Below, piece after piece: positions 1 to 64,000 of a stretch of DNA of 64,000 bases. The position numbers were made by a program, and so were the translations under genes. Where the stretch lies: positions 11,602-75,601 of the IMG/VR virus record IMGVR_UViG_3300042340_000194; one strand, written 5' to 3'. This DNA comes from a virus. Numbering within the stretch: the first letter of the stretch is position 1; every line of letters starts with the position of its first letter. Below the pieces are notes generated by a model, which had not been told where the DNA came from, did not search any database, and was given only the letters and a program-made list of their open reading frames with translations.

Positions 1-72
1 TTCCATTTGAGCTGGAGTAAGTCCCAGCATTTCTGCTAGGTACTCGTCGCTAGGTAAAGGTTTGTACCCCAT
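1..72 (-). CDS. 5' part of a probable tail tip/host-specificity gene (runs off the window)
   Basis: ATG at 72 overlaps the stop of 72..467; reads MGYKPLPSDEYLAEMLGLTPAQME; lies after the NlpC-like tail gene. Confidence 0.45.
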   Translation of the reverse strand, partial: MGYKPLPSDEYLAEMLGLTPAQME

Positions 73-467
73 TACCGCAAATTATAGTAAAGCGGACTTT
101 TTAACTGTAGTAGAGGTACTGTCGTGAGCCCTTGGCGGTGATGTACGGCTAGCAATAACTTATCAGGAACTACAACCCCAATGCCGAAAGACACTGGAGT
201 TAGTAATGGGACTAGAGACCATAGCTCTTCATCTACAGCGGCTTTAATCGCAATGAGCTGGAACTCTTCGTATAGATCAGTCCAGCGGCGTTCTCGGGCC
301 AAATTCTCCCATCGGGGGTCGATCTCGGGGGGATCCCTCCCGATCTCCTCCATGATGATCTGGGCCATCCTCAGGCAGCAACAGGCTTCACCGTTGCGGG
401 GGTCGGCACCAATGCGGTGAGGTAGTCCTAGCCAGGGGTGCCAGCCGGTGTAACTCGGAGAAGTCAT
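72..467 (-). CDS. NlpC/P60-like tail assembly protein (lambda gpK-like)
   Basis: WLGLPHRIGADPRNGEACCCL resembles the NlpC/P60 N-terminal motif; position downstream of tape measure. Confidence 0.55.
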   Translation of the reverse strand: MTSPSYTGWHPWLGLPHRIGADPRNGEACCCLRMAQIIMEEIGRDPPEIDPRWENLARERRWTDLYEEFQLIAIKAAVDEELWSLVPLLTPVSFGIGVVVPDKLLLAVHHRQGLTTVPLLQLKSPLYYNLR

Positions 468-488
468 GAATCAGTCTAAGGCTCTAGC

Positions 489-974
489 TTAGGACGACAA
501 AATATTACCAGTTGGGGGTAGATTACCCACGCGGTAGGACGATAGAACACCTTTAGGTACTTGTTGTACAACAGCATCAAAGGGGTTACGGAGATTTATT
601 GAACACTTTTGATCATTCTGGGGACCTCCGCTACAAGCCCATATCTGTGTTAATGCTGTGGTGCCTTCGGTGGGCTCTACACCTTCGGCGGTAGTGATTA
701 TTACAGTTTGTATTTCTACTAACCAACCAGATAGGATGGCTTCGGTAAATAAAGATACTGTTAGCTCGTTAGGTACAGTAACTAATCCGCCGGATGATGT
801 GGCACCACCTCGTTTGGATGATGATCCTGAAACCCCAAAGGGGGCGAATGTGTAGTAAGTACCTTCATACAGTCTGGCTTTGTTGATAAAATAATTTTGA
901 AATGCTCTAGCCGGGATATAGTTGCCAGCTTTATCCACGAAGCGTATGTATTCAGCAAAACTGGATCTACGCAT
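489..974 (-). CDS. minor tail/tail tip protein
   Basis: 161 aa, immediately downstream of tape measure; call is by synteny. Confidence 0.5.
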   Translation of the reverse strand: MRRSSFAEYIRFVDKAGNYIPARAFQNYFINKARLYEGTYYTFAPFGVSGSSSKRGGATSSGGLVTVPNELTVSLFTEAILSGWLVEIQTVIITTAEGVEPTEGTTALTQIWACSGGPQNDQKCSINLRNPFDAVVQQVPKGVLSSYRVGNLPPTGNILSS

Positions 975-3900
975 TAGGTTAGACCTAGGGCTCTGCGGAC
1001 ATTGGGGTCGAGCTGCATACCACTATAGGCAAGGTCGCGCCCCTGGTTGGCGGCTTCTTGCACGCCCTGCCGGAACTCCTTCACGGTGACATACTCGACA
1101 CCATTGATTGGCTGCGGTTCGTAGCGGATGTCTATGGCACCTCCGGGCAGGGACATCGGCCTCGGGGGAGCGGGGGGAGCCAGTGGGGTCAGGGCCGCAC
1201 GGGTGTTGCTGAACATCCCAGCGGTGGCGTCGGCAGGCAGGATCGAGCCGGGGCCCGAGGGGCTGAATAGTTCAGGGCCCCGTTCACCGACGATGTAGGA
1301 ACTGGAGGGGAGGACGGGGCCGCCAGAAGCGCGGAAGCCTCCGAAGGTCTTGCCGAAGATGCCCAGCCCGCCGCCACCGAGCAGCCCCCCGAACCCGCCA
1401 AAAACACCACCCAGGCCCGCGAGGACATTCTGGGTGCCACCTTTGCCGATCTGGGAAAGGCCACCGAAGATAGTAGCCGCACCGGTCGCGAGAGTAACCA
1501 TCCCCCCGAGTACGGTCTGCAGACCAGTTGCTGCTTGGGTGGTAGCGGGGGCGAAGTCTTTGATAGTGTCGCCCAGGCCGGTTAGATCCGTATTGAGGGT
1601 TGTGATTGTAGAGCCTGCGCTCGTGGGGGCGAAGGCGTCGAAATAGCCGGCCTCGGGGGAGAAGCCTTTAGGGTCTAGGCCACCGAAGGTGGAGTTTGGT
1701 CCGGGGACAATGTTGTTTGTAGGATTTGCTGCAATCGCCAAAAGTGCTGCGGTATTCTCACGGGTAGCTATAGTGTTGTCTACTGTAGGGTTGGAAACAT
1801 CAGCACCAAAGAACTTAGCAAACATTTTGGTCATATTGTCTTCCATCGGCTTTAAGGACATATCCATAAACTGCTCCATGACACGCTCAGTCAGAGATTG
1901 ACTAAAGGAGCTGGTAGCTTCTTTTATATCACCTCCAGATATAATAGATTTGAATACACTACGGAACCCTCCGCTAAATTCTTTGGCTAGCTCAGTACCT
2001 TTAGCCCAAGCCTCATTTTGTTTTTTCAGGGCTTTATCAAGAATAGCCAGTTCTAATGCAGCGGCGCGGGTAGCTGCAGCAAAAGCTGCAATCTCTTTCT
2101 CTACTTGACTATCAGACATACCTGGATTATTTTTCTTATAGTCCAAGCGATAGGTGGCTATGGATTCTTCTGCGCTATTAAGCCGTTGCCCTTGAAGATC
2201 GTCTGGGTTTATACGAAGCCCTCTGAGACGGCCAGCTATAGAGATCTTTGCTTTTTCTATGTTATACCCAATATCGCGCACATCAGCTTGCACTTTTTCT
2301 ATGCGAGTAGTTTCAGACGTAACAGCAAGAATTTCTTGACGTGTCTTTAAGTTAGTTCTTAGTATTTTTTCTTGCTCCGCGTAATAAGTATTTGTCTTTT
2401 TAATAAGTTCAGCTTTTTGTGTTTCAGTTAACACACCTCCTTCTGCAGTACGTTTTTCGTTTATAGATAAAAGTGTGTCTTTTCTGACTTTTTCCAGAGC
2501 TACTAGTTTCTGAGCATTATCAATAGTTAAGTCTAGCTCTTTAGGGTTATAGACTTGACTAGCAGCTTTTTTAATATTTTCTAGTGCAATCTTAGCATTA
2601 TTGAGTTCTATTGTGTACTGTTCAGTGCTTTGTATAGGCAGTGCATTTTTTAGGATTGCCTCAAACGCATCTTTTGTTTCAGCTTTGATTAACTGTGCTT
2701 TAAGGTCTTCTATTTTACCCATTTGAGCTTCCAAGCTTCTAGTGATCTTCTCCTGCTCGGAAGCTTGAGTATTCTGTATTTTAGCTAAATCTGGTATTAC
2801 CGGGGCGGTAGGGGGTGCAAGGTTTTGCTTTGCCGAGGGAGTGTCTCTGACTTTCCCATCAGTCCCTACCCACGCCTGGCCGTTCCAAGTGACGGGCTTG
2901 CCATTGAGGGTACTTTTTTCGCCAGGAGCCCTCCCACTGACCATGGTTGGCCCCATGCTTGTCCCTGTGGCTGTAGAACTGGCTAATCCATGTAAGAATT
3001 GATTCCCAGTAGTAAGGGATTGAGCGACATAACCCCCACCTCCATCTGTCCACCTCGGGGCACTAGCAGGCATTGGGATCAATGTCCCTGCTGGTAACGA
3101 TATGTCAATAGCATTACGACTTTGTCCGGGTCTACGATTTCTTGTTGAATCGTGAGCACCTTGTTCAACGGCTAACCGCCTCCTTAGTTCCCGTTGATCA
3201 GTAAGATTTAGTATGTTTTTATTACCGGGCTCTAGTTTAGCAAGATTCGGTAGTTCCATGTACTCTACCCCTGACTTTTGCAGGGATAAGACTATGGCTA
3301 GTGCTTCCTCAATTACTTTCTGCTTGTTAGGTCCGCGTATATCAAGATGGGGTCCAGAAGAATTACCGGAAGATCCAACGCGGAAGCCAGAACTGACACC
3401 TGGGGCGGTCATTGGACTAGCCCCACCACCTGTAGAATTTCCGGTTTCTCTGGCTTTCTGCTCCAACGCAGCCTGCTTCACTCTGTAATCTGAGACTTGC
3501 TTCTCGTAATCTCCGATTTTTAGACGTAAAGCTGCGATGTTCTTCTCCGTCTCATAACGATAATCAGCTATAGATTTCTCCATGCTATTGATTTCGATCT
3601 GCATCTGCCGGCGATTATCTTCAATCGTTTTCTCTCCCCTCATCTTAGTTGCAAGATATTCGTTAATACCTTGAGTTACACTGCGGCGCACCCCTTCTTG
3701 GCCTTCTAAGAGTTTGGTGTTAAGCCGCTCCGCAGCTTTAATTCTAATGTCACCCTCTAAGCTGATAATATTTGCAGTCTTTTGTAACGCCTGTTGACGC
3801 AGTTGGAACATATTATTCTCGTGTGCGCGTTCAAGGTCGCGTAATTGTTTACTAATATCAATTTTCTTTTGGCTAAGGATTTGGATGTTAGACTCTTGCT

Positions 3901-6454
3901 GTTCTAAATCTTTTTGATTAGCGATACGAGTCTGCTCTGCTTCTAGCTTGCCTTTCTCTTCTACAAGCTCTTTCATTTTCTCCGCCTGCATCGTTGTCCA
4001 GTCTGCATTAGGAGTAAAAGAGTTTAGAATAGCCATGCCTAACTCTTGCCAGGAGTTAACACCTCTAGTGGCTATGTCATAGTTAAGATCATTTATGGCT
4101 TTGCTAGTTTCTTGGATTTTCTTTGTTAATTCATCCCATCTGCCATTTACCGTAGCCTCATCCAGCTCTTTTGCTTTTTTAGCTGCGTATGAACTACTAT
4201 CTCCAACATCTTTATAGACAGTAGCTAAGCGCTTAAGCGCGAGTTCTGTTTTTGTCTGAGATGCAATTTCGTCATTTCGCCGCTGGAAGCGCCCAAAAAG
4301 GTCTACTGCAATGGTAACCGCTACTTGAACAAGTGTCATTATAGCTAAAAACTTGAAAAAGCCTAGTAGTTGAGTTCCTATAAAACCGCCTATTGAACTG
4401 CCTAGAGTTTTTATACCATTACCGACGTTCTCTGCTCCTTTCTTTGCCGCGTTCCCAACATCAACAGCACTGAATTTAAGTTTCTCTAAAGCAATAGCCA
4501 TTCTAATAGATTCTATTTCTACATCAGTAGCTGCTTGGTTTGCCCCTCGTCCTATATTTCTAAAAGTAGCAGCTACTTCAAGAATAATTATCTGCAGTTT
4601 AGCAAATTGTGGGAATATCCTTGCAAAAAACGAGGATATGCTAATCAACACTGTGCTTATAGTTTGAGATACTAAAGCTCCTATCCTGATCGCAGTGGCT
4701 ATTACTAAAGTCCCTAACTCTAGTATTTTAGTAAGCGTAAATCCAAGTCCTTGGGCTATAGCTGCTATAGCTGAACTGACCCAAGTGCCAACTTTTGCTA
4801 GACCTGCCCCTATGGCTGCTATAACACTGTCAAACCCTCGCTTAAAGGCTACAAGACTCTGGATTACTGATGGGACAGTCATCCCAATTCTAATCATACC
4901 ATTTACACCTATCTTTTCCAGTACCGCGAACTGTGCGGTTAGCTGACTAAGATACTGAAATAAGGGCTGTTCTATTAGCTTCCCATAAAGAGTTAGCAGC
5001 GTAGAAACTGCAGGAATTACTGTGGCGTTAAGTACAGTAGCCAAGTTAGTGAACGAGTTTACAAGAATTTTTAATTGCTCGAATCTAAAGCTTGCGAATC
5101 CTTCAAACAGTTCTTTCAGTCCTGAACCAACCATTACAAACGCCTTAATCATCTCATCTGTAAACTTGGCAATAGTAGGCCGTAGTTTCTCAATCTCTTG
5201 TTGAACTCGCAGAAACAAATCCGTTGTAGCTTTATTAACATCATCGAATACCCTCTTTTGCGAGTTGTCATCGAATTTCTGCAGGCTCGGGGCGGCCATT
5301 GCTCCCCCGACCAGCCCTTGACCAAGGGCGGCCCCAGCTCGGCCCAGACCATCTGCGATCTGCATAGTCGGTTTGACGACCAGAGACATGCGCCGGTAGA
5401 CCTCCCCCAGGCCATCGAGCAAGGGCTGCAACATGGGTGCCCCGAGTGCGCGGCCCATTTCCTGCTGGATTTCTTGGATGTTGGAGGTGATCCCAGCAAA
5501 GCCCTGCGCTTGAATCTTTTGGCCGGCGGTGAACGCCGCTAGTTTCTTTGTAATAAACTCTACTAAATCTCCTGTCTGCTTCGCTTTTTGGATGTCTTTG
5601 TTTGTAATTCCTAGGGAACGGGCTAGGATTGAGTTGTTGTCAATGTCCCCACGGAGCATCGAGCCGACTTCTTGGACTGCTAGTCCAGGATCACTCATGC
5701 CAATAGTCCCTAGAGCTGCGCTAAAGCTAAGGGCGAGTTTTTTAGCATCTTCGATTGAACCGCCCACCTGGCCAATCTGGCTAGATACTGTGCCGAATAC
5801 TTGAATAATTGCTTCAGAGGTGGTCCCTGCTATGTTTAGTGATTCTCTACGAATATCTTCAATAGCTTTTTGAATAGGCCCTTTGAGCGCAAGCACGCTG
5901 TCTAACGGATTAGTTAGCTCAACCCCATTCCGAAGAACCTTATTTGTGGCAGCTATGGTAGTCTGAGTTTGCAGCATTACTTGCTGTAATCTGACTTCTC
6001 TACCTATGGTTTCCGCGAACATCCCGCCGTAAGCGGATTTTAATATGTTGACACTTTGAGTAATACCGAATATAGTAAAGCCTAGGCGGGCTAGACTACT
6101 AATAAGAGTGTCAGATGCTAATAATGCTCCTTGGAGACTAACTGCTAAGGTTTTGCCTGGAGTAGCCTGGCTGAGCAAAAGCGCGGCTTTTGCGGTTGTT
6201 CTAAAAGTGTTCCCTAGAGATATCCCAATGGATTCAATATCCATCAGAGCCGGAACTACGTTCCTGGCGATGCCGTAGGTTATTTGTAGAGCTTTACCTA
6301 CATCTTGGATACCCTTGACTGTTTCGCTTAAACTCGGAAACTGAATATTAACTTTAATCGGGGTTTGTAAATTTTTTAACTTTCTATCTATACTATCAAT
6401 ATCCTTATGCGTTGCGCTGGATTCACTCTCGATTCTAATTGTATAATCAGCCAC
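974..6454 (-). CDS. tail tape measure protein with internal M23-peptidase-like segment
   Basis: 1826 aa, helical/coiled-coil, hydrophobic central region; C-terminal GFRASGGPV..YIVGERGPELF motif typical of tape measure proteins; follows the tail chaperones. Confidence 0.9.
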   Translation of the reverse strand: MADYTIRIESESSATHKDIDSIDRKLKNLQTPIKVNIQFPSLSETVKGIQDVGKALQITYGIARNVVPALMDIESIGISLGNTFRTTAKAALLLSQATPGKTLAVSLQGALLASDTLISSLARLGFTIFGITQSVNILKSAYGGMFAETIGREVRLQQVMLQTQTTIAATNKVLRNGVELTNPLDSVLALKGPIQKAIEDIRRESLNIAGTTSEAIIQVFGTVSSQIGQVGGSIEDAKKLALSFSAALGTIGMSDPGLAVQEVGSMLRGDIDNNSILARSLGITNKDIQKAKQTGDLVEFITKKLAAFTAGQKIQAQGFAGITSNIQEIQQEMGRALGAPMLQPLLDGLGEVYRRMSLVVKPTMQIADGLGRAGAALGQGLVGGAMAAPSLQKFDDNSQKRVFDDVNKATTDLFLRVQQEIEKLRPTIAKFTDEMIKAFVMVGSGLKELFEGFASFRFEQLKILVNSFTNLATVLNATVIPAVSTLLTLYGKLIEQPLFQYLSQLTAQFAVLEKIGVNGMIRIGMTVPSVIQSLVAFKRGFDSVIAAIGAGLAKVGTWVSSAIAAIAQGLGFTLTKILELGTLVIATAIRIGALVSQTISTVLISISSFFARIFPQFAKLQIIILEVAATFRNIGRGANQAATDVEIESIRMAIALEKLKFSAVDVGNAAKKGAENVGNGIKTLGSSIGGFIGTQLLGFFKFLAIMTLVQVAVTIAVDLFGRFQRRNDEIASQTKTELALKRLATVYKDVGDSSSYAAKKAKELDEATVNGRWDELTKKIQETSKAINDLNYDIATRGVNSWQELGMAILNSFTPNADWTTMQAEKMKELVEEKGKLEAEQTRIANQKDLEQQESNIQILSQKKIDISKQLRDLERAHENNMFQLRQQALQKTANIISLEGDIRIKAAERLNTKLLEGQEGVRRSVTQGINEYLATKMRGEKTIEDNRRQMQIEINSMEKSIADYRYETEKNIAALRLKIGDYEKQVSDYRVKQAALEQKARETGNSTGGGASPMTAPGVSSGFRVGSSGNSSGPHLDIRGPNKQKVIEEALAIVLSLQKSGVEYMELPNLAKLEPGNKNILNLTDQRELRRRLAVEQGAHDSTRNRRPGQSRNAIDISLPAGTLIPMPASAPRWTDGGGGYVAQSLTTGNQFLHGLASSTATGTSMGPTMVSGRAPGEKSTLNGKPVTWNGQAWVGTDGKVRDTPSAKQNLAPPTAPVIPDLAKIQNTQASEQEKITRSLEAQMGKIEDLKAQLIKAETKDAFEAILKNALPIQSTEQYTIELNNAKIALENIKKAASQVYNPKELDLTIDNAQKLVALEKVRKDTLLSINEKRTAEGGVLTETQKAELIKKTNTYYAEQEKILRTNLKTRQEILAVTSETTRIEKVQADVRDIGYNIEKAKISIAGRLRGLRINPDDLQGQRLNSAEESIATYRLDYKKNNPGMSDSQVEKEIAAFAAATRAAALELAILDKALKKQNEAWAKGTELAKEFSGGFRSVFKSIISGGDIKEATSSFSQSLTERVMEQFMDMSLKPMEDNMTKMFAKFFGADVSNPTVDNTIATRENTAALLAIAANPTNNIVPGPNSTFGGLDPKGFSPEAGYFDAFAPTSAGSTITTLNTDLTGLGDTIKDFAPATTQAATGLQTVLGGMVTLATGAATIFGGLSQIGKGGTQNVLAGLGGVFGGFGGLLGGGGLGIFGKTFGGFRASGGPVLPSSSYIVGERGPELFSPSGPGSILPADATAGMFSNTRAALTPLAPPAPPRPMSLPGGAIDIRYEPQPINGVEYVTVKEFRQGVQEAANQGRDLAYSGMQLDPNVRRALGLT

Positions 6455-6484
6455 GGCTTTTGTCGGTAGACCTCATAAACGAGT

Positions 6485-7006
6485 TTATCGCGGGGGCCCA
6501 GACGGGCTCGGGGGGCGGCTCATCCTCATATACACATGTACTGGGATGCGACGTTCTTGTACTAGGCGGTTTAACACATGTTTAGTATTTTCGGTTATCT
6601 GGAGTTTGCTTTCTTCGGCAGACACCCCGGAAGAACTAATGGCATCAGGGAAAGGCAAGAATAAATTAGGGTTCTTGAACTCTGTCTTCGCTTCAGGGTT
6701 AATGCTTCGCATGCCTATAAAATGAACGATACTAGCTAGCTGTGCCGTGGTAGCCGCTGCTATGTTAGCTTCTCGATGTTCTATCTCATCTAATTTCTTC
6801 ATCAAAGCTTCAATAAGCTTTATCGGGGTTCTGATAAAGCGGTGCGCAGGGAAGTCATCCGCTAAGCAGGAATTGCGAAAGCGGATGTATATTTCCCCCC
6901 AGTCGAACTCTGGCTCACTCCAGAGTTTCTCGTAAGAACTCAGGACGGCGTCTATGTCTAGGTCGCCTTCGGCTGTGCGCGGGTTTTCGTTGTTTTTTCG
7001 TTTCCC
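6485..7006 (-). CDS. tail assembly chaperone GT extension, reached by -1 frameshift
   Basis: The -1 frame is open from GGGAAAC (7006-7000) through the listed ORF 6485..6805. Confidence 0.8.
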   Translation of the reverse strand, partial: GKRKNNENPRTAEGDLDIDAVLSSYEKLWSEPEFDWGEIYIRFRNSCLADDFPAHRFIRTPIKLIEALMKKLDEIEHREANIAAATTAQLASIVHFIGMRSINPEAKTEFKNPNLFLPFPDAISSSGVSAEESKLQITENTKHVLNRLVQERRIPVHVYMRMSRPPSPSGPPR

Positions 7007-7509
7007 TCAGTACCTTCGGATTTAGGCCAGCCATCACGCTCCCATAGTACAAATTCCAGCATGCTAGTAAGGACTTTGATTGGGATAATATTTGTTTCCT
7101 CCAGTTCCCATTTTTCTGTCGATTCCCATTCGGCAGTGTCTGGATTCTTAACTTCTCCCCGGTATTGGAGTAACATTAGAGCATAGGCTTGTAGCTTAGC
7201 GGTCGTGTTTTCCTGTGAGTTATTAAGCTCTTCGATTTCGTCAATGTAATCAAAAACAATACTACTGTCGTCTGCAGTATTGAGGTTCTGTAGTAGATCG
7301 ACCGCTTCCTGATTAGTGATATTGCGAGCTATTGCGATTTTCTTAGCTAATCGCATCGAATCATAACTACCCTTCGAGTATTCTTTTTCGATAGCTAAAA
7401 TCTTAGTAGCTTCTGCTGGAGTTAAATCATTATGAATAGGGAACCTGAAAGGGCCGATTTCATGATAGGCGTCAGCCGGAAACAGTAGTCCTTTGTTGAA
7501 GTTGAGCAT
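6958..7509 (-). CDS. tail assembly chaperone (lambda gpG-like)
   Basis: Between major tail and tape measure; slippery heptamer near the 3' end; ATG 7509 (MLNFNKG) chosen as start, ORF track extends to 7539. Confidence 0.8.
   Translation of the reverse strand: MLNFNKGLLFPADAYHEIGPFRFPIHNDLTPAEATKILAIEKEYSKGSYDSMRLAKKIAIARNITNQEAVDLLQNLNTADDSSIVFDYIDEIEELNNSQENTTAKLQAYALMLLQYRGEVKNPDTAEWESTEKWELEETNIIPIKVLTSMLEFVLWERDGWPKSEGTEGNEKTTKTRAQPKAT
7000..7006 (-). promoter_or_regulatory. programmed -1 ribosomal frameshift site G GGA AAC
   Basis: X XXY YYZ heptamer in the correct phase (GAG GGA AAC), analogous to lambda GGGAAAG. Confidence 0.8.
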
Positions 7510-7741
7510 GATGGTGGGGAAGCTCAACCGACCAGGCAACCAAGGCGTTCTGGCAGTTGAGCCATTCGAGGGGTAGATCGACTACCACAGTAGCATCTTC
7601 AGAGGATAGGTGTACAGTCTGGTCTACACAATGAGGTTCTAAGTAGATAGCTCCGACCTTGACGGCCTCGGGGAGGATCTCGCAGTTAGCTGCGAAGATC
7701 GTGCAAATCGGATCTAGTAGCAAATCGACTGCTTTCGACAT
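7472..7741 (-). CDS. hypothetical protein in tail operon
   Basis: Likely start MSKAVDLLL at 7741, after a terminator hairpin. Confidence 0.55.
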   Translation of the reverse strand: MSKAVDLLLDPICTIFAANCEILPEAVKVGAIYLEPHCVDQTVHLSSEDATVVVDLPLEWLNCQNALVAWSVELPHHHAQLQQRTTVSG

Positions 7742-7756
7742 TGGTAGAGGGAAAGC

Positions 7757-7781
7757 AAAGGAAAACCCCCGAGGTCGGGGG
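7757..7781 (-). terminator. rho-independent terminator after major tail gene
   Basis: Minus strand CCCCCGA-CC-TCGGGGG-TTTTCCTTT. Confidence 0.6.
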
Positions 7782-7806
7782 CGGAGAAGCGGCGGGGCCG
7801 CCTCGA

Positions 7807-8835
7807 TCAAGCCGTGCGGAAGCTGGTGGAGAACCCACCCAAGGCCCGCCTGGTGCCGGTAGCACTGGCAGCACCGTTGCTGTCCACAGCCTGGGTCACG
7901 GCGCCGTCGCGCATGATGAATTTGAAATTTGTGGCGGCAGGCAGGGATGTAGTGGGCGTGATGGTGGCCACTGCCGTGGTGGAGTTGAAGGCCACGGTGG
8001 CTGGGATCTGGACACCCGTAGAGGCCAGCTCCAGGCGGAACCCGGATCCATCGGCCTGCCCCAGGCTGGTTTGGGTCAGGGCCAGGGTGCCGTTGGAGGT
8101 GAACGTCACCGTCAGTGGAGCTGAGACCACAATGGCCGTGGCATTGTCGGCAGGGACCGGAGCGTACCTACGAGTGCCAGTTGACAAAGTGGCGTTAAAT
8201 GTCTGCAACAGGCCGGTCTGCAGCGACCCGTAGCTCAACGGTGTAGAGCCTGCATCGTAAAGACCGCTGATGACTTCGCCTCGACCAATAAGGTCGTATG
8301 TGAGGTTCGTCAGGTTCTGCGGATCTACCCCTGGTTTGAGGTTCTGGACAGAACAATTAACCCCAGTAAAGCTGTAGATGTAGTTGCCGGTAGTACCATT
8401 GGCTTGGCCGAGATCTTGCAAGATCTCCAGGTAGATTTCACTGTCGGCTGTCTGAGAGGCTAGTTCGATAATTCGGTAGCCTTCTTCGTAGGCACCACGG
8501 AAGGATGGGACATTAGAACCTGCGGAGAACTCCATGTCCTTCATAAGGAAGGATGTGATGGAGGCTTGCCAGCCAGCACCGGTCTTTCGGCTGTCTTCCC
8601 ACCCACCGTCGCCGATCAGGCGGAATTTTTGGTCTTTATCGGATTTTGACCAGTTGAGGTTCTGGATCCCCTGAATCTCTGTGTAAGAGACACCAGTATC
8701 TAGGGTTGGCAGGGTTACAAAGCCGGCATTGTCACGAGTACCGAAATAACGTGCGCCTGGTGCTAGAGCGACACACCGAACAATAGTTTCATTTGCATTG
8801 TGAAAGCTCTGGCCCACGGCGTAGGTGAATGGCAT
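7807..8835 (-). CDS. major tail protein with C-terminal Ig-like domain
   Basis: 342 aa; tail-tube-like N-terminus; PADNATAIV..LTVTF..ATITPTTSL is Big_5-like; synteny. Confidence 0.8.
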   Translation of the reverse strand: MPFTYAVGQSFHNANETIVRCVALAPGARYFGTRDNAGFVTLPTLDTGVSYTEIQGIQNLNWSKSDKDQKFRLIGDGGWEDSRKTGAGWQASITSFLMKDMEFSAGSNVPSFRGAYEEGYRIIELASQTADSEIYLEILQDLGQANGTTGNYIYSFTGVNCSVQNLKPGVDPQNLTNLTYDLIGRGEVISGLYDAGSTPLSYGSLQTGLLQTFNATLSTGTRRYAPVPADNATAIVVSAPLTVTFTSNGTLALTQTSLGQADGSGFRLELASTGVQIPATVAFNSTTAVATITPTTSLPAATNFKFIMRDGAVTQAVDSNGAASATGTRRALGGFSTSFRTA

Positions 8836-8846
8836 GACTTAAACCT

Positions 8847-9332
8847 TTAGAAAGGGCGGAGGATCGAATTGAGGGAAGTGCCGCGAAAACGGACGGTCAG
8901 AGCTTCCAGGGCCACGTCAGACCCGGAGTTATACCGAAGGTTAGCTGTGGGAAAAAGCCTTGCCATACGGGATTGGACTTCTTTAAGGGTCACTGTTTGT
9001 CTAGTGGTGTCGTCGAATCCGTAATTGGTGAAGATGACTTTCCAGGTAGATACTAGAATTATCTGACCTATACCTGGGGTAACGCTTTGTTCGGGGACTT
9101 CCTCGATAATACATTGAATGCCGGAAGGTTTCCAGGACGACGGTACTTGATCTTTGCCTTCAGCAAAAATACATGGTATTTTCTGCCCAGTTTTTAGCGT
9201 GTAGTAGCCTGGCCACTGGCTGTCAGGTTTAAGCGTGATGTTGTCTGTTAAAAAATATTCTAACACAACCCTCTCTATCGGGTAACGTATGTCAGAGGGT
9301 TCGGGCACGTAAGTGCTGGTGGGTAGCGTCAT
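8847..9332 (-). CDS. tail terminator/completion protein (putative)
   Basis: Size and position before major tail. Confidence 0.5.
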   Translation of the reverse strand: MTLPTSTYVPEPSDIRYPIERVVLEYFLTDNITLKPDSQWPGYYTLKTGQKIPCIFAEGKDQVPSSWKPSGIQCIIEEVPEQSVTPGIGQIILVSTWKVIFTNYGFDDTTRQTVTLKEVQSRMARLFPTANLRYNSGSDVALEALTVRFRGTSLNSILRPF

Positions 9333-9709
9333 AAGGATTTCGCAGCTTTTAGATTTTTAGCCAATAACTGAGCGTACATGGCGGGAAGTTCCGCGATAGG
9401 GTCTCGGGTCCAGGGCCGTCCGGGGAAACGAACGCCCTCGGGGGAAGTTCCGCCTTCATGGACTTCAGTGGAGTAGTCAACTTCCCAAGTTATCTCAAAC
9501 CCTCCTGTAGGTAATAGGCGTAGTACCGCGCTGTCTCGTAACTTTCCTGTAGAGACAATATCTCGGATTTTCGGGTTACTTGGGTAAGCCCATTCAGGGG
9601 ATTCGATTTCTTGACGACATCTTTCATTAAACCATTCCCCGAGTTCGACTATGGTTTTTGTTTGGGCCGCTTCAAAATCATCAGCGATTGAACGGGTGTT
9701 GGCTATCAT
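9329..9709 (-). CDS. neck/tail completion protein (HK97 gp10-like)
   Basis: IVSTGKLRDS..YSTEVHEG..PGRPW motifs. Confidence 0.7.
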   Translation of the reverse strand: MIANTRSIADDFEAAQTKTIVELGEWFNERCRQEIESPEWAYPSNPKIRDIVSTGKLRDSAVLRLLPTGGFEITWEVDYSTEVHEGGTSPEGVRFPGRPWTRDPIAELPAMYAQLLAKNLKAAKSL

Positions 9710-10104
9710 TAGCCACCTCCGGTTACTCGGAATATGCCGGATATGAGTTGCTTAAGGTCTGGGCGTGAAGCTGCGTGCATGCTAAGGTCAAATACAAGCT
9801 CAAAACGCCCTTCTACACCGTTGAGGGTGGCTAGTGCTTGAGATCCGTTTATGATGCGTGGGTCTAGCGTGCTCGGGGAAAGTAGTCGCCCGGATACGTT
9901 GTAAGTGGTTTGGTCAGTACCTGTAGATGACTTCCAGTTTGGTGGTTGAATAGCAAGATGGGCTATGTATTCAACTGTCTCTTCGTTGTAGTTATAGTTG
10001 CCGGTATCTGTGTTTATAGTTAGTGTGGTGCCGGGTACTTGGAATGCAAGTATTGCGTTACTCCAAGGGCTGTAGGCGGCAATAGTTTGGGTATTGGGGG
10101 GCAT
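9709..10104 (-). CDS. head closure/head-tail joining protein (putative)
   Basis: 131 aa, beta-rich; synteny. Confidence 0.5.
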   Translation of the reverse strand: MPPNTQTIAAYSPWSNAILAFQVPGTTLTINTDTGNYNYNEETVEYIAHLAIQPPNWKSSTGTDQTTYNVSGRLLSPSTLDPRIINGSQALATLNGVEGRFELVFDLSMHAASRPDLKQLISGIFRVTGGG

Positions 10105-10298
10105 GGTATCAAATCAGACATTGCTTAATTGAGCTTTCTTTATCATTGGGGTTTCATGGTTGCTGCTCTCCGCTCACGGCTGCAACCTCCCCCGCATCCA
10201 TCGCTGCAGGGACGGCACCGCCGTCACCAGATACCAGGCAGCCGGGAACAGCGCCAGGTGCCAGGCGGTCATAAGGGCGAGGTCGGCGGGGAACAGCA

Positions 10299-10799
10299 TC
10301 ATGGCGAAGAAAACGAATCCAACGCTTCGATCAATTCCGTTATGAACTGGCCCGGCAAATTACACCGAGTAATCAGCGCCAGCAGCTCTGACGCAAGGTC
10401 ACTTTTTTCTGCTACCGGCAGAGTGGAGCCTCCCAGAATCCACACGATGCAATCTAAGTAGTCTTTGTGATCTCCTCGATCTTGAAACGAATTTAACGCA
10501 GCAGATATGTTCATCGCGCCATACTTTGCTTCCGGAGTTGACGAAAGCGCTGCCGCAACAATGCTGACGTAGCACGGATCGCGCAGTCCTTCCCGGTATT
10601 CGATCCAGTCCGGCGGGGCGGGTGGTGCCGGCAAGGCCATCCATTCGGCCAGGTCGGCTTCGCTGGGCATAGGGTAACCCATGGCGTCCGCATCCCAGTG
10701 GTAAATCTCATCGGCTGTGCCATTAAACAAAACTCCCCAATCCACAAGCGACACCGAATGCGGGAAACGAGCGGCGATAGCTGCAGCAATTCCTACCAT
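10299..10799 (-). CDS. fibre-associated chaperone (XkdW-like N-terminus)
   Basis: IYHWD..PMPSEADL motif; directly after the fibre gene. Confidence 0.4.
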   Translation of the reverse strand: MVGIAAAIAARFPHSVSLVDWGVLFNGTADEIYHWDADAMGYPMPSEADLAEWMALPAPPAPPDWIEYREGLRDPCYVSIVAAALSSTPEAKYGAMNISAALNSFQDRGDHKDYLDCIVWILGGSTLPVAEKSDLASELLALITRCNLPGQFITELIEALDSFSSP

Positions 10800-13348
10800 G
10801 ACGGAACCTCAATAGCCATTAGCTGAGTGGTATCAGTAGTGGGGTGCCCATAAACGTTTGTTACGTTAGCTGATTTGTACGCTTGTAACTTTATCCTTGA
10901 TGTTGCCAATAAAGCGACCAAAGCGTAGGGCTGGCATGAAGGGTAGCAGGAAGCTGCAAAGGCAGTCATCTCGTGCGCCGTTATAGCTACAGATGTATTT
11001 GAATTAAAAATCTGGCCAATCAATCGCGTAGCCGAGCCAGTAGTATTGTCCCACATTAAATGCGCCATAAGAATGTACTGCCCAGGCCGAAAATTTATTA
11101 TTCTGGAGTTAGCCGTATCTGCCATCGCCCCAGTATTATCAACATCAACACGAGAAAACGTCACGTCGGTCATCGTTAAATTCGAGATTGTCTGGTTTGA
11201 TGTCAAGGAGATCTGGCATTGCATAGGCTTGGTCACCCCAGAAAGCTTCAGCCATCCAGATCCGTCGCAATAAAGCACGGCAGACTCACCGGCCCACATG
11301 ATACGCCTATTCTGACCATTTATCAATTCAGAGGCATTGCCGCTAATTGTAAATCTCCTAGTCGCCGCGTCACTAATGCGAAATGATATAAACTTGCCAG
11401 CGTTACCGGCTGCAGCTGGCAAAGTTACCGTGTAATCAGCAGTTGTCCCAGATATAAGATGTTGCCTGCTTATTGTTGCTGTGGCTGTTGTAGTTACTGC
11501 AACTTCAGAACTTGCAAGAATGGCAAGGTAGTCAGAGCCACTGTCGGTGGCAGTGACGGTGAGTGCGCCCGCAACGATCGACAAACCAGAGCCCAGGGGA
11601 TAGACCTGCGGCGCCCCGGTGCCGCTCTCGCGGCCTAGCACGCCGGCCGTCATGGTCAGCCCGCTGGAGCCGATTGCCCCAGCAAGCGCCCGGCCAGCAA
11701 TGTTGCCGACAATCTTGTTAATTGCTTGAAGGATTGAATCTGTGGCGGCAACAGTTCCCGCCTCAGCAACAAAGCCCGTTAGTGCCGATCCAATCGCTCG
11801 GGCTGCGGCAAAGAATTGGTTGCCGCCGGTTTCCGTAAGGTCGCCTGTGCCACCAGATGTGGCCACCGTGGCTAGGCCCGAAACCTGGCCCGCCGAAATC
11901 GTCGGAATATCGCTAGCCACCAGAGATCGAAACGTCGGGGCTGCTGCCATGCCGGTCGCAGGGCCAGCCCATACCAAGTTTGCACCCTGGGCCGCCAGCG
12001 TGGCGGTCAGGGTCCCCGCCGTGGTGACGGGCGACCCGGTAACACTGAACAGGGCCGGCAGGCTCAGCCCAACACTGGTAACAGTGCCGCCATCAGGGCC
12101 ACCATGGCCGCCCGTGACGCTGATGGTTTGGTTGGGCCAGGTGCCGGTAATGTTTACGTGTGTGCCTGCCACCAGCCCAGGGGTGGCCGTTCCCGTGCCG
12201 CCATTGGCGATCGACAGCAGCCCAGACACCCCCGTCGCCAGGGGGAGCCCAGTGGCGTTCACCAGGCCCAGACTGGAGGGAGTGCCCCCTGCCCCGTCAA
12301 ACAGCACGGGGGCCCCCGTGGCGCCGGCGTTCACCGCCAGGGCATTGGCAATACCGGTTCCTAGGCCGCTGATGGTGCTCAGGGCCTGCGTGCCGGTGTG
12401 GTTGCTTCGGGCCAGGTAATAGGCCGCGTTGTTTGCCGCCAGGGCCGTCAGGTTTGCGGAGAGAGGCTGATAGCTGCTGGCTGCGCTGACTGTGGTCAGG
12501 TAGGCGGCCAGCGTTGAGGCCAGCCCTGGAGGCTGCACCGCCGTCGCGGCTAGGGCCCCCTGGGCAGAGCTGGCAAAGTCCCCCGCCGACGCCAGCGCCG
12601 CTGAACCCAGCTCTAGGCTTACGCGCCCAGTGGCAGCATTGAGCCCGGTAGCCCCGCCAGACCACTGCCCGCGCATTGAGTAGGCCGTATCCCAGTTGGT
12701 CTGGCTGGTGTTGCTCGGCAGGCTGAACCCTGCCGGCAGGCCCAGCGTGAGGGTGACGCTGCCGCCCGTGGTGGTGCTGCTTGTGCTCCAGCCGCTAGGA
12801 ACCGACAGCGCAACCGCTTGCACCGCCGCTTCAGCCTTTGCCCGGTTGCTGGGCGCCTGCAGCCCCGCCAGCTCAGCAGTCGCCAGCGGAACATCTGCAT
12901 CCTCTCCGGTACTGGATGTAAGCCTAAAGCCGTCTGGCCCACGTAGAGTTACTGAAAGGTCTGTCCCTACTGTGGGTTGGGGCGACGGAGTGATTGAGTC
13001 AGGTGTAGTCGATGAGTCGTAGAAATCATAGTAGCTATCAGTAAACCCTACTACTGCAATAGAATCTCTAAGTCTTTTATACTCTTGTCCATAAAGAGTG
13101 GAATCAAGACCTCCGCCTAGAGCTGCCCCCGAGGGTGCTCCTACTTGAGACCCGATTTGACTAATACGAGATGCGAGAAGATGTGCGGATAGATAGGCAA
13201 CCCCATCCATCCGCATACCGCCGTTTCCCCATACTGAGGCTGGAGTTTCGCGCTCAGCTTGCGCAATAATGGGGGTGATTACTCCAGCAGGCTGCTCCCC
13301 GAACTCGGGGAAACGCTCACAGAGGCTGGTAGCGTCAAACAGCGCCAT
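10793..13348 (-). CDS. head-tail adaptor (DUF4054-like) fused to a fibre-like domain
   Basis: N-terminal FPEF..WG..YLSAHLLA..LDSTLYGQEYKRLR; remaining ~740 aa is G/A/T/S-rich with fibre motifs (ARSNHTGTQ, GGTVTSVGLS). Confidence 0.7.
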   Translation of the reverse strand: MALFDATSLCERFPEFGEQPAGVITPIIAQAERETPASVWGNGGMRMDGVAYLSAHLLASRISQIGSQVGAPSGAALGGGLDSTLYGQEYKRLRDSIAVVGFTDSYYDFYDSSTTPDSITPSPQPTVGTDLSVTLRGPDGFRLTSSTGEDADVPLATAELAGLQAPSNRAKAEAAVQAVALSVPSGWSTSSTTTGGSVTLTLGLPAGFSLPSNTSQTNWDTAYSMRGQWSGGATGLNAATGRVSLELGSAALASAGDFASSAQGALAATAVQPPGLASTLAAYLTTVSAASSYQPLSANLTALAANNAAYYLARSNHTGTQALSTISGLGTGIANALAVNAGATGAPVLFDGAGGTPSSLGLVNATGLPLATGVSGLLSIANGGTGTATPGLVAGTHVNITGTWPNQTISVTGGHGGPDGGTVTSVGLSLPALFSVTGSPVTTAGTLTATLAAQGANLVWAGPATGMAAAPTFRSLVASDIPTISAGQVSGLATVATSGGTGDLTETGGNQFFAAARAIGSALTGFVAEAGTVAATDSILQAINKIVGNIAGRALAGAIGSSGLTMTAGVLGRESGTGAPQVYPLGSGLSIVAGALTVTATDSGSDYLAILASSEVAVTTTATATISRQHLISGTTADYTVTLPAAAGNAGKFISFRISDAATRRFTISGNASELINGQNRRIMWAGESAVLYCDGSGWLKLSGVTKPMQCQISLTSNQTISNLTMTDVTFSRVDVDNTGAMADTANSRIINFRPGQYILMAHLMWDNTTGSATRLIGQIFNSNTSVAITAHEMTAFAASCYPSCQPYALVALLATSRIKLQAYKSANVTNVYGHPTTDTTQLMAIEVPSW

Positions 13349-13352
13349 CGGC

Positions 13353-13796
13353 TTAGCTGCCTCCGGTTAAAGTATCAATGCGTTTTTGAATAGCAGTGCG
13401 GACAGGCACGCGCTGGTCTTGCTCCAGCCAGGCTGCTAGACGCTGGAGATCATGAGTAGTTGTAATGACCTTGGTTGCATCTGGTAGTTTGAGATTAGCA
13501 ATGGAGACATCCTCAGGAACTTTAAGGTCAGCTTCACTTAGAACTTCTTTGACCTCATCGCTTTCCATGACGCGGAGGGCGCCTAGATCCAAAAGACGGA
13601 GTGCATGGGGTCCGTGCGTTCCTGCTTTGATACTCTCCCAGTCGTCCTCGGGGATATTGTTGATCCCTTCGCGGATAGTCACACGAGTGGATTCCTCCGT
13701 TTCCTTAGAGATCGTGGTGTAGGTAATAGAACACCCATCCATAGGGGGGTTCTCCAGTGCAGGGCTGTAGAAAATGTTGACTCGATCGTGGCTCAT
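13353..13796 (-). CDS. head-associated hypothetical protein
   Basis: 147 aa between capsid and adaptor genes. Confidence 0.6.
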   Translation of the reverse strand: MSHDRVNIFYSPALENPPMDGCSITYTTISKETEESTRVTIREGINNIPEDDWESIKAGTHGPHALRLLDLGALRVMESDEVKEVLSEADLKVPEDVSIANLKLPDATKVITTTHDLQRLAAWLEQDQRVPVRTAIQKRIDTLTGGS

Positions 13797-13829
13797 GGGG
13801 AGATTTGTGTAGGGGCCGCTGGTAGCTTA

Positions 13830-14744
13830 TCAGGGTTTGTCCATCGCCATGACGGATCGGGGGAAGTAGATGGCCACACCACCGTGGCGGGCGTGGGCGG
13901 GAACGGTATATTCCAGGCCCTGGAGTTGAGGAGGGAAAAACTCCAGTGGCTGGGGGAGGTGCATCTCCAGCTTGTCCGGGTTACGCTCATAGGTCATGAT
14001 CCGGTCTTTAGACAAGAACCCGCCGGATTTAGAGGCAGTAAGCTCATTGATGGGTTCAATGTCCTTAATAACCTCGTTGGTATCGAGGAAAAACTCCATG
14101 ACAGTGGTGTCCGAAGCCGTCCCGAGCTTCATTGTGGAGATCTTTCGGAACACATTGTACGGAACCAACATGGTGTCTGGTTGTTCTTTCATGTTGCTGT
14201 TCTCGACGATCCGGGTTACCGGTTCATTGAGGAGTTCGAGAACTTCATCGGCGGTGATGCCGGACGTGTCGAACCACTTATCAGGTACGATCTTGTCGAG
14301 TTGATCGGAGTTGAAGAAGCCGCGAAGGCCGGCAGCAGGATCTCCGAAGTAGGAAATGCGCTGCATAGTTTCTTCATAGACGCGACGCACAGCGTTAGCG
14401 CGGCGTTGCTCCAGGTTTGTGTTGGGGACTTCAGCCGCAGCTCGCAGCTCCTGGACGGTGTAGCCAAAGCTGGAACCGTAGGATTCAACCTTGTGGGTTA
14501 CTTCCTTACGGAACACATCAGCGCGGGGGAGATCCTTTGCCTTATCGGCAATTCGCCGCATGGAGCCTTGTTGGTCGTAGATCCTATATGTGTAGGAATC
14601 CTTCCCATTAGACACCTCGCTGTTAATGGGGAGTACACTAGCGTATTTGATGTCGGCATACTCGACTTCAAAAGCCCTAGTGATGATATGCTCAAGTTCC
14701 CTCGCGAGGAAGAAACCGTGGTTGTCGAGGCGTTGGTTGGACAT
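13830..14744 (-). CDS. major capsid protein (DUF2184/encapsulin-like HK97 fold)
   Basis: FLARELEHI, DLPRAD, GYTVQELRAA and GGVAIYFP motifs. Confidence 0.9.
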   Translation of the reverse strand: MSNQRLDNHGFFLARELEHIITRAFEVEYADIKYASVLPINSEVSNGKDSYTYRIYDQQGSMRRIADKAKDLPRADVFRKEVTHKVESYGSSFGYTVQELRAAAEVPNTNLEQRRANAVRRVYEETMQRISYFGDPAAGLRGFFNSDQLDKIVPDKWFDTSGITADEVLELLNEPVTRIVENSNMKEQPDTMLVPYNVFRKISTMKLGTASDTTVMEFFLDTNEVIKDIEPINELTASKSGGFLSKDRIMTYERNPDKLEMHLPQPLEFFPPQLQGLEYTVPAHARHGGVAIYFPRSVMAMDKP

Positions 14745-14816
14745 GGTCAGAGCCTCTCGCGAGGGGAAATAGAAGGAGGGAGGGTTAAGTAGTGGGGGAC
14801 CTGTGATGGTCAGGGA

Positions 14817-15440
14817 TTAGGTGTCGGCGGTGAAGGTCGCGGCGGCCATCTCGATCTCCAAGACAGCCAGGCCAGCCCCGGTGGTCTTGGTGATCCAGCG
14901 GGCACCGTTGGTGAACAGGGTCGTCCGGGTGCCGGAGGCTGTTTTGCAGAACCTTCCCAGGAATGCCCCGGCCACGGTGCCGGAGTGGTCGGTATCCCAG
15001 AACCTGACAGCATCCGTCAGGGCCACGGCCTCGGTGACGTAGACCCAGATTTGGCCCCGGCGGATGACGTTGAGCGACTTCCGGTTGGGGTAGCCAGGCC
15101 GGCCATCGGCGGCCAGGTTGGTCCCTGGGATCCCGGCCGATAGATAGCTGGCATTGCCGGAGGTGACCCCTTCGAATGTGAAGGAATCCGCCAGGATGCC
15201 GAAGTTGCCGGTGACCCCGGTGGAGAGGGTCATGGCGTTATCGTCTCGACCGCCGGCTGTATCTACCTGCACCAAGGCTCCAAACGGCAGCGCCGCGCTG
15301 GTCTGATTGATCCCGGTGAAAGAGTCGTAAGAGTTGAGATTGGCCAGCATCCCTTCATGGGCACCAGCGGAAGTCAGGGGGTATGAACCTTGAACCCCGA
15401 TAGGGGAGGTTACTGTGGTTGGGGTGAAAGTTACAGGCAT
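14817..15440 (-). CDS. capsid decoration/cement protein
   Basis: LPFGALV and LNVIRRGQIWV motifs; between scaffold and capsid genes. Confidence 0.75.
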   Translation of the reverse strand: MPVTFTPTTVTSPIGVQGSYPLTSAGAHEGMLANLNSYDSFTGINQTSAALPFGALVQVDTAGGRDDNAMTLSTGVTGNFGILADSFTFEGVTSGNASYLSAGIPGTNLAADGRPGYPNRKSLNVIRRGQIWVYVTEAVALTDAVRFWDTDHSGTVAGAFLGRFCKTASGTRTTLFTNGARWITKTTGAGLAVLEIEMAAATFTADT

Positions 15441-15488
15441 GGCCGGAGGTGTGAGTAGAGGGGATTAGCCTTTAATAGAAAGCAAGAG

Positions 15489-16799
15489 TCATCGCCTCTT
15501 AGAAGCAGTCAGCGGTTTCTGCCAACTATTGTTGGTTTTTTGCTTGTAGCTATCGGAGGATGCTGCAGCATCGCGCCGTTGAACCCCGCGAAGGGCCGTG
15601 CGCAGCTTGCCGGTGGAATCGGCAGCATCGGTTCGGGGAGCTGGTTCGGCCTCGGGGGGATCTTCGGCATCAAGCGTGGCCAGGGCCCCCTCAACCCGGC
15701 CCCTCATTTGGGCGACTTCCATCTCCTCATCTGGGGCCTCACCGAAGATGTTTTCGTATGCTTGGACATACAACTCATCGGCCTCGATGCCGTCGAAGAC
15801 GAAATCGTCTTCAAAGGCGGGTGCGAGGAGTTGAAGAGTGTCGAGGCGGGCGGCTACTAGGGTGTCCAACCGGGAGGCTGGGATTTGAGCGAGAACCGCG
15901 TCGATGTTGTCTTCATCGAGGTGAATCTCACTGGGTTCCCCGGCATCAATCGTGGCCTGGAGCCCATCGGCCCGCCCTTCGGCGATCTCCTTCTCAGCCT
16001 CCAGGTCGGAAAAATCACTCTGCAGGGTATTTAGCTTTTCCTGCAGAGTGGAATTAGCAGTGCGCAGTTCAGTAAGGGCCTTGCTGGAATCCCTCACATA
16101 GGCTTGCACCAGCGGAGCATATTCAGAGGCAACCTCAACATCGACTCCATCGAGATTGATACGGGCCATAACGGGGTTCGCGGGGGGTACGGGCTCGGGG
16201 GAATCGAGGAGTGCTTGATCAAAAGATACCGCTGCCGTAGAATCCATTCGATCTAACAGCAACCTGACTTCTGGGCCAGCACGTCCTTTAGGGACAATGG
16301 CGATGTGGTTGACGCGGATATTGCGTTGGACACCGTCATAGGACTCGCCTGATGGTGTTTGACCGGGGGTAGGGTCATAATCGACTCGGTAGCCGGCGGA
16401 TACTTCTACAGCGTGATCGGGAGAATCTTTACGTTGGATGTTGTCGATGGATTTTTGGTCAGTGACAAGAAGCGCGACTTCAACAAAACCGTCGCTGAAG
16501 TGGACATGCGAGCCGGCATGCCCGATTTGATACATCTTTGTATTATCCGCATCAAGGAGCTGCGGAGGATGACGCCAAGTAACTGGCTTCATCCCGAAGG
16601 ATGCTAGGGTTTCTGGCTTTCCTACTTCCTCTTCCGGGCGGTACTCAGTTTCGACCCTGCCGTCAGCGCGGCGATATTTCTGGAGGCCAGTGCGGGCGGT
16701 GCGGGCCCGGACCTGGAGGTATCCCGACTCCGGGTCGATCTTGCAGCCGACGATAGGCAGCGAGAGGAAGTCGTATCGGGTAGCTGTTGCTAGGCTCAT
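15489..16799 (-). CDS. DUF2213 prohead protease/scaffold
   Basis: GYL..ARTGLQKY, YRPEEEV, EVSAGY, NIRVNHIAIVPKGRAGPEVRL; acidic coiled-coil C-terminus. Confidence 0.9.
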   Translation of the reverse strand: MSLATATRYDFLSLPIVGCKIDPESGYLQVRARTARTGLQKYRRADGRVETEYRPEEEVGKPETLASFGMKPVTWRHPPQLLDADNTKMYQIGHAGSHVHFSDGFVEVALLVTDQKSIDNIQRKDSPDHAVEVSAGYRVDYDPTPGQTPSGESYDGVQRNIRVNHIAIVPKGRAGPEVRLLLDRMDSTAAVSFDQALLDSPEPVPPANPVMARINLDGVDVEVASEYAPLVQAYVRDSSKALTELRTANSTLQEKLNTLQSDFSDLEAEKEIAEGRADGLQATIDAGEPSEIHLDEDNIDAVLAQIPASRLDTLVAARLDTLQLLAPAFEDDFVFDGIEADELYVQAYENIFGEAPDEEMEVAQMRGRVEGALATLDAEDPPEAEPAPRTDAADSTGKLRTALRGVQRRDAAASSDSYKQKTNNSWQKPLTASKRR

Positions 16800-16835
16800 G
16801 CACCAGTTTACGGCTGGCGTTTAGGGGTAATCAGC

Positions 16836-17885
16836 CTAGTAGCTTTTTAACAAAGCGGTCTCTAAACTTCTGTAATAACCTTTTACAACTTTGTCTACGT
16901 GATCGGTTTCATAAGTGCGCAGCGCGTTTTCTAGAGGATCCCATTGAGGAGCCCAACGCCTTTCAAATGTTTCTACTGCGTATTCTGATAAACCTACGCG
17001 GCGTGGTACTTGAGTAAGCTCGTTGATGAAATCGCGGGCGCTAGTTCGATTTTCTGTAGCGAACTCAGCTAGGCCGAAGTCGATGAATTTAAGGCTTCTG
17101 GTTTTTGGGTTAAACATTATGTTTTTTAAGTGCCCATCGTTGTGTACGAGACCACTAATGTGTAAAGAGCGATAGAGGTCTAACATTTGGCGTTTTAACT
17201 GTAGTGGTGCGGTGTATTTAAGCGAGAAAATACTAGAACTTACCCCATGCGTAGATAAAGGGGAATAATTGTTCAAGTGCTCCATGACCAATACCCGGTC
17301 AGTAGCTTTGTATAGCTGAGGGGATGGCACATTATTGATGTTAGCGTGCCTTAGTATCTCACCTTCAGGGAGTAAGCTTTCTGTGGGGCCGCTCAGGAAT
17401 TTATTAGGTGTCCCCCCGAGGTCGTTGTTCTTTAAGTATTTTATACCGTATTTATTAGACGGGTGGACAACATAATTACCGTAAGCACCTTGGCCCCCTA
17501 GACATCGTGGAGTCGGAACAAAGTCATCTTCTCTAATCCAGTGATCAATCTTGGATGCTGCACATGCAATTGCGTTGGCTTTCTTGTTATCTTCAAAGAC
17601 ATCCCACTGTTTGCCGCGCTTCCGCGCCTCAGCTTCGATCCGATCCCAGTCCTCACCAGGGGCGGTGAATCCCTTCCAATCGGGGTCGCGGCGAACGAAA
17701 CGGCGGGCGGCGGAGATGCCTAGGGCTGCGATCCCGGCCCCAAGGGCGACTTTGCCGATCAGGCTCGGGGTGATTGTTGGATTAGAACTGGGCGCAGTGG
17801 TCTTTTTGGAGCATTTCTTGTTGTCTGGTATGCCTGACGCACCGCATTTTTTGTCGAATCTTAGTGAAGCGGTGGTTATGGGCAT
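16836..17885 (-). CDS. protein-kinase-like effector with N-terminal RxD-Cys motif and hydrophobic helix
   Basis: GGQGAYG loop, IKY lysine, LVMEHL, HNDGHLKNIM, IDFG. Confidence 0.8.
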   Translation of the reverse strand: MPITTASLRFDKKCGASGIPDNKKCSKKTTAPSSNPTITPSLIGKVALGAGIAALGISAARRFVRRDPDWKGFTAPGEDWDRIEAEARKRGKQWDVFEDNKKANAIACAASKIDHWIREDDFVPTPRCLGGQGAYGNYVVHPSNKYGIKYLKNNDLGGTPNKFLSGPTESLLPEGEILRHANINNVPSPQLYKATDRVLVMEHLNNYSPLSTHGVSSSIFSLKYTAPLQLKRQMLDLYRSLHISGLVHNDGHLKNIMFNPKTRSLKFIDFGLAEFATENRTSARDFINELTQVPRRVGLSEYAVETFERRWAPQWDPLENALRTYETDHVDKVVKGYYRSLETALLKSY

Positions 17886-17939
17886 GATTACCGGTGGTAT
17901 GTATGCTATTCTAGCGAGGCACCTGCGTGGACACTTGTC

Positions 17940-18413
17940 TTGGGTTTTATGGATAGAGAGACTCTGGTCAAGCTAAATGGCGATGTGGCGCAGTTAAAAG
18001 GTATTATGCAGCCTTTTAATGATGCTGCCGCTCAGGCCAATAAAGGTTTTATTGAGCTTGGGCGTACTCTGAACTTAGAGGCCCAACGGCGCAATGCCAT
18101 CTTGCGAGCATTGTTTTATTCATCGGTCAAGGCCGCATCACCTACTATTGGGCGTAAACGTCGCGCCCGCAGGGCTAGGGGAAGGCGGCTAGAGGTCAAG
18201 GCAGGAAATAAAACCAATAACGAGTTTCAGTCATACGACAGTGTCTGTCCTCCGATTAGTTCAAACCATATTGCGATCAGCGAAGATGGCGAACTCAGTT
18301 TTGTTTACCGTGCTCATATTGAGCACACATCAGGAGTGACTCCTGATGGGTCAGAATATAAGGCCATTGTAAGATCAATAAAACCAATCAGTGCTAGGAT
18401 TAAGGCGTTATGA
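17940..18413 (+). CDS. hypothetical protein with Arg-rich motif
   Basis: First gene of a plus-strand cassette with overlapping stop/start junctions. Confidence 0.55.
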   Translation: MGFMDRETLVKLNGDVAQLKGIMQPFNDAAAQANKGFIELGRTLNLEAQRRNAILRALFYSSVKAASPTIGRKRRARRARGRRLEVKAGNKTNNEFQSYDSVCPPISSNHIAISEDGELSFVYRAHIEHTSGVTPDGSEYKAIVRSIKPISARIKAL

Positions 18414-18679
18414 TATCCCCACTCCTCATGATAGACTTTGTAACCGTACAAACCACTGTAGCATTTGAGTTGTACATGGACGAACCCGCTGGTGGGTCTA
18501 GCCTAGAGGATCTAAATACTAGGATCTTAGTATTTAGAGAGAAGCTTATCGAGATTTATGGTTGCAATCCTGCAATTCTACGTGTAGTGGAACACCCTTT
18601 CTGGATACTTAATCCAGTGGCGGATCAGCCATTTAATCTAGTTAAACCACGCTCTTATTTTTCAAACTGCCATGTTTAA
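18410..18679 (+). CDS. hypothetical protein
   Basis: ATGA overlap with the upstream gene. Confidence 0.5.
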   Translation: MISPLLMIDFVTVQTTVAFELYMDEPAGGSSLEDLNTRILVFREKLIEIYGCNPAILRVVEHPFWILNPVADQPFNLVKPRSYFSNCHV

Positions 18680-19013
18680 GGACGACCTAGGGATAAACAT
18701 ACAAAATGCTGCTTGCAGTACTACAGGCATGACTGCTGATGAAATGCTTGAACTACTAAATGAGCCGGTTACGCGCATCGTAGAGAACTTTAACATGAGG
18801 GAGAAACTGGACACTATATTGCTCGATTCTAAGCAGTTTGCGTCTATATTATCTGAACGCACCAAGGCGGCAATGAATCGCGTCTATCACAATACGAGAC
18901 CTAACTATCTACCTATCTTTGTTAACGCCTCCCCCACTATTGGACGTAAACGCCGCAACCGTCGCGCTCGGGGGCGTAAACTAGCAGCTAATCGCCAAAA
19001 AGCTTGTGCTTAA
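18672..19013 (+). CDS. hypothetical protein containing a major-capsid-derived segment and Arg-rich motif
   Basis: TADEMLELLNEPVTRIVEN matches capsid TADEVLELLNEPVTRIVEN. Confidence 0.65.
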   Translation: MFKDDLGINIQNAACSTTGMTADEMLELLNEPVTRIVENFNMREKLDTILLDSKQFASILSERTKAAMNRVYHNTRPNYLPIFVNASPTIGRKRRNRRARGRKLAANRQKACA

Positions 19014-19611
19014 GAACGACATCTGGATAGGACAGCAAGCTGCCGCTGGGATGATCGAGCCCTATCAGGAATGTCTGTTGCGCCGCATTGAAACCTGGGA
19101 GGATAGCATTCTACAAGTAAAGCCGGTGTTGTCTTTTGGTGTTAGCAGTTATGGCTATGACATCCGGCTGTCGGCTCAGGAATTTATGACCTTCCGCCAT
19201 GTCCCTGGCACGGTGATGAACCCCAAGCGGGCCAATCCCGCCAACCTGGAGCCGGCCCCTCTCCATCAGGACGAGGATGGGCGCTACTTCATCCTGCCGG
19301 CGCATACCTACGGCCTCGGGGTAGCTCTGGAGAAATTGCGGGTGCCGCCGAATATCACTGTGATCTGCTTGGGGAAAAGCACTTACGCCCGGTTGGGGAT
19401 CATTGTGAATACCACGCCGGCAGAAGCGGCATGGGAGGGGCACCTAACCCTGGAGTTCAGTAATTCTTCTGGTGCTGATTGCCGTATTTATGCCGAAGAG
19501 GGTATCTGCCAACTGCTTTTCTTTGAGGGGGATCCCTGTGAAACTACTTATGCGGATCGGAATGGTAAATATCAATATCAGCCGGAACTGGTGACATTAG
19601 CAAGGGTTTGA
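19006..19611 (+). CDS. dcd: dCTP deaminase
   Basis: SSYGYDIRL, GKSTYARLG, TPAEAAWEGHLTLEFSN, YADRNGKYQYQ; picocyanobacterial type. Confidence 0.95.
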   Translation: MLKNDIWIGQQAAAGMIEPYQECLLRRIETWEDSILQVKPVLSFGVSSYGYDIRLSAQEFMTFRHVPGTVMNPKRANPANLEPAPLHQDEDGRYFILPAHTYGLGVALEKLRVPPNITVICLGKSTYARLGIIVNTTPAEAAWEGHLTLEFSNSSGADCRIYAEEGICQLLFFEGDPCETTYADRNGKYQYQPELVTLARV

Positions 19612-19641
19612 TTCTTACTTTATTGTGAAACATAATTAAGG

Positions 19642-20532
19642 CTATCGCAGCCGATTTCCCACACGTCTTGTCAGGCGGGGCGCATTACCTAAGTACCTAT
19701 CCCAGAACTTGTTGTAGGCTTGCTGTGTGGGAGCGTTTTTAGTAAGCCCGGTCTCCTTGATCAGATCAGAGAATTTCCTATGTTCTATAGGATCTAGTTT
19801 ATTCAGCATGTAGTTAATGTGGTCCATATCATTGCGTAGACCTGAAGTAGGCATGAATTTGATCGGCTTGGCGTAGCCCCAGTCGATCAATTTAACATCG
19901 CCATCCTTGACCATAACATTACCCAGGTGCATGTCTCCATGTGCGTACCCGGCCTTATGCAGCTTCGACATCTCTAAGACAAACTGCTTCGCGTAGCGGG
20001 CCTTCTCCTGCTTGGTTCCGCTTTCTACGATTTTGGTTAAGTTCTTGTACCCGTCCATGTACTCGATTTGAGTTATAGATCGCGCCGAATCGACAGCTAG
20101 GACATTCGGAGTGTTGATGCCCTTATCGTGTAGTTTGGCCTGCAGCGTGACTTCACGCAGGAACTGTCGCCGCCCGACAAGGGTTTTCTTGAAGTTTGTC
20201 TTGAAGACTGATTTACGATCCGGGGAGACGTGAATGGCCCCGGCATAACCTTTGGCTAGGAACTTACTACCTTTGGGGAGATTTTGCGGAGTTGATAATG
20301 CAATAGCTTCCTTGAAGGCACGTTCAATTGCAGGAGTCCATCTTCTCCTGTTGAGCACTCCTACAAGAACGACTCCTGTAGCTACGGCTGCGGTGGTTGT
20401 TCTCGGGGTTATGATACCTCCTGAGCTGCTTGCAGGGGCTACGCTTTTTCCACACTTCTTGTTCGCTGCAATGCCGGATTTCCCGCACTTCTTATCCAGG
20501 CGCAGCCGCGCTGCGGTCAGTTGCAATTCCAT
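19642..20532 (-). CDS. second protein-kinase-like effector (RIO/Bud32-like) with RxD-Cys motif and hydrophobic helix
   Basis: AKGYAG loop, VFK, REV, EYMDG, HGDMHLGNVM, LIDWG. Confidence 0.85.
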   Translation of the reverse strand: MELQLTAARLRLDKKCGKSGIAANKKCGKSVAPASSSGGIITPRTTTAAVATGVVLVGVLNRRRWTPAIERAFKEAIALSTPQNLPKGSKFLAKGYAGAIHVSPDRKSVFKTNFKKTLVGRRQFLREVTLQAKLHDKGINTPNVLAVDSARSITQIEYMDGYKNLTKIVESGTKQEKARYAKQFVLEMSKLHKAGYAHGDMHLGNVMVKDGDVKLIDWGYAKPIKFMPTSGLRNDMDHINYMLNKLDPIEHRKFSDLIKETGLTKNAPTQQAYNKFWDRYLGNAPRLTRRVGNRLR

Positions 20533-20843
20533 TTCCGTAACGACTTATTGATCCGTGAATCCTGGTTATTAGCGGTTTTCGCGCTGGTTAGCTTACGCTT
20601 CATTCCCGACATGCGGGCACAGAACCTCCGTCGTCTTTCTGCTCTCGCTGATCCGGGTTTGAGCTTGGAGGGGTCGGTCGTTACCGCGAGGGAGAGCTTC
20701 GAGCCTGGATGTTGCTTGCGGTAGGAGGCGATGCCTGCGGCGTTAAGGCCGCCCTCGGGGTTTTTGCCTTCCTTGCGCTGCCAAGCGGGGGATTTGTCAA
20801 GGCGGATGGTTAGAGGTGTGAGTAGTCCCACCTCAGTTACCAC
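20517..20843 (-). CDS. conserved basic phage protein (DUF6321-like)
   Basis: AWQRKEGKNPEGGLN..RRRFCARMSG..SLRKWNC recalled from cyanophage proteins; preceded by RLD. Confidence 0.6.
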   Translation of the reverse strand: MVTEVGLLTPLTIRLDKSPAWQRKEGKNPEGGLNAAGIASYRKQHPGSKLSLAVTTDPSKLKPGSARAERRRRFCARMSGMKRKLTSAKTANNQDSRINKSLRKWNCN

Positions 20844-21669
20844 TAAAGAGCCTGCGCTTCTGCCTAATCAGCCCGATTTGGGTTTTACGCGCAGCGCGGC
20901 GTGTTGAAGCAACCCCAGCTTGGGCTTTAGCCATTGTTGTAGATACTGCAGCTTTTGTCGCCTTCCGTACTCTCGCTTTAGATGGAGGTATAGCGCCTTG
21001 AGACAACATCCCCCGAGCTTGTTTGTTATTCATAGACCGTGCCATACTGGCTTGTGAGTTGCTAACTTGATTTGTCCATGGGTCTGGAATGCCACCAGCG
21101 GAATTGGTAGGGCGAGGATTGGACATGCGGCTAGTCACACGTAAGTTTTTCGCAACTCTTAGGTTAGACATAGCATTTTTCTGCATTCCTCGATATTTCA
21201 TAGCACCCACTGTACCTGCAGCAATACTACCAGCAACGGCGGCTACTTTAAGGCCGGTCTGGACGTTTTCATTACCAAGGGAGGATTTTACAGTACCGAC
21301 TAAGCCTTTAGTACACTTTTTGCCTTCAGCAATGCCGGAAGCACCGCACTTCTTGTCCTCTCTTACACTCAACACACCACGGATATAATTCTTACTGTGT
21401 TTATTGATTCCAAGTTCACAAGCATCAAGATATTCCATAGGAGTAAGTACAGCGTCCATTGCTGCTTTAGCTGCGCAGCCACAAGAGCCACTCTTCTTAC
21501 CCTTCTTCATGCAAGCGGCACAAGGCTTCTTACCTTTCCCGTGGGGGGCATCACCGTACTCGGGGGACTCTCCCTCCTCCATCTTCGAAGACTCCATTCC
21601 TTTCCCCGCAGCGCTGCCCTCGGCGGCCTTTTTACGACCCTTTTTAAGGAATGCTGCGGGGATCGGCAT
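20833..21669 (-). CDS. basic protein with internal RxD-Cys motif and hydrophobic helix
   Basis: REDKKCGASGIAEGKKC followed by VAAVAGSIAAGTVGA; K/R-rich tail. Confidence 0.7.
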   Translation of the reverse strand: MPIPAAFLKKGRKKAAEGSAAGKGMESSKMEEGESPEYGDAPHGKGKKPCAACMKKGKKSGSCGCAAKAAMDAVLTPMEYLDACELGINKHSKNYIRGVLSVREDKKCGASGIAEGKKCTKGLVGTVKSSLGNENVQTGLKVAAVAGSIAAGTVGAMKYRGMQKNAMSNLRVAKNLRVTSRMSNPRPTNSAGGIPDPWTNQVSNSQASMARSMNNKQARGMLSQGAIPPSKARVRKATKAAVSTTMAKAQAGVASTRRAARKTQIGLIRQKRRLFSGN

Positions 21670-21701
21670 GGCCTGGGTAGATAGGGATTCTCCCCCTCAG
21701 G

Positions 21702-22280
21702 TTACCGTTGAGGCACAGCCGGCAAGATTCTATGCACCCAGGCCCTCTTTAGGTTGTAATCAGGTCGGCGATCGTACCATTGAGCAGCGTCCCAAACACT
21801 CACGCTGGGCATGCACGCAGCATAGATGGTTTTATCGGAATAAAACCCGTCGTAGAATGTGGACTTGGGGTTGTTATAGGTCCAGCTAGGGCCGTCGAAC
21901 TCCGACCAAGGATCTTTGACATTGAAGGCATAAGTGGCGTCCGCTTTCAGTTTCACACCATCGAGAGCAATAACATGCCCAGATCCGGTGAAATAGCCGT
22001 GAGTGATGAGAAACTCACCAGCTTTTAGATAACCAACAATGTCATTGAGCGAAGCGGTGTTGTTGTAGATATACCGGTCACCGATATAACCACGAATTAC
22101 TTTGCCCATGTTGGTAGTATCCCCCGCCGCACCAGGCAGGCGGTTCAATTTACGACGAACACCTAGCACGTCTTTATCACCTACCGCCATCGCAATGCAG
22201 GCGGACTGACATGTAGAAGCGTCAGGCTGGGAGAGGTTGAGTGCGTGGACTGTTGTTTTCCACTCTTGACTGATGATCAT
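21702..22280 (-). CDS. C39-like cysteine peptidase, candidate endolysin
   Basis: Q..TCQSACIAM, GHVIAL and KDPW (Cys-His-Asp); next to a two-helix membrane protein. Confidence 0.65.
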   Translation of the reverse strand: MIISQEWKTTVHALNLSQPDASTCQSACIAMAVGDKDVLGVRRKLNRLPGAAGDTTNMGKVIRGYIGDRYIYNNTASLNDIVGYLKAGEFLITHGYFTGSGHVIALDGVKLKADATYAFNVKDPWSEFDGPSWTYNNPKSTFYDGFYSDKTIYAACMPSVSVWDAAQWYDRRPDYNLKRAWVHRILPAVPQR

Positions 22281-22328
22281 GACGATAATTAAGGATAAAG
22301 AGAGAAAAAGGGAGAGGTGGATGTGTGA

Positions 22329-22580
22329 TTAAGTGACCTCGTCCTCCTCACGAGGTTTGCGAAGAGCTGGGTTATATGTATTAAAACCATTCACGAAGCC
22401 AGCCTTCTCAGCCATACTTTTCATAAAAGGAACTCCCATAATAGAGCCACTGACAATCCAACAGCTAGGCCACCCACCAGGCAGGGTGGGGGAATGTTCG
22501 CAACGGATTAGAAAACCTACGCCGAATATAACTGTGGCTACGACAGGAACAGTCAACACCTTTGGCCAGCGTATTTGCAT
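22329..22580 (-). CDS. small membrane protein, candidate holin
   Basis: Two hydrophobic segments and charged C-terminus; likely start MQIRWPK. Confidence 0.45.
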   Translation of the reverse strand: MQIRWPKVLTVPVVATVIFGVGFLIRCEHSPTLPGGWPSCWIVSGSIMGVPFMKSMAEKAGFVNGFNTYNPALRKPREEDEVT

Positions 22581-22599
22581 TTTGATTGGGTGTGGCACT

Positions 22600-25500
22600 T
22601 TAGTTAGAGGAAGTGGCGGGCTCGGGGGGAACTGTCTTAGCTCCGGTGGCATTCTGCTGTACTTCAGCTCGCAGGGATTTACTACTACGCTTTACCTTGT
22701 TAGGATCGTAACCTCCGTACCATACATCAATCATACGATCTTCAATTTCTGAGCGTAGTTGAAGTAGTGCTTGCTGCTTATTTGTGCTAAGAGCTTTGAT
22801 ATACCGACTTTTAACATCTCTACTTTTATTACCAAATAAAACTTGTAGATCACCCTCTATTGGTTTATCGCTGGCTATACGCCATACCATTTCATTAGTC
22901 AACTCCTTTGAGCGGGCACGGTCCACTGTTAAATAACTGTGTGCCTCTTTCTGTAACTGCTTATCTAATAAATAACTATCACCAGCCTTAAAGTATTTTC
23001 TCCAGTTAGCCCCAAACTCTGGGTTATTAGGATCAATTTTTTCGCTAAGTCCATGAGGAATATTATTATTCTGTAACATGCGCACCGGACTGCTAGCGAA
23101 CGCACGTTTACCCATAGTTGCGTAAAACACATCTCCTTTGCTGACCCATGTTCGCATATTCTCATCTGTATGATTAAACACCCCGAAAGTGGGGCCTGCT
23201 ACATTAACAACTTTGACATCTCTATAACCCATTTCGGCTAGAATAGCTAATGTTTCCGACGCCACATTTCCCCCATTGCTGTAGGCTAGCATGTGGACAG
23301 GCTTGCCGGTTAACCGCCGTTGTGCTGCGACAAAAGCTGCTGCACGTACTGCATCAGGATTAAACCCACGAGTTTCTATATTACCTCGCAAATAATCCAT
23401 CTGCTTAAACGCATTCTTCATCTCTATACCCATAGTAACCGGCTTCTGAGCTACTTTAGGGAGCATACCTATGCGGGCTTTCCGCGTCTTCATGTCTAGA
23501 TCGTCGGCACCTTGCTTAATAGGTTGGGAGATTTTGTTAGCAAAAGGGAGTATATCATGCTCGCCCCAGATCTCCCGAAAAGCTCCACCTTCAGCCATCA
23601 AATGACTACCTTGACCACGCTTAGTAAAAGTACCATCGTCTGCATAAGAAAGCATGACCACTGCGCCTTTGCTATTCTGTGTTTGCCCGTAAAATGCTGG
23701 GGTATTGTCCATACCACTAAACCCAGTATCATATCCTTTATCTTTGAAGTTGTAAGTAGATGCTTCAAACGGAGTAACGTCTTTGACATCCTTACCTAAA
23801 CGCTTCGCCGCTTTTTCGTTAAACTCGCGCACCATATCCTTAGCCATAGCCTCGGCGTCTATAGCAGATCTGGACACATTTCTCCTATAGGCGAATACCT
23901 GCTGAGATTTCACCCCGAGTGCGAGCCCTACGGCTGTGGCAGCCACTGCTCCAGCACCGATAGCCACATTACGGAGAGTATTGTCCTTATCTTTTGGGAT
24001 TGCTGCAGATTGCCCACCTCCGCCAGAAGCGGCTTGAGCGGCCAATGTTTTCTTAGAGCAGTTCCTATTATCAGGAATACCGGATTTACCGCAGCGCTTG
24101 TCCTGCCTAATAGTCGCAGCGAAAGCCTGGAAATAAGCATCACCGCGCTCGGGGGGCTTTCTTGCTTCCATGCGGCGGCGCTGGATTACTACGCGGGCAG
24201 CCGCCTCCGCTGACTTCTGGTTTTTATATAAAGGCTTGCCATTAGGCAATGTCCTATCCATTAGGGCTTTAAGCACGTCTAGATAAGACTGCTGCTCCTC
24301 TACATTAGTAAATTTGAAACTCTCCCTAGCCCGTCGAGGACGGTTCATCGGAGGTATCGGCGGAATAGCTCTACCGGTACGTGTGTTTAGCTCATTAGGG
24401 GGTCTTATTTGAAGCCCTTCGAATGCACCGGTCCCCCTGAGTATTGTCAAAGCTTCGGAAGGGTCTTTGATCGGCCTACCTGCGTGCTCTGAGGCAGCCT
24501 TTTGGATAGTCAGGCTCGGGGCAGACCATATCGTATTGACACTGGCGGGAAAGCCATTAGTTTGGAAATAATGCTGGTTAACTAGATCCGCAGAGTATGG
24601 GCCTTTAACCGCCTGCCTACCTGCTGTAGGGTAGAGCCGCGTAGCAAAGAACTCCGCATGCCCCTGCATCGCGTTCTGCATTACTGGGTATTGGTCTAGA
24701 GGTACGGATTTCCTTAAGCCTGTTGGCCCATAGACTTTAGGTAAAGAGTTAATAATAGACTCGTAGAAAGTATCATAGCTTGAGATTGTCTTACCATAGA
24801 TAGTTCTTGCTGTGCCAATTGCTCGGAAATTGGGGTGCAGCGTACCTAGGAGCTGGCTACGGGCTTGTTCTCTGGCTGCTGGGGTTAGCTGTTGAGCATC
24901 GAGCAGCGTGTTAGCTAAGCTATGGCGATCTTCTAATTTACCTAGGTTAAAGCCCCGGTCTTTCGCGTAATTAGTCAACGTTTTATGCTCAGCATCCAAT
25001 TGATCTGCGATCTGCTGCACCAGCTTCACGCCTGACACTTCAGCCCCGCCAGTCACCTTGTAATGAGTTCTGAGGAAATCCTCCCCCGAGAGCGTCGCGA
25101 ATTGATAACCGTCACCGACTCTATAGATTTGCTGCTCTTTCAAGCGTGGCGTGCTCCACATCGCTTTGTATGAGGCTTTATGCCACTCACCAAAGTCTGT
25201 GTAGGCGCTAGGACTTACATTTTTAACCCGCTGGCCGACAGCCGAAAATGGGGAATAGTCTAAAGGACTGGTTTTAAGAATATCAGAAGTATCGGGTAAT
25301 CCGTAGTTTCTACCAGCTACTGCTCCTACGCCATTGCGACGGCGCACTAATTCAGCGACAGCATTACGAGCTTCAGTTTTGGTACGCGCACGCGCCGGAT
25401 GTAGATCTAGCACCGAATGCAGTGCATTACTTACACTGTCATCAATGTTTTTACCAATACCTTCCCTGTAGCTGCGGATATTGCTTAAGATGCCGTGGGC

Positions 25501-25914
25501 ACGAACTCCTCCCCCGAGTACGGCAAGAGCTACACCGATGCCTATAGACCCTTGAACTAGAGCAGCTTGTAGTTCTTTTTTCTTCTTAAGATCTTGAGGG
25601 GATGCTTTAACAGCACCGCGAATGACGGCTTTTCTACCGCCTTCTAATTCTGAGAAGTTACCAGTAGTTATGCCTTTTCTAAGGCGACCGAGCCCTCTTT
25701 GTGTGCTGGCGAGTGCAGCTAATGGATCACTACCTCTTCCCGCAGCTTTTAAATGTCCATCACCGCCTTCCCCCTTTAGCCGGCAATCCCATTCAGGAGG
25801 AATGCAGCGAGATCCACAACGCCGATTAGGCGGCTTACACGCAATGGTGTTTCGAGTCTTAGCGTCGATCCTCGATTGAGTAATCAGGAAAGTAGCCGTA
25901 CGAATGTTGGTCAT
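22600..25914 (-). CDS. 1104 aa putative polyprotein: two Cys-motif/helix units and a C-terminal alpha/beta hydrolase
   Basis: N-terminal RID..CKPPNRRCGSRCIPPEWDC; internal RQDKRCGKSGIPDNRNC; VHMLAYSNGG nucleophile elbow; occupies the usual MuF position after portal. Confidence 0.75.
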   Translation of the reverse strand: MTNIRTATFLITQSRIDAKTRNTIACKPPNRRCGSRCIPPEWDCRLKGEGGDGHLKAAGRGSDPLAALASTQRGLGRLRKGITTGNFSELEGGRKAVIRGAVKASPQDLKKKKELQAALVQGSIGIGVALAVLGGGVRAHGILSNIRSYREGIGKNIDDSVSNALHSVLDLHPARARTKTEARNAVAELVRRRNGVGAVAGRNYGLPDTSDILKTSPLDYSPFSAVGQRVKNVSPSAYTDFGEWHKASYKAMWSTPRLKEQQIYRVGDGYQFATLSGEDFLRTHYKVTGGAEVSGVKLVQQIADQLDAEHKTLTNYAKDRGFNLGKLEDRHSLANTLLDAQQLTPAAREQARSQLLGTLHPNFRAIGTARTIYGKTISSYDTFYESIINSLPKVYGPTGLRKSVPLDQYPVMQNAMQGHAEFFATRLYPTAGRQAVKGPYSADLVNQHYFQTNGFPASVNTIWSAPSLTIQKAASEHAGRPIKDPSEALTILRGTGAFEGLQIRPPNELNTRTGRAIPPIPPMNRPRRARESFKFTNVEEQQSYLDVLKALMDRTLPNGKPLYKNQKSAEAAARVVIQRRRMEARKPPERGDAYFQAFAATIRQDKRCGKSGIPDNRNCSKKTLAAQAASGGGGQSAAIPKDKDNTLRNVAIGAGAVAATAVGLALGVKSQQVFAYRRNVSRSAIDAEAMAKDMVREFNEKAAKRLGKDVKDVTPFEASTYNFKDKGYDTGFSGMDNTPAFYGQTQNSKGAVVMLSYADDGTFTKRGQGSHLMAEGGAFREIWGEHDILPFANKISQPIKQGADDLDMKTRKARIGMLPKVAQKPVTMGIEMKNAFKQMDYLRGNIETRGFNPDAVRAAAFVAAQRRLTGKPVHMLAYSNGGNVASETLAILAEMGYRDVKVVNVAGPTFGVFNHTDENMRTWVSKGDVFYATMGKRAFASSPVRMLQNNNIPHGLSEKIDPNNPEFGANWRKYFKAGDSYLLDKQLQKEAHSYLTVDRARSKELTNEMVWRIASDKPIEGDLQVLFGNKSRDVKSRYIKALSTNKQQALLQLRSEIEDRMIDVWYGGYDPNKVKRSSKSLRAEVQQNATGAKTVPPEPATSSN

Positions 25915-27776
25915 TTAACGTCCTCGGGGGCGGGCTTGAGCGTGAAGATCGTCTGCTCGGGTAGAAAAGCCGCTAAGCCTTTCCTAGCAGCCCGGAGCGA
26001 GGCATAGCCAGTAACCTGCGGGCCAGGGAGGATCGCCCCATCGAGCTTAATGGTGGAGTTGAGCAGGGCATAGCGCCGGGATCGGCTGGGCCCGAGCAAC
26101 ACCAGGCCGCCAATATCCGGGCCTGTTGCGTCGTTCCGGGTAGTGGTCCCCACCGGATAGCCCAGGCTGGCGCCGTCTTGATGCTTGATCACGTCGATGG
26201 TCAAGCCCAGAGCCTCGTAGCTGTCGGTCTTGGGCGCGGGCTTCGCCGGTTGAGACTCTTGAGACGCAGGTTGAGACTGGCCAGGGACCTCGCCGCCCTC
26301 GGGGGGAATCGGCTGGCCGTCTGGTCCTAAACCCTGCGCCTGGAATGCTTGTGCTTGTAACTGATTCATATTGTTCTCAAACATGCTATCCTCTTGCATT
26401 TGTAGCTGGGCAGATACGTTCTCGTCCAGCACAGTCTCAATACTGTATTCCGCTGAGCCGTAGCGATTATTTCTAATTTCTATAGGACTTAGCACTCTTA
26501 ATGCTGCATAAATATTGTCTATTTCAGCTCTGGACTTCTGTACAGCGAGCTTCTCCGTGGCGGTCTCAACGAACACCGAGGGGAACGAAATTTCCCACGA
26601 TTCTGGTGGGGTGCCCCGCATGGGACTGTCCTTGGCCCGCATGAAAAGCTCAAAAATATCGGAAATAGGGTCTTGGCAATAGACAGTCTGCCAGTCCTCT
26701 ACTAGAGAGGCCCATACTCGCTCTTCAAACCGCCCTTCTTTCCCGAGGCCGCCAGGACTGGTGCCCATTAGAATTGACGCAGGCCAACCAGTAGTAGCCT
26801 GCATGTACTCAGCAAAAGGTGCGGTGGCTTGCGCCATGTTACTGAGGGATCTTTCAGCAAAGCCTATCTCTTCATTCGCGTCTATTAAGAATCCTCCATA
26901 GGAGGATCTAGACATGTTGTTTATTTCCATGCGTTTCATCACCTGATTAGCGTTACCGGCTCTCACCATCTCCATTAACCCTGGCACTTTATGCCAAAAC
27001 AAAGAAGAGTCTGTAACACTAGAAGATAATCCTCTAATGGACGTTTCATACAGTTTCCATGAATCCCATACTACTTGTAATGGTGCTTGGCCCCAGCCTT
27101 GTTGTTGTTGGCGCTGTCGCCAGGGTAGGTACAGTCCATCAAAGCGGCTAACTCTAGTGTGATGGATACGCATATTTGTTACAGGGCTTTTCTGGTTCTC
27201 GTCTAATTTTTGATTAGTAGTAATTCTGTACATCTCGGGTTTGGAGTAGTCCATAACGGACACGTCCATGGGAAATATTTCGTGGCGTGATAACGCACAC
27301 AGCCCACGAATACCACGAATGCGGTCGTAGTTTACAGGTGTTTCCGGGTCTTCGTTGCCATCATCAACTAGAGCGACAATGACCGATCCGCCGTAGAGGC
27401 GTTGAAGGCGGACAGCTTCGGCATACACCCGGTGGAATTTCAACTGTTTAAGGTAGGCTTCAAAATCTGTGATCTGGTCAATCTCTTGGGAAGCTTTCCG
27501 GCCTCCTAGTTTAATTGTGACACGATGTTTGAGAACTTCATCGGCAATAGAATCGACAAAACGCCGGGGTAGTCCTACGGAGTAAAGAGCTTCGAGTTCT
27601 GGATGAGAGAGTAGATAGCTAGTCCGTATGCTTGTTGATTGGCTTCGGTCTTTACCTGCTATTCCCATGCCTGTAAAGGCATTGACTAAAGCTCCATCTG
27701 TACGCATGCCATCAGCATCGCTACGATTGCCGATAGCGACGGAATTATCGGGAGCTTCGGGAGATACTGATTTCAA
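25911..27776 (-). CDS. portal protein (DUF1073 type) with C-terminal extension
   Basis: RLYGGS, IHHTRV, LMGTSPGGL, WEISFPS motifs; follows terminase. Confidence 0.9.
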   Translation of the reverse strand: MKSVSPEAPDNSVAIGNRSDADGMRTDGALVNAFTGMGIAGKDRSQSTSIRTSYLLSHPELEALYSVGLPRRFVDSIADEVLKHRVTIKLGGRKASQEIDQITDFEAYLKQLKFHRVYAEAVRLQRLYGGSVIVALVDDGNEDPETPVNYDRIRGIRGLCALSRHEIFPMDVSVMDYSKPEMYRITTNQKLDENQKSPVTNMRIHHTRVSRFDGLYLPWRQRQQQQGWGQAPLQVVWDSWKLYETSIRGLSSSVTDSSLFWHKVPGLMEMVRAGNANQVMKRMEINNMSRSSYGGFLIDANEEIGFAERSLSNMAQATAPFAEYMQATTGWPASILMGTSPGGLGKEGRFEERVWASLVEDWQTVYCQDPISDIFELFMRAKDSPMRGTPPESWEISFPSVFVETATEKLAVQKSRAEIDNIYAALRVLSPIEIRNNRYGSAEYSIETVLDENVSAQLQMQEDSMFENNMNQLQAQAFQAQGLGPDGQPIPPEGGEVPGQSQPASQESQPAKPAPKTDSYEALGLTIDVIKHQDGASLGYPVGTTTRNDATGPDIGGLVLLGPSRSRRYALLNSTIKLDGAILPGPQVTGYASLRAARKGLAAFLPEQTIFTLKPAPEDVK

Positions 27777-27822
27777 GCGCGGTCCTGCCTGCTTTCAGTG
27801 TAGCGACGGCCTCGGGGGGCGA

Positions 27823-27975
27823 CAAGAGATGAGGGTCTTTTCATAGAGATGGAGGTTTTTTAATAGAGATGAGGGGTGGTTTTTCATAGAGATGGAGCTT
27901 TTTTCATAGAGTCCAGGGGTTTTTAAGAGAGTTGGGGGTATTTTCATAGAGTCCAGGGTTTTTTAAGAAATCCAG
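27823..27975. repeat. about 8 tandem degenerate ~20 bp repeats (A[T/G]AGAG-n-GG-n-TTTT[T/C])
   Basis: Visible directly in the terminase-portal intergenic region. Confidence 0.9.
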
Positions 27976-28007
27976 CAATATATGTACATTTTTCGCGTAG
28001 CACGCGC

Positions 28008-29504
28008 TCAGGCCGCCTTGAGGAAGCCCAGGAGATCGACGGATCCGGGGGCCGCCATGGCTGCCAGAGCCACACCCATCACCGTGTCATCGTGGGCCGA
28101 CCCCCCTGCCCCCCGCTTTCCGTGGTCATCCCGGCGGAATGCTCGATGCTCAGCAGCAATGATCCCATCAGGGAATATTAGGTCATCATCCTCCATCATA
28201 AAGAGAGTTCTGTCGGTTATTGCGTTTTTGATGGGATCAGACATATAGACTAGCTCTATTTCAGTCCCCATGGATTGCAGTGCAAGCGCCTCCGCTATGA
28301 CAATGCCCATGGAGTTCTTCTCTACTATGATTTTAGAAGGTAGAAAATTCTCTATCAACTCTTTTACTTTGGCTAAGCTGTACGGGGAGGATTTGTAGTG
28401 TTCCCGATACATGGCTGCCACGCGCCGTGGTTTAGAGGTTACGTCAAGCACTACAGCGGTGAAGTAGTCATTACCTCCTCCGTTGGGATCCACTCCCATG
28501 GAGTAGATGCGGTTTGCCATACCGCATTCATCGAAGGAACCTTTAGCACATTTTTTGACTAACAGGCTGTCATATATGGCAGATGCGGTAGCACCGAATT
28601 TAAGCTCAAATTCCGCCGCCCATTGGTTTAGTGTTAGCTTCTCTTGTTTTCTATAAGTTGCTGGCCAGGTAGGATCTGCACCATACTGTGGGTGCATTGA
28701 GTAATGAAGCGCTACCCGTGCCCATCCGTCCGCTTCCCCGGCTTTGTTTAGAAGGGCTTGAAGGCCTATTAGATCACGACGTTCTACATAGTCATACCAG
28801 TCGGAGGGGAGGCCCGTTGTCCACATTTCGCCGAACCAGTCTGACTCCATGTCTGGAGTAGAGACTATGATCACTTTCCCGGCTTTGCCTAACTTCATCA
28901 GTGAAGGGCTGGCTCCTTGATATAAATCTTTTACTCCGTCGATAAAGGCGGCTTCGTCGAGGAAGAGTACAGAACAGGCTGGGATACCACGAACGCCCCG
29001 ACCTGTAGGAGCTAAGAAATGTAGAGTGCCTCGCCCTTTCCAGGATAGCCGCTTAGTGCTATCCGATAGCCATGTTAATGACTCACCTTGGAGGGATTCC
29101 GCCATGAAGCGGACCCGTATAGCTAGCTCCTCGGAGTCCTTGCCTGTTTTTGAGACAATTACGGCAGTAAAGCCGGGTTCTGTTAATGCCCTGTTTAATA
29201 GATAATTACAGATAACTTCCGATATGCCGATCTGCCTAGATTTGAGGACTTGAATCCGGCGAGAATTGTGGAGTATGCGTACAAATTCTTTCTGAAATTC
29301 ATACGGCGCAAAGGGTTCAATCTTGGCACCGTCATCGTCACCAGTTTTGATCCAAGTAAGCGGCGCGAACTCCTCCCAGTTCTTTACAGGAGGTAACGAA
29401 GTTAGTAGCTTTGCACTGGCGTGATTAGCTGCTGCAGCTTCGCGCTGAGCTACCTTCTTCTCCAGTTGAGCCAGACGAGATTTGAGTGACGCTCCGGTTC
29501 TCAC
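28008..29504 (-). CDS. terL: terminase large subunit
   Basis: LKSRQIGIS Walker A, LFLDEAAF Walker B, VSTP, GVDP and HDDTV nuclease acidic residues. Confidence 0.95.
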   Translation of the reverse strand: MRTGASLKSRLAQLEKKVAQREAAAANHASAKLLTSLPPVKNWEEFAPLTWIKTGDDDGAKIEPFAPYEFQKEFVRILHNSRRIQVLKSRQIGISEVICNYLLNRALTEPGFTAVIVSKTGKDSEELAIRVRFMAESLQGESLTWLSDSTKRLSWKGRGTLHFLAPTGRGVRGIPACSVLFLDEAAFIDGVKDLYQGASPSLMKLGKAGKVIIVSTPDMESDWFGEMWTTGLPSDWYDYVERRDLIGLQALLNKAGEADGWARVALHYSMHPQYGADPTWPATYRKQEKLTLNQWAAEFELKFGATASAIYDSLLVKKCAKGSFDECGMANRIYSMGVDPNGGGNDYFTAVVLDVTSKPRRVAAMYREHYKSSPYSLAKVKELIENFLPSKIIVEKNSMGIVIAEALALQSMGTEIELVYMSDPIKNAITDRTLFMMEDDDLIFPDGIIAAEHRAFRRDDHGKRGAGGSAHDDTVMGVALAAMAAPGSVDLLGFLKAA

Positions 29505-29980
29505 TCGGCCTCGGGGGGCGTAGCTTCCTCGACGGTTGCCGACTCAAGGTCAAGAAACGCCTGGCCTGTAACACCTGTGGTGGCGCTAGTGAGACGTTCA
29601 ATGCGCTCTTCGAGTTTTTTGATTATGGCTTCCGTCTCTCGCTGTTCTCTGTAGACATTAGCGGACGCCATTATGGTCGATGCTGCCCTGATTCTATCGG
29701 CTTTTAGCGCTGTGTTATCGTTCATAATCGTCTTGAGCACATTTAGGCATTCAGGTATTAACCCAACACCTTGTGTTCCGCTAATATCGGTCCTCTCTTG
29801 GATCCGGCGGGTCAGGCCGGTCATGAACACAGCGGTGTTCCTCCAGTTGTGGACCGTTTTGGGGTCCACCTTAGCGATCCTGGCGGCTTCGCCTAGAGTA
29901 TGGCCTTCCGCAATGGCCTCCGCGCAGATGATCTGCTTTGCGGTGAGTCCTTCATTGTTTACTGGGCGCTGAGCAACCAC
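29501..29980 (-). CDS. terS: terminase small subunit
   Basis: N-terminal HTH (EAARIAKVDPKTVHNW); overlaps terL start. Confidence 0.8.
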   Translation of the reverse strand: MVAQRPVNNEGLTAKQIICAEAIAEGHTLGEAARIAKVDPKTVHNWRNTAVFMTGLTRRIQERTDISGTQGVGLIPECLNVLKTIMNDNTALKADRIRAASTIMASANVYREQRETEAIIKKLEERIERLTSATTGVTGQAFLDLESATVEEATPPEAE

Positions 29981-30093
29981 TGGGGGTATGGGCGAAGCCG
30001 GAGAGATAGGCAGAGTCTATCTAAGGGTGCCAGAAATTACCGCAGATTGCCGGGTTTTTCCACCGGAGGCGGAGAAGTGGCGTGGTAGTAAGC

Positions 30094-30474
30094 TCATGTC
30101 GATGTCTGCTCGTGGGGATCAGTAGCGAACATCCACGGTGCAAATTCCTTTAGCAGAGCTTCCGCTACATTAGGTTTTATCTGTCGTACCATCCTCTCTA
30201 TCAACCCTTCTACCAACTCCTCAATAAAAACATCAATATCGTCGTTGTATATGGATTCCACCCTATCCATATCTACACGAAGGGCGAACTTTACTTGTTC
30301 GTATATCGGATGATCTCGACCAGACTGGACGATCACCATATATGTGTTGTCTATTGGTTGTTTAACATCGCACATTACTAATGGGAAGTTTTGCGTTACT
30401 TCGTGTGCCACCCGGTAGGGTAGAAAGGCGGGCAGCGGGGCAGGGTTAGAAAACGGGAAAGCGATGGCGGGCAT
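30094..30474 (-). CDS. hypothetical protein
   Basis: ORF in tight array; likely start MPAIAF. Confidence 0.5.
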   Translation of the reverse strand: MPAIAFPFSNPAPLPAFLPYRVAHEVTQNFPLVMCDVKQPIDNTYMVIVQSGRDHPIYEQVKFALRVDMDRVESIYNDDIDVFIEELVEGLIERMVRQIKPNVAEALLKEFAPWMFATDPHEQTST

Positions 30475-30476
30475 GG

Positions 30477-30758
30477 TTAGGATCCAATAAGGTTTGCTCG
30501 GCGGTCCCATCTCTTGCGCACGTCACGGGTACGTTTAGCAAGATCAGTTCCTAGTGGGGCTTCATCTGATACCTGTGCTAAACATTTAACGCAATATATC
30601 ATAACCACGTCAGTAGGGTCATTAAGTTTGATGCTGACAAAAAGCTTATCCTTAATGGTTAGACGTTTTCGGATGACGAATTTACCCTTCCCGCCACAGA
30701 ATGGGCAAGGCTTGACAGCTATCAATGGTTTAGCAGGGACTCTCGCATTCGGTGGCAT
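30477..30758 (-). CDS. Lar/restriction-alleviation-like Zn-finger protein
   Basis: KPCPFCGG..CVKCLA. Confidence 0.55.
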   Translation of the reverse strand: MPPNARVPAKPLIAVKPCPFCGGKGKFVIRKRLTIKDKLFVSIKLNDPTDVVMIYCVKCLAQVSDEAPLGTDLAKRTRDVRKRWDRRANLIGS

Positions 30759-30817
30759 GGGATCAAGCGGGCTCGGGGGTCACAGGGGCTGTCTCAGTAT
30801 GAGTCTCATGGGACTCC

Positions 30818-31384
30818 TCATCGGTTGTCACCGCTCCCGCCCAGTTGGCCGCGCTTCTGGCGGTCTTGAGTCTTTTGGATATTGGCCTTAGCTATTGCGT
30901 CAAGACTTAGTCCTAGTTCAGTGGCTAGTTGGGTCAGATACCAGAGGACATCACCTAATTCTAGTTTGATTGCTGCTATGGTATCGGCGTGGAATTGTCC
31001 GTTATGATCACGGAGAACTTTTTTAATCTTCTCAGCAACTTCTCCGGTTTCACCGCATAAGCCTAGTGCGCAGTAGATGATGGAGTTCTTGTCGGGGTAG
31101 ACCGCAGTCTCTGATGACGTTATTTGGTAGTCTGTGAAAGTCATTAACTCCATGAGTTGTGGTGATTGCGGTGATGGGGGTTCTGAGATGAGTCCTGAGC
31201 GTTGGAGTTGGGCCTGGAGAAGCTCATCACTGCCGGGTTCGTCATTAGTGACTTGAAACACGCATGAAGACTTATCCTGACATGTTTCGCGCAAGAAGAT
31301 TTTAGCCGCATGTTCGGGTGAAGCCTCGTGGCGGTGGTGATACCTTTCACGAGTGACGTCACAGACAACGCATTTAATGATCAT
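30818..31384 (-). CDS. mazG: MazG-like NTP pyrophosphohydrolase with possible N-terminal Cys-containing extension
   Basis: LGLCGETGEVAEKIKK..ELGDVLWY..GSGDNR. Confidence 0.9.
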   Translation of the reverse strand: MIIKCVVCDVTRERYHHRHEASPEHAAKIFLRETCQDKSSCVFQVTNDEPGSDELLQAQLQRSGLISEPPSPQSPQLMELMTFTDYQITSSETAVYPDKNSIIYCALGLCGETGEVAEKIKKVLRDHNGQFHADTIAAIKLELGDVLWYLTQLATELGLSLDAIAKANIQKTQDRQKRGQLGGSGDNR

Positions 31385-31575
31385 GGGAATCTGGGTGGTA
31401 ATGAATAATGGAGATGTCCGTTCTCAGGATAGCGGGTGATCTCGTCAGGATCGGCCTGCTGAAGCCAGGCCCACCAGTGAGCGCAGGCGACTAGGAAGGT
31501 CACTGGGTCATCTGGGAAGAGGGGATGATCATCCATGGACAGGGTGTAACAGGCTCGGGGGTAATACATCGTCAT
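31381..31575 (-). CDS. hypothetical protein
   Basis: Overlapping stop/start junctions on both sides. Confidence 0.5.
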   Translation of the reverse strand: MTMYYPRACYTLSMDDHPLFPDDPVTFLVACAHWWAWLQQADPDEITRYPENGHLHYSLPPRFP

Positions 31576-32267
31576 GGGGCTGTCTCATCTTGAGACTCAT
31601 GAGACTGAGAATGATTCTCATCCCCCAGGCTGTGCCGCCGGGTCCGCTTCCTCACAGACTTGGCACTATTTTTGAGCCAGCGCTCTTTGACAACTTCGGG
31701 TATATCTTGTTGCTGCTTTACCCACTCTGTCACTTCCTCGATAGCGTTAGCATGGGCTGCAGCTTCCATGCGGTTGTAGAGAACATCATCCTGTAGCAAT
31801 TGCCGAAGTTGGCCACGCAGGATACTGTTATAGGCTAATACTACTTTGTGGGCAATAGTTGTGTATGATTCTGCATTCTCTGGTGTTAGCCGGTTACGTG
31901 CTCGTCTGCGGCTTTCATGCTCACGTTTGCGCGCTCTATCCGCAGCAGCTTTCCTCTCGGTTTCTCTAATATCTAAGATGGCTCTAATCTGAGTGCGGAA
32001 TCTAATGTAAACTTCTCTAGTGCGATCTAGTTTCCACATCTTAGTCTCTATGCTCCGTCTATTAGTAATAAGCAGATTATCTCCTTGTAAACTCGTAACC
32101 ATAGATCTGTAATCATGCTTGATAGTATCAATATTGGCGGCTAGATGGGCTAGTAACAGTATAAGTCCGTCGTTATCTAACTTATCTAAGTCGTCAAAAT
32201 AAAGAGGCTCATCAAGATTTTCACCCCATAAAACATAAACTCGTTCTTTACTCGGATCGAAAGGCAT
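31572..32267 (-). CDS. hypothetical coiled-coil protein
   Basis: Likely start MPFDPSKE. Confidence 0.6.
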   Translation of the reverse strand: MPFDPSKERVYVLWGENLDEPLYFDDLDKLDNDGLILLLAHLAANIDTIKHDYRSMVTSLQGDNLLITNRRSIETKMWKLDRTREVYIRFRTQIRAILDIRETERKAAADRARKREHESRRRARNRLTPENAESYTTIAHKVVLAYNSILRGQLRQLLQDDVLYNRMEAAAHANAIEEVTEWVKQQQDIPEVVKERWLKNSAKSVRKRTRRHSLGDENHSQSHESQDETAP

Positions 32268-32704
32268 TAGGTGGACTCCGTGTGAGTAGTGAAAATCCGG
32301 CGGGCCGCTTCGATGACGGTGTTCATGTCGTCCTCGGGGTAGCCCCACCCGTAGTTCGAGCAGAAGATTTGATCACCATAATGGATCGGCAGTTTGTCGA
32401 ATAACTCAGCTCCGGTGGGGATTACTCCTTGGATGTATTCTCTTAATCGGATGATGAGACTTCGCATGGTCCCGCCTTGAGAGAATCCCCGCCATTCCCC
32501 GTTGTAGTGGGTATAGATGAGGCGCTTTGTGTAACAGTCGATTAGATTTATTCGGCCTTGTCCGTCCAGGCACAGTACGCTTACGCGGTCTTGGTGGGAA
32601 AAGAACTTTCGCCCGGTAGTGGCTATGACTCGGATGAACTCATTGGCTTTAGCCAGTCTTTCGGCTTTGTCGGGCAGGGCCCGTAAACGATGAGGATAGG
32701 TCAT
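32267..32704 (-). CDS. conserved phage hypothetical protein
   Basis: GRKFF..WRGFSQGGTMRSLI..WGYPED; likely start MTYPHRL. Confidence 0.6.
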   Translation of the reverse strand: MTYPHRLRALPDKAERLAKANEFIRVIATTGRKFFSHQDRVSVLCLDGQGRINLIDCYTKRLIYTHYNGEWRGFSQGGTMRSLIIRLREYIQGVIPTGAELFDKLPIHYGDQIFCSNYGWGYPEDDMNTVIEAARRIFTTHTEST

Positions 32705-32828
32705 AATTGATTCTCCCCACAAGCGTAAGCGATTAAAGTCCAAGCAAGTATTCCAAGAGGTGTAGGATGAAGTGCAGTTGTTATGAAGAGGGTGCCTAAG
32801 CCTAACAGTAAAGAAAGTTGGGATTCTG

Positions 32829-33035
32829 TCATGGCTTCCCTCCACGTCTCATACAGCCATATGCGGTCAGCAGTAGTATTAAAGCTGGTAGTGCTATAGA
32901 ACTTAAAATCAAAATATCCATCTTAGTTATAGGTGTAGATGGGGCGTTGGACTCTTGAGACATTAAGCGGGCTGCGTTGGAGGCGGTCATAGAGGCTCCG
33001 GTAGCTATTACTCCTGATGCCGATGCTCCGATCAT
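32829..33035 (-). CDS. small membrane protein
   Basis: Hydrophobic C-terminal segment. Confidence 0.4.
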   Translation of the reverse strand: MIGASASGVIATGASMTASNAARLMSQESNAPSTPITKMDILILSSIALPALILLLTAYGCMRRGGKP

Positions 33036-33490
33036 GATTGCATCTCCCCGGCTTTAGCCTGGGGCAGCAACTGCCTAGCCGCCCAAGCGCGAACTCTTGA
33101 CCAGCGCTGGCGCATGGCGGCCTCGCAATTACTGGCTGACCAGCCTTCGTTTGCCTCGACAACCTCCCATGCGAGCGCCGTCGCAACATTGAAAGGCTCC
33201 GCAAAGTGGGGAGGGTCCAAATCCTCTTCTCGTGGGTCGAAGTACAACGGCACAGCATCGGTTCCTCTGTAGCGGCGAACCGCGCCAAAGGCACAGCAGC
33301 AACCTGTTTCTTCGTTTTCTAGTGCTCCGGCGGAGAGCTTCGGTTCAGGCAAGGCGTCGAGCCCCGCCGCAAGATCGCGCAGGAACTGTTGGCCGCGATT
33401 GCCACGGATAGCAGATCGCAGGGCCCCGGCTTGCTGGCCCTCCATCCAGGGTTCGGCGTCGCCATAGTCGTCTTGGTAGAGGCGGCTCAT
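33032..33490 (-). CDS. conserved phage hypothetical protein
   Basis: SAIRGNRGQQFLRDL..LDALPEPKL; likely start MSRLYQDD. Confidence 0.6.
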   Translation of the reverse strand: MSRLYQDDYGDAEPWMEGQQAGALRSAIRGNRGQQFLRDLAAGLDALPEPKLSAGALENEETGCCCAFGAVRRYRGTDAVPLYFDPREEDLDPPHFAEPFNVATALAWEVVEANEGWSASNCEAAMRQRWSRVRAWAARQLLPQAKAGEMQS

Positions 33491-33756
33491 GGCTCCACCT
33501 GCCCGGCCACGGGCGCTGGTATTTTGTGGCAGCATTCAGAGCACAGGTAGTGCCCGTCCGACTCGCAATCGGTAAAGTCCCCCAGCTTGCAGGGGCGAGG
33601 TTCGAACGCTGGGCACGGGCTATCTGGGTCGCGGTTGCCGGGGATGCCGGTCGGCTTTTTGCCGCTGGCTTGCATCTGCCTGGCGTAATGGCGATAGGCC
33701 CAGGTCGCGATTGCGAGGTAGGCGTCTGCCAGGGTTGGGATCTGGAGTAGTAACAT
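33487..33756 (-). CDS. Cys-rich hypothetical protein
   Basis: PCPAF..CESDGHYLCSECC. Confidence 0.55.
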   Translation of the reverse strand: MLLLQIPTLADAYLAIATWAYRHYARQMQASGKKPTGIPGNRDPDSPCPAFEPRPCKLGDFTDCESDGHYLCSECCHKIPAPVAGQVEP

Positions 33757-34739
33757 CACTCCCCCTCCCCAGCCTGGGGCGCCTGACCGAAACCGCCCGC
33801 AGTTGCAGTGGCGTAAGTGGCCCACGCCCAAGATGCACCTGAGGTAAAAGCATCAAATTCGGCGTCCTGAGAGGTTAGTCCGTAACGGGAGCTTGCCTCT
33901 TTCGTTAACTGAGATCTAAAGGCATGAATAGCTGATTGCCGTGTCAAGCCCGATCCCGCCTCTGCCGGCGCTGGCGGGCTGGCCAGGTTTTCCCCAGGCC
34001 CTGGGGCCGCTGCAGGGGGGTGTCCCCAGCGGGCAAGCGAAGCGGAGAGCATGTCTCGCAACATCTCAAGGGTTTCACCCTGATCGTTGTAATAATGAAA
34101 CCCGAACTCGGCGCACAGCTCGTCAACATCGGCGAGGGTGGGCCCTTCCCCCTTCTCCGGCGCGGGCGGGGATGGCAGTGTAGCAATCATGCGCTTTAAT
34201 CGCTGACGCAATCTGTGGTGATTGCTGCTATTGGCGCGACTGTCAGAGTCGCCAATACAAAAATCAAGCGCTTCAATTATTCGCTGAACATCAGCCGGTG
34301 CCAAACGGGAGGAGGAAGAAGCAAACTGAAACGCTCTCACTCCCCAGATGCCTCGTAAAAGGGTTTCTGGATGCACCTCCAGCCCACGACCCATCTGGCG
34401 GAAGAAAACCTCCAGCAGTTGCTTGTCCGCATCCTCACCTTGGGGATCAATGTAAGGAGCTGGCGGGATGGCGTCGTAGCGGCGTAACTGGCCTAGTGCA
34501 TTGGCGACTAAATCGAAGTCGTCAGAGCCGGAGCTTGCGTCTCCATGTTGAATCCGCTCCAGTGCGCACAGGGCCTCTTCCGCCAACGTTGGCCTATCCG
34601 GCTCAGTGTTCAGGGCGGCGCGGCCTGCGGCGACGGCATCATCCCAGGCCGTCATATCAGGGTCTGCGCCATTGGCGCTGGCCAAGTCTTCCAGCTCGAT
34701 CAACCGCTTCAGTGCGGCACGGGGCGTTGGGGTGCTCAT
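33756..34739 (-). CDS. mosaic hypothetical protein
   Basis: Likely start MSTPTPRA. Confidence 0.55.
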   Translation of the reverse strand: MSTPTPRAALKRLIELEDLASANGADPDMTAWDDAVAAGRAALNTEPDRPTLAEEALCALERIQHGDASSGSDDFDLVANALGQLRRYDAIPPAPYIDPQGEDADKQLLEVFFRQMGRGLEVHPETLLRGIWGVRAFQFASSSSRLAPADVQRIIEALDFCIGDSDSRANSSNHHRLRQRLKRMIATLPSPPAPEKGEGPTLADVDELCAEFGFHYYNDQGETLEMLRDMLSASLARWGHPPAAAPGPGENLASPPAPAEAGSGLTRQSAIHAFRSQLTKEASSRYGLTSQDAEFDAFTSGASWAWATYATATAGGFGQAPQAGEGE

Positions 34740-35722
34740 GGTTGGGTTGCAATGGTGGAAGGATTCCCGGCCACGGGCGCTGGTTGTGAGATAGCGCGAT
34801 AGGGGAGCAGCCAGCCTGCGGGGTAGACCATATCTGGGTTGGTCAGTTGCCAAGGGCCCTGCGGCCCCGGACTCCACCAGCACTCGCCATTGGAGTTGCT
34901 CCACCCAAGCTGCTGCCTCCATGCCGAATCATCCCCGGTCGGGACTGGCGTGGTGGCGGGGACACCCCAGCGGGCGATAGCGTACTCAATGGCAGGGAGT
35001 AAATCACCATCAAGATGCTTCTTACTGATCAGATACGCTACGGCTCCTCGGATCTGGCCCTCAGTTGCTATCTGGCTTACCAGGTTGCGGTGATGGTCAG
35101 ATAACACCGCCGCAGCTTGAGCTTGAGTGTTGAAGGGATACACAGAGGCATCCCAGTCTTCCTCGACAATACCGGCCAACCTGGCGGCCTCATCGAATAA
35201 AGGGCTGAACTGTTGATGGGTGACCCACCCATAGGCTGAGTAGGCATGATGGAAAGCGGTTAGTAACGCATCAATATTGTCTTGTTTCTCGATAAGGCTG
35301 GAGGCATGAAGGTTTCGATCACGGGCGATGGCTCGGGACTGGGCCCAGGCCAGTTGCTCGAAAGACTCCAGAGACTCCCATTGATGGAGCTGATCAGCTT
35401 GAGCGTTCCACTGCTCGATTAGATCATGCTCAGATAGCGGGCCGGGAGGAATGTCGTCACAGGTCGCATTGGCCTGTTGCAGGCCCTGCTGTTGTGGTTG
35501 TTGTGATTCGGTAGGCTGCGGGCTCGGGGGATCCTCGGTCATTTCCAGTAAAATTGGTTCATTTTTAACCGGGCACATCGCCCAATGAGTTATCCCTGCA
35601 GCGAAACTCGCTGGTTGTTGAGAGAACTTTTTGAAGAGTAGCGAGGGGTGATGCCCGTTACATCGAGAACAGCCTACTACATCGGTGTAGTAGGTTTCAG
35701 GTAGATCTGTGAGGTTTGTCAT
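34736..35722 (-). CDS. mosaic hypothetical protein with N-terminal Cys motif
   Basis: 328 aa ORF; CSRC..HWAMCP. Confidence 0.6.
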   Translation of the reverse strand: MTNLTDLPETYYTDVVGCSRCNGHHPSLLFKKFSQQPASFAAGITHWAMCPVKNEPILLEMTEDPPSPQPTESQQPQQQGLQQANATCDDIPPGPLSEHDLIEQWNAQADQLHQWESLESFEQLAWAQSRAIARDRNLHASSLIEKQDNIDALLTAFHHAYSAYGWVTHQQFSPLFDEAARLAGIVEEDWDASVYPFNTQAQAAAVLSDHHRNLVSQIATEGQIRGAVAYLISKKHLDGDLLPAIEYAIARWGVPATTPVPTGDDSAWRQQLGWSNSNGECWWSPGPQGPWQLTNPDMVYPAGWLLPYRAISQPAPVAGNPSTIATQP

Positions 35723-35736
35723 GAATGGGGATCTTT

Positions 35737-36237
35737 TCAGGAGTTGGTTAAAGAATGCGGTAGTTGTGGAGTTGGGCTCAACGCCTGTAAAATCAGATAT
35801 TGGTTGTTCTTGTCTTCAAGGTTGTGCAGTGTGCCGTCCCTCCGATACAGCCAGTTGCGCATAATAGGGTCTTCTACCATCTGTACCACATCTCCGTGAT
35901 GGATGGTTCTATGCCCCAAAGCGCCATGCCGAACCATGTACCAAGTTGGGCCCGGTTCCACAGACCCAGCACTGACTCCAGGGCTTAGCTGCAATTGCAT
36001 GGGCGCTACTTGCGGGAGCACCCATGCAATATTAGGGTCTCTGTAGCCTGGTGGGACAATGCAACCGAAGTTGTTATCGGAATAGCTGATGTTACCAATT
36101 ACCTCGGCGTAGCCTTGCCCTACTGCTAGTAATGGCCGATCAGGTCGGGCATGTACATCACCGATGATAATTAGATCACCTTGAGATAAGAAGCGGAGTA
36201 ACGGGCGGCGGATTGAGCGGATTAAGCGTTTGAACAT
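35737..36237 (-). CDS. hypothetical protein
   Basis: 166 aa ORF in array. Confidence 0.55.
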   Translation of the reverse strand: MFKRLIRSIRRPLLRFLSQGDLIIIGDVHARPDRPLLAVGQGYAEVIGNISYSDNNFGCIVPPGYRDPNIAWVLPQVAPMQLQLSPGVSAGSVEPGPTWYMVRHGALGHRTIHHGDVVQMVEDPIMRNWLYRRDGTLHNLEDKNNQYLILQALSPTPQLPHSLTNS

Positions 36238-36272
36238 GAGGGTTTTCGTGATAGAAGGGTGTTTGAGGTGGG

Positions 36273-36656
36273 TCAGATGTCGCCCCAGTCTTCGGGGCCT
36301 AGCCCGTAGTAATCTCGATAATTCCCAAAATCTGTAATATTAGAATCTGAAGGATAGCGCGATAGGGCTTTCGTAATAAGGTAATCATTTAGCGCTCGCA
36401 GTTGTCTAGGAGATAGCCACGGAGGGTCGTAGTCACGCGGATAACGGGTAAGCGTACATTATTGGCCTACACATGAAGCAATTATATAAGCGTAGGCTGA
36501 GGTAGTTTTTGTACTAAGTCTAAGCCGGAACGGCTTGTTGTCTAGTAACTTCTGTAGCAGTATATTCTGTTGCTTAGCATTTAGATCTCTGCCTACTAAT
36601 CTGTTTAATTTTAATCTATCGTAACTTATGATACAGAATCGTGAAGAATTGCTCAT
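36273..36656 (-). pseudogene. ORF interrupted by in-frame TAA at 36459-36461
   Basis: Frame stays open for 61 further codons to TGA at 36273. Confidence 0.35.
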
Positions 36657-37090
36657 TGTAGATTCAATGCCTGTCTTGCTGAAGGTCTATTGATAGCAGC
36701 GGTGTCCTTGATAAGAACACTATTTGACAGTTCTTGCTGCTGCATATCTATGTACTCTCTAATCTTTCTTAAGCGTAAATCTACCTGGGAAGAGTTCGAA
36801 TATCTACTAACCCAAGCCATATCATCGGCGATCTGCTCTCGTGTAGGAGGAGGCACATTGTGTATATTAGCAGCTATCTTTAATATCGGATGGGCCTGGG
36901 GCCTATCACTTCCGCTGTATGCAGTGTATGCAGGGAATGCTTGGTACACCGCTTCGCGGAGTGCGGCTGCTACCGCTCTACGGTAGTACATGTTAGTCGC
37001 CCCATTAGCGTCTCGATACGCCTGAAGTATTGCCTCCGAGGCGGGAGTTAGCTCAGGAAATTCGACGGAGTTTGAAGTAGAGCTGGTCAT
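36653..37090 (-). CDS. hypothetical protein, paralogue of 40106..40522
   Basis: Shared EFPxLT..AALREA..IAxNIHN. Confidence 0.65.
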   Translation of the reverse strand: MTSSTSNSVEFPELTPASEAILQAYRDANGATNMYYRRAVAAALREAVYQAFPAYTAYSGSDRPQAHPILKIAANIHNVPPPTREQIADDMAWVSRYSNSSQVDLRLRKIREYIDMQQQELSNSVLIKDTAAINRPSARQALNLQ

Positions 37091-37140
37091 GACGAGTGAT
37101 GCTGTGGTTGTAACGTTGGTGGTGAGTGGATGAAGATTGG

Positions 37141-37455
37141 TTAAGGGTTAACCGAGGATCTGGCCACTACGGCGAGATCCTCTAGAGCTTTAGCAATATC
37201 TTCAATGCCCGCTAGCGCGGCCGTAGGGTTTAGGAAAGGCCGCTGAGCGATATTAGCACGAACGGGGTAGTTACGGTGATCTTTTTGATCACGGACATAA
37301 ATCACAGAGTTCGCAGGAAGCTCGAACTCTCCGGTCCACCAGGGCTGACCGCATTGTTTACTACTGCATCGTCGTTTGCGGATAATGGACTCGATGGTGT
37401 CATTTCTGGTTGTAACGACAGAGTGGGTTTTGCCTCCACAGGACGGGCAGAGCAT
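37141..37455 (-). CDS. NrdR-like Zn-ribbon protein
   Basis: MLCPSCG..VVTTR..IIRKRRC..CG..WTGE. Confidence 0.65.
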   Translation of the reverse strand: MLCPSCGGKTHSVVTTRNDTIESIIRKRRCSSKQCGQPWWTGEFELPANSVIYVRDQKDHRNYPVRANIAQRPFLNPTAALAGIEDIAKALEDLAVVARSSVNP

Positions 37456-37460
37456 GGCGA

Positions 37461-37715
37461 TCAGGGCTGTTGAGATTGAGAATCAGTCGCAAGAGGCTTT
37501 GGAGATTCCCAGTAGACGCAGTGGTCATCGAGTTCCTAGCGGCGAGAAATGGAGCCTCCTGTCGGCCTCGGGGGGATCCCCCCTGGCCAGTATTGGCAGG
37601 CCGGGATGGCTGGGATCTTGATGCGCTTTGTGCATTGCCCCTCCCCGCTGGGGTGGAGCCGCCCGGTGCTGGTGAGGCGCCATTTGGCGTGAATGCAGCC
37701 GTTGCAGGTTTTCAC
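37461..37715 (-). pseudogene. Cys-rich small gene with in-frame TAG at 37536-37538
   Basis: MKTCNGCIHAKW..GRLHPSGEGQC..RR*ELDDHCVYWE..; the extended frame ends 5 nt before the next ATG. Confidence 0.5.
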
Positions 37716-37719
37716 GGGA

Positions 37720-37929
37720 TCAGGAGGTTAATTCGGAACTACGGGCGGCGGATCGAGCGAAACGCCTATAGTTTATTTTGTGGTCGATGTCAAGACTTTT
37801 ATTTGTGGCTTGTAATATGTAGCGTGAACGGTTGATTAACGATTGTACTCTGTGTGGGTCTTTATCTGGTTGTTCTAAAGTGTTGCATAGCTCAGTGCAG
37901 AGATCAGAAAGAGTTTTGATACTGGTCAT
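37720..37929 (-). CDS. hypothetical protein
   Basis: Overlaps thyX stop. Confidence 0.45.
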   Translation of the reverse strand: MTSIKTLSDLCTELCNTLEQPDKDPHRVQSLINRSRYILQATNKSLDIDHKINYRRFARSAARSSELTS

Positions 37930-38699
37930 GGTGCCAGCCTCGCCTTACCCCAACGTTTTTCTTTGTAGTAAGCAGCGATAGCTGGCGTCCATTTTTCAAA
38001 CTCAACCATCATCAGCTCGCAGAGGGCTTGGATCTCTAGCTGTGCGTCGAGCTTCGTTCGTAGATCGAGGAAGTGCATAAGCGAACGGATGTTGAAGCTA
38101 ACTACGAAATTCTGGCGATACTCAAAGGCTAATACTCCTCGGGCGTGTTCTTCGGCTACGCCTTGATGGACTAGATCTGAATAGCGCTTAGCAGTTTCAT
38201 TCATAAGATACATGTCGTTGTCACGGTCTTCTTTGGAATACTTGTAATAGCTTCCATTTCGTCCATGATAGAGCCCCACAGGGCGTTGAAAAAATATGTC
38301 ATTGAACTTAAGCATGCTATTTATATGTCTAACATAATCCACAATCCTTGATCCTGTGTAACGCATCGACTGAACATCGAAAGAAATCCCGACCCGATGT
38401 GTACGGGCCTGTTGCATTACCGAATGAGGGAATCCTGCTACACCGAAGACAATGACGTTGTGCTCTAACGGGCCGTAATGGCCTCGTTCACCGGAGAGGA
38501 GGCGTTTAACGAGGATTAGGCCGGCATCGTGCTCGGGGGGCGGTGTCTCATCCCCCACGAAGCCTTCGGAGTAGTCCTGGTGCATGCCGAACCAAGAGGC
38601 TTGGCTGGGATTGTGGAGGGCAGTGAGGGTTTTGACGCGGAGCCGGGGGTCGCTTTGGATGATGTCCGAGGCGGTGATGGTGAGAGACATGGGGATCAA
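37926..38699 (-). CDS. thyX: flavin-dependent thymidylate synthase
   Basis: GHYGPLEH, QARTHRVGISFDVQSMRY, DAQLEIQ. Confidence 0.95.
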   Translation of the reverse strand: MIPMSLTITASDIIQSDPRLRVKTLTALHNPSQASWFGMHQDYSEGFVGDETPPPEHDAGLILVKRLLSGERGHYGPLEHNVIVFGVAGFPHSVMQQARTHRVGISFDVQSMRYTGSRIVDYVRHINSMLKFNDIFFQRPVGLYHGRNGSYYKYSKEDRDNDMYLMNETAKRYSDLVHQGVAEEHARGVLAFEYRQNFVVSFNIRSLMHFLDLRTKLDAQLEIQALCELMMVEFEKWTPAIAAYYKEKRWGKARLAP

Positions 38700-39209
38700 G
38701 AATTAAATGGTTGAGATGGGGATTGAGCTAAATCATAATCATCGACTAACTTTTTAGCAGCGCGGATCTTTCGGACTAACGTCTTCTGCTCACGCTTAGT
38801 CATCGAAGTGATATGCCAGTGATCACAGCATTGACATAGGTAGCTAGAGCCGGCGTGGCCGGTGTGTCGGAGAAAGGTAGAGATCTCGCGGCGGCTGTTG
38901 TAAGCCGCTTTGCAGCGGCATGCACCCTCTAATCTCTGGAGAAAGTTTCGGGCTTCTGCGAGTTCACAGAAGAAGTTGGGGGATTCTCCAGAAACTCCGC
39001 TGAGGATGTTTGGATTAGCCGGTGCAGCCGCTGGCGGGGCCTGTCCATGCTGGGGACTCCTGTTTTTTCTGGAGGCGGCGGGGCGCCGATGGGATAGGTG
39101 GGTAAACTTCGCCATCGGCGGGAGAGGAGAAAACGGATTAGCAATGATAATAGGAGGATGAGAGTGATGTAAGGGGTTAGCCAGAGGCGAAGCCGTTTTA
39201 GAAAAGGCA

Positions 39210-39413
39210 TCAGTCTCCACCTTCGGTGAGATAGCTAGTGGCGGAGGAATCCGCGAACCGCCGGGGGCGGGGGGCCTCACCGGAGGAGATGCTCTGGGCT
39301 CGGTCGATAGCAGCGGAGGTCTCGCTCAAGACGCTCACCAGGGGGCTGGCGACGGGAGCGAGTTCCTGGAGCAGGGCTGCGGCGGCGGCGAAGAACGGGA
39401 GGGGTTTAGACAT
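39210..39413 (-). CDS. hypothetical protein
   Basis: Likely start MSKPLPFF. Confidence 0.4.
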   Translation of the reverse strand: MSKPLPFFAAAAALLQELAPVASPLVSVLSETSAAIDRAQSISSGEAPRPRRFADSSATSYLTEGGD

Positions 39414-39789
39414 GGGGAAGTTCGTCGAGGGGTTCAATAAGGTTGCTGCTAAGCAACGAGGCGCGGTAGCGATTAACCGCCGCGTGGAGGATGTAGGCGG
39501 GCTGGATGTGAAGCAGCTTCGCCAGGTCTCGTATGAACTCGTCGTTCTCGGGGGAGAGTGACGTGTTGAATCGCTGAGTCAGCTTGGTCGATGTTGGTCG
39601 GTAGCTGTCTGCTCGCTCCTGGCTGATGGCTCCTTGTGCGACGGCTGTGGTGAGCCGTTGGTGTACGGCCTGGCGGCTGATGTCTAACCTCCTCCCGACT
39701 TCTGCGTAATTGCAGACACCGTATTTGGTTAGAACCTCTTCGCAGGTATCAAGGATTGATTGAAGAGAAGTCTTCGAGACGTAAGTCAT
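39406..39789 (-). CDS. HTH DNA-binding protein
   Basis: YAEVGRRLDISRQAVHQRL. Confidence 0.65.
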   Translation of the reverse strand: MTYVSKTSLQSILDTCEEVLTKYGVCNYAEVGRRLDISRQAVHQRLTTAVAQGAISQERADSYRPTSTKLTQRFNTSLSPENDEFIRDLAKLLHIQPAYILHAAVNRYRASLLSSNLIEPLDELPHV

Positions 39790-39970
39790 CTGGACGGTGA
39801 AGCGAGGGGATGCTGAAGTCCCCTGGCGGGAAGAAGCGATACGGTTGGTCGCAGTTTTTTAAGTTTTGATTGGCTTGCTGGATCTCCTCCTCGGTGGCTG
39901 TTGTTTGGTAGAGGATTACTCCGGTTTCCAGGTGGTGCATGGCGTAGACCGCGTGGATATTGGAAGACAT
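39749..39970 (-). CDS. hypothetical protein
   Basis: ORF in array. Confidence 0.45.
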   Translation of the reverse strand: MSSNIHAVYAMHHLETGVILYQTTATEEEIQQANQNLKNCDQPYRFFPPGDFSIPSLHRPDDLRLEDFSSINP

Positions 39971-40105
39971 GCAGAGGCAAGCCTTTTAGGAGGCTTAAAG
40001 GAGATTTAGAGAACTCCGTTGCAGCGGGCGCAGTGCCGGGGAGGCTGGTCGGGCCTTCATAGTCTGGCGCAGGGGGTGAGGAGGTGGGGTTCTGCATGGG
40101 GCGGC

Positions 40106-40522
40106 CTAGGCGGGAAGGTGGTGGGCCAGGCCACGTTGGAGGGTCCTGAGTTTGTCTTGAGATATTGTTGCTGAGTTGTTGAGGCTAATCGCGTCATTAC
40201 TGTCGATCATCTCCTGTAATAGCTTGTGCATCTGCGATGGTGTGGGGTGTATGTTGTGGATATTGTCGGCAATATTGCTGAGCTGATTCCATGCTCGAAA
40301 CTGCTCCCCAGATACTGCTCCAGGATAAGATTGCCTCATTGCTTCACGGAGGGCAGCACTGAAGAAGCGGCGGATTACTTGCACTTCTAAAGTAGTTATG
40401 CCATCTAAATCTAATAGGCAATTTCCAAGCATATCACTACTGAGTACGGCTTTAGATTGCTCTGTTAACGGAGGGAACTCTTCGTAGGGGTTCACGGATT
40501 TGACTGGAATAGTTGATGGCAT
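40106..40522 (-). CDS. hypothetical protein, paralogue of 36653..37090
   Basis: Shared motifs. Confidence 0.65.
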   Translation of the reverse strand: MPSTIPVKSVNPYEEFPPLTEQSKAVLSSDMLGNCLLDLDGITTLEVQVIRRFFSAALREAMRQSYPGAVSGEQFRAWNQLSNIADNIHNIHPTPSQMHKLLQEMIDSNDAISLNNSATISQDKLRTLQRGLAHHLPA

Positions 40523-40686
40523 TGTAGATCAGCAGAGGTTAATAAGAAGATAAAGCGTCATGAGCTGGCCTACCACAGCGGCGATAGAAAGGTCTAATGA
40601 CGGGGATTTGATGTTGTACCCCATCAACCCTCCGGTGAGAAAGCTGATGAGGAGGGTTAAGGCTATCTCGACTCCCTTTTGCATAG

Positions 40687-40962
40687 TCATGAGATCATCT
40701 GCTCCAGGGTGACTACATCAGGCTCGTTACGAGCTATCGCAGCATTTGCCCACATCATGGCTTCCTCAATCTTAGTTAAAGCGAGCGATTGCTCGCGGGA
40801 ACGTGGGGTGAGATCGAGGACGAGCTGAGCTAGAGATTTAGCGTTTTCTCTGAGTAAGAAATACTTAGAGACTTGGTCAGGGCTGGGAGTGTGATAGCAG
40901 AAGATGTTGTTAATGTTGTAAGGGTGCGGAGAAGTGGCGGGATTGTCGTGAGTAGAGGCCAT
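40687..40962 (-). CDS. Acb2/Tad1-like hairpin protein, candidate immune-signal sponge
   Basis: FCYHTP..REQSLALTKIEEAMMWANAAIAR. Confidence 0.65.
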   Translation of the reverse strand: MASTHDNPATSPHPYNINNIFCYHTPSPDQVSKYFLLRENAKSLAQLVLDLTPRSREQSLALTKIEEAMMWANAAIARNEPDVVTLEQMIS

Positions 40963-41011
40963 TGGTGCAAAATCGGATGATAGTGGAAGTTTAGAGCGTA
41001 GCCGCTGGTTA

Positions 41012-42028
41012 TCAGCAGACTTCGCTCCAGTCGATAGAAATCGCCGGGTGGAGTTCTCCGTCTACAAGCAGTTGCGCAAAGTCTTTGGCCGAGTGATCCA
41101 AGACCATTTCCTGGATAAACTCGGACAGCTTGCGGCGTTGCGCTTTGGTAGGGACGGTGGTAGGAGAGGGGGGCGTGGCTACGGGCTCGGGGGTACGGGC
41201 CCAGGGGGCACATCCTCTATTCACCACCAGGCTTACTTGTGGAACTACTTCAACCTTCGCTGCAGCGGCTGCCACCACTACTTCTTTCTCCTCTTCTGCT
41301 CTCGCGGCACGTTGCTCGGCGGCTTCGGTTTTCTTACGCTCCGCGTCCAGCGCGGTAGCGGCCTCTGCCTCCGCTTCTTCTTTAGCCTTGGCTGCGGCCT
41401 TATCAGCTATATCCTGCTCCCGTTTAACACGGGCAGCTTCTGCAGCATCCTTGCGCTCTTGTTCCCTTCGGGCCGCCGCTTCTTCAGTGTCCAAAGCGGC
41501 TTGGAGGGTTTGCTCCAACGCGGCGGTAGCAATGACTAGCTCCGCATCCGCCTTAGGGGTAAACTCTTCAAAGGTTTTATGGTCAATCCCCTTCAGGATG
41601 TCTAGGTATTCCTGGATCTGTGCGGATCCAACTCCTACTGGAGCTTTCCCCATGTCGATGATGACCTGAATATTGTTTTCGTGCTCTGCTATACGAGCAT
41701 CTTCTTCATCTTTGATACTCTTGAGGATTGTTTCATGAGGCGTTATGAGCGATGTAACACGCGCTTCTAGTTTTTTAGAGAATGTGTTGACATCTTGAAT
41801 ATATGTTTGAGCTGCTTCATTCTGCGCTTTGCGAGTCTTATCAACCGAAGCTCTTACTTTACGCAGCTTGGCTACATAACTACGCGCTCTCTTATTTACA
41901 TCGGGATTTTTATAGTCACCAAAATCGGCTATTGCTTCTTTTTCCGCTATTTTAATGTCTGAAGTGACACGGTCAAACGGTGTAAATACTTCAGTATCCA
42001 GAATTGGGGCAGTGGTAGCGAGAGTCAT
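41012..42028 (-). CDS. coiled-coil phage protein
   Basis: 338 aa, E/A/K-rich. Confidence 0.65.
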   Translation of the reverse strand: MTLATTAPILDTEVFTPFDRVTSDIKIAEKEAIADFGDYKNPDVNKRARSYVAKLRKVRASVDKTRKAQNEAAQTYIQDVNTFSKKLEARVTSLITPHETILKSIKDEEDARIAEHENNIQVIIDMGKAPVGVGSAQIQEYLDILKGIDHKTFEEFTPKADAELVIATAALEQTLQAALDTEEAAARREQERKDAAEAARVKREQDIADKAAAKAKEEAEAEAATALDAERKKTEAAEQRAARAEEEKEVVVAAAAAKVEVVPQVSLVVNRGCAPWARTPEPVATPPSPTTVPTKAQRRKLSEFIQEMVLDHSAKDFAQLLVDGELHPAISIDWSEVC

Positions 42029-42340
42029 GACGTGGAGGGGCGAGAGGAGTAAAGAGAGACGGCAGCGCGGGTGGTGGTAGACGCTCGATGGAGGTTCCGC
42101 CCTGCAGCGAGGATGTCGCAGACCACTGCCGGGGGAAGATCTTTGAGATGGCCCTGCCGCAGGAGTAGAGCGAGATGAGCTTTGATTTGGTCGAGTCGAT
42201 TGGCTGTGTTGTTTAGTTCTACGGCTCGTTGGTAGCTTCTGCCATGGGGGGATTGGAGGTTGTGTGGTTGAGATAACTGGAGGGATGGCATCAAGGGATA
42301 AAGGGAGGTAGAGGGGAGAGCTAGTGCTATCCCCGTGGGG

Positions 42341-42733
42341 TTAACTAGAGGTGGTGTCCTCCTGCTCCGCACGCTTGTCGATTTTCTGGTAGGCAAGTTT
42401 GAGTAGCTCGTCTACAGAAAGTTCAGCGGCGTTGAGGAAGACATCGTCTAGGGCATGGCGGTCTGCGGTTTTGACAGATCCTGCGGATTTGAGATGGATG
42501 GATAGTTGTTTACCCACAGCAGATTGTAGGTAATAACGCCCAGTATCCCACACGGGATCGCAGTAACCTATCCCTGTTTCTACTGATAGCTCAGCAACGA
42601 CGAAGCTAGAAAGAAGGAAAGATCTCTCTCCCCATCTTAGTGCTAGTTGTTTACCGTCAGAGACTAGATTGACACCTTGCTCGTTAAACCGCCGATGGTC
42701 CGCATCGCTGCTTGTATGCGAGAACACGACCAT
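42341..42733 (-). CDS. hypothetical protein
   Basis: ORF in array. Confidence 0.55.
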   Translation of the reverse strand: MVVFSHTSSDADHRRFNEQGVNLVSDGKQLALRWGERSFLLSSFVVAELSVETGIGYCDPVWDTGRYYLQSAVGKQLSIHLKSAGSVKTADRHALDDVFLNAAELSVDELLKLAYQKIDKRAEQEDTTSS

Positions 42734-42736
42734 GGA

Positions 42737-43096
42737 TCAATACCGCAAAGCGGCGATCTCTTCAGGGGTTTTCTTGAGGAGTTTGGCCAGCTCGTTTTCT
42801 GATTTTGGTAGCAGCATTCGTAGGCGATTGCGCTCCGTGAGGCGCTCGGAGATTAGCTTTTTTGCTTCGCCTCTAGTAGTCAGGGCTGATTCGGCTTCAG
42901 CCTCTTCGAAGATAGCTAGTGTGCTGTCTTTTGTAATAAGCTCGGAGGGAGTAATTAACAATTCGGGACCTACATCACCTACATTGAGCAAGGACTCGCT
43001 GGAAATGAAACACTCACGAGGATCGTTATTGGATTGGGCGGGCTCGGGGGGAGTGGTGGGGCCGCCCATGCTGCGACTGAAGGAAGGTGAAGACAT
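42737..43096 (-). CDS. hypothetical protein
   Basis: ORF in array. Confidence 0.55.
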   Translation of the reverse strand: MSSPSFSRSMGGPTTPPEPAQSNNDPRECFISSESLLNVGDVGPELLITPSELITKDSTLAIFEEAEAESALTTRGEAKKLISERLTERNRLRMLLPKSENELAKLLKKTPEEIAALRY

Positions 43097-43222
43097 CAGA
43101 GGGTGGTAATGGAAAAAGAAGGGGGAATTAACTCAATCAAGGTTAATTAGGTGTGGGCGTTACAAGAGTAACGGGGGGCTTTAGAGGACCTTGGGCAGAC
43201 CCCCACCTTCAGTGATTCGGTC

Positions 43223-43474
43223 TTAAATATAAAGCACCCCCTTAGTGTCATTCACCTCGCGCCAGTATTCGGGCCAGGAGGGTTGAGTGCGTGGGAGAGC
43301 AGTGGAGTCACACCTAGCCCTAAACCAGGCGTAGCGGGCTTGCATGCGGCGGCCTCGACGAGGGACAGCGGGCCAGTTTGCAATGTTCTTGGCGGCGAGG
43401 TTTACCTCGCGAGAGGATGCAATGGGGAGAGATGCGCAACTTTGGGCTATTCGTCGGATCTTGCGGAGGTTCAT
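43223..43474 (-). CDS. basic hypothetical protein
   Basis: ORF in array. Confidence 0.45.
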   Translation of the reverse strand: MNLRKIRRIAQSCASLPIASSREVNLAAKNIANWPAVPRRGRRMQARYAWFRARCDSTALPRTQPSWPEYWREVNDTKGVLYI

Positions 43475-43519
43475 GGGAGGAGAAAGAGAGGGAGGGAAGA
43501 AAGGGGGAGGAAGAGTTAG

Positions 43520-43780
43520 TCAGGCTGCGATAAAGTCTGCGCAGATGACGCATTGCTGTAGTCCGGGTACAGCAATGCCGATCAATTCGACCTTAACCAT
43601 ATCTGGGCTTTCACACCATGCACTGCAATGGGAAGGGCTGCACCAATCCATTAGTTCGCCATCTCCATTAGGGCGAATGTTTCTTGCTGTATCCTCATCC
43701 TTCGCGCATACAACAGCACTCTTGAAAGTGTCATAATCGTCTGCTTCTAAGTCTTCTCGGCTGATTTTGTAGATGTTCAT
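43520..43780 (-). CDS. conserved phage hypothetical protein
   Basis: DYDTFKSAVVCAKDEDTARNIRP..VELIGIA. Confidence 0.65.
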   Translation of the reverse strand: MNIYKISREDLEADDYDTFKSAVVCAKDEDTARNIRPNGDGELMDWCSPSHCSAWCESPDMVKVELIGIAVPGLQQCVICADFIAA

Positions 43781-44005
43781 GGTTGGGACTTGCTGCTTTT
43801 GGGTCCAAATGGCACCCAGTGATGGGTAATTCCAGGAAACTGGAGATTTAATCCGCTAACCACTTCTTCGGGATTTGGTAGATGTACACCCTGACCAACA
43901 CCTTGTGCGCCGGTCAGGGCACTGCGCCAGTGTATGTGGCCAAACTGCGAGTCATTCTGCGGGTCCATAGAATTGCCTCTGTGATGATGGATGAATGGAT
44001 AAAAG

Positions 44006-44197
44006 TTAATCAGAGTCGATTTCAACAAATCGCAGATTGTGGCGGTAGAAACCTTCCGCGACTAGATCGTCGATAGCATTGATAGCTTCTAGATCATCAG
44101 CAAATTCGTTGTCTTCATTTACAATGCCATGCCCTAGCAAGCTGGGATCATCAGTCCAGTGACCATCATGAAAAGTTTCGATGCGGTAATAAGCCAT
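44006..44197 (-). CDS. small acidic hypothetical protein
   Basis: Likely start MAYYRIET. Confidence 0.5.
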   Translation of the reverse strand: MAYYRIETFHDGHWTDDPSLLGHGIVNEDNEFADDLEAINAIDDLVAEGFYRHNLRFVEIDSD

Positions 44198-44253
44198 GGT
44201 TGTTGATGCGATGGAATTGAATTGATTGCCGGGAAGCCCCGGCGGGCTGGGGG

Positions 44254-45360
44254 TCAAACCAAAGCAAGGCACGCTTCGCGAGCACGCTCGATGCGCTGGG
44301 AGCCGGCTCCGCCGTAGAGAGCCTCCAGGCGGCCACGGGCCCGATCGAGAGGGTCCTTCGCCCGCCCGGTGTCCCAAGTGGTGTACTGGGTGATGGCGTT
44401 GTAGAGCCCCCAAAGGGAACCACGCATGCCAGGGAAGTCGAAGCCGATCCCAGTGTCGCCATAGGCGTGGCTGCGGATTGCATCCACCTCGTCGTTGAGA
44501 TCTAGCAGTGTGCGCTTGCGCATTGTCGAACGGTCGGTGCTGGTGCGGTCACGGATGGGGACTGCGAGGCGATCCGCGAAGGCAGCGCTCAATACCTGTG
44601 CGGCATGTTCAGTGGTCACCTGGACATCCGCCATGGCGCGGAAGCCCTCGATTGTGGTGTGGAATTGCTGGATCTCCGCGTCTATGATACCGGGAAGACG
44701 ACGGATAAATTCCGTGATCCCACGGCTGTGCCTGTGCTTAAGCGCATCGCCTTTCTTAGTGGCTTGGTTGAACACCGTGCCGTCGAAGTATGATAGTTGA
44801 TTGGCGCAGAACAGTCGTTTATCTGTGAAGTAAGCGCGGAGAGAGCTACCCTTGTGGCCGTTACTTAGATGGAGGTAGCGGCGGACTACGTCGCCGGGGA
44901 GGACATCATTCTGAGCGTTGATTGTAGCCGTGATGTAGACACGCTCGCCTCCGTTGATGGAGAGGATGTCCTCTATTTGGGCGCGGCCTTCTAGAGCATC
45001 GAAGATGCCTCTAAGTTCGTGGTTCTGGACAGGGGTATAGCCAGGGCCGTGGATGGCCAGGAGCCCACCTGTGTCGGAGCGGACGATGGATTTATAGGCT
45101 GCGGTTGGGTGATATGCACCACCGGGGACTCCAGTGGTAAAGCCCACATCGGTGGTGTCTGCAGTCCAGGTGAGTCCAGCCTGGGAGAAGGCGGCCTCGG
45201 GGGTGGCGTCGGAGGAGACAAGGATGCCGCCAGCTACCTCGCTGAGGGGGTTGACGGCGTAACCGGCGGCGCGGTAGTTGCCGTAGACCATGAGACCCTT
45301 GCCGTCACGAGCAAAGGCTTGATCGACAGTGGTGCTGGTCTGGTTGAAGGAGTTCTGCAT
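44254..45360 (-). CDS. DUF932/DUF945-family protein
   Basis: VRSDTG..YTPVQN..LSNGH..RLFCANQL..GSLWGLYNAITQY. Confidence 0.8.
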   Translation of the reverse strand: MQNSFNQTSTTVDQAFARDGKGLMVYGNYRAAGYAVNPLSEVAGGILVSSDATPEAAFSQAGLTWTADTTDVGFTTGVPGGAYHPTAAYKSIVRSDTGGLLAIHGPGYTPVQNHELRGIFDALEGRAQIEDILSINGGERVYITATINAQNDVLPGDVVRRYLHLSNGHKGSSLRAYFTDKRLFCANQLSYFDGTVFNQATKKGDALKHRHSRGITEFIRRLPGIIDAEIQQFHTTIEGFRAMADVQVTTEHAAQVLSAAFADRLAVPIRDRTSTDRSTMRKRTLLDLNDEVDAIRSHAYGDTGIGFDFPGMRGSLWGLYNAITQYTTWDTGRAKDPLDRARGRLEALYGGAGSQRIERAREACLALV

Positions 45361-45396
45361 GAAGGTGGGGGGGGCCGCGATTGCGGGTATGAGGTC

Positions 45397-45425
45397 AACC
45401 TATCAAGAACAGGAGAGGTTGTCAA
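45397..45425 (-). promoter_or_regulatory. sigma-70-type promoter for the DUF932 gene
   Basis: TTGACA-17 nt-TAGGTT. Confidence 0.75.
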
Positions 45426-45509
45426 CCTGTTGATAGGGGGCAGGTTAGAAAGCCTGCGACGACTGGACTTACGTCAACGTGGTTGACCGCCAGGCGGATA
45501 AGGCGAAGC

Positions 45510-46118
45510 CTAGGAGGGTTCCCTTATGGCGTCCAGATGGGCAACGAGGTAGCTCTCGATGGCGCGGAGGTGGTCAAAGATCTCGTTGCGGGATTTTCGA
45601 GCAGCTTCGAAGCTCCCGTCCGGTAGGTCTTGGTAATTGCGCCCGTGGAAGTCAATCTTTAGGAACAGGGCCGACGCTGCATTCTGAGCATCAAGAGCCT
45701 CGGTATAATCTTTTACCAGTGATTCACGGGTGTTGCCGTTTATATTGATCCTAGGGAGGATAAGCTCGGGGGGCTGTGGGGTGGAAGGTTGGGTCATTGG
45801 AGGAGGGGTTGGATTAGACTGAAGATCGAGTTGTAATTGAGTGGTCTTAGCTAGCCGCCGCAGTTCTATAGCGGTAGCTAGCCCGGCATTGGTGAGGCGC
45901 AGGTTGAAGTAAGGAGGGTCAGTGTGTTGGTGCTCGACAATTACGATTAGATGTAATCGTTGGAGAACGTAGGCAGTTTTTCTAAAGCGTTGAGAGTTTA
46001 TGGCTATAGCTGTAGCCCCTGCGTTTAGGAGGTTTAGGAGTAGCCGCTGTTGAGCTATAGAGAGCTTAAAGCTATAGCTGCCGTCAGGTTTGAGTTTAAG
46101 GGCTTTCGGGGATTTCAT
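45510..46118 (-). CDS. hypothetical protein (possibly two fused genes)
   Basis: Internal MTQPST after a Pro-rich linker. Confidence 0.55.
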   Translation of the reverse strand: MKSPKALKLKPDGSYSFKLSIAQQRLLLNLLNAGATAIAINSQRFRKTAYVLQRLHLIVIVEHQHTDPPYFNLRLTNAGLATAIELRRLAKTTQLQLDLQSNPTPPPMTQPSTPQPPELILPRININGNTRESLVKDYTEALDAQNAASALFLKIDFHGRNYQDLPDGSFEAARKSRNEIFDHLRAIESYLVAHLDAIREPS

Positions 46119-46303
46119 GGCTCATCCTCATCTTTCTCATCAATAACGGGTGGTTCGGCTTCGTGTTTGGTGATGGCTCTTGTCCATCTACCGATGTACT
46201 CCTTGAGCATTTCACGGCGTTCATCGTCATAGAGTAAATCACTGGAAAAGATTGAAGCGTCGATGCCTTCGCAGGCGTCTTCTAGATACTTGAGCATGTT
46301 CAT
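46115..46303 (-). CDS. hypothetical protein
   Basis: Overlapping junctions. Confidence 0.55.
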   Translation of the reverse strand: MNMLKYLEDACEGIDASIFSSDLLYDDERREMLKEYIGRWTRAITKHEAEPPVIDEKDEDEP

Positions 46304-46464
46304 GGTTGATCAGAAGGTAAAGTCTCATCTAAGTGGTCGGTCATCCTTAGTACAACATTGTTGTAAGTGACTTCTAGATCGTGCGCCTCTTGGCGAAGCG
46401 CTAGCGCTCGGTTGTAGATGGCTGTGCCGATTCTGACAAGAGCATCAATTTGTGGTTCGGTCAT
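46300..46464 (-). CDS. 54 aa hypothetical protein (not in ORF track)
   Basis: MTEPQIDALVRIG..; ATGA overlap with the next gene; preceded by the leader hairpin. Confidence 0.5.
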   Translation of the reverse strand: MTEPQIDALVRIGTAIYNRALALRQEAHDLEVTYNNVVLRMTDHLDETLPSDQP

Positions 46465-46468
46465 CGGA

Positions 46469-46837
46469 TCAACCGGCTTTAGCCGGGACAGAGGGTGATG
46501 GTAAATTAGTTATCCTTAGCGCCCAGTACCCATCTTGACGCTCCTGCCATTCGCCTGCGCGGATACTGCGCCCATCGTCGGTTTCAACCTCTATGAATCG
46601 AGGACCTTCTGGCCCAGGCGGACCGTCAAAGATAATATTCACAGCTTCTACTTTAGTGGTAGAAGCTGCTGGGGCTGGACAAAGTGTTTGGATAAGCAGA
46701 TCGGCGGATGCTTTGTTGTTGAAGTAGGCAACGATCCCACCGGATTGTTCGTCTACGACTCCGTACCAATCCGGCATCCACTGAAACAGATAATGCGAAG
46801 TGTCGATGTCGGTAATCCAAAAACGTGAGTTACTCAT
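46469..46837 (-). CDS. hypothetical protein
   Basis: Likely start MSNSRFW; FDGPPGPEGPRFIEVE motif. Confidence 0.55.
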   Translation of the reverse strand: MSNSRFWITDIDTSHYLFQWMPDWYGVVDEQSGGIVAYFNNKASADLLIQTLCPAPAASTTKVEAVNIIFDGPPGPEGPRFIEVETDDGRSIRAGEWQERQDGYWALRITNLPSPSVPAKAG

Positions 46838-47065
46838 GATGGGTGTTCGCCGGCTGCTGCCGGAGAGAAGGAGGTAAAAGAGGAAGACAGTGGTGTGGCT
46901 GATGTCTAGTATAAAGCATGTTTGCTCGTGCCATATCTTCACGCAGTATGATGTTATCAATCATCCAAGTAATTACCCAATCATTGTGTGCATCCCAGTC
47001 TGTAAACAGGGTGTTACATGGATCCGGCTCATAAATGGGATCTCGATACTTGCCGTGGTAAAGGC

Positions 47066-47281
47066 TCATGGCTTTACTAAGAAATATTGACTGGTTTCCC
47101 CATTGATGCGTTCCGACTTAGATACGCCTACGACTGTTCCGTCTCTCTTCTTCCAGTCAGAGGTGTATGGATAAGGAGTTCTGCGCAAATAAGGATGAAC
47201 GTCAATGCCTTTTTTAGACAGTTCGTTGATTATTGCATAGAATTGTTCTTGTGTAACTGGAGTGAGGTTGTTAGTGCTCAT
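47066..47281 (-). CDS. hypothetical protein
   Basis: Likely start MSTNNLTP. Confidence 0.55.
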   Translation of the reverse strand: MSTNNLTPVTQEQFYAIINELSKKGIDVHPYLRRTPYPYTSDWKKRDGTVVGVSKSERINGETSQYFLVKP

Positions 47282-47285
47282 GGGG

Positions 47286-47738
47286 TCAACCGGCGTTAGC
47301 CGGGGCGAGGGTGTTCTTATTCTTAGCAAACGGGAGAAGGGGTGGTGGCGCCTGATTGGGCCTTACCGCATAGAGCACACCGAGGATGCCGTTGACATCG
47401 CCATTTCGCAGATACTTGGCTCGCTCGTGAGCCTGCTTTCGAGCGTGTACACCGGTCTCATCATCGCTCTCGCTCTGATAGCGCTCATCCAGTTGCCAGC
47501 CAGAAACGTCAGACCAGTCGTGTTCATCGGAATAGTCCTCGCACATCCATACGCTGTAGATGGTATTGGGGTTGGGGTAAAGGTCCATGGGGCTAATTGC
47601 GACCTGCACGTTTACCCAATAGACACCGTACTGGTCCGGGCAATACGAAAGGTCCTCAGGGTCATCGCCAATTCGGACTTCGGCTTCGTCATAGTTGGCG
47701 CGGATGGCGTCGCGCAGTCGTTCTTCAATGGTGCTCAT
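47286..47738 (-). CDS. acidic hypothetical protein
   Basis: 150 aa ORF. Confidence 0.55.
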   Translation of the reverse strand: MSTIEERLRDAIRANYDEAEVRIGDDPEDLSYCPDQYGVYWVNVQVAISPMDLYPNPNTIYSVWMCEDYSDEHDWSDVSGWQLDERYQSESDDETGVHARKQAHERAKYLRNGDVNGILGVLYAVRPNQAPPPLLPFAKNKNTLAPANAG

Positions 47739-47749
47739 GATTGTTTACC

Positions 47750-47977
47750 TTAGGATACTTTTAACAATTGACGGACTTTAGCTGGATGGGTCTGTAGCCA
47801 GTTAACTAGATCATCAAATGGTACTTTTAGCCCAAAGTCGTATGTGAGTTGGTTGTCGTTGTACCACAAGTTGAGGTCTAGGCGGTCCTGATGGGAACTA
47901 GCCTCAACCGGGTCCTCAAAGAGAAGCCCGTCAGTTGTAGCAAAGCGCTCAACTTTTTTAACAGTCATGGTAGCCAC
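47750..47977 (-). CDS. hypothetical protein
   Basis: FATTDGLLFED motif. Confidence 0.55.
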   Translation of the reverse strand: MATMTVKKVERFATTDGLLFEDPVEASSHQDRLDLNLWYNDNQLTYDFGLKVPFDDLVNWLQTHPAKVRQLLKVS

Positions 47978-48183
47978 CGCATAATAATGATCCCCTCAGG
48001 AGTGAAACGGACACGTTTTTGTTCGTGGTCAAGCTCAACCAGATCTGGGGGGCTTTGGTCTACAACATGTGGCCAAAGAGGGGTGCTGCATTGACGCCAG
48101 CCATCCCCAATGTCAGGGCTACGCTCGATTAGGCGGAGCATGATTTTTTGATTGTCTGTAATTGATGGTTTAGCGGTGCTCAT
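47965..48183 (-). CDS. hypothetical protein
   Basis: ORF in array. Confidence 0.55.
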   Translation of the reverse strand: MSTAKPSITDNQKIMLRLIERSPDIGDGWRQCSTPLWPHVVDQSPPDLVELDHEQKRVRFTPEGIIIMRWLP

Positions 48184-48506
48184 TGGGCGGGCTCGGGGGA
48201 TGGTTTTAATGCTGTAAATACTGGTAACTTCAAGTCCTCAACATTGCCGTTAGCTTTTATCTCTTCTTTAAGATAAGAGAGGAAGAAGCGCTCAGGGTTG
48301 CATTCGGCTGAGCTAGCGCATAAATGCCAGCGTATAAACAGGATCTGATAGATTACATGGTTCCTGCATTGGTCTAAAGTCCATCCTTGACGGATTTTGG
48401 ACATTAGATCATTAGTGGCATCACTATTGACAAGATGCCATTCAACACTCTCTACAGCGTTGCTGATCTCTTGCCGAACCTTCTCATCCGCTATTTGATG
48501 ACTCAT
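48180..48506 (-). CDS. hypothetical protein
   Basis: ORF in array. Confidence 0.55.
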   Translation of the reverse strand: MSHQIADEKVRQEISNAVESVEWHLVNSDATNDLMSKIRQGWTLDQCRNHVIYQILFIRWHLCASSAECNPERFFLSYLKEEIKANGNVEDLKLPVFTALKPSPEPAQ

Positions 48507-48509
48507 GGC

Positions 48510-48920
48510 TCAACCCTGCGAAGTAGCTTTGCTGCTAACAGCCAGCGCAGCGTAGATTGTCGGAGTATTCTTTGCTGTCTTATTAAGCTGCTCCAGCTTC
48601 TGCTCTTGCTCAATCTTAAGCATTTTCGCCTGCAGCGCTACGCTGTATTCCCACTTATTCCTACTCTTGATCTGCACTTGAAACTCCCCAACATCAATCC
48701 GGCTGATGTTATTCTTAACAGCGTGCGCTTTTAGCGCTGCGACATGACCGTCTAGCTGCGCTTTCAGCCGGTCCATCTCTAACTTGATGGCGAACGCCTT
48801 GGCCACCCTGCCGCCAATCTCCCCAGTAGGAGAGTAAGTCTTTGGCTGAGGGGGTACTTTGATCTGCGAACGGGGCTTTGTGGCAGTTGTGGAAGTGGCT
48901 GGAGCAGTGGAGGTAGGCAT
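48510..48920 (-). CDS. basic hypothetical protein
   Basis: 136 aa; preceded by leader hairpin. Confidence 0.6.
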   Translation of the reverse strand: MPTSTAPATSTTATKPRSQIKVPPQPKTYSPTGEIGGRVAKAFAIKLEMDRLKAQLDGHVAALKAHAVKNNISRIDVGEFQVQIKSRNKWEYSVALQAKMLKIEQEQKLEQLNKTAKNTPTIYAALAVSSKATSQG

Positions 48921-49019
48921 GGATGGTACGGCAGAAGCCGGGGTGAGTGGGACCAGGGCGCAGAGGGCGCCAGGAAGCCCCCTGCCGGGGGAGACAGGAG
49001 GCTTCGGGGCGTCGTCTGA

Positions 49020-49259
49020 TTAGTATAGAACCGTTTGTGTAAGAGTAAACCAGACTTGTTCGTCATTGATGCGTCCTCCACCCTTTTGGAGGTGTAGGAG
49101 GAACTTGAGCAGATCTGTGACGTTACTGTAATCGACTTCGTCTTTAGTAAAGTCGAGTAGCTGCTCTACTGTAGGTAGTTGTTTGAAGGGGGCTACGAAG
49201 TAGTGTCCGTGTTGGTTGTGGTCATTGTGGGATCGGGTTAGGATCCAGACTTTACCCAT
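49020..49259 (-). CDS. hypothetical protein
   Basis: ORF in array. Confidence 0.55.
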   Translation of the reverse strand: MGKVWILTRSHNDHNQHGHYFVAPFKQLPTVEQLLDFTKDEVDYSNVTDLLKFLLHLQKGGGRINDEQVWFTLTQTVLY

Positions 49260-49277
49260 GATGGTTAGTGGAAGAGG

Positions 49278-49532
49278 TTACTCTTGTAGAGGTGTGATGA
49301 ACCTTATCTTATCAACATGGACGGCTTCTACCTTACCGTCTACATATTCAACGATGGCCACGGGTTGTAACCCCGGCCCATTTTCGTATTCCTCGTGGTC
49401 GGTAGAGAAGCAGTGGAACTCTGCTCGTTTGTCAAACGGGGCGCTCCAGGCACCATTTACCCATAACTTACAAGTTACGATGCAGGTACGGGTGGTCTTC
49501 TGTTTGCGTAAAAAGCGGGAGAGGAAGGACAT
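49278..49532 (-). CDS. hypothetical protein
   Basis: AIVEYVDGKVEAV..IRF motif. Confidence 0.55.
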   Translation of the reverse strand: MSFLSRFLRKQKTTRTCIVTCKLWVNGAWSAPFDKRAEFHCFSTDHEEYENGPGLQPVAIVEYVDGKVEAVHVDKIRFITPLQE

Positions 49533-49631
49533 GGGGAGAACGGTTAGGATGGGTGGCATGGAATACCGCAGATGCGGCGAAAGCTAGGCCCATAGCCACG
49601 CCGAAGGCGTATTGGGAGAGATGGGCTAGTT

Positions 49632-49895
49632 TCATGGAGTTTCCGCTAGCCCTGCTTGCTCGACCACCCAGTCTTTTAGATCCAGAGTGGTTGACCCCTC
49701 ATTAGTAGCTGCTCCCCAGGCGGAACAAATCCATCTGTGTTCCTGTGCTGGTATGTAATTAGCAAGAGCTTTTTCATTAGCAAGCGGATCTCTGCTCATG
49801 GCATCTACGGCGATCTTCATGATAGGCCGTAGCCTATTTAGAACCAATCGCTTAGCTACTTGCTCTTCAGAAAGTGGTGGGGTTGACATGTTCAT
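49632..49895 (-). CDS. hypothetical protein
   Basis: Likely start MNMSTPP. Confidence 0.5.
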   Translation of the reverse strand: MNMSTPPLSEEQVAKRLVLNRLRPIMKIAVDAMSRDPLANEKALANYIPAQEHRWICSAWGAATNEGSTTLDLKDWVVEQAGLAETP

Positions 49896-50027
49896 CGGAA
49901 TCAGGATTGGGGTAGTAGGAAAGAAAATCGTCAAGCCAGTCCCCCGGAGGGGACTCGTTATCATCCCCCTCCGGGGGGTCGGGTGGGTCCATGGGAGGAT
50001 CCATGGACCGGACAGAGCGGGGATACA

Positions 50028-50726
50028 TCAGAGATCCCCGGAGTTATCGCCACGGGCGATAGCCGCTGCTTTTTTGCGACCAGCCCCGTGGGCCCAGAAC
50101 GCGACAATAACTGTGCGAGCTGGACGAGCACAGATAGGGCCCTGCTTTCCTCCGCAGTTAGAGCAGGTAATATACTCTGCTGTGTTAGCGGGACATTGGA
50201 TGACGGGGATCCCGTCGATCTTGAAGTGGGTGGGGGATTCAGGAGGAACCACTAGGACAGTTGGGAGGCCCTGCCGGAAGGAGGAGGCGGCGTCCTCGGG
50301 GGTCTCCGTGGAGATGTTTATGCAGAATCCCCGGCTGATTGCTTCTCGAATTACGAGGAGATTGGCGGGAGATAGGACGTGATGCGTGTATGTCCAGGCT
50401 TTGAGATGGGCAGCGGCAGCGGCCAGGCCAAGGACAAGCCGGGGGATGAGCTGGCCGGTATTGTGCCAGAGATCGCCAGCCACATTGTGGCGGAAATAGG
50501 CGCCGGGGCGTAACTCCCGGAGCTTGGCGAATAGGGATTCTGGGGAGATCCCGGTAGTGGGGACTTTTGACCAGTGGAACAGGACCATGCCGTAGGAGGC
50601 ATAGCAGCCGTGGCCCTTGAGCGGGCAGGTTGTGGGACAGGAGGACTCTTCGGTTAGAGTCAAAGAGATCGGCCCGGTTTTGGCATTGCCGGAGCGGGCG
50701 ATGAAGTGGGACAGAGGTGCAGTCAT
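50028..50726 (-). CDS. Cys-rich gp88-like / Fe-S-cluster candidate enzyme
   Basis: NAKTGPI..CPTTCPL..GCYA..FRHNVAGDL..WTYTH..CPA..CSNC. Confidence 0.55.
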   Translation of the reverse strand: MTAPLSHFIARSGNAKTGPISLTLTEESSCPTTCPLKGHGCYASYGMVLFHWSKVPTTGISPESLFAKLRELRPGAYFRHNVAGDLWHNTGQLIPRLVLGLAAAAAHLKAWTYTHHVLSPANLLVIREAISRGFCINISTETPEDAASSFRQGLPTVLVVPPESPTHFKIDGIPVIQCPANTAEYITCSNCGGKQGPICARPARTVIVAFWAHGAGRKKAAAIARGDNSGDL

Positions 50727-51106
50727 GGGGATGAACGAGTGTCGGTCATAGTCCAGCAGAAGCCGTCCCAGTAATGCCAAGTGATTAGCTCAGCATCGCG
50801 GAGGAAGGCTTTTACTTGACTAAAGGTCCTGAAGTGTAGACACATCTCACTACGACAGTAGTGGTAAGATGGCCCTTCGGTAGAGGATTCTATATCCTCT
50901 CCCTTACTGTTATATCGACCTGTTAGTCTTTTGATTTTGTCGTTGATGCCTGACATGCCTCCAGGCGATACCAACATGGCGGCTAAGGGGCCGCTATTGT
51001 AGGATTCGACTAGGGTTTTTTGGAGAGATTCGCCGTAAGACCCGTGGCAGCGGGACACGAGGAATAGCTCGTCAGCTACTTTAGCGACGAGGTAAGAGCG
51101 GTTCAT
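50723..51106 (-). CDS. hypothetical protein
   Basis: ORF in array. Confidence 0.55.
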   Translation of the reverse strand: MNRSYLVAKVADELFLVSRCHGSYGESLQKTLVESYNSGPLAAMLVSPGGMSGINDKIKRLTGRYNSKGEDIESSTEGPSYHYCRSEMCLHFRTFSQVKAFLRDAELITWHYWDGFCWTMTDTRSSP

Positions 51107-51129
51107 GGGAAGATTGTGGGTAGAGGGAT

Positions 51130-51435
51130 TTAACGTTTACCAAGTCGTATACATCGCTCCTCCCAACTAACAATATCTCCAGATGGCACCATGCGGTGAG
51201 TGCCGTCACCTAACGGATCCGCCCCGTAGTCGGGATCACCCGGTTCCCAGGGTAGGATTGACTTTGGCGGTTCGTAGTGTATCCCGGCTGATTCGTACAT
51301 CAGACGCTTTTGGCCTTCACCAGTGGTGTAGTCATAGCCGTAGTTGGGTTTAGGCATGAATATGGCGGCAGGAAGGGCCCCGCGTATATACTCCCCGGTC
51401 CATACCGAGGTTTGGTCGGTTTTGGATTTAGACAT
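51130..51435 (-). CDS. hypothetical protein
   Basis: ORF in array. Confidence 0.55.
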   Translation of the reverse strand: MSKSKTDQTSVWTGEYIRGALPAAIFMPKPNYGYDYTTGEGQKRLMYESAGIHYEPPKSILPWEPGDPDYGADPLGDGTHRMVPSGDIVSWEERCIRLGKR

Positions 51436-51638
51436 GGTTTAAGCCTCTGGGTTTGGAGTAAGTCCTAGAACCTTAATAATGGCCCCAGTGGTGTGGTAAG
51501 GATAGCGGACACAGGTGTGGCCGCAGAACTGCCAAGACGAGAAAGTCTGTGAGAACCAGAGATCTGCTGGGTTGATTCCTACAGAGGTAAGCTGTTCCGC
51601 AGTTACGGGAGGAATTGAAGGGTTGCTGAAGTGTGTTT

Positions 51639-52283
51639 TCATGAAAAAGGTTCCTCTTTCAGCCAACAGTCGTATCTACTAAAGTCCACACACAAGTAAG
51701 CGGTCTGCCCTTCATCAGCGCAGTTAAGAAACTCATCAGCTACTGAAGCTATTTTGTCAAACAGGCGTGTAGAGATTGTGTAATTGTCCAATTTTTTGAA
51801 TCTTCTTATATAAGCCTGGTAGCCTTTACACACCCAAGCCACAGATGAGCCTATGTCGATCGTTATGGTTCCTTCAACTTCATGTTCAGCTTGTTTTATT
51901 CCCTGTTCTATACCTTTTCGCATTAGCTCAACAATCTTCTTATCTTGTATGTAGCTATTACACGGCAAGCTACAGAAAGCGTTTCCATTGTAGTAACAAC
52001 TTTCAGCCATACGGGATACGTCCATCGCAATATCATCTAGATCCAGCATTCTATACCCCCCAGGACTACTCCAACCACACTCTAGCCTTCCAGCTACAAT
52101 CCCTCCTATAGCCATTAGCTCATCAACTACTGGATTAGGGTGAGGAGTCACGGGGTGTTCAAGTATGTCATGGGCTATACCTAATCCCCGCAAGGGGTCG
52201 AAGTAGGGTCTACCTACGTCTACGACGAGCCCAAGCCCACCATACTCTTCGTGCTCTTTGACTGTGATCTTGTAGGTTTTCAT
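51639..52283 (-). CDS. hypothetical protein with AHDILEH metal-binding-like motif
   Basis: Likely start MKTYKIT. Confidence 0.55.
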   Translation of the reverse strand: MKTYKITVKEHEEYGGLGLVVDVGRPYFDPLRGLGIAHDILEHPVTPHPNPVVDELMAIGGIVAGRLECGWSSPGGYRMLDLDDIAMDVSRMAESCYYNGNAFCSLPCNSYIQDKKIVELMRKGIEQGIKQAEHEVEGTITIDIGSSVAWVCKGYQAYIRRFKKLDNYTISTRLFDKIASVADEFLNCADEGQTAYLCVDFSRYDCWLKEEPFS

Positions 52284-52491
52284 GAGAAAAGGGTTACCTC
52301 TGCAAGATGAGAGAATCTTCCCCAAATCGAGTGCATGTGCTCATCTGAGATTAGACGAGAGTGGAGCATTCGACCTGTTTGGTCGGAAGCTTCTACTTTC
52401 CACCAGCCTTGATGGAAAGTAGATCTGACAAAGTGCATCCAGATTCTGTTCTCTGGAGCGAAGACGTTGAACGAGTAAACACAGGAGAGCA

Positions 52492-52881
52492 TCATTCGTA
52501 CCCCGCGATGTAGACTTTGCCGTCGTCGCCGACGTAGACATCTAACTGGCGATACTGGCTAGCTAGAGCAGCTAGCCGTTTAGCTAATTCGGCCTCCAAA
52601 GTATCGCCCCAGAAGTCGTCTGTGAAGGAGCTGCCGTGATGGTTGCGCACACAGAAGAATAAGTGTGGGATCCTACCTTCGCAGGTCTCGAAATAATCCT
52701 CTAGGGAGTTGGCTCCTAGACCTATATCTAGGAGGATTTGATCAGCCTTTTCACGGAAGTCTCGGTATTCCGAGATGACAGCTTCAGTTATTGAGGGTGG
52801 GAAGTCATTGAATGTTTTACCGCTGAAGTCTTCTAGTTCTGAAGATTCCAGCTCCAACAGGTGACCCAGAAGGTTTTTCAT
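52492..52881 (-). CDS. acidic hypothetical protein
   Basis: RNHHGSSF..YVGDDGKVY. Confidence 0.6.
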   Translation of the reverse strand: MKNLLGHLLELESSELEDFSGKTFNDFPPSITEAVISEYRDFREKADQILLDIGLGANSLEDYFETCEGRIPHLFFCVRNHHGSSFTDDFWGDTLEAELAKRLAALASQYRQLDVYVGDDGKVYIAGYE

Positions 52882-53159
52882 GGGTAGAAAGTGGCGTAGG
52901 AACAGATTGGGGCAGTACGTTCGTAGTATGTGACTTTTATATCAAGGTCTACACCTCTTGCCTCACAAGCTTTTTTGAACAGCCCTGCATCACTATCCTC
53001 TTCGAGATATATAGTGGCACCCCTCTGATAAGAGCATCGCGATATTCTGTTGTAGTCCTCGCCCATGATCATCTTTGCCACGTCACGATTGACATGGAGC
53101 CAGCCGTGGCTGGGGTCAGATGTAAAGCGGAGTGTGACAGGTTTGGTAGGCTTAGTCAT
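52878..53159 (-). CDS. conserved early-region phage protein
   Basis: SDPSHGWL..ISRCSY..YLEEDSDA. Confidence 0.65.
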   Translation of the reverse strand: MTKPTKPVTLRFTSDPSHGWLHVNRDVAKMIMGEDYNRISRCSYQRGATIYLEEDSDAGLFKKACEARGVDLDIKVTYYERTAPICSYATFYP

Positions 53160-53362
53160 CTTGAAAGCCTCCGGCGATATTCATCACCATAAGTGAATGC
53201 CTGATCAGCGTAGAATCCTTCTTTGATGGGGTTCCAGCCACGCATGGCAGATTCTGCCTGACGGCAGTCTTTGACAACATGGCGCAAAGCACCAAGATCG
53301 AGAGTTTCTGCATGACTTCGCCATTTGGCGAAGTCTTCTGCTGTCGCGTGTTCTGCGATCAT
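53156..53362 (-). CDS. hypothetical protein
   Basis: Overlapping junctions. Confidence 0.55.
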   Translation of the reverse strand: MIAEHATAEDFAKWRSHAETLDLGALRHVVKDCRQAESAMRGWNPIKEGFYADQAFTYGDEYRRRLSR

Positions 53363-53670
53363 GGTAGCCTCTCAAAGACAATGACACCATGGCCATCAGT
53401 TATTCGTATATCCGCCAACTTGTGAATAGTTTTAGCGGAGTATTCCTTCAGGGCCTCTAGCGCCACTGCTACATGGTTCTCACACTCAGTGAGAGTGTAG
53501 TCTCGCTGTTCTCGATAAACAGCGAGCCCCGTGCGGGCTATGAAAACAGTATTACCGTTAGTGTCCCGGCGTCGTTCGGTTAGAACAACATCAAGAACAG
53601 GGCGTGGCGTAGTTGTACGCCAAAGATCCATCGCGGCCTTAGCCGGATGGATAACGGTTGTAACTGACAT
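53359..53670 (-). CDS. hypothetical protein
   Basis: Preceded by leader hairpin. Confidence 0.55.
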   Translation of the reverse strand: MSVTTVIHPAKAAMDLWRTTTPRPVLDVVLTERRRDTNGNTVFIARTGLAVYREQRDYTLTECENHVAVALEALKEYSAKTIHKLADIRITDGHGVIVFERLP

Positions 53671-53788
53671 AGGAAGTCAGACGGCTAAAGAGCCGGGGTA
53701 GAGGAAAGAGGGACAATCCCTCATCAAAAGTACCCCTAGACGCAGTGCGCTTAGGGGGAACTCTTGAGGAGAGTATGCCAACCTAGCG

Positions 53789-54364
53789 CTAGCTTGCTAG
53801 GCTGGCCTCTAAATCCTTAATCTGGATGATCTGGTATTCGTCGGAAAAGTCTTGAGCAGCGGCAGCGGCAGCGGCAGCGGCGAGTTCTCTCGTGAAGAAC
53901 ACATTAGAACCTTGATAATTAGGGTCTATTCCTCTTATGCCTTGCTTTACCTGCTCAGGATGGGTCCAATTATCGGACGCTCTAAAAATAATTGTAAACA
54001 TTTTACCCATCGCTTCATCCTCTCTTGGAGTCGTCAGCCAGATGCCTAGGCCGTCTTTCCTAAACCTTTGCAGCCTGTTGGTGCAAGCCTTTACGCAATT
54101 CATAAAAGTTCTATACGTCTCCATTTCCCTTTGATACACGCTTATAGCGTATGTGTTTATACGCCTCTTGTGTACTTTTGGGTGGGGTACACTACTGACT
54201 AGCGTTCTAATTAAACTATCTGGATCGGCGTTTTCTTCAACGCATACCTGCAACAACGGTGGTGCTTGTTGGTGCAGCATGGCCGCTTTCCATGCGGCAG
54301 CCGCATGTGCGATGTTTTCGGAGACGCATAAGCGCCTCATTTGACTTTGAGTGAGTTTAGTCAT
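53789..54364 (-). CDS. first early-region protein, hypothetical
   Basis: 191 aa; preceded by leader hairpin. Confidence 0.6.
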   Translation of the reverse strand: MTKLTQSQMRRLCVSENIAHAAAAWKAAMLHQQAPPLLQVCVEENADPDSLIRTLVSSVPHPKVHKRRINTYAISVYQREMETYRTFMNCVKACTNRLQRFRKDGLGIWLTTPREDEAMGKMFTIIFRASDNWTHPEQVKQGIRGIDPNYQGSNVFFTRELAAAAAAAAAQDFSDEYQIIQIKDLEASLAS

Positions 54365-54429
54365 GGTAAGGCAGACGGCTAGAAAGCCGGGGTGAATGGC
54401 ATCCTAAGATGGTGCTCCCGTAGGAGCGA

Positions 54430-54528
54430 TACAACATAGGGGGATTTGAACCCCCATACGAAAAGCCCATCCTGTGAGAACAGGATGGGCGAATCGCGCC
54501 TTGCCTAGCTTGCGCTAGGTATGTTGTA
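54430..54528 (-). ncRNA. tRNA-like structured element (non-canonical)
   Basis: TACAACATA/TATGTTGTA closing stem; GGGGG-TTCAAAT-CCCCC T-arm; CCTAGC-GCAA-GCTAGG hairpin; 11 bp GCCCATCCTGT/ACAGGATGGGC hairpin. Confidence 0.6.
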
Positions 54529-55074
54529 GAAAAGTTGTTTTATGTTAATTGGCCCAGGACTACATAAAAGAGACCTGCTTACAGCCGTCGCATAACCCTG
54601 ACGGTAGGGAACCCTTGCGGGATTGGGGCCCTGTAAGAGCACCCCTTATCTAAGCAGCAGGAGGCCCAACCCCCCTGAGAAGTATGTGTAGGGCCTGACA
54701 ACCCCCGGTAACATACCGCATAACCTGCTTGCACTGTGAGCCCGATCTCTCTGCACGAGGATCCTGCTTGCTCACGATGGGATCTGGCTCTCACCGGCCT
54801 CCCCATCTAACGCACACTACTGCCCCCTCCGGTACTCCGGTGCTACTTGAAACCTCACCCCTGTTAGCCGACATGAAAGTCGGTAGGGATTATTGGCCCG
54901 TTCGCCGCGCTTGCTTAGGTCGATACCTAGCCGCCGGGATTTGAATGTGCGCCACTACAGCCCATCAAAGGTCCGTAGCTCACAGCTATAACTCCTGTAT
55001 TCACAGGCGAGCCGCGCTATACTGGCTGCGCTTTGGAAGGGGGATTACATAGGGTCGTCTGCGGTTGTGGAATT

Positions 55075-55103
55075 AACTTAGTCGGTTTTGGGCTGTTTGT
55101 CAA
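55075..55103 (-). promoter_or_regulatory. early sigma-70 promoter P3
   Basis: TTGACA-17 nt-TAAGTT. Confidence 0.75.
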
Positions 55104-55187
55104 CCCTTGGCGCAACCCCCAAGGGGATCACTAGCAAGAAAGAAAGAACGAACCACGACGGGTGCCGGTTCTTCCTTGCTTGGATCC

Positions 55188-55217
55188 AACATAACCCCTA
55201 GGTCGGCAGGTTGTCAA
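55188..55217 (-). promoter_or_regulatory. early sigma-70 promoter P2
   Basis: TTGACA-18 nt-TATGTT. Confidence 0.6.
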
Positions 55218-55288
55218 GCAGATCGGCCTAGGGCCCCGCAACATGGGCGCAGTAAGATGAAACGTGCGCGTGCGCGGGAACCATCGTC

Positions 55289-55317
55289 AGTCTAGCACCA
55301 ATCGGCCCCAGTGTCAA
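55289..55317 (-). promoter_or_regulatory. early sigma-70 promoter P1
   Basis: TTGACA-17 nt-TAGACT. Confidence 0.75.
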
Positions 55318-55417
55318 CCCCTTGGAGTCTCGCTGAGTCTCAGAGTGAGATTGACATGTATGCTATATCACACATACATGCTATATAAAAATGTATATAT
55401 ATGTATTGTGTAAGAAG

Positions 55418-56314
55418 TTACTCTTTCTCCGCTAGTTCATTCATCTTAGCGAGCAGTTTAGACTTTCCCGACTTGAGTAACTGTGCGATTCTAGACTTAC
55501 TTAAGTATATATCATCTGCAACTTCCTGCAAAGACTTACCATGGATTACCACCTGTTCTATCACATAGTGTTCTCTGGAAGGTAAGCTTCGCAGCGCGGC
55601 CATGACCTGGCGATGCTCGCTGGAGGGTAGGGCTAGCTGGGGGAAAAGGGAGGGAGAGGGGTCGTCCTCGGGGGGAGTGTCCGCCACCAGTAACTCGATG
55701 AGTTCGCTGCCACCTTCTACTGCTGGGCAAGAGAGGCTTCTGACTGTGGTGGTTGAGTAATCCTCCATGATTAGTTTAAGTCTCTCTACTGTCACCTTTG
55801 CGAACAGTGCTAAGTATTCAATAGAAGGTTTTACTCCAGTAGTTGCTTCTACTCGCATGCTTTCGCGCTGCACTTTACACAGTATTTCGTGGTAGTTTAG
55901 CGGTACGCGCACGGCACGTCCTTGATTGTGGAGTGCTCGCGTGATAGATTGTTTAATCCAGTTATAGCAGTAAGTCGATAGTCTGTAACCTCTAGATGGG
56001 TCGTATTTTTCTAACCCTCTTATTAAGCCCATGTTGCCTTCTTGTATAAGATCTGGAAATTCCAATCCTCGGCCCCGATATATTTTTGCAATGGTGATCA
56101 CCATGCGTAAGTTTGATTCGACCATTATCTTCATAGAATGTTGCCCGCGCCGCTTTATTTTTGATATATATGATTCTGGTAAATCGCTGTTATCGGCTTT
56201 AGCCGCCTGCCATAGTGCGATATTACGGCAATGGCGTATTTGAACTTCTTCACTTAAGACTATGTGTCTACCCACATCTTGCATATAGCCTTGAAGTTCG
56301 GAGTTATTAGCCAT
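55418..56314 (-). CDS. RpoD/SigA-family RNA polymerase sigma factor
   Basis: SNLRMVITIAK, DLIQEGNMGLIRGLEKYDPSRGYRLSTY, region 4 HTH. Confidence 0.95.
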   Translation of the reverse strand: MANNSELQGYMQDVGRHIVLSEEVQIRHCRNIALWQAAKADNSDLPESYISKIKRRGQHSMKIMVESNLRMVITIAKIYRGRGLEFPDLIQEGNMGLIRGLEKYDPSRGYRLSTYCYNWIKQSITRALHNQGRAVRVPLNYHEILCKVQRESMRVEATTGVKPSIEYLALFAKVTVERLKLIMEDYSTTTVRSLSCPAVEGGSELIELLVADTPPEDDPSPSLFPQLALPSSEHRQVMAALRSLPSREHYVIEQVVIHGKSLQEVADDIYLSKSRIAQLLKSGKSKLLAKMNELAEKE

Positions 56315-56613
56315 TATGGTCGCTCTAGTTGATCGGGTTCAGAATAGAACTCATGATATACGACCACTTCCCCAGAGGTATCCTCAGGTTCTGAGCATAT
56401 TGTGTCAATCTGCGCGTGTATTAAAACACCAGGATGGAAATCTGCGACTCTAAGCTCTTCAGCTACCCACCATCCGCAGGTAATAGCCGAGCTTCCATCT
56501 TCATATCCATTTTTCTCGTAATCCATGACCGTCATCACCGGCCCACCGGCAAATCGGACACGATGTCCCCGTAAGAAGCCGGCAGGGTCTGGTTGCCAGA
56601 TACTAACGGTCAT
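56314..56613 (-). CDS. YodC/DUF2158-like small protein
   Basis: GHRVRFAGGPVMTV..CGWW. Confidence 0.6.
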   Translation of the reverse strand: MTVSIWQPDPAGFLRGHRVRFAGGPVMTVMDYEKNGYEDGSSAITCGWWVAEELRVADFHPGVLIHAQIDTICSEPEDTSGEVVVYHEFYSEPDQLERP

Positions 56614-57223
56614 ATTTTAGAACTGCAGAAGAGTCTGTGAGTTTAACATCGTAGCGGCAGTTGTGCAAAAACCTTTGTAGGTTATTTACCCATACATCCA
56701 TGTCCACCTCTGGCCCGTTATTGTCGCATTTAAGATCTGCGCAACTTGGAGTTAGCTCCATGGAGCTTTTACTTTCTGGTGGCAGGCGCTTAATAGCATC
56801 AACCCAGATAACATGATCAAATAACCTAGCGTTCCTACAGGCCACCAATTCGTCTAACCGTCGCATACCTACATACATATCAAAACCACGATCAAACATG
56901 GTTTTTACCGTTCGTGTTTTGTCGGGAGTATTATAGGCAGAGATCAAGTTTGCCCATGTTTCGCGATTATTAACTCTATCCGCAAACATGTCATCAAAAT
57001 TAGAGTAACGTCTTCGAAACCATTTATGCCAAACACGTCTTCGGCCCCATTGATGCCAAATACATTCCTGCCCGACAAAAACTGAAGAGGACATAAACGC
57101 GAGGCCCATTTTGTCTCTTATTTTCTCAGCAAGGGTGTCTTTGCCATGACGAGCATGACCGATGATCAGCAACTTAGGCTCTCTGTATTCGATGTTCACA
57201 GGGGAAAGAGTAGGCATTGTCAT
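56603..57223 (-). CDS. P-loop deoxynucleotide monophosphate kinase-like protein
   Basis: LLIIGHARHGKDT; YVGMR. Confidence 0.7.
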   Translation of the reverse strand: MTMPTLSPVNIEYREPKLLIIGHARHGKDTLAEKIRDKMGLAFMSSSVFVGQECIWHQWGRRRVWHKWFRRRYSNFDDMFADRVNNRETWANLISAYNTPDKTRTVKTMFDRGFDMYVGMRRLDELVACRNARLFDHVIWVDAIKRLPPESKSSMELTPSCADLKCDNNGPEVDMDVWVNNLQRFLHNCRYDVKLTDSSAVLKYDR

Positions 57224-57912
57224 TACTTTGAGTTTGCGTAACGGTTGCGGGCTTGGAAATGAATAAAGAGTTGTTTAAGCTCATCCGCCTCTAGCGTAAA
57301 TACCTGGGGAGCAGCGTCGGGAATGGCTAGGACGATGCGGGCTCGGGGGATGTATAACCCGTAATCCCTATAAACATACTCTGCCGCAGCTTTGTACGCG
57401 GCGACTTGTAGTTTATAATCGTAGAGTTTCTGCTTCCCTGCTACTGTGCTTTCATCAATGTATTTCTCTGCTGACTTCCAGTCACTTAAGCTTATCTCTC
57501 CTCGATCTTCTATTATGTAACCTAGATGATCTAAAGATCCAGCAAACCCATCAGGGTGCCAGACTGCGCCTTCCATTAGAGCAGTATGCTCAATCTTGAC
57601 TAAGAACTCTTTAATGCTGTTCCAGTACGGAGTCCGTAGCATGCAGAACTTAGGTTCCCCGCCTGTTAACAGAAACTGCTCTACGTTATTGTGTGTGCCT
57701 GTTCCCCTAAACCCGGCTACTTTTAGAATCTCATCAGCTTTTTCTTTACCTTTCCATTCCCTCCATTCATTGATACCAGTCATGTCTTTAGACTGTCCTA
57801 TTTTATTTGTAACACTTCCGGCCCACCCAAGCTCTGTATTATAGTGGCGTCCCCCTAGTGGATGATTATCATCGCGTTCCAGTGTGTGTTTAGGGAGTGT
57901 TAGGAAGCTCAT
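57223..57912 (-). CDS. PD-(D/E)XK exonuclease
   Basis: RGTGTH, FAGSLD, DWKS, LQVAAY. Confidence 0.85.
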   Translation of the reverse strand: MSFLTLPKHTLERDDNHPLGGRHYNTELGWAGSVTNKIGQSKDMTGINEWREWKGKEKADEILKVAGFRGTGTHNNVEQFLLTGGEPKFCMLRTPYWNSIKEFLVKIEHTALMEGAVWHPDGFAGSLDHLGYIIEDRGEISLSDWKSAEKYIDESTVAGKQKLYDYKLQVAAYKAAAEYVYRDYGLYIPRARIVLAIPDAAPQVFTLEADELKQLFIHFQARNRYANSK

Positions 57913-58154
57913 AAGTAAGTGACTCCCTCGATACGATGTAGCAGCTCGTCGGCGGTCGAATCTAAAACACGAGCACAGCCTAGGAGTAACTCCACGTCGA
58001 TGAACCTAGTAGCCTTACGAGCGCGAGATAACGCACCTCCGCTTATCTGAAGATCTGCTGCGAGTGCTTTGAGGGTAATGCCCTTGCGAGCGGCCAGAAA
58101 TTCGACGTTTCGCCCGAAAACTCGGAGGATCTGATCGGCGGTCGGGTGATCCAT
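57909..58154 (-). CDS. XRE-family HTH protein
   Basis: ITLKALAADLQISGGALSR. Confidence 0.7.
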   Translation of the reverse strand: MDHPTADQILRVFGRNVEFLAARKGITLKALAADLQISGGALSRARKATRFIDVELLLGCARVLDSTADELLHRIEGVTYL

Positions 58155-58185
58155 CTGAAACGGCGTCGTCGAGGATAGCTTACAT

Positions 58186-58212
58186 GAAAAAGGGGCAGGA
58201 AGGGCCTGCCCC
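58186..58212 (-). terminator. rho-independent terminator after SSB gene
   Basis: Minus strand GGGGCAGG-ccctt-CCTGCCCC-TTTTT. Confidence 0.7.
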
Positions 58213-58241
58213 GGTCGTTATTGCGAGAGTAATCGTTGGAA

Positions 58242-58937
58242 TCAGAGATCTTCTTCTTCTTCTTCTTCTTCTTCTTCTTCTTCTGCGGTCTCCTCTTCAT
58301 CGCCCGCGTCCTCTTCTTTAGACGCTTCGGGGTTAAAGGGGTCGCCGTTCTCAAATAGAACGGTTAGATCTGCACCACCTTTCATAAGGGCTTTAAATGC
58401 CGCGTCAATTTCTGCGGATACATCCTTGGGCGGCGAAGCGGTTAGAGAGTATTTGGTGAAGCCTTTCTCCACCTTCCGTGTGATCTTAATGTCGTATCCT
58501 TGCGGATCTCCGTAGTCTTCCTCATCAGCGATGAAAGCATGAAGCTGGCTGAGGATAGTAGACTGGTCAATGTTTAGTACGCGGATACGCTCCTTAAAGT
58601 AATCCCAGACGAAACCAGCTATAAATCTTTTGATCTCCGTAGGTCTGCCAGAATCCTTGTTAATCTGAATATTACTTGGGATGTCCTCACCCACTGGTTT
58701 CCGTGCCCAACGAATAGGGCGTGATTTACCGTCAACATCGAGCCAGGTACTATAGCCAGTAACTGCTGGACCGAGATAACGAAAACGATGAGGTTTACCT
58801 TCATCTAACTTGGACAAGCCGACAAAACTATCGTTCCCTTGAGTATCTTTAGCTACTTCTTCGATCTGTTCATCCGTGAGAAAGGCAGAAGTTGGTCGTT
58901 TGGCTTTAGTCGTAGCAGCGGCTTTGGTAGCGGGCAT
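58242..58937 (-). CDS. single-stranded DNA-binding protein (putative)
   Basis: VWDY..YGDPQGYDIKITR..TKY..GDPF; poly-Glu tail (TTC repeat 58251-58283). Confidence 0.7.
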   Translation of the reverse strand: MPATKAAATTKAKRPTSAFLTDEQIEEVAKDTQGNDSFVGLSKLDEGKPHRFRYLGPAVTGYSTWLDVDGKSRPIRWARKPVGEDIPSNIQINKDSGRPTEIKRFIAGFVWDYFKERIRVLNIDQSTILSQLHAFIADEEDYGDPQGYDIKITRKVEKGFTKYSLTASPPKDVSAEIDAAFKALMKGGADLTVLFENGDPFNPEASKEEDAGDEEETAEEEEEEEEEEEDL

Positions 58938-58992
58938 GGTGTTGAAAGGAAAGAGAGGAAAAGGGAAAGGAGCTGGTAACGGGAATTGCCCC

Positions 58993-59226
58993 TTAAGGGG
59001 CGGTGGGGATCGAGACAGCCTGCTGGTGGGCCCGGATGATCTGCTCCGCCACCTCCGAAGGGGAGGAATTACGGAGACTAGCCAGGGATGCTAGGTGACC
59101 ATGCGCCGCGTCCGTCAGATACAGATGGCGTTTCCTTTTGGGGACGCCGTATCGCCGGTAGTTGGTTTTGGCGGGTCCGCCTGCAGGCTCTGTCGATTCG
59201 CTCAATGGTAAGGCATGGAGGGACAT
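58993..59226 (-). CDS. ribbon-helix-helix DNA-binding protein
   Basis: RHLYLTD..SPSEVAEQIIR. Confidence 0.55.
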   Translation of the reverse strand: MSLHALPLSESTEPAGGPAKTNYRRYGVPKRKRHLYLTDAAHGHLASLASLRNSSPSEVAEQIIRAHQQAVSIPTAP

Positions 59227-59357
59227 AGGTCAACCTATCGCAGGGGTGGAGGCCGGGACGTGGGAGGCGGATGTCCACAAAATGCCTAGGTCAGGCAGGT
59301 ATGCCGTAAACTGGGGGCGGCGGCCCAGCGCCAGTAAAAAGGCCCACCCTTCCCGGA

Positions 59358-62117
59358 GTGAGCCTTGATGATGACCACTGGGAACTAGCCCACTCACGAT
59401 TTTACACCATGACGGTTGATCCAATCGGTGCTTCAGCACCGAAAGCTGTATCTGGCACACCCAAAGGTACTGCCCGTGAGATGTTTGATAAAAAAGTATT
59501 TCCTGATGATTGGGCGTTGATCCCAGTTGCGGGTAAAGACACGTTCCATAGAGGTTGGGCTAGTAAGAAAATAGAACATAAGGACATGTTGTCCGCATTG
59601 GTATCGGACTCTCGATACCGAGGTATTGGTGTAGTAACTGGTGCGTTATCCGGCGGATTGATTGCTTTAGATATTGATGGGCACGAAGCGGATACTAGGT
59701 ACAAAACGGTCTCGGGGGAGGAGTACCAGCCATTTGGGTGTGAAACCACTATGGCATGGACATCCGGTAAACCAGGACGTAGGCAGTTGCTGTGGAGAGT
59801 GCCAGAGGCAATGATTTCCCAACTGAACCATGTTATATCGTTGATCCTACTGGATGATGGCGTGTGGTGGAGCGGTAAAGGTCGTCCTAATGAAGACGAC
59901 ACTATGAATCGTGCTCCTAAAGAAGAGTTGGTGCTGAGATTCAATAAGTGCATGTCAGTATTGCCTGGTAGTCCTCATCCCGATACTAAGAAGCGATTTA
60001 GGTTTCTGCAATACAATAATGGTGTGCCAGAGGATGCTCCTACATGGGTGTTAGAAATACTGAAAGAGCGGGTTAAGCCTAGTGAATGGTTAGCTGAAGA
60101 CGATGTTCGTGAACTGCAGTCGGAAGTAGGTCGCACTCAAGTACCTCCGAGGCAATTAAGAGGTTGGTTCTTTAAGGAGGAAGTTCAGAAAAAGTTACAG
60201 CCTAGGTTGACTGAATTAGTGTTTAGACATTCAGTATTTGACCAGTATGGTTGGGAGACAAGAGGAGGTAGTAAACCGCAGTTGATGAATGGTTGTCCTT
60301 GGCACGACAGCAGTAGTGGCACGTCGTTTCAAGTTAATGAAGAGAACGGCTGTTGGGATTGTAAGAGCTGTAAGGTATATGGAGATCCTTTGGACTTTAT
60401 CCATAAGATAGAGACTAATGATATGTACGCACCGCGTCCTGTTGGTTCTGAATTGGAGCGATACATAAAACCTATTGCAGAGGCACTTGGATACAGATAC
60501 CCAGAAGATTTGCTGGTAGTGCAGAAGACTACTGATGTACCTAGAGAAGTTATATCAGGTATAGAACTACTGGTTAGGGCTGAGAAAATCATTAAAGAGG
60601 TTAGGGATCCTTCAGAGCAGTTTATTGCTTTAACCGATTTGGCGGAGAATACGGGGCGAATGCGCTTAACTCCTACAAAATTAAAGGAGTTGGTTACTCG
60701 GCATAAGCAATTTACTAAGAATGCAGAGATAGGTTTGTTAAGGGATAAAGACTGGAGAAAGGACGTTGCGCCAGAAGAACACATTATACCGGGTTTGATC
60801 CGGCGCCCGTCACAGATACTTCTACATGCTCGGGGCGGTGTTGGGAAGACTGAAACTGCTATAGCTCTAGCCAAAGCTATTGGTACTGGAGCGTGTATTA
60901 AGATTAGAGGGATCGACGTACAGTGTCGGCAGGGTAATGTTTTGTGGATCTCTAGTGACCAGAATAAGTCTCGGCTAGATGCTCAGCTAAGCGCCCAAGA
61001 CATTACAGAGGCTAATTCAGACTGGTTCCACTTTGTAGAAAACTGGAAAACTGACCTTCCGCGTGAATTAGCGGATATTATCAGAAAGGTAGAGCCGGTC
61101 ATTGTTGTCATTGACTCTCTCGCTTCATCGCAAGATGAAACGGGGGTTAAAGAGAATGAAGCTGAGTACGCAGCTCCTTTGTACGCCTTGTCTGTTAATA
61201 ACGGTGATATGAGTTCTGAGTTTGGGTTCCCCGCTTGTTCTCTGTTATGGATTCACCATAACACCAAAGATGGGACGAAGTTTAGAGGAACAGACCGTAT
61301 TAACAATGCGGTCGATGAGACATGGGAGTTACAGAATTTATCTGTTGAGCAAGAAGTTACTTTTGGTGTTAATTCCAGATTCTTATGTATCGGTAAATCT
61401 CGCTTTGATCGTAGTGGGGATCGAATGCTGATAAAAAGAGATGTAGAACTTAATTACAGCATTGAGGATCTCACTCCCCTACTTGAGCGGGAGGGGGTGA
61501 TGCGGAGCGGAGACATCAGCCCCAGGAGCCTTGTGCTGGCCGCTGTGACGGACTCGGGGGAAGAGGGGGCCACTCCCAAGGCCATCCGGGAATTTGTGCT
61601 CCACCGGATGGAGGGGGCCGGCCAGGAGGTGTTCCCGTCCCGCCAGGCCATCGGGAAGCACCTGGCGGCCTGGGAGAAGGCCGGGATGGTGGAGAAGGTC
61701 GGGATGGTCGCGGTGGAGGGGAGAGGGAGGCCCACTCTCCTCTTCAGAGTGCCTCGCGGGGAGAGATCGAAAGAGGGGGGTGCGAAATTCGATGTAGATG
61801 ACCAAAACACTTGGTGTGAGGGGCTTTTGGAATTTGCAACTATTTTGCAACCAAGGGGGTTAAAGGGGGGTGTGGTTGCAAAATCAGAGCTTCCCCCCGA
61901 GGCCGAAGAGGGTGACCTGGAAGGAAGCCCTGATTTTGCAACCGGAGGGGCTGCAGAAGGCGAAATAGAGGAGGTGGTTGCAAAATCAAACCCTGCCCCC
62001 GAGGGCGATTTGACCCTGTCAGGGACTTTGCAACCACCTCCTTCGGCCCACCCCCGCGAGGGCCTATCTGATTGGTTGGATGCGTTTGGTGGTCAGGTGA
62101 CTGGTTCGGAGCCTTAG
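59358..62117 (+). CDS. prim-pol / Zn-finger / AAA helicase replication protein
   Basis: ALDIDG, SVLPGSPHP, CPWHD..CKSC, ARGGVGKT, VIDSL, IHH; start may be 59409. Confidence 0.9.
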   Translation: MSLDDDHWELAHSRFYTMTVDPIGASAPKAVSGTPKGTAREMFDKKVFPDDWALIPVAGKDTFHRGWASKKIEHKDMLSALVSDSRYRGIGVVTGALSGGLIALDIDGHEADTRYKTVSGEEYQPFGCETTMAWTSGKPGRRQLLWRVPEAMISQLNHVISLILLDDGVWWSGKGRPNEDDTMNRAPKEELVLRFNKCMSVLPGSPHPDTKKRFRFLQYNNGVPEDAPTWVLEILKERVKPSEWLAEDDVRELQSEVGRTQVPPRQLRGWFFKEEVQKKLQPRLTELVFRHSVFDQYGWETRGGSKPQLMNGCPWHDSSSGTSFQVNEENGCWDCKSCKVYGDPLDFIHKIETNDMYAPRPVGSELERYIKPIAEALGYRYPEDLLVVQKTTDVPREVISGIELLVRAEKIIKEVRDPSEQFIALTDLAENTGRMRLTPTKLKELVTRHKQFTKNAEIGLLRDKDWRKDVAPEEHIIPGLIRRPSQILLHARGGVGKTETAIALAKAIGTGACIKIRGIDVQCRQGNVLWISSDQNKSRLDAQLSAQDITEANSDWFHFVENWKTDLPRELADIIRKVEPVIVVIDSLASSQDETGVKENEAEYAAPLYALSVNNGDMSSEFGFPACSLLWIHHNTKDGTKFRGTDRINNAVDETWELQNLSVEQEVTFGVNSRFLCIGKSRFDRSGDRMLIKRDVELNYSIEDLTPLLEREGVMRSGDISPRSLVLAAVTDSGEEGATPKAIREFVLHRMEGAGQEVFPSRQAIGKHLAAWEKAGMVEKVGMVAVEGRGRPTLLFRVPRGERSKEGGAKFDVDDQNTWCEGLLEFATILQPRGLKGGVVAKSELPPEAEEGDLEGSPDFATGGAAEGEIEEVVAKSNPAPEGDLTLSGTLQPPPSAHPREGLSDWLDAFGGQVTGSEP
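61832..62037. repeat. six TTTGCAAC repeats, direct and inverted (candidate origin iterons)
   Basis: Copies near 61833, 61844, 61875 (inverted), 61935, 61977 (inverted) and 62027. Confidence 0.7.
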
Positions 62118-62157
62118 GGGGTTGCGCATATCGACGTAATGTGGTTAGGATGGGGGT

Positions 62158-62412
62158 ATGCTGATTAGTGATTTCAGCATTCCCCTAACCATGCCTGTAA
62201 TGAGTGCTAATTCCAAGGTAGTGCCTATGACAGTGTATGTTCGTCAGGATCAGAAAGATTATGTGGAGTCATTAAGTAATGGCCGCATTTATTCTATGAG
62301 TGACGTTGTTAGGGCAATGATTGACAATCACAAAGAAGCACAGGCTCGTTCAGTAGCTTTGTTTGACCAGATAGCTGCTGAATGTGCAACTTCATCAACA
62401 ACCGATTCTTAA
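62158..62412 (+). CDS. ribbon-helix-helix protein
   Basis: MTVYVRQDQ..SMSDVVRAMID. Confidence 0.6.
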   Translation: MLISDFSIPLTMPVMSANSKVVPMTVYVRQDQKDYVESLSNGRIYSMSDVVRAMIDNHKEAQARSVALFDQIAAECATSSTTDS

Positions 62413-63844
62413 ACCAGTGACTGCCACTCAAATCAGGGACACAACAATGGATCTAGCATTGACTAGGACTATGGAACGAGTTGCTAGTATCTTAGCTAGT
62501 GCTGGGTATCCATCGCTGACTGCAGATCAAGTTAAGATTATCACTGATATTATTGTTAAAGTTAATGAAGAGGGTAAACCTCTAGAAGCGAGTCTTAAAG
62601 GACCAGCAGGCACTGGGAAGACAATGCTATTAGTGGGACTGATCATTGCTTTAGACGTGATGAAGTATAATGTCGTAGTCACTAGCTTTACTCACAAAGC
62701 TTGTTCAGTTATTGCTACACACATGCAGACTCTAGAGCAGCATTTGAGGCATAATATTGTTCCGCTTACACTGCACAGCTTATTAAATTTGAAACCTGCG
62801 CGAGCAGAATATGGTAAGCCTGAGACATTTACTCAGACAAGAGCACCAGAGCTAGCCGCTGTTGATTTTGTCATTGTCGATGAGTGCTCAATGGTAGGTG
62901 CTGACTTGACTACGCACATACAAGCAGGTATTGTCGAGCAAGGTATTCCTATTCTGTATGCTGGGGATCCGGCTCAGTTAATGCCTGTTAATGAGAAGAG
63001 CCTGTCAACAACATTTAAGACTCCTACTAAGTACAAGTTAACGGAGATACTTCGTCATGATGGTGCGATATTGAATTTGGCTACTAAGATTCGAACTCTG
63101 CCTTATCTACCTCAAGTCGCTGCAGCTTCAGGCGGCGGTACTGATGTGATCGTGTACAAAAATGATGATGCTTTGGTAGCAGCGTGGTTAAATTCTTTAT
63201 TGGATAGTGACAAGGGAAATGATTCTACTGTGATGCTCACTTATATGAACAAGCATCGTAGAGAATTTAATAGACAGGCACGGGTTGTTTTAATGGGAGC
63301 TGATGCCCCTAGGTTCATTGAGGGTGATGTGTTGTTAGCACTATCACCTATAATTCAAGAGGAAAAGTTAATTTATAGCAATAATGAGGATGTTCATATT
63401 ATAGCACCTCCTGTGCTAATAGAAGATTACACTCCTGTGGATACTTTAGATTTCACTTGTGCTGCTTGGCAGATAAGATCTGATAAAGGAGCACTACTCT
63501 ATGTATTAGCAGACCAGGAAGCCATTGATAAATACGCTAAGTATCTTAAGGCTTTAGGCATGGAAATTGCCAAAGAAGGCAAAGCCGCTAAATCTGGTAC
63601 TCACCATGACTCACGCGCAGTCAAGCGCAGATGGGCTTCACAATATTTCCCGTTAAAGGCGAGCTTTGCTGATCTTGATTTTCGCTATTCGTTGACTGTC
63701 CATAAATCACAAGGCAGTACGTTTAGATACGTGTACGTTAACAGTGACTATCGTAAAGCACGGGATCAACAGAAGCAGTTGATGTATGTTGCTGTGACGA
63801 GAGCTTCACGGGAAGTTCATCACGTAGACACTACTGTTTCTTGA
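62384..63844 (+). CDS. SF1B (Dda/RecD-like) DNA helicase
   Basis: GPAGTGKT, IVDECSMV, GDPAQL, TVHKSQGST, YVAVTRA. Confidence 0.92.
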   Translation: MQLHQQPILKPVTATQIRDTTMDLALTRTMERVASILASAGYPSLTADQVKIITDIIVKVNEEGKPLEASLKGPAGTGKTMLLVGLIIALDVMKYNVVVTSFTHKACSVIATHMQTLEQHLRHNIVPLTLHSLLNLKPARAEYGKPETFTQTRAPELAAVDFVIVDECSMVGADLTTHIQAGIVEQGIPILYAGDPAQLMPVNEKSLSTTFKTPTKYKLTEILRHDGAILNLATKIRTLPYLPQVAAASGGGTDVIVYKNDDALVAAWLNSLLDSDKGNDSTVMLTYMNKHRREFNRQARVVLMGADAPRFIEGDVLLALSPIIQEEKLIYSNNEDVHIIAPPVLIEDYTPVDTLDFTCAAWQIRSDKGALLYVLADQEAIDKYAKYLKALGMEIAKEGKAAKSGTHHDSRAVKRRWASQYFPLKASFADLDFRYSLTVHKSQGSTFRYVYVNSDYRKARDQQKQLMYVAVTRASREVHHVDTTVS

Positions 63845-63853
63845 GGTGTAATC

Positions 63854-64000
63854 ATGTCTGGTAGTAATTTACGCTGGTTTATTTTTAGGTATTCCAGCAT
63901 TGTTGGTAAGATTGAACTTGCTTCTATCCAAGCGGTCTCGGGGGAGGCTGCTGAGAGAGAACTCCGAGAAATAGTTCCATATCCTAGAAATTTGACTCTG
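63854..64000 (+). CDS. partial hypothetical protein
   Basis: ATG at 63854, open to the window end. Confidence 0.4.
   Translation, partial: MSGSNLRWFIFRYSSIVGKIELASIQAVSGEAAERELREIVPYPRNLTL

Follow-up and report, generated by a model that had tools for sequence, protein, structure and literature searches.

The closest described systems are primases that start synthesis at defined template sequences. RepB' of RSF1010 needs the sites ssiA/ssiB, which RepA exposes at oriV (PMC8567376), and the PrimPol of NrS-1 requires an 8-nt template word (PMC7102993). T7 gp4 and Twinkle-type primase-helicases use a zinc-binding domain to recognize 5'-GTC-3' or 5'-(G/C)GGA-3' (PMC2910064, PMC5737085). Here we describe a 75.6-kb lake phage that carries an 11-letter word, CGNNCTCGGGG, in about 50 copies spread evenly over one strand. 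The analysis covered a 64,000-nt stretch of this genome, which we call the window.

The core of the word, CTCGGGG, is the top-ranking 7-mer of the whole genome (75,601 bp), with 51 copies on the plus strand and 16 on the minus strand. The window holds 44 plus and 13 minus copies against 9.25 ± 3.0 expected for both strands in dinucleotide shuffles. The original prediction had counted about 45 and roughly a dozen, and the copies lie where it placed them, except that the one put at 61554 is at 61553. The bases flanking the core are constrained: C occupies position -4 in 49 of 51 copies, G or A occupies -3 in 50 of 51, and the next two positions are free. The C-R flank is identical in all minus-strand copies. 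The full word, CRNNCTCGGGG, has 9 specified bases over 11 nt; the extended form GG[C/G] proposed earlier had captured this C-R-N-N flank only in part. CRNNCTCGGGG matches 54 sites in the window (41 plus, 13 minus), where 1.14 ± 1.12 are expected, and 48 plus and 16 minus sites in the genome, a strand bias of about 3:1. One-mismatch variants are almost entirely absent. The original prediction had not included the length of 11 nt, the copies at the origin, the division into two domains or the association with a primase-helicase.

A word search placed the plus-strand copies as follows.

320 to 63943, plus strand: array of CRNNCTCGGGG, 41 copies in the window and 48 in the genome, mean spacing about 1.5 kb
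Plus strand, starts of copies, first part of the array: 320, 1157, 1648, 5282, 6503, 7663, 9433, 9868, 13300, 13643, 15647, 16190, 17760, 18963, 19311, 20750, 21555, 22617, 24144, 24511, 25919
Plus strand, starts of copies, second part of the array: 26294, 27807, 29506, 30768, 31550, 32329, 35519, 37563, 38528, 39543, 41182, 43039, 45192, 48188, 50291, 55663, 57338, 59707, 60825, 61549, 63933

Spacing between plus copies has a coefficient of variation of 0.63, compared with 0.98 under random placement, and no gap is shorter than 343 nt. A minimum spacing above 300 nt does not hold in a distant clade. G content is mildly raised from -60 to +25 around plus-strand sites and is not raised around minus copies. 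The majority orientation of the word never switches along the genome.

Minus-strand copies follow a different layout that divides the genome into two domains.

1504 to 25522, minus strand: eleven copies within the structural-gene half, at a density of about one per 2-3 kb
Minus strand, starts of 12 of the 13 window copies: 1504, 5440, 7767, 9637, 13127, 17414, 21011, 23913, 25084, 25512, 61895, 61997, the last two being the origin copies
25523 to 61894, minus strand: 36.4-kb domain without a minus copy, covering portal, terminase and early genes; largest gap 36,383 nt, P = 6e-4

Synonymous sites at which a minus-strand word could stand are realized at 0 of 19 positions in the 36.4-kb domain, compared with 15 of 57 positions in the other half (P = 0.016). 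Three relatives (G001, G011 and G012) have the same minus-copy-free domain. Minus copies showed no significant tendency to pair with plus copies nearby (P = 0.17).

We examined how far the word is a property of the DNA. Synonymous shuffling within genes, the refutation test attached to the original prediction, left 15.4 ± 2.4 plus and 4.0 ± 1.7 minus copies, and about 9 of those 15.4 are fixed intergenic copies. The enrichment and skew of CTCGGGG persist against this control (z = 15 and 7 relative to codon-shuffled genes). Potential synonymous sites are realized at 40 of 82 positions (49%) on the plus strand and at 15 of 76 on the minus strand (P = 2e-4). With half of the synonymous opportunities used, the word illustrates that a cis-requirement can strongly shape protein-coding sequence. 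Among ten close relatives we found 0 mismatches in 927 specified positions, while flanks differ by 3-4.75% and the N-N positions vary. A coding or codon artefact was ruled out by codon shuffling together with the synonymous-site test.

The word could instead be a by-product of coding (Pro-Glu dipeptides or codon-pair bias), an mRNA signal or a mutational bias. Such an origin would fit the 23 of 36 antisense coding copies that read xxC-CCC-GAG (Pro-Glu), as well as the mild enrichment of G near sites. It is at odds with the enrichment that outlasts codon shuffling and with the placement of copies: as originally claimed, the word keeps its plus orientation within plus-strand genes, uses several reading frames (three in all) and stands in intergenic DNA (10 copies). 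Density and realized fraction are equal in genes of both orientations, with the plus-strand word realized at 47% of possible sites where the gene is on the plus strand and at 49% where it is on the minus strand; strand bias tracks the DNA strand rather than transcription. The C-R flank also keeps its fixed distance regardless of frame, and reversed-pattern controls give near-zero counts. We give this explanation almost no credence. A suggested preference for gene tails did not hold up, since 17 of 64 sites are at gene boundaries or intergenic where 24.5% are expected (P = 0.40, not significant). The broader proposal of an oriented DNA-level signal about every 1.5 kb is backed by codon shuffling, synonymous-site saturation, zero polymorphism and family conservation. 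We conclude that the word is selected at the DNA level.

The replication genes of the phage include a large fusion protein and a second helicase.

59358 to 62117, plus strand: primase-helicase gene, 919 aa, with PrimPol (AEP), CHC2 zinc ribbon and RepA/DnaB-like RecA-fold helicase; its C-terminal region overlaps the putative origin
62384 to 63844, plus strand: Dda/RecD-like SF1 helicase, in a plus-strand replication block that runs on into PolA past the window end

PolA lies at genome positions 50-2014, and the Dda/RecD-like helicase is present in 5 of 76 word-bearing relatives. The primase-helicase matches PF09250 (PrimPol), PF01807 (CHC2 zinc ribbon) and PF13481 (helicase). Thirteen family members share invariant catalytic residues D105/D107 (DxD), an sxH motif, zinc ligands C313/H316/C335/C338 and Walker A residues G494-T498. 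The fold of the helicase part is nearest to RSF1010 RepA and DnaB, and the C-terminus has a conserved segment that we judged by inspection to be winged-helix-like. The whole protein has no sequence homolog in the PDB, a profile search gave weak RecA-fold matches only, and the GenBank phage set contained no described cultured phage with this primase-helicase.

We compared the word across relatives that carry this gene. The 77 viral loci with the primase-helicase hold 732 sense and 188 antisense words (20 and 7 for controls), and sense copies outnumber antisense copies in 75 of the 77. On the strand richer in the word, G exceeds C in 77 of 77 loci whatever the gene orientation; in this phage G exceeds C and T exceeds A on that strand. 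In relative G001, whose portal is 67% identical, there are 50 and 14 copies, of which about half stand at orthologous sites and the remainder have turned over. Part of the phage was present in 20 rows, which come from 20 studies, and related viral contigs number more than 80.

Within the viral family, the word also occurs together with PolA, an exonuclease and a 231-aa neighbour, and only integrated elements narrow the shared gene set to the primase-helicase. These elements, found in Cyanobium, Synechococcus and Vulcanococcus, share essentially the primase-helicase alone and also bear the word, with copies clustered within a few kb of that gene. Loci that match the PrimPol domain alone (at most 33%) lack the word. 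Position 10 varies by lineage (G versus G/T), and the variants cluster on the primase tree. Portal-based scans for relatives without the primase reached the same clade only, an alignment-based primase scan reached close relatives only, and a literature search on the 7-mer CTCGGGG returned noise only. Across the family, the word is associated with the primase-helicase gene and with an origin-like locus.

This locus lies inside the 3' end of the primase-helicase gene.

61833 to 62065, no strand assigned: putative replication origin, with at least six iterons GGTTGCAAAAT as inverted pairs and two copies of the word
61895 to 61905, minus strand: origin word copy 1 (CGGCCTCGGGG), between inverted arms 61874-61894 and 61923-61943; conserved in G001
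61997 to 62007, minus strand: origin word copy 2 (CGCCCTCGGGG), between inverted arms 61969-61987 and 62024-62042; 102 nt from copy 1

The iteron GGTTGCAAAAT is essentially confined to this locus. Two long hairpins form there (z = -7.6 and -6.9), with the word at the loop-stem junction. Doublets at the same 102-nt distance are also present in G001, L020 and G011. In every lineage examined, inverted iterons at the 3' end of the gene flank two or three copies on the opposite strand. Iterons differ across lineages, while the word is invariant and the architecture is the same. The iteron and hairpin locus is probably the origin of replication.

We propose, with about even confidence, that CRNNCTCGGGG is a cis replication signal that serves as the template recognition site of the primase, for the leading strand at the origin and for lagging-strand starts genome-wide on the G-rich strand. 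Among the five functions first offered for the signal (packaging, ejection, recombination, replication and protective binding), the evidence points to replication. We infer that the primase-helicase is the reader and that reading means priming; we deduce which way replication runs from GC/AT skew, and the polarity of the helicase from its fold class. The primase-helicase would read the word on single-stranded DNA, and its PrimPol/zinc-ribbon primase would start a primer there. Lineage-specific iterons and hairpins would expose the two minus-strand copies at the origin, and primers started there would be elongated to the right to form the leading strand. The helicase part, which is RepA/DnaB-like, would travel 5'->3' on the plus strand (the lagging-strand template or displaced strand). 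At intervals of about 1.5 kb the fused primase would encounter a copy of the word on that strand and begin the next fragment. If the primase requires a long, rare word, the genome would have evolved and kept about 50 evenly spread copies on the plus strand. With 9 specified bases in place of 3-5, the chance density would be too low, so the word would be maintained by selection.

Priming is favoured by the DNA-level selection and conservation of the word, its background level in host-type genomes, its association with the primase-helicase and the putative origin, its G-rich strand, its shift with lineage, and the NrS-1 and RSF1010 precedents. In addition, the spacing of copies is over-regular and Okazaki-sized, and the helicase domain is RepA/DnaB-like, a class that tracks the lagging-strand template. 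Other observations argue against it. Known primases that act at each Okazaki fragment read 3-5 nt, not 11. A simple leading/lagging model does not predict the 14 non-origin minus copies, all of which lie in the half-genome downstream of the origin, and most genes would be transcribed head-on to the inferred fork. A wider form of the proposal takes in freshwater cyanophages and integrated picocyanobacterial elements. Their primase may start only at the 11-nt word, giving a selected "priming code" on the lagging-strand template, a sparser set on the opposite strand, limited to the half-genome downstream of the origin, and further copies within the origin hairpins; we advance this form more tentatively.

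The same association with the primase-helicase and origin would be expected if the word were bound as duplex DNA by the replication machinery or by a protein associated with it, with no role in priming. Such sites could load helicase at many dispersed places (secondary origins), act as polar fork barriers that keep replication to one direction, or, as oriented sites, help to organize or condense the genome while it replicates. An 11-bp bipartite site (CR, a gap of 2, then CTCGGGG) is typical of winged-helix/HTH proteins, and the primase-helicase has a winged-helix-like C-terminal segment. The 102-nt origin spacing, about ten helical turns, suits duplex binding on one helix face equally well. 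Folding of single strands gave no accessibility signal either, with no gain for the word over shuffled flanks (P = 0.87). Opposite-strand copies, however, would act as non-permissive barriers across half of the genome. Since a duplex site lacks a strand of its own, the strand rule (skew in 77 of 77 loci, and the track of a RepA/DnaB-type helicase) is more natural for single-strand reading. We regard a duplex site as unlikely, and priming as the better account of these data.

We also considered strand-specific nicking. T5 and some Pseudomonas phages have strand-specific nick sites, at which a defined sequence recurs on one strand. A phage nickase could cut the word in virion or replicating DNA in a T5-like manner, and the origin copies could be rolling-circle nick sites in hairpin loops. 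The sharp definition and one-strand bias of the word fit this explanation, as do the origin copy at a hairpin loop-stem junction, like those of rolling-circle origins, and a monotonic strand skew consistent with one-way or rolling-circle replication. A scan of about 40 proteins against Pfam/PHROGs found no HUH protein, relaxase or nickase, and none is common to the motif-bearing elements. About 64 sites also far exceeds the number in known nicked phages. Nicking is an improbable function for the word.

The original prediction had likened the word to Chi and KOPS, which are G-rich, oriented and over-represented in the same way. A phage could gather a host signal to protect or orient its DNA, either a Chi-like one for recombination (RecBCD/AddAB) or a KOPS-like one for translocation (FtsK), and a one-way orientation would protect rolling-circle tails. 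The analogy fails in host-type genomes. Five picocyanobacterial genomes, which may not include the phage's own host, gave 285 vs 189, 233 vs 221, 142 vs 156, 173 vs 157 and 215 vs 195 matches for the word and its reversed control, and the word has no strand skew in them. This lack of enrichment disfavours a host Chi-like signal. The word also changes with phage lineage and sits in origin hairpins, and plus-strand copies on the G/T-rich plus strand would have the orientation opposite to that of tail protection. We consider a host signal very improbable. A suggested relation to AvaI (CYCGRG) sites is contradicted because the palindromic forms are absent (CTCGAG 0, CCCGGG 0) while CTCGGG/CCCGAG occurs 79 times and CTCGGG is the commonest hexamer.

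If priming is the function of the word, the position, strand and direction of every discontinuous DNA start could be read from the phage sequence. Replication mode, fork direction and Okazaki-fragment size would become testable in an uncultured, widespread family of lake phages. Long primase words, as in NrS-1 and RepB', would extend from an origin pair to a genome-wide code selected despite coding constraints. This would be the first case of Okazaki-fragment starts hard-wired in a genome sequence, with a word that co-evolves with its primase (G versus G/T at position 10), and it would make a sequence-specific PrimPol-helicase available as a tool. Word, strand and primase family together offer a simple signature for finding such phages and their satellite-like relatives in metagenomes. 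Even without priming, a sharply defined, strand-specific, family-wide word tied to a putative origin amounts to a cis signal not described before, for which the candidate reader is obvious.

We compared the word and its candidate reader with known systems. T5-type nicks involve far fewer sites and need a nicking enzyme, which was not evident in the phage genes scanned. Chi and KOPS/SRS are likewise short, G-rich, over-represented words oriented by replication strand. They are host-chromosome signals for host enzymes (RecBCD/AddAB, FtsK/SpoIIIE), whereas the phage word stands at background in host-type genomes and is tied to mobile elements and a putative origin; the annotated genes include no FtsK/SpoIIIE-type translocase that could read a KOPS/SRS-type signal. 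KOPS/SRS words switch polarity at a dif-like site, and the phage word keeps its majority orientation throughout the genome. SaPI/PICI elements and phage P4 Pri-Rep also have an origin at or just past the primase-helicase 3' end and lineage-specific iterons that diverge with the element. Their helicases belong to SF3, and they have neither an invariant family-wide word in the origin nor genome-wide copies.

T7 gp4 and Twinkle-type enzymes fuse a primase to a 5'->3' ring helicase on the lagging-strand template; the phage protein shares the primase-helicase fusion, presumably also the polarity and strand of the helicase, and a CHC2 zinc ribbon implicated in template recognition. The phage catalytic domain is AEP/PrimPol, not TOPRIM, and its predicted site has 9 specified bases compared with 3-5. 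T7-type "cryptic" 3' bases, which are read but not copied, could have a counterpart in the GGGG end of the word. NrS-1 is closer in that a phage PrimPol is fused to a helicase domain, de novo synthesis is tied to an unusually long template word (a dependence that is predicted here), and copies stand on both strands at the presumed origin. NrS-1 has two copies, both central, whereas the phage has 48 and 16, genome-wide and evenly spaced. A search for PDB homologs detected no sequence homology between the two proteins, and their helicases presumably belong to different classes.

RSF1010/IncQ resembles the phage in three respects. Both pair a RepA-type RecA-fold hexameric helicase (by fold match) with an AEP-class primase. 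Both have iterons and hairpin sites that present a long primase recognition sequence (a predicted one in the phage) by the replication genes, and in both the sites lie on opposite strands, which in the phage would likewise let synthesis start in defined directions. We found no sequence similarity to RepB' or ssi. In the phage, primase and helicase form one polypeptide with an added CHC2 zinc ribbon, and its activity is predicted. The ssi sites are 40 nt long and occur one per strand at oriV only, whereas the phage word spans 11 nt and is present in about 64 copies over 75.6 kb at 3:1.

The genome is a single contig of 75,601 bp, and the window covers bases 11602-75601. We counted 44 plus-strand and 13 minus-strand copies of CTCGGGG in the window, far above the 9.25 ± 3.0 expected with both strands pooled, which bears out the original prediction of an iterated, strand-biased motif. 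Across the whole genome CTCGGGG is the top-ranked 7-mer, with 51 plus and 16 minus copies. The flanks of these copies indicate that the true unit is longer. On the plus strand, position -4 is C in 49 of 51 copies and position -3 is G (or A) in 50 of 51, followed by two bases free of constraint; all 16 minus-strand copies have the identical C-R flank. The base directly 3′ of CTCGGGG is G in about 70% of copies. The 11-nt word CRNNCTCGGGG occurs 48 times on the plus strand and 16 times on the minus strand of the genome, and its one-mismatch variants are nearly lacking. The window contains 54 matches, compared with 1.14 ± 1.12 in dinucleotide shuffles. We found no conservation in the flank profile outside 11-12 positions, and the word thus does not belong to any longer repeat or mobile element.

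Between window positions 1 and 58,900 almost every gene is on the minus strand. Plus-strand genes form a small island (17,940-19,611) and a replication block that starts at 59,358 and runs on into the contig start. The original prediction proposed a DNA-level signal and named codon shuffling as the challenge to it. Synonymous-codon shuffling within genes lowered the plus-strand CTCGGGG count from 51 to 15.4 ± 2.4 and the minus-strand count from 16 to 4.0 ± 1.7. The present proteins would allow 82 plus-strand positions to spell the word by synonymous choice, and 40 do so. Usage is much the same whether the word is sense (plus-strand genes, 47%) or antisense (minus-strand genes, 49%), which indicates that the strand rule is a property of the DNA strand and not of transcription or translation. 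Synonymous sites on the minus strand are used less (15/76 vs 40/82, P = 2e-4). Copies had also been noted in several reading frames and between genes, and indeed all three antisense frames are used (23, 11 and 2 copies) and about 10 copies are intergenic. A suggested preference for gene tails found no statistical support. In 10 close relatives (mean divergence 4.1%), the nine specified positions showed 0 differences in 927 comparisons, while the flanks differed at 3.0-4.75% and the two N positions varied. We conclude that the word is under selection as DNA, not as coding sequence; that it is a coding artefact is extremely improbable.

Plus-strand copies are spaced more regularly than chance would produce (CV 0.63 vs 0.98, P about 1e-4), with gaps from 343 nt to 5.4 kb. 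A minimum spacing of about 300 nt is present in this phage and in G001, a complete relative genome with a 67% identical portal, and is absent from a distant clade. Window 50301-55663 (5.4 kb), which holds small early genes, is the sole long interval with neither a plus-strand word nor a one-mismatch variant. Minus-strand copies fill one half of the circular map at about 1 per 3 kb. Going rightwards, this half starts with the copies at window 61895 and 61997, takes in the PolA block and the structural genes, and ends at 25512. The 36.4 kb with the portal, terminase and early genes contains no minus-strand word (largest-gap P = 6e-4), and 0 of 19 potential minus-strand sites are realised there vs 15 of 57 in the other half (P = 0.016). 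The plus strand has G>C and T>A nearly throughout, independent of gene orientation. When window 1-58900 is set against the fork direction inferred from skew and motif strand, about 85% of coding sequence would be transcribed head-on to the fork, an unusual arrangement that is kept in G001.

Two minus-strand copies lie within the 3′ end of a gene whose 919-aa product has PrimPol (AEP), CHC2 zinc ribbon and P-loop helicase domains; we call this protein the primase-helicase.

Words at the origin-like locus
61895-61905, minus strand, copy 1, between inverted repeats
61997-62007, minus strand, copy 2, between inverted repeats

These copies are 102 nt apart, each flanked by inverted repeats of 19-21 nt. 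The repeat unit GGTTGCAAAAT has at least 6 copies at the locus and is essentially absent from the rest of the genome. The 230-nt stretch is predicted to form two long hairpins on either strand (z = -7.6 and -6.9), in which the word sits where loop meets stem. G001 has the same architecture with a different unit, GACACAAACC, in every arm, and both words and their direct neighbours are kept. Primase-helicase homologs in other lineages carry the iteron units GAATAAATTC, CGTGAAACAAC, GTGTCAAAAACC and AACGAGCGACA, with the word unchanged inside. An invariant element set among lineage-specific iterons, where the initiator gene ends, is classic replication-origin anatomy (SaPI, P4, lambda, IncQ). By its sequence, the locus is origin-like and a putative replication origin. 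An 18-nt tandem duplication (GGAGAAGGCCGGGATGGT twice, window 61673-61708) lies just upstream within the same gene; it encodes the peptide repeat EKAGMV/EKVGMV and is kept in G001 (L015:3674-3707).

We compared the word across relatives and hosts. Relatives with portals 62-71% identical and higher GC show equal word density and bias. In G001 the word is found 50 and 14 times and the reversed-pattern control 1 and 0 times, and minus copies are once more limited to one half. Of the sites that could be mapped in G001, around half are orthologous and the remainder have turned over, indicating that both sequence and density are maintained. We surveyed 77 IMG/VR loci (1.22 Mb) with primase-helicase homologs at 37-81% identity and found 732 copies on the primase-sense strand and 188 on the opposite strand (controls 20 and 7). 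Sense copies outnumber antisense copies in 75 of 77 loci, and with words masked the motif-rich strand has a positive GC skew in all 77, independent of gene direction. The complete distant-clade genomes G011 (72 and 24 copies) and G012 (48 and 11) repeat the origin cluster and also have a long minority-strand-free stretch upstream of it.

The word in the distant clade (IMG/VR relatives L046-L121, primase identity 37-45%) is CRNNCTCGGKG. At position 10 that clade has G and T in roughly equal numbers, and this phage has G (43 to 1). This preference clusters on the primase tree (11 changes vs 23.6 with shuffled labels), a result to be read with the caution that labels are shared among kin. Strict G at position 10 occurs in at least three separate clades of that tree, including integrated elements of cultured picocyanobacteria.

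The genomes in which primase-helicase homologs (40-50% identity) are named belong to Cyanobium, Synechococcus and Vulcanococcus, suggesting that freshwater picocyanobacteria are the hosts. Lake-water metagenomes of 20 studies contain the phage itself. The word is present at every locus with a homolog at 37-47%, with 2-3 antisense copies clustered at the gene 3′ end; loci with only a PrimPol-domain match at ≤33% have none. Integrated or episomal picocyanobacterial elements share essentially the primase-helicase gene alone with the phage. Host-genome contigs L020-L031 (Cyanobium sp. CACIAM 14, Synechococcus sp. BO 8801 and CS-1329, Vulcanococcus limneticus LL, Cyanobium sp. CH-040) contain a homologous primase-helicase, their own iterons and a dense local word cluster (10 copies in 4.7 kb in L023). 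The other gene they have in common with the phage is a DUF932 gene, in three. These elements may resemble satellites or plasmids. Within the viral family the word also co-occurs with PolA, an exonuclease, a 231-aa neighbour and a sigma factor, so it is the integrated elements and the origin position that tie it to the primase-helicase. The word could also be a host signal resembling Chi or KOPS. In five picocyanobacterial genomes it is no commoner than the reversed control and has no strand excess, which removes this explanation within host-type genomes; a host signal is very unlikely. These sequence comparisons indicate that the word follows the primase-helicase and not the host.

The genome strongly avoids 6-bp palindromes (whole genome; window 1-64000 and contig L016). 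With about 18 copies expected of each, 15 of the 64 do not occur at all, among them CCCGGG, CTCGAG, GAGCTC, GAATTC, ATCGAT, GGTACC, GTCGAC and CCGCGG, and another 14 are down to 1-3 copies. All 2,016 non-palindromic hexamer pairs are represented. The cyanobacterial HIP1 octamer GCGATCGC is absent from the whole genome as well. The pattern suggests heavy restriction pressure from the hosts. We also annotated the following genes.

Other annotated genes
55418-56314, minus strand, sigma factor (phrog_351, E = 2e-51)
37926-38699, minus strand, ThyX thymidylate synthase
16836-17885, minus strand, protein-kinase-like protein inside the head module
15489-16799, minus strand, DUF2213 protein adjoining the kinase-like gene

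We folded the helicase domain from a 21-sequence alignment (pLDDT 80, pTM 0.80), and the model identifies it as a RecA-fold ring-helicase module. The best structural match was RSF1010 RepA (target-normalised TM-score 0.63-0.64), followed by DnaB, RadA and KaiC; no SF3 helicase was among the matches listed. Ring helicases of the RepA/DnaB class move 5′ to 3′ on the lagging-strand template. The strand that stays single-stranded longest turns G- and T-rich, and here the G/T-rich strand is the plus strand. In T7 gp4, the fused primase reads the strand that its helicase tracks (PMC2910064). Helicase class, the gp4 precedent and the G/T-rich plus strand together suggest a priming model, in which the most likely role of the word is as a candidate start site for synthesis by the phage's own primase-helicase. 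At the origin, binding of the iterons and extrusion of the hairpins would expose the two minus-strand words, and primers made there would be extended rightwards as the leading strand. The helicase-primase would travel along the plus strand, with each plus-strand word starting the next lagging-strand fragment. Alternatively, in a strand-displacement mode, the plus-strand word would start complementary-strand synthesis. The 14 non-origin minus-strand copies would be rightward synthesis starts under the priming model. Their restriction to the half downstream of the origin may, we would guess, reflect re-priming in places where transcription of late genes opposes the fork. Single-strand accessibility of the word gave no signal. 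A duplex-binding role for the same machinery, as dispersed loading sites or polar barriers, is unlikely, and T5-like nick sites are more doubtful still.

We found no description of the word or of this lineage's replication in the searchable literature, and no cultured phage carrying the primase-helicase gene in the GenBank set. The signal stands out as clean, spans the family and can be tested directly. By analogy, the nearest known kinds appear to be sequence-specific primase or ssi sites and oriented genome words. In T7 and plant Twinkle, the 3′ bases of the site are read and not copied (PMC5737085); we speculate that the GGGG end of the word is such a cryptic part. RSF1010 and phage NrS-1 are the closest precedents for the priming model. 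In RSF1010, the AEP-like primase RepB′ uses ssiA and ssiB, which RepC/iterons and RepA expose (PMC8567376), and the NrS-1 PrimPol requires an 8-nt word with only 2 copies, at the genome centre (PMC7102993). Here, in contrast, one strand of a 75-kb genome carries a rare 11-nt word about every 1.5 kb, and the word is maintained against coding constraints.

Follow-up and report, generated by a model that had tools for sequence, protein, structure and literature searches.

Arg-x-Asp as a likely cleavage signal of the DUF2213 prohead protease in a phage head module

The DUF2213 protease encoded in the phage head module analysed here is likely to cut its substrates after Arg-x-Asp (R-x-D). Every cleavage proposed for this phage is deduced from motif statistics, conservation, covariation and a predicted fold, the single Edman-determined N-terminus considered below having been obtained by others for a homologous phage. 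No cleavage specificity for a DUF2213 head-maturation protease was found in the published literature. Cleavage at R-x-D is predicted with high confidence in the scaffold and in the major capsid protein (MCP); it is on balance probable at the portal N-terminus.

The window, which is the whole stretch of 64,000 nucleotides that was analysed (positions 11,602 to 75,601 of IMG/VR record IMGVR_UViG_3300042340_000194), derives from a cyanophage, and the features of its head module are collected in Table 1. The N-terminal domain of the 436 aa protease-scaffold matched PF09979 from position 5 to position 164 of the 167-position profile (E 7.4e-44; 150 bits, the cut-off being 22) and the head maturation protease family phrog_530 (E 3e-69). 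An AF2 model of this domain (pLDDT 84, pTM 0.80) was matched by Foldseek to T4 gp21 (5JBL; E 4e-5, probability 1.0), and comparison with the same structure by VIA gave a Z score of 14.4 with an rmsd of 2.4 over 144 of 164 residues, herpesvirus proteases scoring Z 4.7-6.7. As modelled, the protease shares the gp21/assemblin fold of prohead serine proteases. Residues His77, Ser134 and His165 are invariant among 20 diverse homologs and are candidate catalytic residues.

Table 1. Genes of the head module and the R-x-D (or K-x-D) motifs within them, with positions in the window.
Feature	Position	Strand	Remarks
MCP, 304 aa	13830..14744	-	PF09950 E 3e-51, phrog_264
MCP RLD 5-7 (QRLD at 4-7)	14724..14732	-	
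Cement (decoration) protein	14817..15440	-	PF22758 E 5e-18
Scaffold domain, residues 187-436 of 436 aa protein	15489..16241	-	fused to protease
Scaffold RRD 408-410	15570..15578	-	
Scaffold RTD 389-391	15627..15635	-	
Scaffold RLD 318-320	15840..15848	-	
Scaffold RLD 310-312	15864..15872	-	
Scaffold RAD 276-278	15966..15974	-	EGRAD then G
DUF2213 prohead protease domain, residues 1-186 of 436 aa protein	16242..16799	-	PF09979
RMD 184-186 (DRMD 183-186)	16242..16250	-	protease/scaffold border
Protease RYD 8-10 (TRYD at 7-10)	16770..16778	-	N-terminal
349 aa kinase-like protein	16836..17885	-	Pkinase E 7e-8
349 aa kinase RED 118-120	17526..17534	-	before kinase core
349 aa kinase RFD 9-11	17853..17861	-	leader before; KKCG tag and hydrophobic helix after
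296 aa kinase-like protein	19642..20532	-	Pkinase and RIO1 matches
296 aa kinase RLD 11-13	20494..20502	-	leader before, KKCG tag after
108 aa DUF6321 protein	20517..20843	-	PF19846 E 4e-17
DUF6321 protein RLD 14-16	20796..20804	-	LTPLTI-RLD leader
278 aa protein	20833..21669	-	internal tag
278 aa protein RED 103-105	21355..21363	-	then KKCG
192 aa C39-like cysteine peptidase candidate	21702..22280		
1104 aa two-unit protein	22600..25914	-	neither Pfam nor PHROG match
1104 aa protein RQD 603-605	24100..24108	-	opens second tag (KRCG) and C unit
1104 aa protein RGD 590-592	24139..24147	-	
1104 aa protein RID 15-17	25864..25872	-	N unit start, four-Cys tag variant
Portal protein, 621 aa	25911..27776	-	TTG start as called; PF06381 E 7e-53
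Portal RND 547-549	26130..26138	-	C-terminal extra domain
Portal KTD 516-518	26223..26231	-	after low-complexity linker
Portal RTD 25-27	27696..27704	-	directly before conserved G-A-L-V-N..T-G-M-G
Portal RSD 18-20	27717..27725	-	second upstream site

An initial annotation of the sequence had listed R-x-D throughout the head module, and all of the listed motifs were confirmed to be present on the minus strand. The head module holds 28 R-x-D against 15.0 expected (P 0.0018) and the non-head genes of the window 46 against 50.4, a modest enrichment within the window; R-x-D ranks first of 400 AxB motifs in the head module, a rank that does not survive correction for 400 tests. The protease-scaffold alone contributes 10 R-x-D against 2.8 expected (shuffle P ~1e-4), the remainder of the module 18 against 12.2 (P 0.07), and the 1104 aa protein shows no excess (3 against 4.4). 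R-x-D lies within the first 20 residues of seven of the ten head-module proteins as opposed to two of 82 others in the window (Fisher P 5e-7), the seven not being independent since several share one homologous leader; across ten related loci it lies within the first 25 residues of 41/77 portal-to-MCP ORFs and 7/123 ORFs elsewhere. The cement protein, an externally added head protein, serves as an internal negative control, N-terminal R-x-D being absent from it and from 36 homologs.

The signal is overwhelming only once relatives are added. Circularity was avoided by building the profile from the protease domain alone; 16,063 relatives were found, and among the 150 highest-ranking cluster representatives the scaffold tails of 135 were counted. 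The R-x-D total in these divergent tails is 799, with 224 expected (P 6e-194, such values being partly inflated by kinship, which clustering at 50-60% identity lowers but does not remove); this places R-x-D first among all dipeptides with gaps of 0-2, with KxD second. The residue that follows is most often drawn from Ala (300 observed, 136 expected), Ser (124, 44) and Gly (95, 42), and Lys is under-represented there (35, 63). Scaffolds of 14 IMG/VR clades similarly hold 74 R-x-D against 17.7 expected, and some of these tails (L057-L068) fail to align with one another. In the present phage, residues 179-436 of the protease-scaffold contain six R-x-D against 1.8 expected. The border motif is conserved in most homologs as LLLDRMD[AS] or LR[LM]D, and R-x-D is aligned with RAD 276-278 in many of them (AEGRADAL, for example). 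Cuts at all six sites, the border included, would leave scaffold pieces of 92, 34, 8, 71, 19 and 26 residues.

At the MCP N-terminus, homologs with as little as 36% identity keep an R-x-D 2-6 residues ahead of the first conserved helix; R-x-D also ends longer propeptides of variable length across clades. The residue after the Asp of these sites is Asn, Asp or Glu, each rare at that place in scaffolds, indicating that the position is tolerant. In phage TLS, which encodes both a PF09979 protease and a PF09950 MCP, the N-terminus of the mature MCP was determined by Edman sequencing to be ASDMGIW (PMC11447400). This sequence begins at MCP residue 33, directly after K-N-D, at the place equivalent to RLD 5-7 here. 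The authors of that study surmised the removal of 45 residues, without stating a motif (PMC11447400), a figure that disagrees with their own Edman sequence.

In the portal, R-x-D followed by Gly is conserved at the position of RTD 25-27 in every portal from clades that use R-x-D, whereas the upstream RSD is kept only in closer relatives. Towards the C-terminus, [AS]K[TQ]D[SAE] is the conserved form of KTD 516-518 among portals as distant as about 40% identity, and R-x-D is aligned with RND 547-549 in portals down to 34% identity.

The basic residue of the motif covaries between substrates and with the protease. In T1-like phages K-x-D replaces R-x-D in scaffold, MCP and portal together; KxD is the top scaffold motif (13 against 3.3 and 12 against 3.5 expected), and the portals bear an N-terminal KED then G or KAD then S, their equivalence being judged by eye, not from an alignment. 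In clades L073/78/80 and L077 the basic residue is missing from all three proteins and the Asp is kept, the portal showing xxD then G at the corresponding position. On the protease side, Glu52 is present in all 19 enzymes from R- or K-type phages, and Leu, Ile or Val takes its place in six from motif-less phages. Glu52 is thus a candidate P3-binding residue that covaries with a basic P3. Pam3 and phiPLPE, which are also DUF2213 phages, show enrichment of neither RxD nor KxD, and the rule is therefore lineage-specific at P3.

Not every R-x-D appears to be a substrate site. The initial annotation, whose proposal is supported in part, had included the N-terminal RYD of the protease among its sites. 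An R-x-D occurs within the first 16 residues of 132/150 DUF2213 family representatives. In the form R-[YF]-D, its Arg persists in TLS and Rogue1, although these are K-x-D phages, and a strand predicted at residues 4-9 of the AF2 model covers it; RYD 8-10 is probably a structural or regulatory element as opposed to an ordinary substrate site. The R-x-D at protease residues 44, 123 and 138 occupy conserved positions of the fold and look structural. Since these four and LPRAD 74 of the MCP all lie at conserved fold positions, R-x-D alone does not define a cut. Such folded copies, together with the abundance of charged residues in scaffold proteins, could be taken to mean that R-x-D is no cleavage site anywhere but a structural or interaction motif, for instance a charge pair for mutual binding of scaffold, MCP N-arm and portal within the prohead. 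This is improbable, given that in the scaffold tails, with expected counts derived from the composition of each protein itself, no other dipeptide comes within 150 orders of magnitude of R-x-D in P, that the strong preference for Ala, Ser or Gly behind the Asp is what a protease site typically shows, that R-x-D ends MCP propeptides of differing length, and that in TLS the cut in the homologous capsid protein falls precisely behind K-N-D.

Should R-x-D be cut, an enzyme other than the DUF2213 protease might be responsible, either a host protease or the 192 aa protein of the same module, which has plausible Cys and His motifs and a weak match to Peptidase_C39_2 (E 0.021, which misses the curated threshold). 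C39 enzymes, however, cleave behind Gly-Gly, and the 192 aa gene occurs only in the closest relatives, being absent from the complete portal-to-protease intervals of L010, L011, L028, L033 and L051, in which R-x-D sites and tags are kept. Furthermore, R-x-D tracks the DUF2213 gene across 135 clusters, and in the annotated records of TLS and Rogue1 no protein other than the DUF2213 head maturation protease is labelled a protease. Another enzyme is accordingly a very improbable source of the cuts. The proposal that the DUF2213 protease cleaves after R-x-D and trims propeptides has strong but indirect support from the enrichment in scaffold tails across the family, conservation of the motif at MCP and portal N-termini, the joint switch from Arg to Lys in T1-like phages and the position of the TLS capsid cut.

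The tagged proteins of the module present a less certain case. Their tag has the consensus R.DKKCG.SGI....KC followed by a hydrophobic helix, occurs once or twice per ORF and marks fusion boundaries. Among 32 distinct tags, Arg is found at -2 in 31 and Lys directly after the Asp in all 32, and the tag is conserved as a single block from the Arg to the second Cys. In near-identical relatives the C-terminal unit of the 278 aa protein is a separate ORF that starts with a leader, RFD and the tag. Similarly, the N unit of the 1104 aa protein occurs alone elsewhere (610 aa in L007, 626 aa in L026), and in L010 and L020 the tag marks the exact start of its C unit. The RED preceding the kinase core of the 349 aa protein aligns with K-F-D then A in distant homologs and is lost in L010. 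Cleavage at the R-x-D ahead of the tags, and hence a split of the 1104 aa protein, is plausible from these patterns, with something close to an even chance of being correct.

Because Lys always follows the Asp in tags, yet is under-represented at that place in scaffolds, the R-x-D of the tags could belong to the tag's own structure. R-x-D would then be a protease site in scaffold, MCP and portal and an uncut address motif in tags, leaving the 1104 aa and 278 aa proteins whole. This mixed arrangement is a serious possibility falling somewhat short of even; the block-like conservation of the tag is in keeping with it, and fusion boundaries at tags are equally to be expected of any shuffled module. 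Conversely, the residue between Arg and Asp is as variable in tags as in scaffolds, with everything after the Asp fixed, and N-terminal tags never begin at the Met but always behind a leader of at least three residues and R-x-D. In addition, the DUF6321 protein has a conserved leader that resembles the LTPxxLRxD leaders of tagged proteins but precedes no Cys tag, a second, unrelated four-Cys tag likewise follows R-x-D and then A, and the tolerance seen at MCP sites weakens the argument from Lys.

Assuming that the DUF2213 protease does cut after R-x-D, the following scheme can be proposed. The 436 aa product would combine a prohead serine protease and the scaffold in one chain and act inside the assembled prohead, recognizing a basic P3 (Arg here), any P2 and Asp at P1, cutting after the Asp and preferring Ala, Ser or Gly thereafter. 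It would free itself from the scaffold at DRMD186, and cuts at the five further scaffold sites would yield peptides small enough to exit the shell. The capsid protein would lose seven residues, Asn8 becoming its new N-terminus, and the portal about 20-27, after RSD20 and/or RTD27, with its C-terminal extension possibly being clipped at KTD518 and RND549. In the proteins encoded between portal and protease (the two kinases, the 278 aa protein and the 1104 aa protein in both its halves), R-x-D heads every KKCG-type tag; cuts there would take off short leaders and set tag-led units free from fusions. It is tentatively suggested, as a rather speculative extension, that R-x-D additionally signals release in a capsid-loaded effector system. 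Cargo, including kinases and the large two-unit protein, would be synthesized with a leader or in fused form and packed in the prohead, and the DUF2213 cut would leave each unit with Lys-Lys-Cys-Gly at its start and a hydrophobic helix of its own to take into the host on ejection; a single pocket residue, Glu52, would set the P3 letter and co-evolve with all substrates.

The T1-like phages TLS and Rogue1 have the same protease and MCP families in the same gene order as here, scaffold tails filled with basic-x-Asp ahead of Ala, Gly or Ser, and, in TLS, an MCP cut by Edman evidence right before the N-arm. They differ in having Lys in place of Arg at P3 and an MCP propeptide of about 32 residues, and the tagged kinases and polyprotein are absent from them. 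The phiKZ-like prohead proteases prefer a small residue at P3. Those of SPN3US (gp245) and phiKZ (gp175) process motif-defined head substrates that include the MCP, the portal and ejected proteins; propeptides in these jumbo phages are cut at several motif copies, the protease cleaves itself, and the sites end in Glu, being numbered E-124 or ARE-12, for example (PMC10052503). Their propeptides are mostly long (111-254 residues), and, unlike here, no Cys-rich tag follows the site. Herpesvirus assemblin, although very distant in sequence and from an animal virus as opposed to a phage, has a related fold and is a Ser-His-His protease fused to scaffold, with the invariant His, Ser and His in the same order as in the DUF2213 protease. 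Protease and scaffold of assemblin are made as one chain and parted by self-cleavage, but at Ala-then-Ser sites, unlike R-x-D.

The T4 prohead protease gp21 (MEROPS family S77) makes numerous cuts in the scaffold core, shortens the MCP at its N-terminus and takes short N-terminal targeting peptides off internal proteins. The tag cuts proposed here would resemble this processing of internal proteins and that of ejected proteins in phiKZ-like phages. T4 differs in that protease and scaffold form one polypeptide here, and the proposed MCP loss is only about seven residues. Despite a sequence identity of about 10%, gp21 and the DUF2213 protease have the same predicted fold, and the R-x-D rule is analogous to the L/I-x-E of T4, both being three-residue rules in which P2 is free and P1 is acidic, Asp here and Glu in T4, with Arg or Lys here at P3 in place of Leu or Ile.

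The window comprises most of the genome of a siphophage-like cyanophage, for which Synechococcus phage S-CBS4, grown on Synechococcus CB0101, is the nearest named relative (52% identity in the MCP, the major capsid protein, and 37% in the DUF2213 protease-scaffold fusion). A search at the DNA level returned a sole match, of 160 bases to S-CBS4, and comparison was therefore made at the protein level. The initial annotation had proposed that the DUF2213 protease matures head proteins by cutting after the Asp of Arg-any-Asp (RxD), and all of the RxD instances that it quoted are present.

Features of the head module, in window positions
Feature	Position	Strand	Remark
TerL	28008-29504	-	head module
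Portal	25911-27776	-	PF06381
1104 aa protein	22600-25914	-	no family match
Four-Cys tag, C-x7-C-x3-C-x7-C, after RID/A	25770-25872	-	1104 aa protein, residues 15-48
192 aa protein	21702-22280	-	weak C39-like peptidase match
278 aa protein	20833-21669	-	head module
108 aa DUF6321 protein	20517-20843	-	head module
Kinase-like protein, 296 aa	19642-20532	-	head module
Four small ORFs inside head module	17940-19611	+	opposite strand
201 aa ORF	19006-19611	+	mid head module, opposite strand
113 aa ORF	18672-19013	+	
157 aa ORF	17940-18413	+	
Kinase-like protein, 349 aa	16836-17885	-	head module
DUF2213 protease fused to scaffold, 436 aa	15489-16799	-	head module
Protease Glu52	16644-16646	-	
Cement protein	14817-15440	-	PF22758
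MCP	13830-14744	-	PF09950

With regard to the plus-strand ORFs, that of 113 aa contains a stretch of about 30 residues that is almost the same as MCP residues ∼160-195, including LELLNEPVTRIVEN, and a terminal stretch of the 157 aa ORF resembles the protease core (NHIA...TPDGSEY). The two have in common a basic motif, SPTIGRKRR.RRARGR, and are possibly decoys or regulators. The 201 aa ORF resembles dCTP deaminase by eye.

Using expectations computed from the composition of each protein itself, RxD occurs 28 times in the head module against 15.0 expected, and 46 times against 50.4 in the other 82 ORFs. RxD is the most enriched of 400 one-gap dipeptides in the module, although the associated P value of 0.0018 fails correction. 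Most of the excess is carried by the protease-scaffold (10 RxD versus 2.8 expected, shuffle P ∼1e-4). No enrichment is seen in the 1104 aa protein (3 versus 4.4 expected). The placement of RxD tells more than these counts. The motif lies within the first 20 residues of 7 of 10 head-module proteins as opposed to 2 of the other 82 (Fisher P 5e-7), a homologous leader being common to four of the seven, and across ten related loci it lies within the first 25 residues of 41 of the 77 ORFs from portal to MCP, compared with 7 of 123 elsewhere (P 2e-14).

Relatives of the protease-scaffold were then considered. A scan of IMG/VR with this protein returned 80 loci, with identities from 99% down to 32%. 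In the whole protease-scaffolds of 14 representatives with pairwise identities below 60%, RxD was found 119 times versus 36.3 expected (P 2e-27), the top rank in a comparison of 1,600 dipeptides of gap 0-3, and the region after the protease domain of the same 14 proteins contains 74 versus 17.7 expected (P 2e-23). The proteins at loci L057-L068 match the query over residues 1-212 only, and their scaffold tails do not align to it, yet have 14-15 RxD. Since circularity was to be avoided, a profile of the protease domain alone was searched against 1.84 billion cluster representatives, revealing 16,063 relatives with E values of 0.001 or lower. Tail statistics were calculated from the 135 of the top 150 relatives with at least 120 residues after the protease domain. 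These tails contain 799 RxD versus 224 expected (P 6e-194), with at least four copies in 104 of them, and KxD is the second motif (391 versus 244). The residue following the Asp of RxD is preferentially Ala (300 observed, 136 expected), Ser (124, 44) or Gly (95, 42), and Leu, Phe, Met, Ile and Ala are favoured in the middle position. Taken with the window counts, the 14-clade and 135-tail statistics led to rejection of pure chance, or a pure effect of composition, as the origin of the motif.

Beyond the scaffold, MCP homologs down to 36% identity have an R-x-D 2-6 residues before the first conserved helix (IRND, TRLD, FRMD, HRMD, QRLD), and where the MCP ORF carries a 50-residue extension, the extension ends in RxD; the LPRAD of the MCP is a conserved core position. 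In the portal, RxD stands immediately in front of the conserved G-[AV]-L-x-N..T-G-[ML]-G, and the KTD and RND that had been listed from its C-terminal region are indeed conserved, down to ∼40% and 34% identity, respectively. N-terminal RxD is absent from the cement protein in all 36 homologs, and in the Pam3 structure the cement protein is bound to the outside of the expanded shell (PMC9942802). In S-CBS4, the C-terminal extension of the portal (7300-9180 of that locus) contains at around residues 490-505 the sequence TMDEAGLYLSRDLEH, which closely resembles the start of the MCP N-arm of the same phage, FRMDEAGLFLERQLEY; judged from this resemblance, the portal tail may bear an MCP-like peptide.

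An experimental anchor is provided by phage TLS, one of the T1-like phages, whose protease and MCP families are the same as here. The Edman N-terminus of mature TLS MCP is ASDMGIW (PMC11447400), which in the MCP record (15072-16061 of the TLS locus) begins at residue 33, right after R-G-A-K-N-D. A DUF2213-type phage thus cuts a PF09950 MCP after basic-x-Asp and before Ala, at most two alignment positions from the MCP site proposed here. The TLS authors surmised from an alignment that 45 residues are removed (PMC11447400); a propeptide of this length contradicts the Edman sequence of the same paper. A second KxD, KYD, is located at TLS MCP residues 11-13. For the MCP of phage Rogue1, N-terminal tryptic peptides are missing in MS (PMC3496638).

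In the T1-like protease-scaffold, K-x-D ranks first among the motifs (13 versus 3.3 expected in TLS, 12 versus 3.5 in Rogue1), and it is found also in T1-like MCP propeptides (KND/A, KAD/A, the slash marking the observed or presumed cut point) and portal N-termini (KED/G, KAD/S). In lineages L073/L078/L080 and L077 the scaffold has 0-2 RxD, and the MCP and portal lack the Arg and keep the Asp. The letter at the basic position, P3, therefore switches in all substrates together, which fits a single enzyme reading P3. Protease residue Glu52 is invariant in 17 proteases of phages with Arg at P3 and two with Lys, and gives way to Leu, Ile or Val in six proteases from phages that lack a basic P3, a comparison in which phylogeny is uncontrolled; Glu52 is accordingly put forward as a lead only, as a candidate pocket residue reading P3. 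Arg or Lys at P3 as a family-wide rule was rejected, as Pam3 and phiPLPE show no enrichment of RxD or KxD; across the DUF2213 family, only the Asp at P1 looks general.

An AF2 model of protease residues 1-195 (pLDDT 84) matched T4 gp21 (5JBL) with a Foldseek E of 4e-5 and a VIA Z of 14.4 (rmsd 2.4 over 144/164 residues), herpesvirus proteases following next with Z of 4.7-6.7. His77, Ser134 and His165, the candidate catalytic residues, are invariant in the homolog alignment, and their order equals the His-Ser-His order of the triad in herpesvirus assemblin. The RYD near the protease N-terminus, previously listed as a maturation site, is probably not one: R-[YF]-D is present in 132/150 family representatives, retains its Arg in T1-like phages that have Lys at P3, and lies within a predicted strand. 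Its likely role is structural, within the fold, or regulatory. This RYD and the three RxD of the conserved protease core (44, 123 and 138) were set aside as substrate sites. The 192 aa protein, which has plausible Cys24/Cys28 and His102 motifs and matches Peptidase_C39_2 weakly (E 0.021), is possibly a second peptidase of the head module. Its gene is confined to the closest relatives, and since complete modules that lack it retain both the RxD sites and the Cys tags, the protein was rejected as the enzyme cutting at RxD.

These tags have the form R-x-D-K-[KR]-C-G-x-S-G-I-x4-K-C, followed ∼20 residues on by a Gly/Ala-rich hydrophobic helix, and are borne by the two kinases and, at residues 103 and 603 respectively, by the 278 aa and 1104 aa proteins. 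A second, four-Cys type at the start of the 1104 aa protein is kept at the N-termini of homologs at L033, L039 and L051 (ALRGD/AKAQRAC...). Arg occupies position -2 in 31 of 32 distinct tags from related loci, the residue between Arg and Asp being freely variable and those upstream unconserved. N-terminal tags sit behind a short leader, often LTPxxLRxD, a type of leader that the DUF6321 protein has without a Cys tag; tags also occur internally, sometimes twice in one ORF.

The 1104 aa protein, neither half of which matched Pfam even at E up to 5, had been read as a polyprotein split by the protease. Its N unit occurs alone at L007 and L026, or joined to other partners, and at L010 and L020 its C unit has its start precisely at the tag. 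In near-identical phages the C unit of the 278 aa protein is encoded on its own, in an ORF that opens with a leader. As sequence arrangements, such boundaries would fit release by cleavage and, equally, simple module shuffling. Lys, which follows the Asp in the tags, is disfavoured after the Asp of scaffold RxD (35 versus 63 expected in the 135 tails). Cleavage at the tags may occur, at slightly less than even chance. The RGD at residue 590 of the 1104 aa protein is kept at L010. The WIRED of the 349 aa kinase, also named as a site, aligns with K-F-D/A in distant homologs but is missing from a single close homolog.

No published specificity for DUF2213 was found in the literature searched, nor any statement of a cleavage motif in full-text literature on DUF2213, DUF2184, T1-like Edman data or Drexlerviridae structures; the Pam3 structure paper mentions neither protease nor cleavage (PMC9942802). 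The DUF2213 head proteases of phages form a large family, found in over 1,400 deposited phage genomes, T1-like, Klebsiella, Vibrio and cyanophages among them. With basic-x-Asp ahead of a small residue as a simple rule, the mature products of capsid, portal and scaffold genes can be predicted; the rule also puts right at least one inference in print, that for phage TLS, and marks neighbouring genes whose proteins enter the prohead. Enzyme and substrates switch jointly between Arg, Lys and no basic residue, which makes them a clean system in which to follow how protease specificity co-evolves. Sensing of prohead protease activity by bacterial defence systems has been reported (bioRxiv 10.64898/2026.03.04.709575), and a known motif makes such sensing testable for DUF2213. 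Should the tagged kinases and the 1104 aa protein turn out to be genuinely processed cargo, they would represent a compact model, outside jumbo phages, of effectors delivered by the capsid.

Among serine proteases, specificity for Asp is uncommon. For T4 gp21 the cut follows L/I-x-E. Phage SPN3US gp245 similarly cleaves sites ending in Glu (PMC10052503), and an R/K-x-D rule is thus the same kind of three-residue code, in other letters. A short prohead protease motif marking scaffold, MCP, portal and internal proteins is already known, T4 and phiKZ-like phages being its classic cases; what stands out here is the Asp at P1, the size of the family, the clean covariation between enzyme and substrates, and the possible link to tagged cargo.

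Follow-up and report, generated by a model that had tools for sequence, protein, structure and literature searches.

A cysteine-bearing motif ahead of interchangeable enzyme domains between the portal and protease genes of uncultured phages: a possible tag for head-incorporated effectors

The window (the whole 64,000-nucleotide stretch of viral DNA analysed) contains a cassette of minus-strand genes, overlapping or abutting from the portal gene onward, that is bordered by genes for the portal and for a DUF2213 prohead protease. These borders had been proposed from the letters alone (the sequence-only reading), and profile matches confirmed both. The portal-protease gap also holds a plus-strand island with a dCTP deaminase, and small reading frames beside the cassette genes (for instance, 22329-22652) gave no match in family searches. 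The features of the cassette are:

25911..27776, minus strand: portal protein, upstream border (PF06381, E 7e-53; phrog_146)
22600..25914, minus strand: 1104-aa post-portal protein with two tagged modules, its start overlapping the portal stop
25783..25872, minus strand: four-cysteine variant box, residues 15-44 of the 1104-aa protein, R-x-D ... C-x-PPN-xx-CG-x-RC-IPP-x-WDC
25504..25560, minus strand: hydrophobic helix 1 of the 1104-aa protein, residues 119-137, a helix in a low-confidence model
24385..25257, minus strand: all-alpha domain of the 1104-aa protein, residues about 220-510 (AlphaFold2 block, pLDDT 70-93)
24058-24108, minus strand: N-box copy 4, residues 603-619 of the 1104-aa protein
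23911..23976, minus strand: hydrophobic helix 2 of the 1104-aa protein, residues 647-668
22921..23676, minus strand: predicted alpha/beta hydrolase cargo of the 1104-aa protein, residues about 747-998, with S879, D928 and H954
20833..21669, minus strand: 278-aa protein with a Cys/Lys cluster, N-box (21313-21363, residues 103-119), helix (21199-21255) and basic tail
20517..20843, minus strand: DUF6321 protein (PF19846, E 3.6e-17), a recurrent cassette companion that starts R-L-D-K
19642..20532, minus strand: predicted 296-aa kinase with N-box (20452-20502, residues 11-27), helix (20353-20400) and kinase domain (19858-20199)
16836..17885, minus strand: predicted 349-aa kinase with N-box (17811-17861, residues 9-25), helix (17706-17762) and kinase domain (17043-17456)
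15489..16799, minus strand: DUF2213 prohead protease with a scaffold-like tail, downstream border (PF09979, E 7e-44; phrog_530)

Four of the minus-strand genes share a cysteine motif, here named the N-box, with the pattern h-R-x-D-K-K-C-G-x-S-G-I-x4-K-x-C in four copies, plus one four-cysteine variant. A six-frame regular-expression scan of the 64 kb located the four copies listed above and no further copy, and both the near-identical motif in four genes and the variant opening the 1104-aa protein were recovered where the sequence-only reading had seen them. A degenerate DNA pattern for D-K-K-C-G-x-S-G-I matched three times in the real sequence and never in 100 shuffles. Synonymous differences separate the four copies at the DNA level, and the peptide is therefore the conserved entity. 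The core consensus is R (93%), D (98%), K-K, C-G, S (81%), G (75%), I (96%), K (87%), C and K (89%), and the common form has two cysteines with 5-7 lysines around it.

In the case of the variant, whose consensus was drawn from 50 distinct copies, R15, D17, C26, C33, C37 and C44 are invariant across 24 homologues, and the gene after the portal always opens with this form. The cysteine spacing is C-x6-C-x3-C-x6-C, and the segment is modelled, at low confidence, as a small beta-hairpin. These four invariant cysteines, the lysines flanking the common form, and the example of SPP1 gp7, a MuF-type DNA-binding protein bound to the portal (PMC5576092), would suit a metal- or DNA-binding knuckle acting as a mere structural joint or DNA clamp, and as neither an address nor a cleavage site. 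Such a role is improbable: the two cysteines of the common form are too few for a single-chain metal site, and the placement of the box is odd for a simple joint, as an N-terminal N-box has its start codon at a fixed 13-14 residues before the first Cys, and in stand-alone tagged genes a conserved 8-residue leader (M-x-L-T-P-x-x-h) precedes the R.

The domains that accompany the N-box in the window are unrelated to one another. The all-alpha domain of the 1104-aa protein found no convincing match in a fold search of the PDB and BFVD, and the C-terminal 425 residues of the same protein have no Pfam match, even at E 10. The AlphaFold2 model of this C-terminal cargo gave a best Z of 13.4 (rmsd 3.2, 158 residues aligned), with the top 50 matches all being alpha/beta hydrolases and 366 chains reaching Z>=8. 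S879, D928 and H954 are invariant in eight aligned sequences, and the model, with a nucleophile elbow and these Ser-Asp-His candidates, predicts an alpha/beta hydrolase fold. The 296-aa protein matches Pkinase at 40.7 bits (cut-off 31.7), as well as RIO1 and Kdo, while the 349-aa protein reaches 32.7 bits against the same cut-off and matches ABC1 too. The catalytic motifs H-x-D...N and D-[FW]-G are readable in both translations (H-N-D-G-H-L-K-N with D-F-G in one, H-G-D-M-H-L-G-N with D-W-G in the other), and both proteins are predicted on these grounds to belong to the eukaryote-like protein kinase superfamily. Family searches with the 278-aa protein gave no match, and DUF6321, a separate gene here, is fused after a tagged module in the relatives P0063 and L014. 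The cargo named by the sequence-only reading, two kinases, a basic tail and an alpha/beta hydrolase, thus stood up to these searches.

A profile of 71 positions, spanning the N-box plus helix, was searched as that reading had proposed, and found 152 protein clusters among 1.84 billion representatives, with E down to 1e-32 and 32 clusters at E<=1e-10. Many clusters have 2-4 motif copies, and all ten whose origin was looked up come from metagenome-derived sources only. The N-box is absent from the Pfam, NCBIfam and PHROG families searched, was not found in any cultured phage, has no description in the literature searched, and matched only once in genomes of 185,579 species. The carriers are a clade of uncultured long-tailed phages of roughly 63-75 kb, probably with cyanobacterial hosts. 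The N-box is thus supported as a real and widespread module.

The N-box is linked to the head operon in practically all related loci. Among 16 viral loci with both border genes, 64 of the 66 boxes lie between portal and protease, on the head-gene strand; the remaining two lie in a post-portal frame whose stop-to-stop start extends back into the portal frame. A stretch of 4.5-10.8 kb with 2-7 boxes separates the two border genes. Loci from marine and freshwater metagenomes have the same portal-box-protease synteny as the window, and a homologue of the 1104-aa protein follows the portal in nearly all related loci. Among the contigs long enough to judge, the lone exception is the distant relative L036, whose tagged protein is encoded away from the portal, about 3 kb downstream of the capsid gene. 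The expected linkage to head modules elsewhere was therefore found, although it amounts to about one evolutionary observation, because all of these contexts stem from one phage lineage.

A Pfam scan of the 149 profile matches, together with per-protein architectures, bore out the claim that the cargo behind the motif is unrelated and interchangeable. DnaJ domains occur in 21 proteins, kinases in about 12, LRAT/NlpC-P60 domains in six, and ADP-ribosyltransferases and lethal-factor-like zincins in three each, along with several lipases and alpha/beta hydrolases; this mix resembles that of known injected phage and plasmid effectors. Modules occur both as separate genes and as fusions. For instance, the hydrolase forms a protein of its own in relative P0104 and comes second or third among the modules elsewhere, P0042 joins cutinase-like, kinase and DUF900 hydrolase domains in one chain, and P0001 joins LRAT and DnaJ. 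The N-box is internal in 104 of 170 copies and N-terminal in 66. In relatives, modules close with a second motif, the C-box ((K/R)-R-D-S-[IV]-W-A-x-G-F), at the protein C-terminus or 7-9 residues ahead of the next N-box; it was looked for in the window and not found. As judged from sequence, a conserved, putative trafficking part joined to interchangeable C-terminal enzyme domains is the arrangement that defines polymorphic toxins and effectors.

Some of this cargo would also suit parts of an ejectosome, modelled on T7 gp14-16 and P22 gp7/16/20, that are packaged and ejected chiefly to open an envelope path for the DNA, the Gly/Ala helices forming a membrane conduit and lipase and NlpC/P60 domains breaching membrane and wall. 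The alpha/beta hydrolase is the most conserved cargo of the clade, LRAT/NlpC-P60 and lipase domains recur, and the composition of the Gly/Ala-rich helices (A 32%, G 18%, L 15%, V 14%) is that of oligomerising membrane helices. In long-tailed phages, however, the tape-measure protein usually does the envelope-penetration job, and a tape-measure-like protein of 1826 aa is encoded by the window phage itself. It is hard to see what kinases, J domains and ADP-ribosyltransferases would contribute to such penetration, and phages whose first box segments are 90-97% identical differ in copy number and content, making an ejectosome an unlikely explanation.

Every N-box copy in the window is followed by a stretch of 17-22 Ala/Gly/Val/Leu residues and then by Arg/Lys. 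The claim of a helix behind each motif copy holds for the window but not for the family, where a helix lies within 90 residues in 64% of boxes and a third of boxes have none; the helix is not obligatory. In the 349-aa kinase, the unit of N-box, helix and basic residues spans residues 9-66. The tripartite signal of sortase and exosortase substrates, which has the same order of elements, was considered and rejected, since that signal is C-terminal and the unit here is N-terminal or between domains, with cargo downstream. Hydrophobic helices are awkward within a DNA-filled capsid, a point that counts against packaging; T7 and P22 ejection proteins do contain them.

The helices look transmembrane-like, with 17-residue Kyte-Doolittle means of 1.5-2.1 (computed on near-identical copies of the locus) and basic residues on their flanks. 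They could be signal anchors of late accessory proteins that are never packaged and act in the producing cell, in superinfection exclusion, late host manipulation or lysis control, the N-box being a juxtamembrane metal-binding or oligomerisation element and the gap an accessory-gene hot spot. Some J proteins are anchored in the membrane, E. coli DjlA among them. The gap of S-CBS4, the nearest cultured relative, holds glycosyltransferases, a methyltransferase, an HNH endonuclease and a repressor, and, given also the dCTP deaminase island in the window, the slot therefore tolerates non-structural genes too. Nevertheless, this explanation is somewhat unlikely. It leaves unexplained why about ten enzyme classes with no relation to one another have one 20-residue box in common, why modules form chains in polyproteins and carry paired end motifs, and why a helix-free box lies between a MuF domain and a toxin, and the helix is missing from a third of boxes. 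Kinase, J-domain and ADP-ribosyltransferase cargo need cytoplasmic cofactors; with the very basic N-box inside, a helix inserted from the host cytoplasm would leave the C-terminal cargo in the periplasm, away from ATP, DnaK and NAD. Such a topology would make sense if the proteins came from outside the cell, or if the helix did not span the membrane.

The reading preferred here, with about an even chance of being correct, is that the N-box is a new tag for the head incorporation and processing of polymorphic ejected effectors, likened to MuF toxins and to the capsid-targeting sequences of T4 and P1. In MuF polymorphic toxins, a minor head protein of the PF04233 type carries a toxin at its C-terminus (Jamet et al. 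2017, PMC5576092). The 1104-aa gene occupies the corresponding slot directly behind the portal, here and in related loci, and the systems share a conserved head-associated N-terminal part and a variable C-terminal toxin or enzyme, ADP-ribosyltransferases included. In relative P0110, a Phage_Mu_F domain (44 bits, cut-off 29.6) is followed by an N-box without a helix and then an ADP-ribosyltransferase, which matches the layout known for MuF toxins (PMC5576092) except that an N-box sits at the joint; the comparison is therefore apt. No protein of the stretch matches Phage_Mu_F (PF04233) at E<=0.01, nor do the pieces scanned at E<=10, in agreement with the sequence-only reading, and the motif lies outside every described family searched, MuF included. 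Fold searches with a model of residues 1-600 of the 1104-aa protein gave nothing clear, a result that speaks neither for nor against remote homology to the wider MuF superfamily (MuF2-4 of Jamet et al.). The systems differ in that no fold relative of the post-portal all-alpha domain could be detected, each phage has several separate tagged genes rather than one, an N-box, often with a hydrophobic helix, stands ahead of each cargo, and the carriers are apparently non-integrated phage contigs, whereas MuF toxins are typical of temperate phages. Thus, of the non-MuF modular enzyme set proposed from the letters, the modular motif, the swapped cargo and the link to the head operon stand, and a universal helix does not.

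The capsid-targeting signals of T4 IPIII and P1 DarB are 10-30 residues long, and the 8-residue leader of the stand-alone tagged genes is comparable in length. In the case of P1, 30 residues are enough to load a reporter (PMC9024508). In T4, according to the work of Mullaney and Black as cited there, and in P1, a short N-terminal peptide common to unrelated head-internal proteins directs prohead entry, and the T4 prohead protease cuts the peptide off at a short consensus site. The N-box is longer, far more conserved, cysteine-bearing, mostly internal and usually followed by a helix. Polyvalent proteins carry several effector domains per polypeptide (kinase, ADP-ribosyltransferase, peptidase, lipase) and are thought to be delivered with DNA and then cut up, with zincin-like metallopeptidases proposed as processing agents; words for a cysteine motif or for transmembrane segments occur zero times in that text (Iyer et al. 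2017, PMC5512222). P0042, P0001 and P0110 likewise have at least two effector domains per chain, and the 1104-aa protein combines an alpha domain and a hydrolase, but here an N-box and a C-box delimit the modules, most of which are small genes of their own. As a further parallel, encapsulin cargo-loading peptides are short terminal peptides on unrelated enzymes that bind inside an HK97-fold shell. The C-box of relatives (D-S-[IV]-W-A-x-G-F) is a C-terminal tag of this style, except that the window lacks it.

Processing at R-x-D would resemble head proteolysis in phiKZ and SPN3US, where many head and ejection proteins have the same short protease consensus at their N-termini and between their domains (PMC7411985, PMC10052503). 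The protease family, consensus and phage type differ, and the putative site here is drawn from R-x-D statistics. The DUF2213 protease-scaffold protein has ten R-x-D against 2.9+-1.5 expected, the capsid protein and the protease keep one at residues 5-10 in all loci, and the 1104-aa protein has three in total, each at a module border. R-x-D is short, and the N-terminus could be conserved for reasons other than cleavage.

Under the preferred reading we infer four steps: entry into the head, cutting at R-x-D, insertion into a membrane and delivery. Each module of these polymorphic accessory proteins, which would be produced alongside the head proteins, would begin with an N-box, and the assembling prohead would take up any domain fused after it. 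The DUF2213 protease with its scaffold-like tail is the leading candidate for the partner in uptake and a candidate processing enzyme. Multi-module polyproteins would be split at or next to R-x-D to release individual modules, which would exit the capsid along with the DNA. Host proteins or the envelope of the next cell would then be the targets of the kinases, J domains, ADP-ribosyltransferases, lipases and NlpC/P60-like domains, with the Ala/Gly-rich helix keeping many of these effectors at the membrane or in an oligomer.

The window makes up the final 64 kb of an IMG/VR virus record that is 75.6 kb long and has a CheckV completeness of 100%, and includes a head operon transcribed from the minus strand, followed downstream by a candidate tape measure gene.

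Head operon and tape-measure-like gene of the window (position, strand, product)
28008-29504, minus strand, large terminase
25911-27776, minus strand, portal protein (PF06381)
15489-16799, minus strand, DUF2213 protease with a scaffold-like tail
14817-15440, minus strand, cement protein (PF22758)
13830-14744, minus strand, major capsid protein (PF09950)
974-6454, minus strand, 1826-aa tape-measure-like protein, with weak tape-measure PHROG matches near its C-terminus

The presence of the 1826-aa tape-measure-like protein downstream of the head genes indicates that the phage is long-tailed; if this protein is the tape measure, the tail would be unusually long. Among cultured phages, the closest portal is that of the Synechococcus siphovirus S-CBS4 (35% identity). 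A search of genomes from 185,579 species gave a single match, to a phage-like contig of 32.9 kb that had been binned with a Thermosynechococcus MAG. On the basis of these two relationships, the host is likely to be a cyanobacterium. Also present is an 851-aa protein (10793-13348, minus strand) in which an N-terminal DUF4054 domain, of the head-tail adaptor type, precedes a very long Gly/Ala/Thr/Ser-rich extension, with conservation in relatives limited to the first ~100 residues. Promoter and terminator scans returned signal at or below chance level.

The N-box, a cysteine motif led by R-x-D, is found in the window as four copies of R-x-D-K-[KR]-C-G-x-S-G-I-x4-[KN]-C and as one variant at the start of the 1104-aa post-portal protein, and a six-frame scan added no positions to those located by the sequence-only reading. 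A degenerate DNA pattern for the motif matched three times, versus no matches in shuffled sequence, and the DNA copies differ at synonymous positions, implying selection on the peptide. Each copy is followed by a hydrophobic helix and then basic residues, the helix being an Ala/Gly/Val/Leu stretch of transmembrane-like hydrophobicity. The earlier description of the cargo, that is, the domains fused behind the box, also holds: two kinases, both above the Pfam cut-off; a basic tail without a family in the 278-aa protein; and an alpha/beta hydrolase. In the case of the hydrolase, Pfam assigned no family to the final 425 residues of the 1104-aa protein even at E 10. The top 50 PDB matches to a model of this region all have the alpha/beta hydrolase fold (best Z 13.4), and residues Ser879, Asp928 and His954 are invariant, so that the predicted structure identifies the C-terminal cargo as an alpha/beta hydrolase fold. 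The first half of the same protein includes a confidently modelled all-alpha domain (residues about 220-510). Fold searches for this domain used the model of the whole of residues 1-600, and yielded nothing in the PDB at E<=0.001 with Foldseek, a single nameless match in BFVD (TM-score 0.09), and only helical-hairpin matches with VIA-align (residues 50-135, Z<=7.5).

Judged by its sequence distribution, the motif is a family rather than a local repeat. When 1.84 billion representatives were searched with a profile spanning box and helix, 152 clusters matched at E<=1e-3, and 32 of these reached E<=1e-10; the ten clusters that were looked up have metagenome-derived sources only, several on contigs of ~70 kb. 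The box itself is present in most profile matches, with two or three copies in 54 by regular expression. The core derived from 233 distinct copies is h-R-L-D-K-K-C-G-K-S-G-I-P-D-N-x-K-C-T-K-G-T, with the R conserved in 93% and the D in 98%. Sub-types include R-x-D-L-K-C-G-K-G-A-I-S-x-G-E-K-C, a form with a G-K-G-K-P insert, and a four-cysteine form, R-L-D ... C-x-PPN-xx-CG-x-RC-IPP-x-WDC-RLKGEG, that always lies at the start of the post-portal gene. Where the box is N-terminal, the start codon is 13-14 residues ahead of the first Cys, and a conserved leader, M-x-L-T-P-x-x-h, precedes the box. The helix is common without being obligatory: one follows within 90 residues in 109 of 170 boxes, compared with 24% for windows drawn at random from these proteins; the true share may be lower than 109 of 170, because the search profile contained the helix.

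The view that the N-box lies outside described families, MuF included, is supported at the level of sequence. Box segments had no match in Pfam at E<=10 or in NCBIfam at E<=1, no PHROG family identified with whole motif proteins covers any box, and MuF membership was rejected by a sequence test. A sub-threshold match of EGF_MSP1_1 to a box in one relative (P0006) was treated as spurious. Against 50,697 cultured-phage records, tblastn found no match, either with the 1104-aa protein or, at E<=1, with a 70-aa box segment; megablast of the motif region likewise found none, the ESM Atlas gave no usable match, and a full-text literature search for motif strings found no relevant paper. Cysteine motifs and transmembrane segments go unmentioned in both the polyvalent-protein paper (PMC5512222) and the MuF-toxin paper (PMC5576092).

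The range of cargo was surveyed with Pfam on 149 profile matches, since single-linkage clustering of cut-out cargo placed 250 of 368 modules in one cluster and was uninformative.

Cargo families among 149 profile matches (Pfam census, number of proteins)
DnaJ, 21
Kinase families, about 12
LRAT/NlpC-P60, 6
ADP-ribosyltransferase, 3
Lethal-factor-like zincin, 3
DUF6496, 2
DUF6321, 1
Phage_Mu_F, 1
Various alpha/beta hydrolases and lipases (Abhydrolase_1, DUF900, Lipase_3, cutinase, PGAP1, weak Tle3)

Modules also occur in chains. For instance, the relative P0042 reads cutinase-like domain, box, kinase, variant box and DUF900 hydrolase, and P0001 reads LRAT, two boxes and DnaJ. The hydrolase cargo seen in the window is a protein of its own in P0104, and in other relatives it takes the second or third module position. 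In P0110, Phage_Mu_F is followed by a box, a long low-complexity linker without a helix, and an ADP-ribosyltransferase; its source contig was not found among the viral or metagenome contigs. Many modules in relatives (e.g. P0053, P0043, P0074, L021:9381-9986 and L032:9767-10450) are closed by a second motif, the C-box, (K/R)-R-D-S-[IV]-W-A-x-G-F, which is positioned at the protein C-terminus, 7-9 residues ahead of the next N-box, or before a fused DUF6321 domain. The C-box, absent from the window, recalls in style the cargo-loading peptides of encapsulins. The DUF6321 gene of the window (20517-20843, minus strand) starts R-L-D-K-S-P-A-W. DUF6321 regularly accompanies the cassette, and in PHROGs it forms the C-terminus of far larger phage proteins (450-928 aa); no paper mentioning the domain was found. 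Two further elements recur in head-region proteins (L036:8711-10675, which is P0157, as well as P0062, P0038 and L025): a short motif with two cysteines, D-x-C-W-x-G-[FY]-x3-G-x-K-x-K-G-K-x-V-P-N-C-V-P, and a C-G-C cluster. In the window, the Cys cluster is present in the 278-aa protein at about residues 50-66, and the two-cysteine motif is matched by the functionally unannotated PHROGs 727, 9737, 4359 and 36547.

Genomic context was taken from 43 viral and 56 metagenome loci, with contigs partly shared between the two sets. The recurring order, all on one strand, is terminase, portal, four-cysteine-box protein, box genes, protease, cement and capsid. Sixteen viral loci include both borders; of their 66 boxes, 64 fall within the portal-protease interval, and the other two are in a reading frame whose stop-to-stop start extends into the frame of the portal. 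Of the 25 metagenome loci of at least 5 kb, 23 are flanked by a portal, a protease or both, the other two holding only the post-portal homologue. The motif is therefore linked to head modules elsewhere, in viral and metagenome loci alike, the sole different context being the related locus L036, where a 654-aa protein is encoded ~3 kb downstream of the capsid gene and consists of box, helix, LRAT, Cys cluster, C-W-E-G-F...P-N-C-V-P motif, second box, helix and DnaJ. The linkage is strong, and is phylogenetically non-independent because a related head module is recognisable in all of these phages. Phages with 90-97% identity in the first box segment still differ in cassette content; L005, for instance, lacks the 296-aa kinase.

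Other genes share this interval. In the window, the cassette is interrupted by a plus-strand island (17940-19611) with a 157-aa reading frame that includes a weak DUF2213-like piece, a 113-aa frame in which one piece resembles the capsid protein (PF09950, E 0.0035) and, after these two, a dCTP deaminase (19006-19611). The 157-aa and 113-aa frames end in a near-identical Arg-rich sequence, S-P-T-I-G-R-K-R-R-x-R-R-A-R-G-R-x-L, and may represent decoys or mimics of head proteins. A 192-aa protein (21702-22280, minus strand) appears papain- or C39-like by eye (T-C-Q-S-A-C ... G-H-V-I-A-L-D); it was rejected as a general processing enzyme, having no Pfam, NCBIfam or PDB-sequence match and occurring only in the closest relatives (L005-L013). 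In S-CBS4 (locus L048), the post-portal gene (9161-9823) has by eye a MuF-like Cys/His-rich C-terminal pattern without an N-box, and phmmer with S-CBS4 gp013, MuF-like by eye, matched none of the collected proteins. Elsewhere between its portal and protease, S-CBS4 encodes glycosyltransferases, a methyltransferase, an HNH endonuclease and a repressor.

What, then, does the box do? The best-supported reading, to which we give about an even chance, is that the N-box is a tag by which polymorphic ejected effectors are incorporated into the head and processed. This reading draws on the exclusive placement and tight coupling of box genes in the head operon, on the conserved tagged protein that occupies the slot of MuF, on the existence of a real MuF-box-toxin fusion, on cargo typical of injected effectors, and on modules that act as cut-and-paste units with paired end motifs. 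Set against it are the plainly non-structural genes that also lie in the portal-protease gap of S-CBS4 and the window, and the violation of the positional rule by L036. That the tagged proteins are parts of an ejectosome we consider distinctly unlikely.

The R-x-D that leads the box is a candidate cleavage site of the DUF2213 protease. It occurs 10 times in the protease-scaffold protein, versus 2.9+-1.5 expected, is kept within the first ten residues of both the capsid protein and the protease, and in the 1104-aa protein is found at module borders only. This pattern is coherent and, as circumstantial evidence, favours processing, with the brevity of R-x-D counting against the tag. That the cysteine-bearing box is a mere structural knuckle is the least likely of the alternatives. 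Co-folding of the protease-scaffold protein with a box-plus-helix segment, run without controls, scored 0.00 and is taken as no answer. The helix raises a further alternative, namely that the tagged proteins are membrane proteins that are not packaged, which seems unlikely: the topology, with a basic box, a helix and cofactor-dependent cargo, would be easier to reconcile with proteins arriving from outside than with insertion by the cell that makes them.

Polymorphic effectors that travel in the head and have a leader in common are of an already known kind, and the system of which the N-box would be part is functionally like MuF toxins, the capsid-targeting sequences of T4 and P1, polyvalent proteins, and the protease-site codes of giant phages. 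A sortase-type signal was rejected, as the box sits at the wrong end of the protein. New elements are the tag and its cysteine chemistry, the C-box that pairs with it, the helix, and some of the cargo. More speculatively, and with doubt prevailing, the N-box (with the C-box in relatives) might constitute an undescribed, sequence-defined cargo-tag system of an HK97-fold capsid, sufficient to load essentially any enzyme for release by the head protease, and evolved into a fast-changing injected arsenal for host takeover in abundant aquatic phages. In that case it would offer a portable means of packaging proteins in capsids and of bringing them into cells.

Phage proteins that are carried in the head and co-injected with the DNA govern the first minutes of infection, including anti-restriction, host shut-off and the start of transcription. 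Few loading signals are known (the T4 CTS, P1 DarB and MuF fusion), and these are short, weakly conserved and hard to find by sequence. The N-box, by contrast, is sharply defined and searchable, is found on about ten enzyme classes, among them J domains and kinases, which do not rank as classic phage cargo, and belongs to a widespread lineage known from marine as well as freshwater metagenomes. Should the box prove to be a loading and processing tag, metagenomes could be mined directly for a catalogue of injected effectors, the DUF2213 protease, so far uncharacterised, could be tested for its specificity, and the box would be a candidate tag for the packaging of foreign proteins in capsids. 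Even as a membrane-targeting device, it would represent an undescribed module common to phage accessory proteins.
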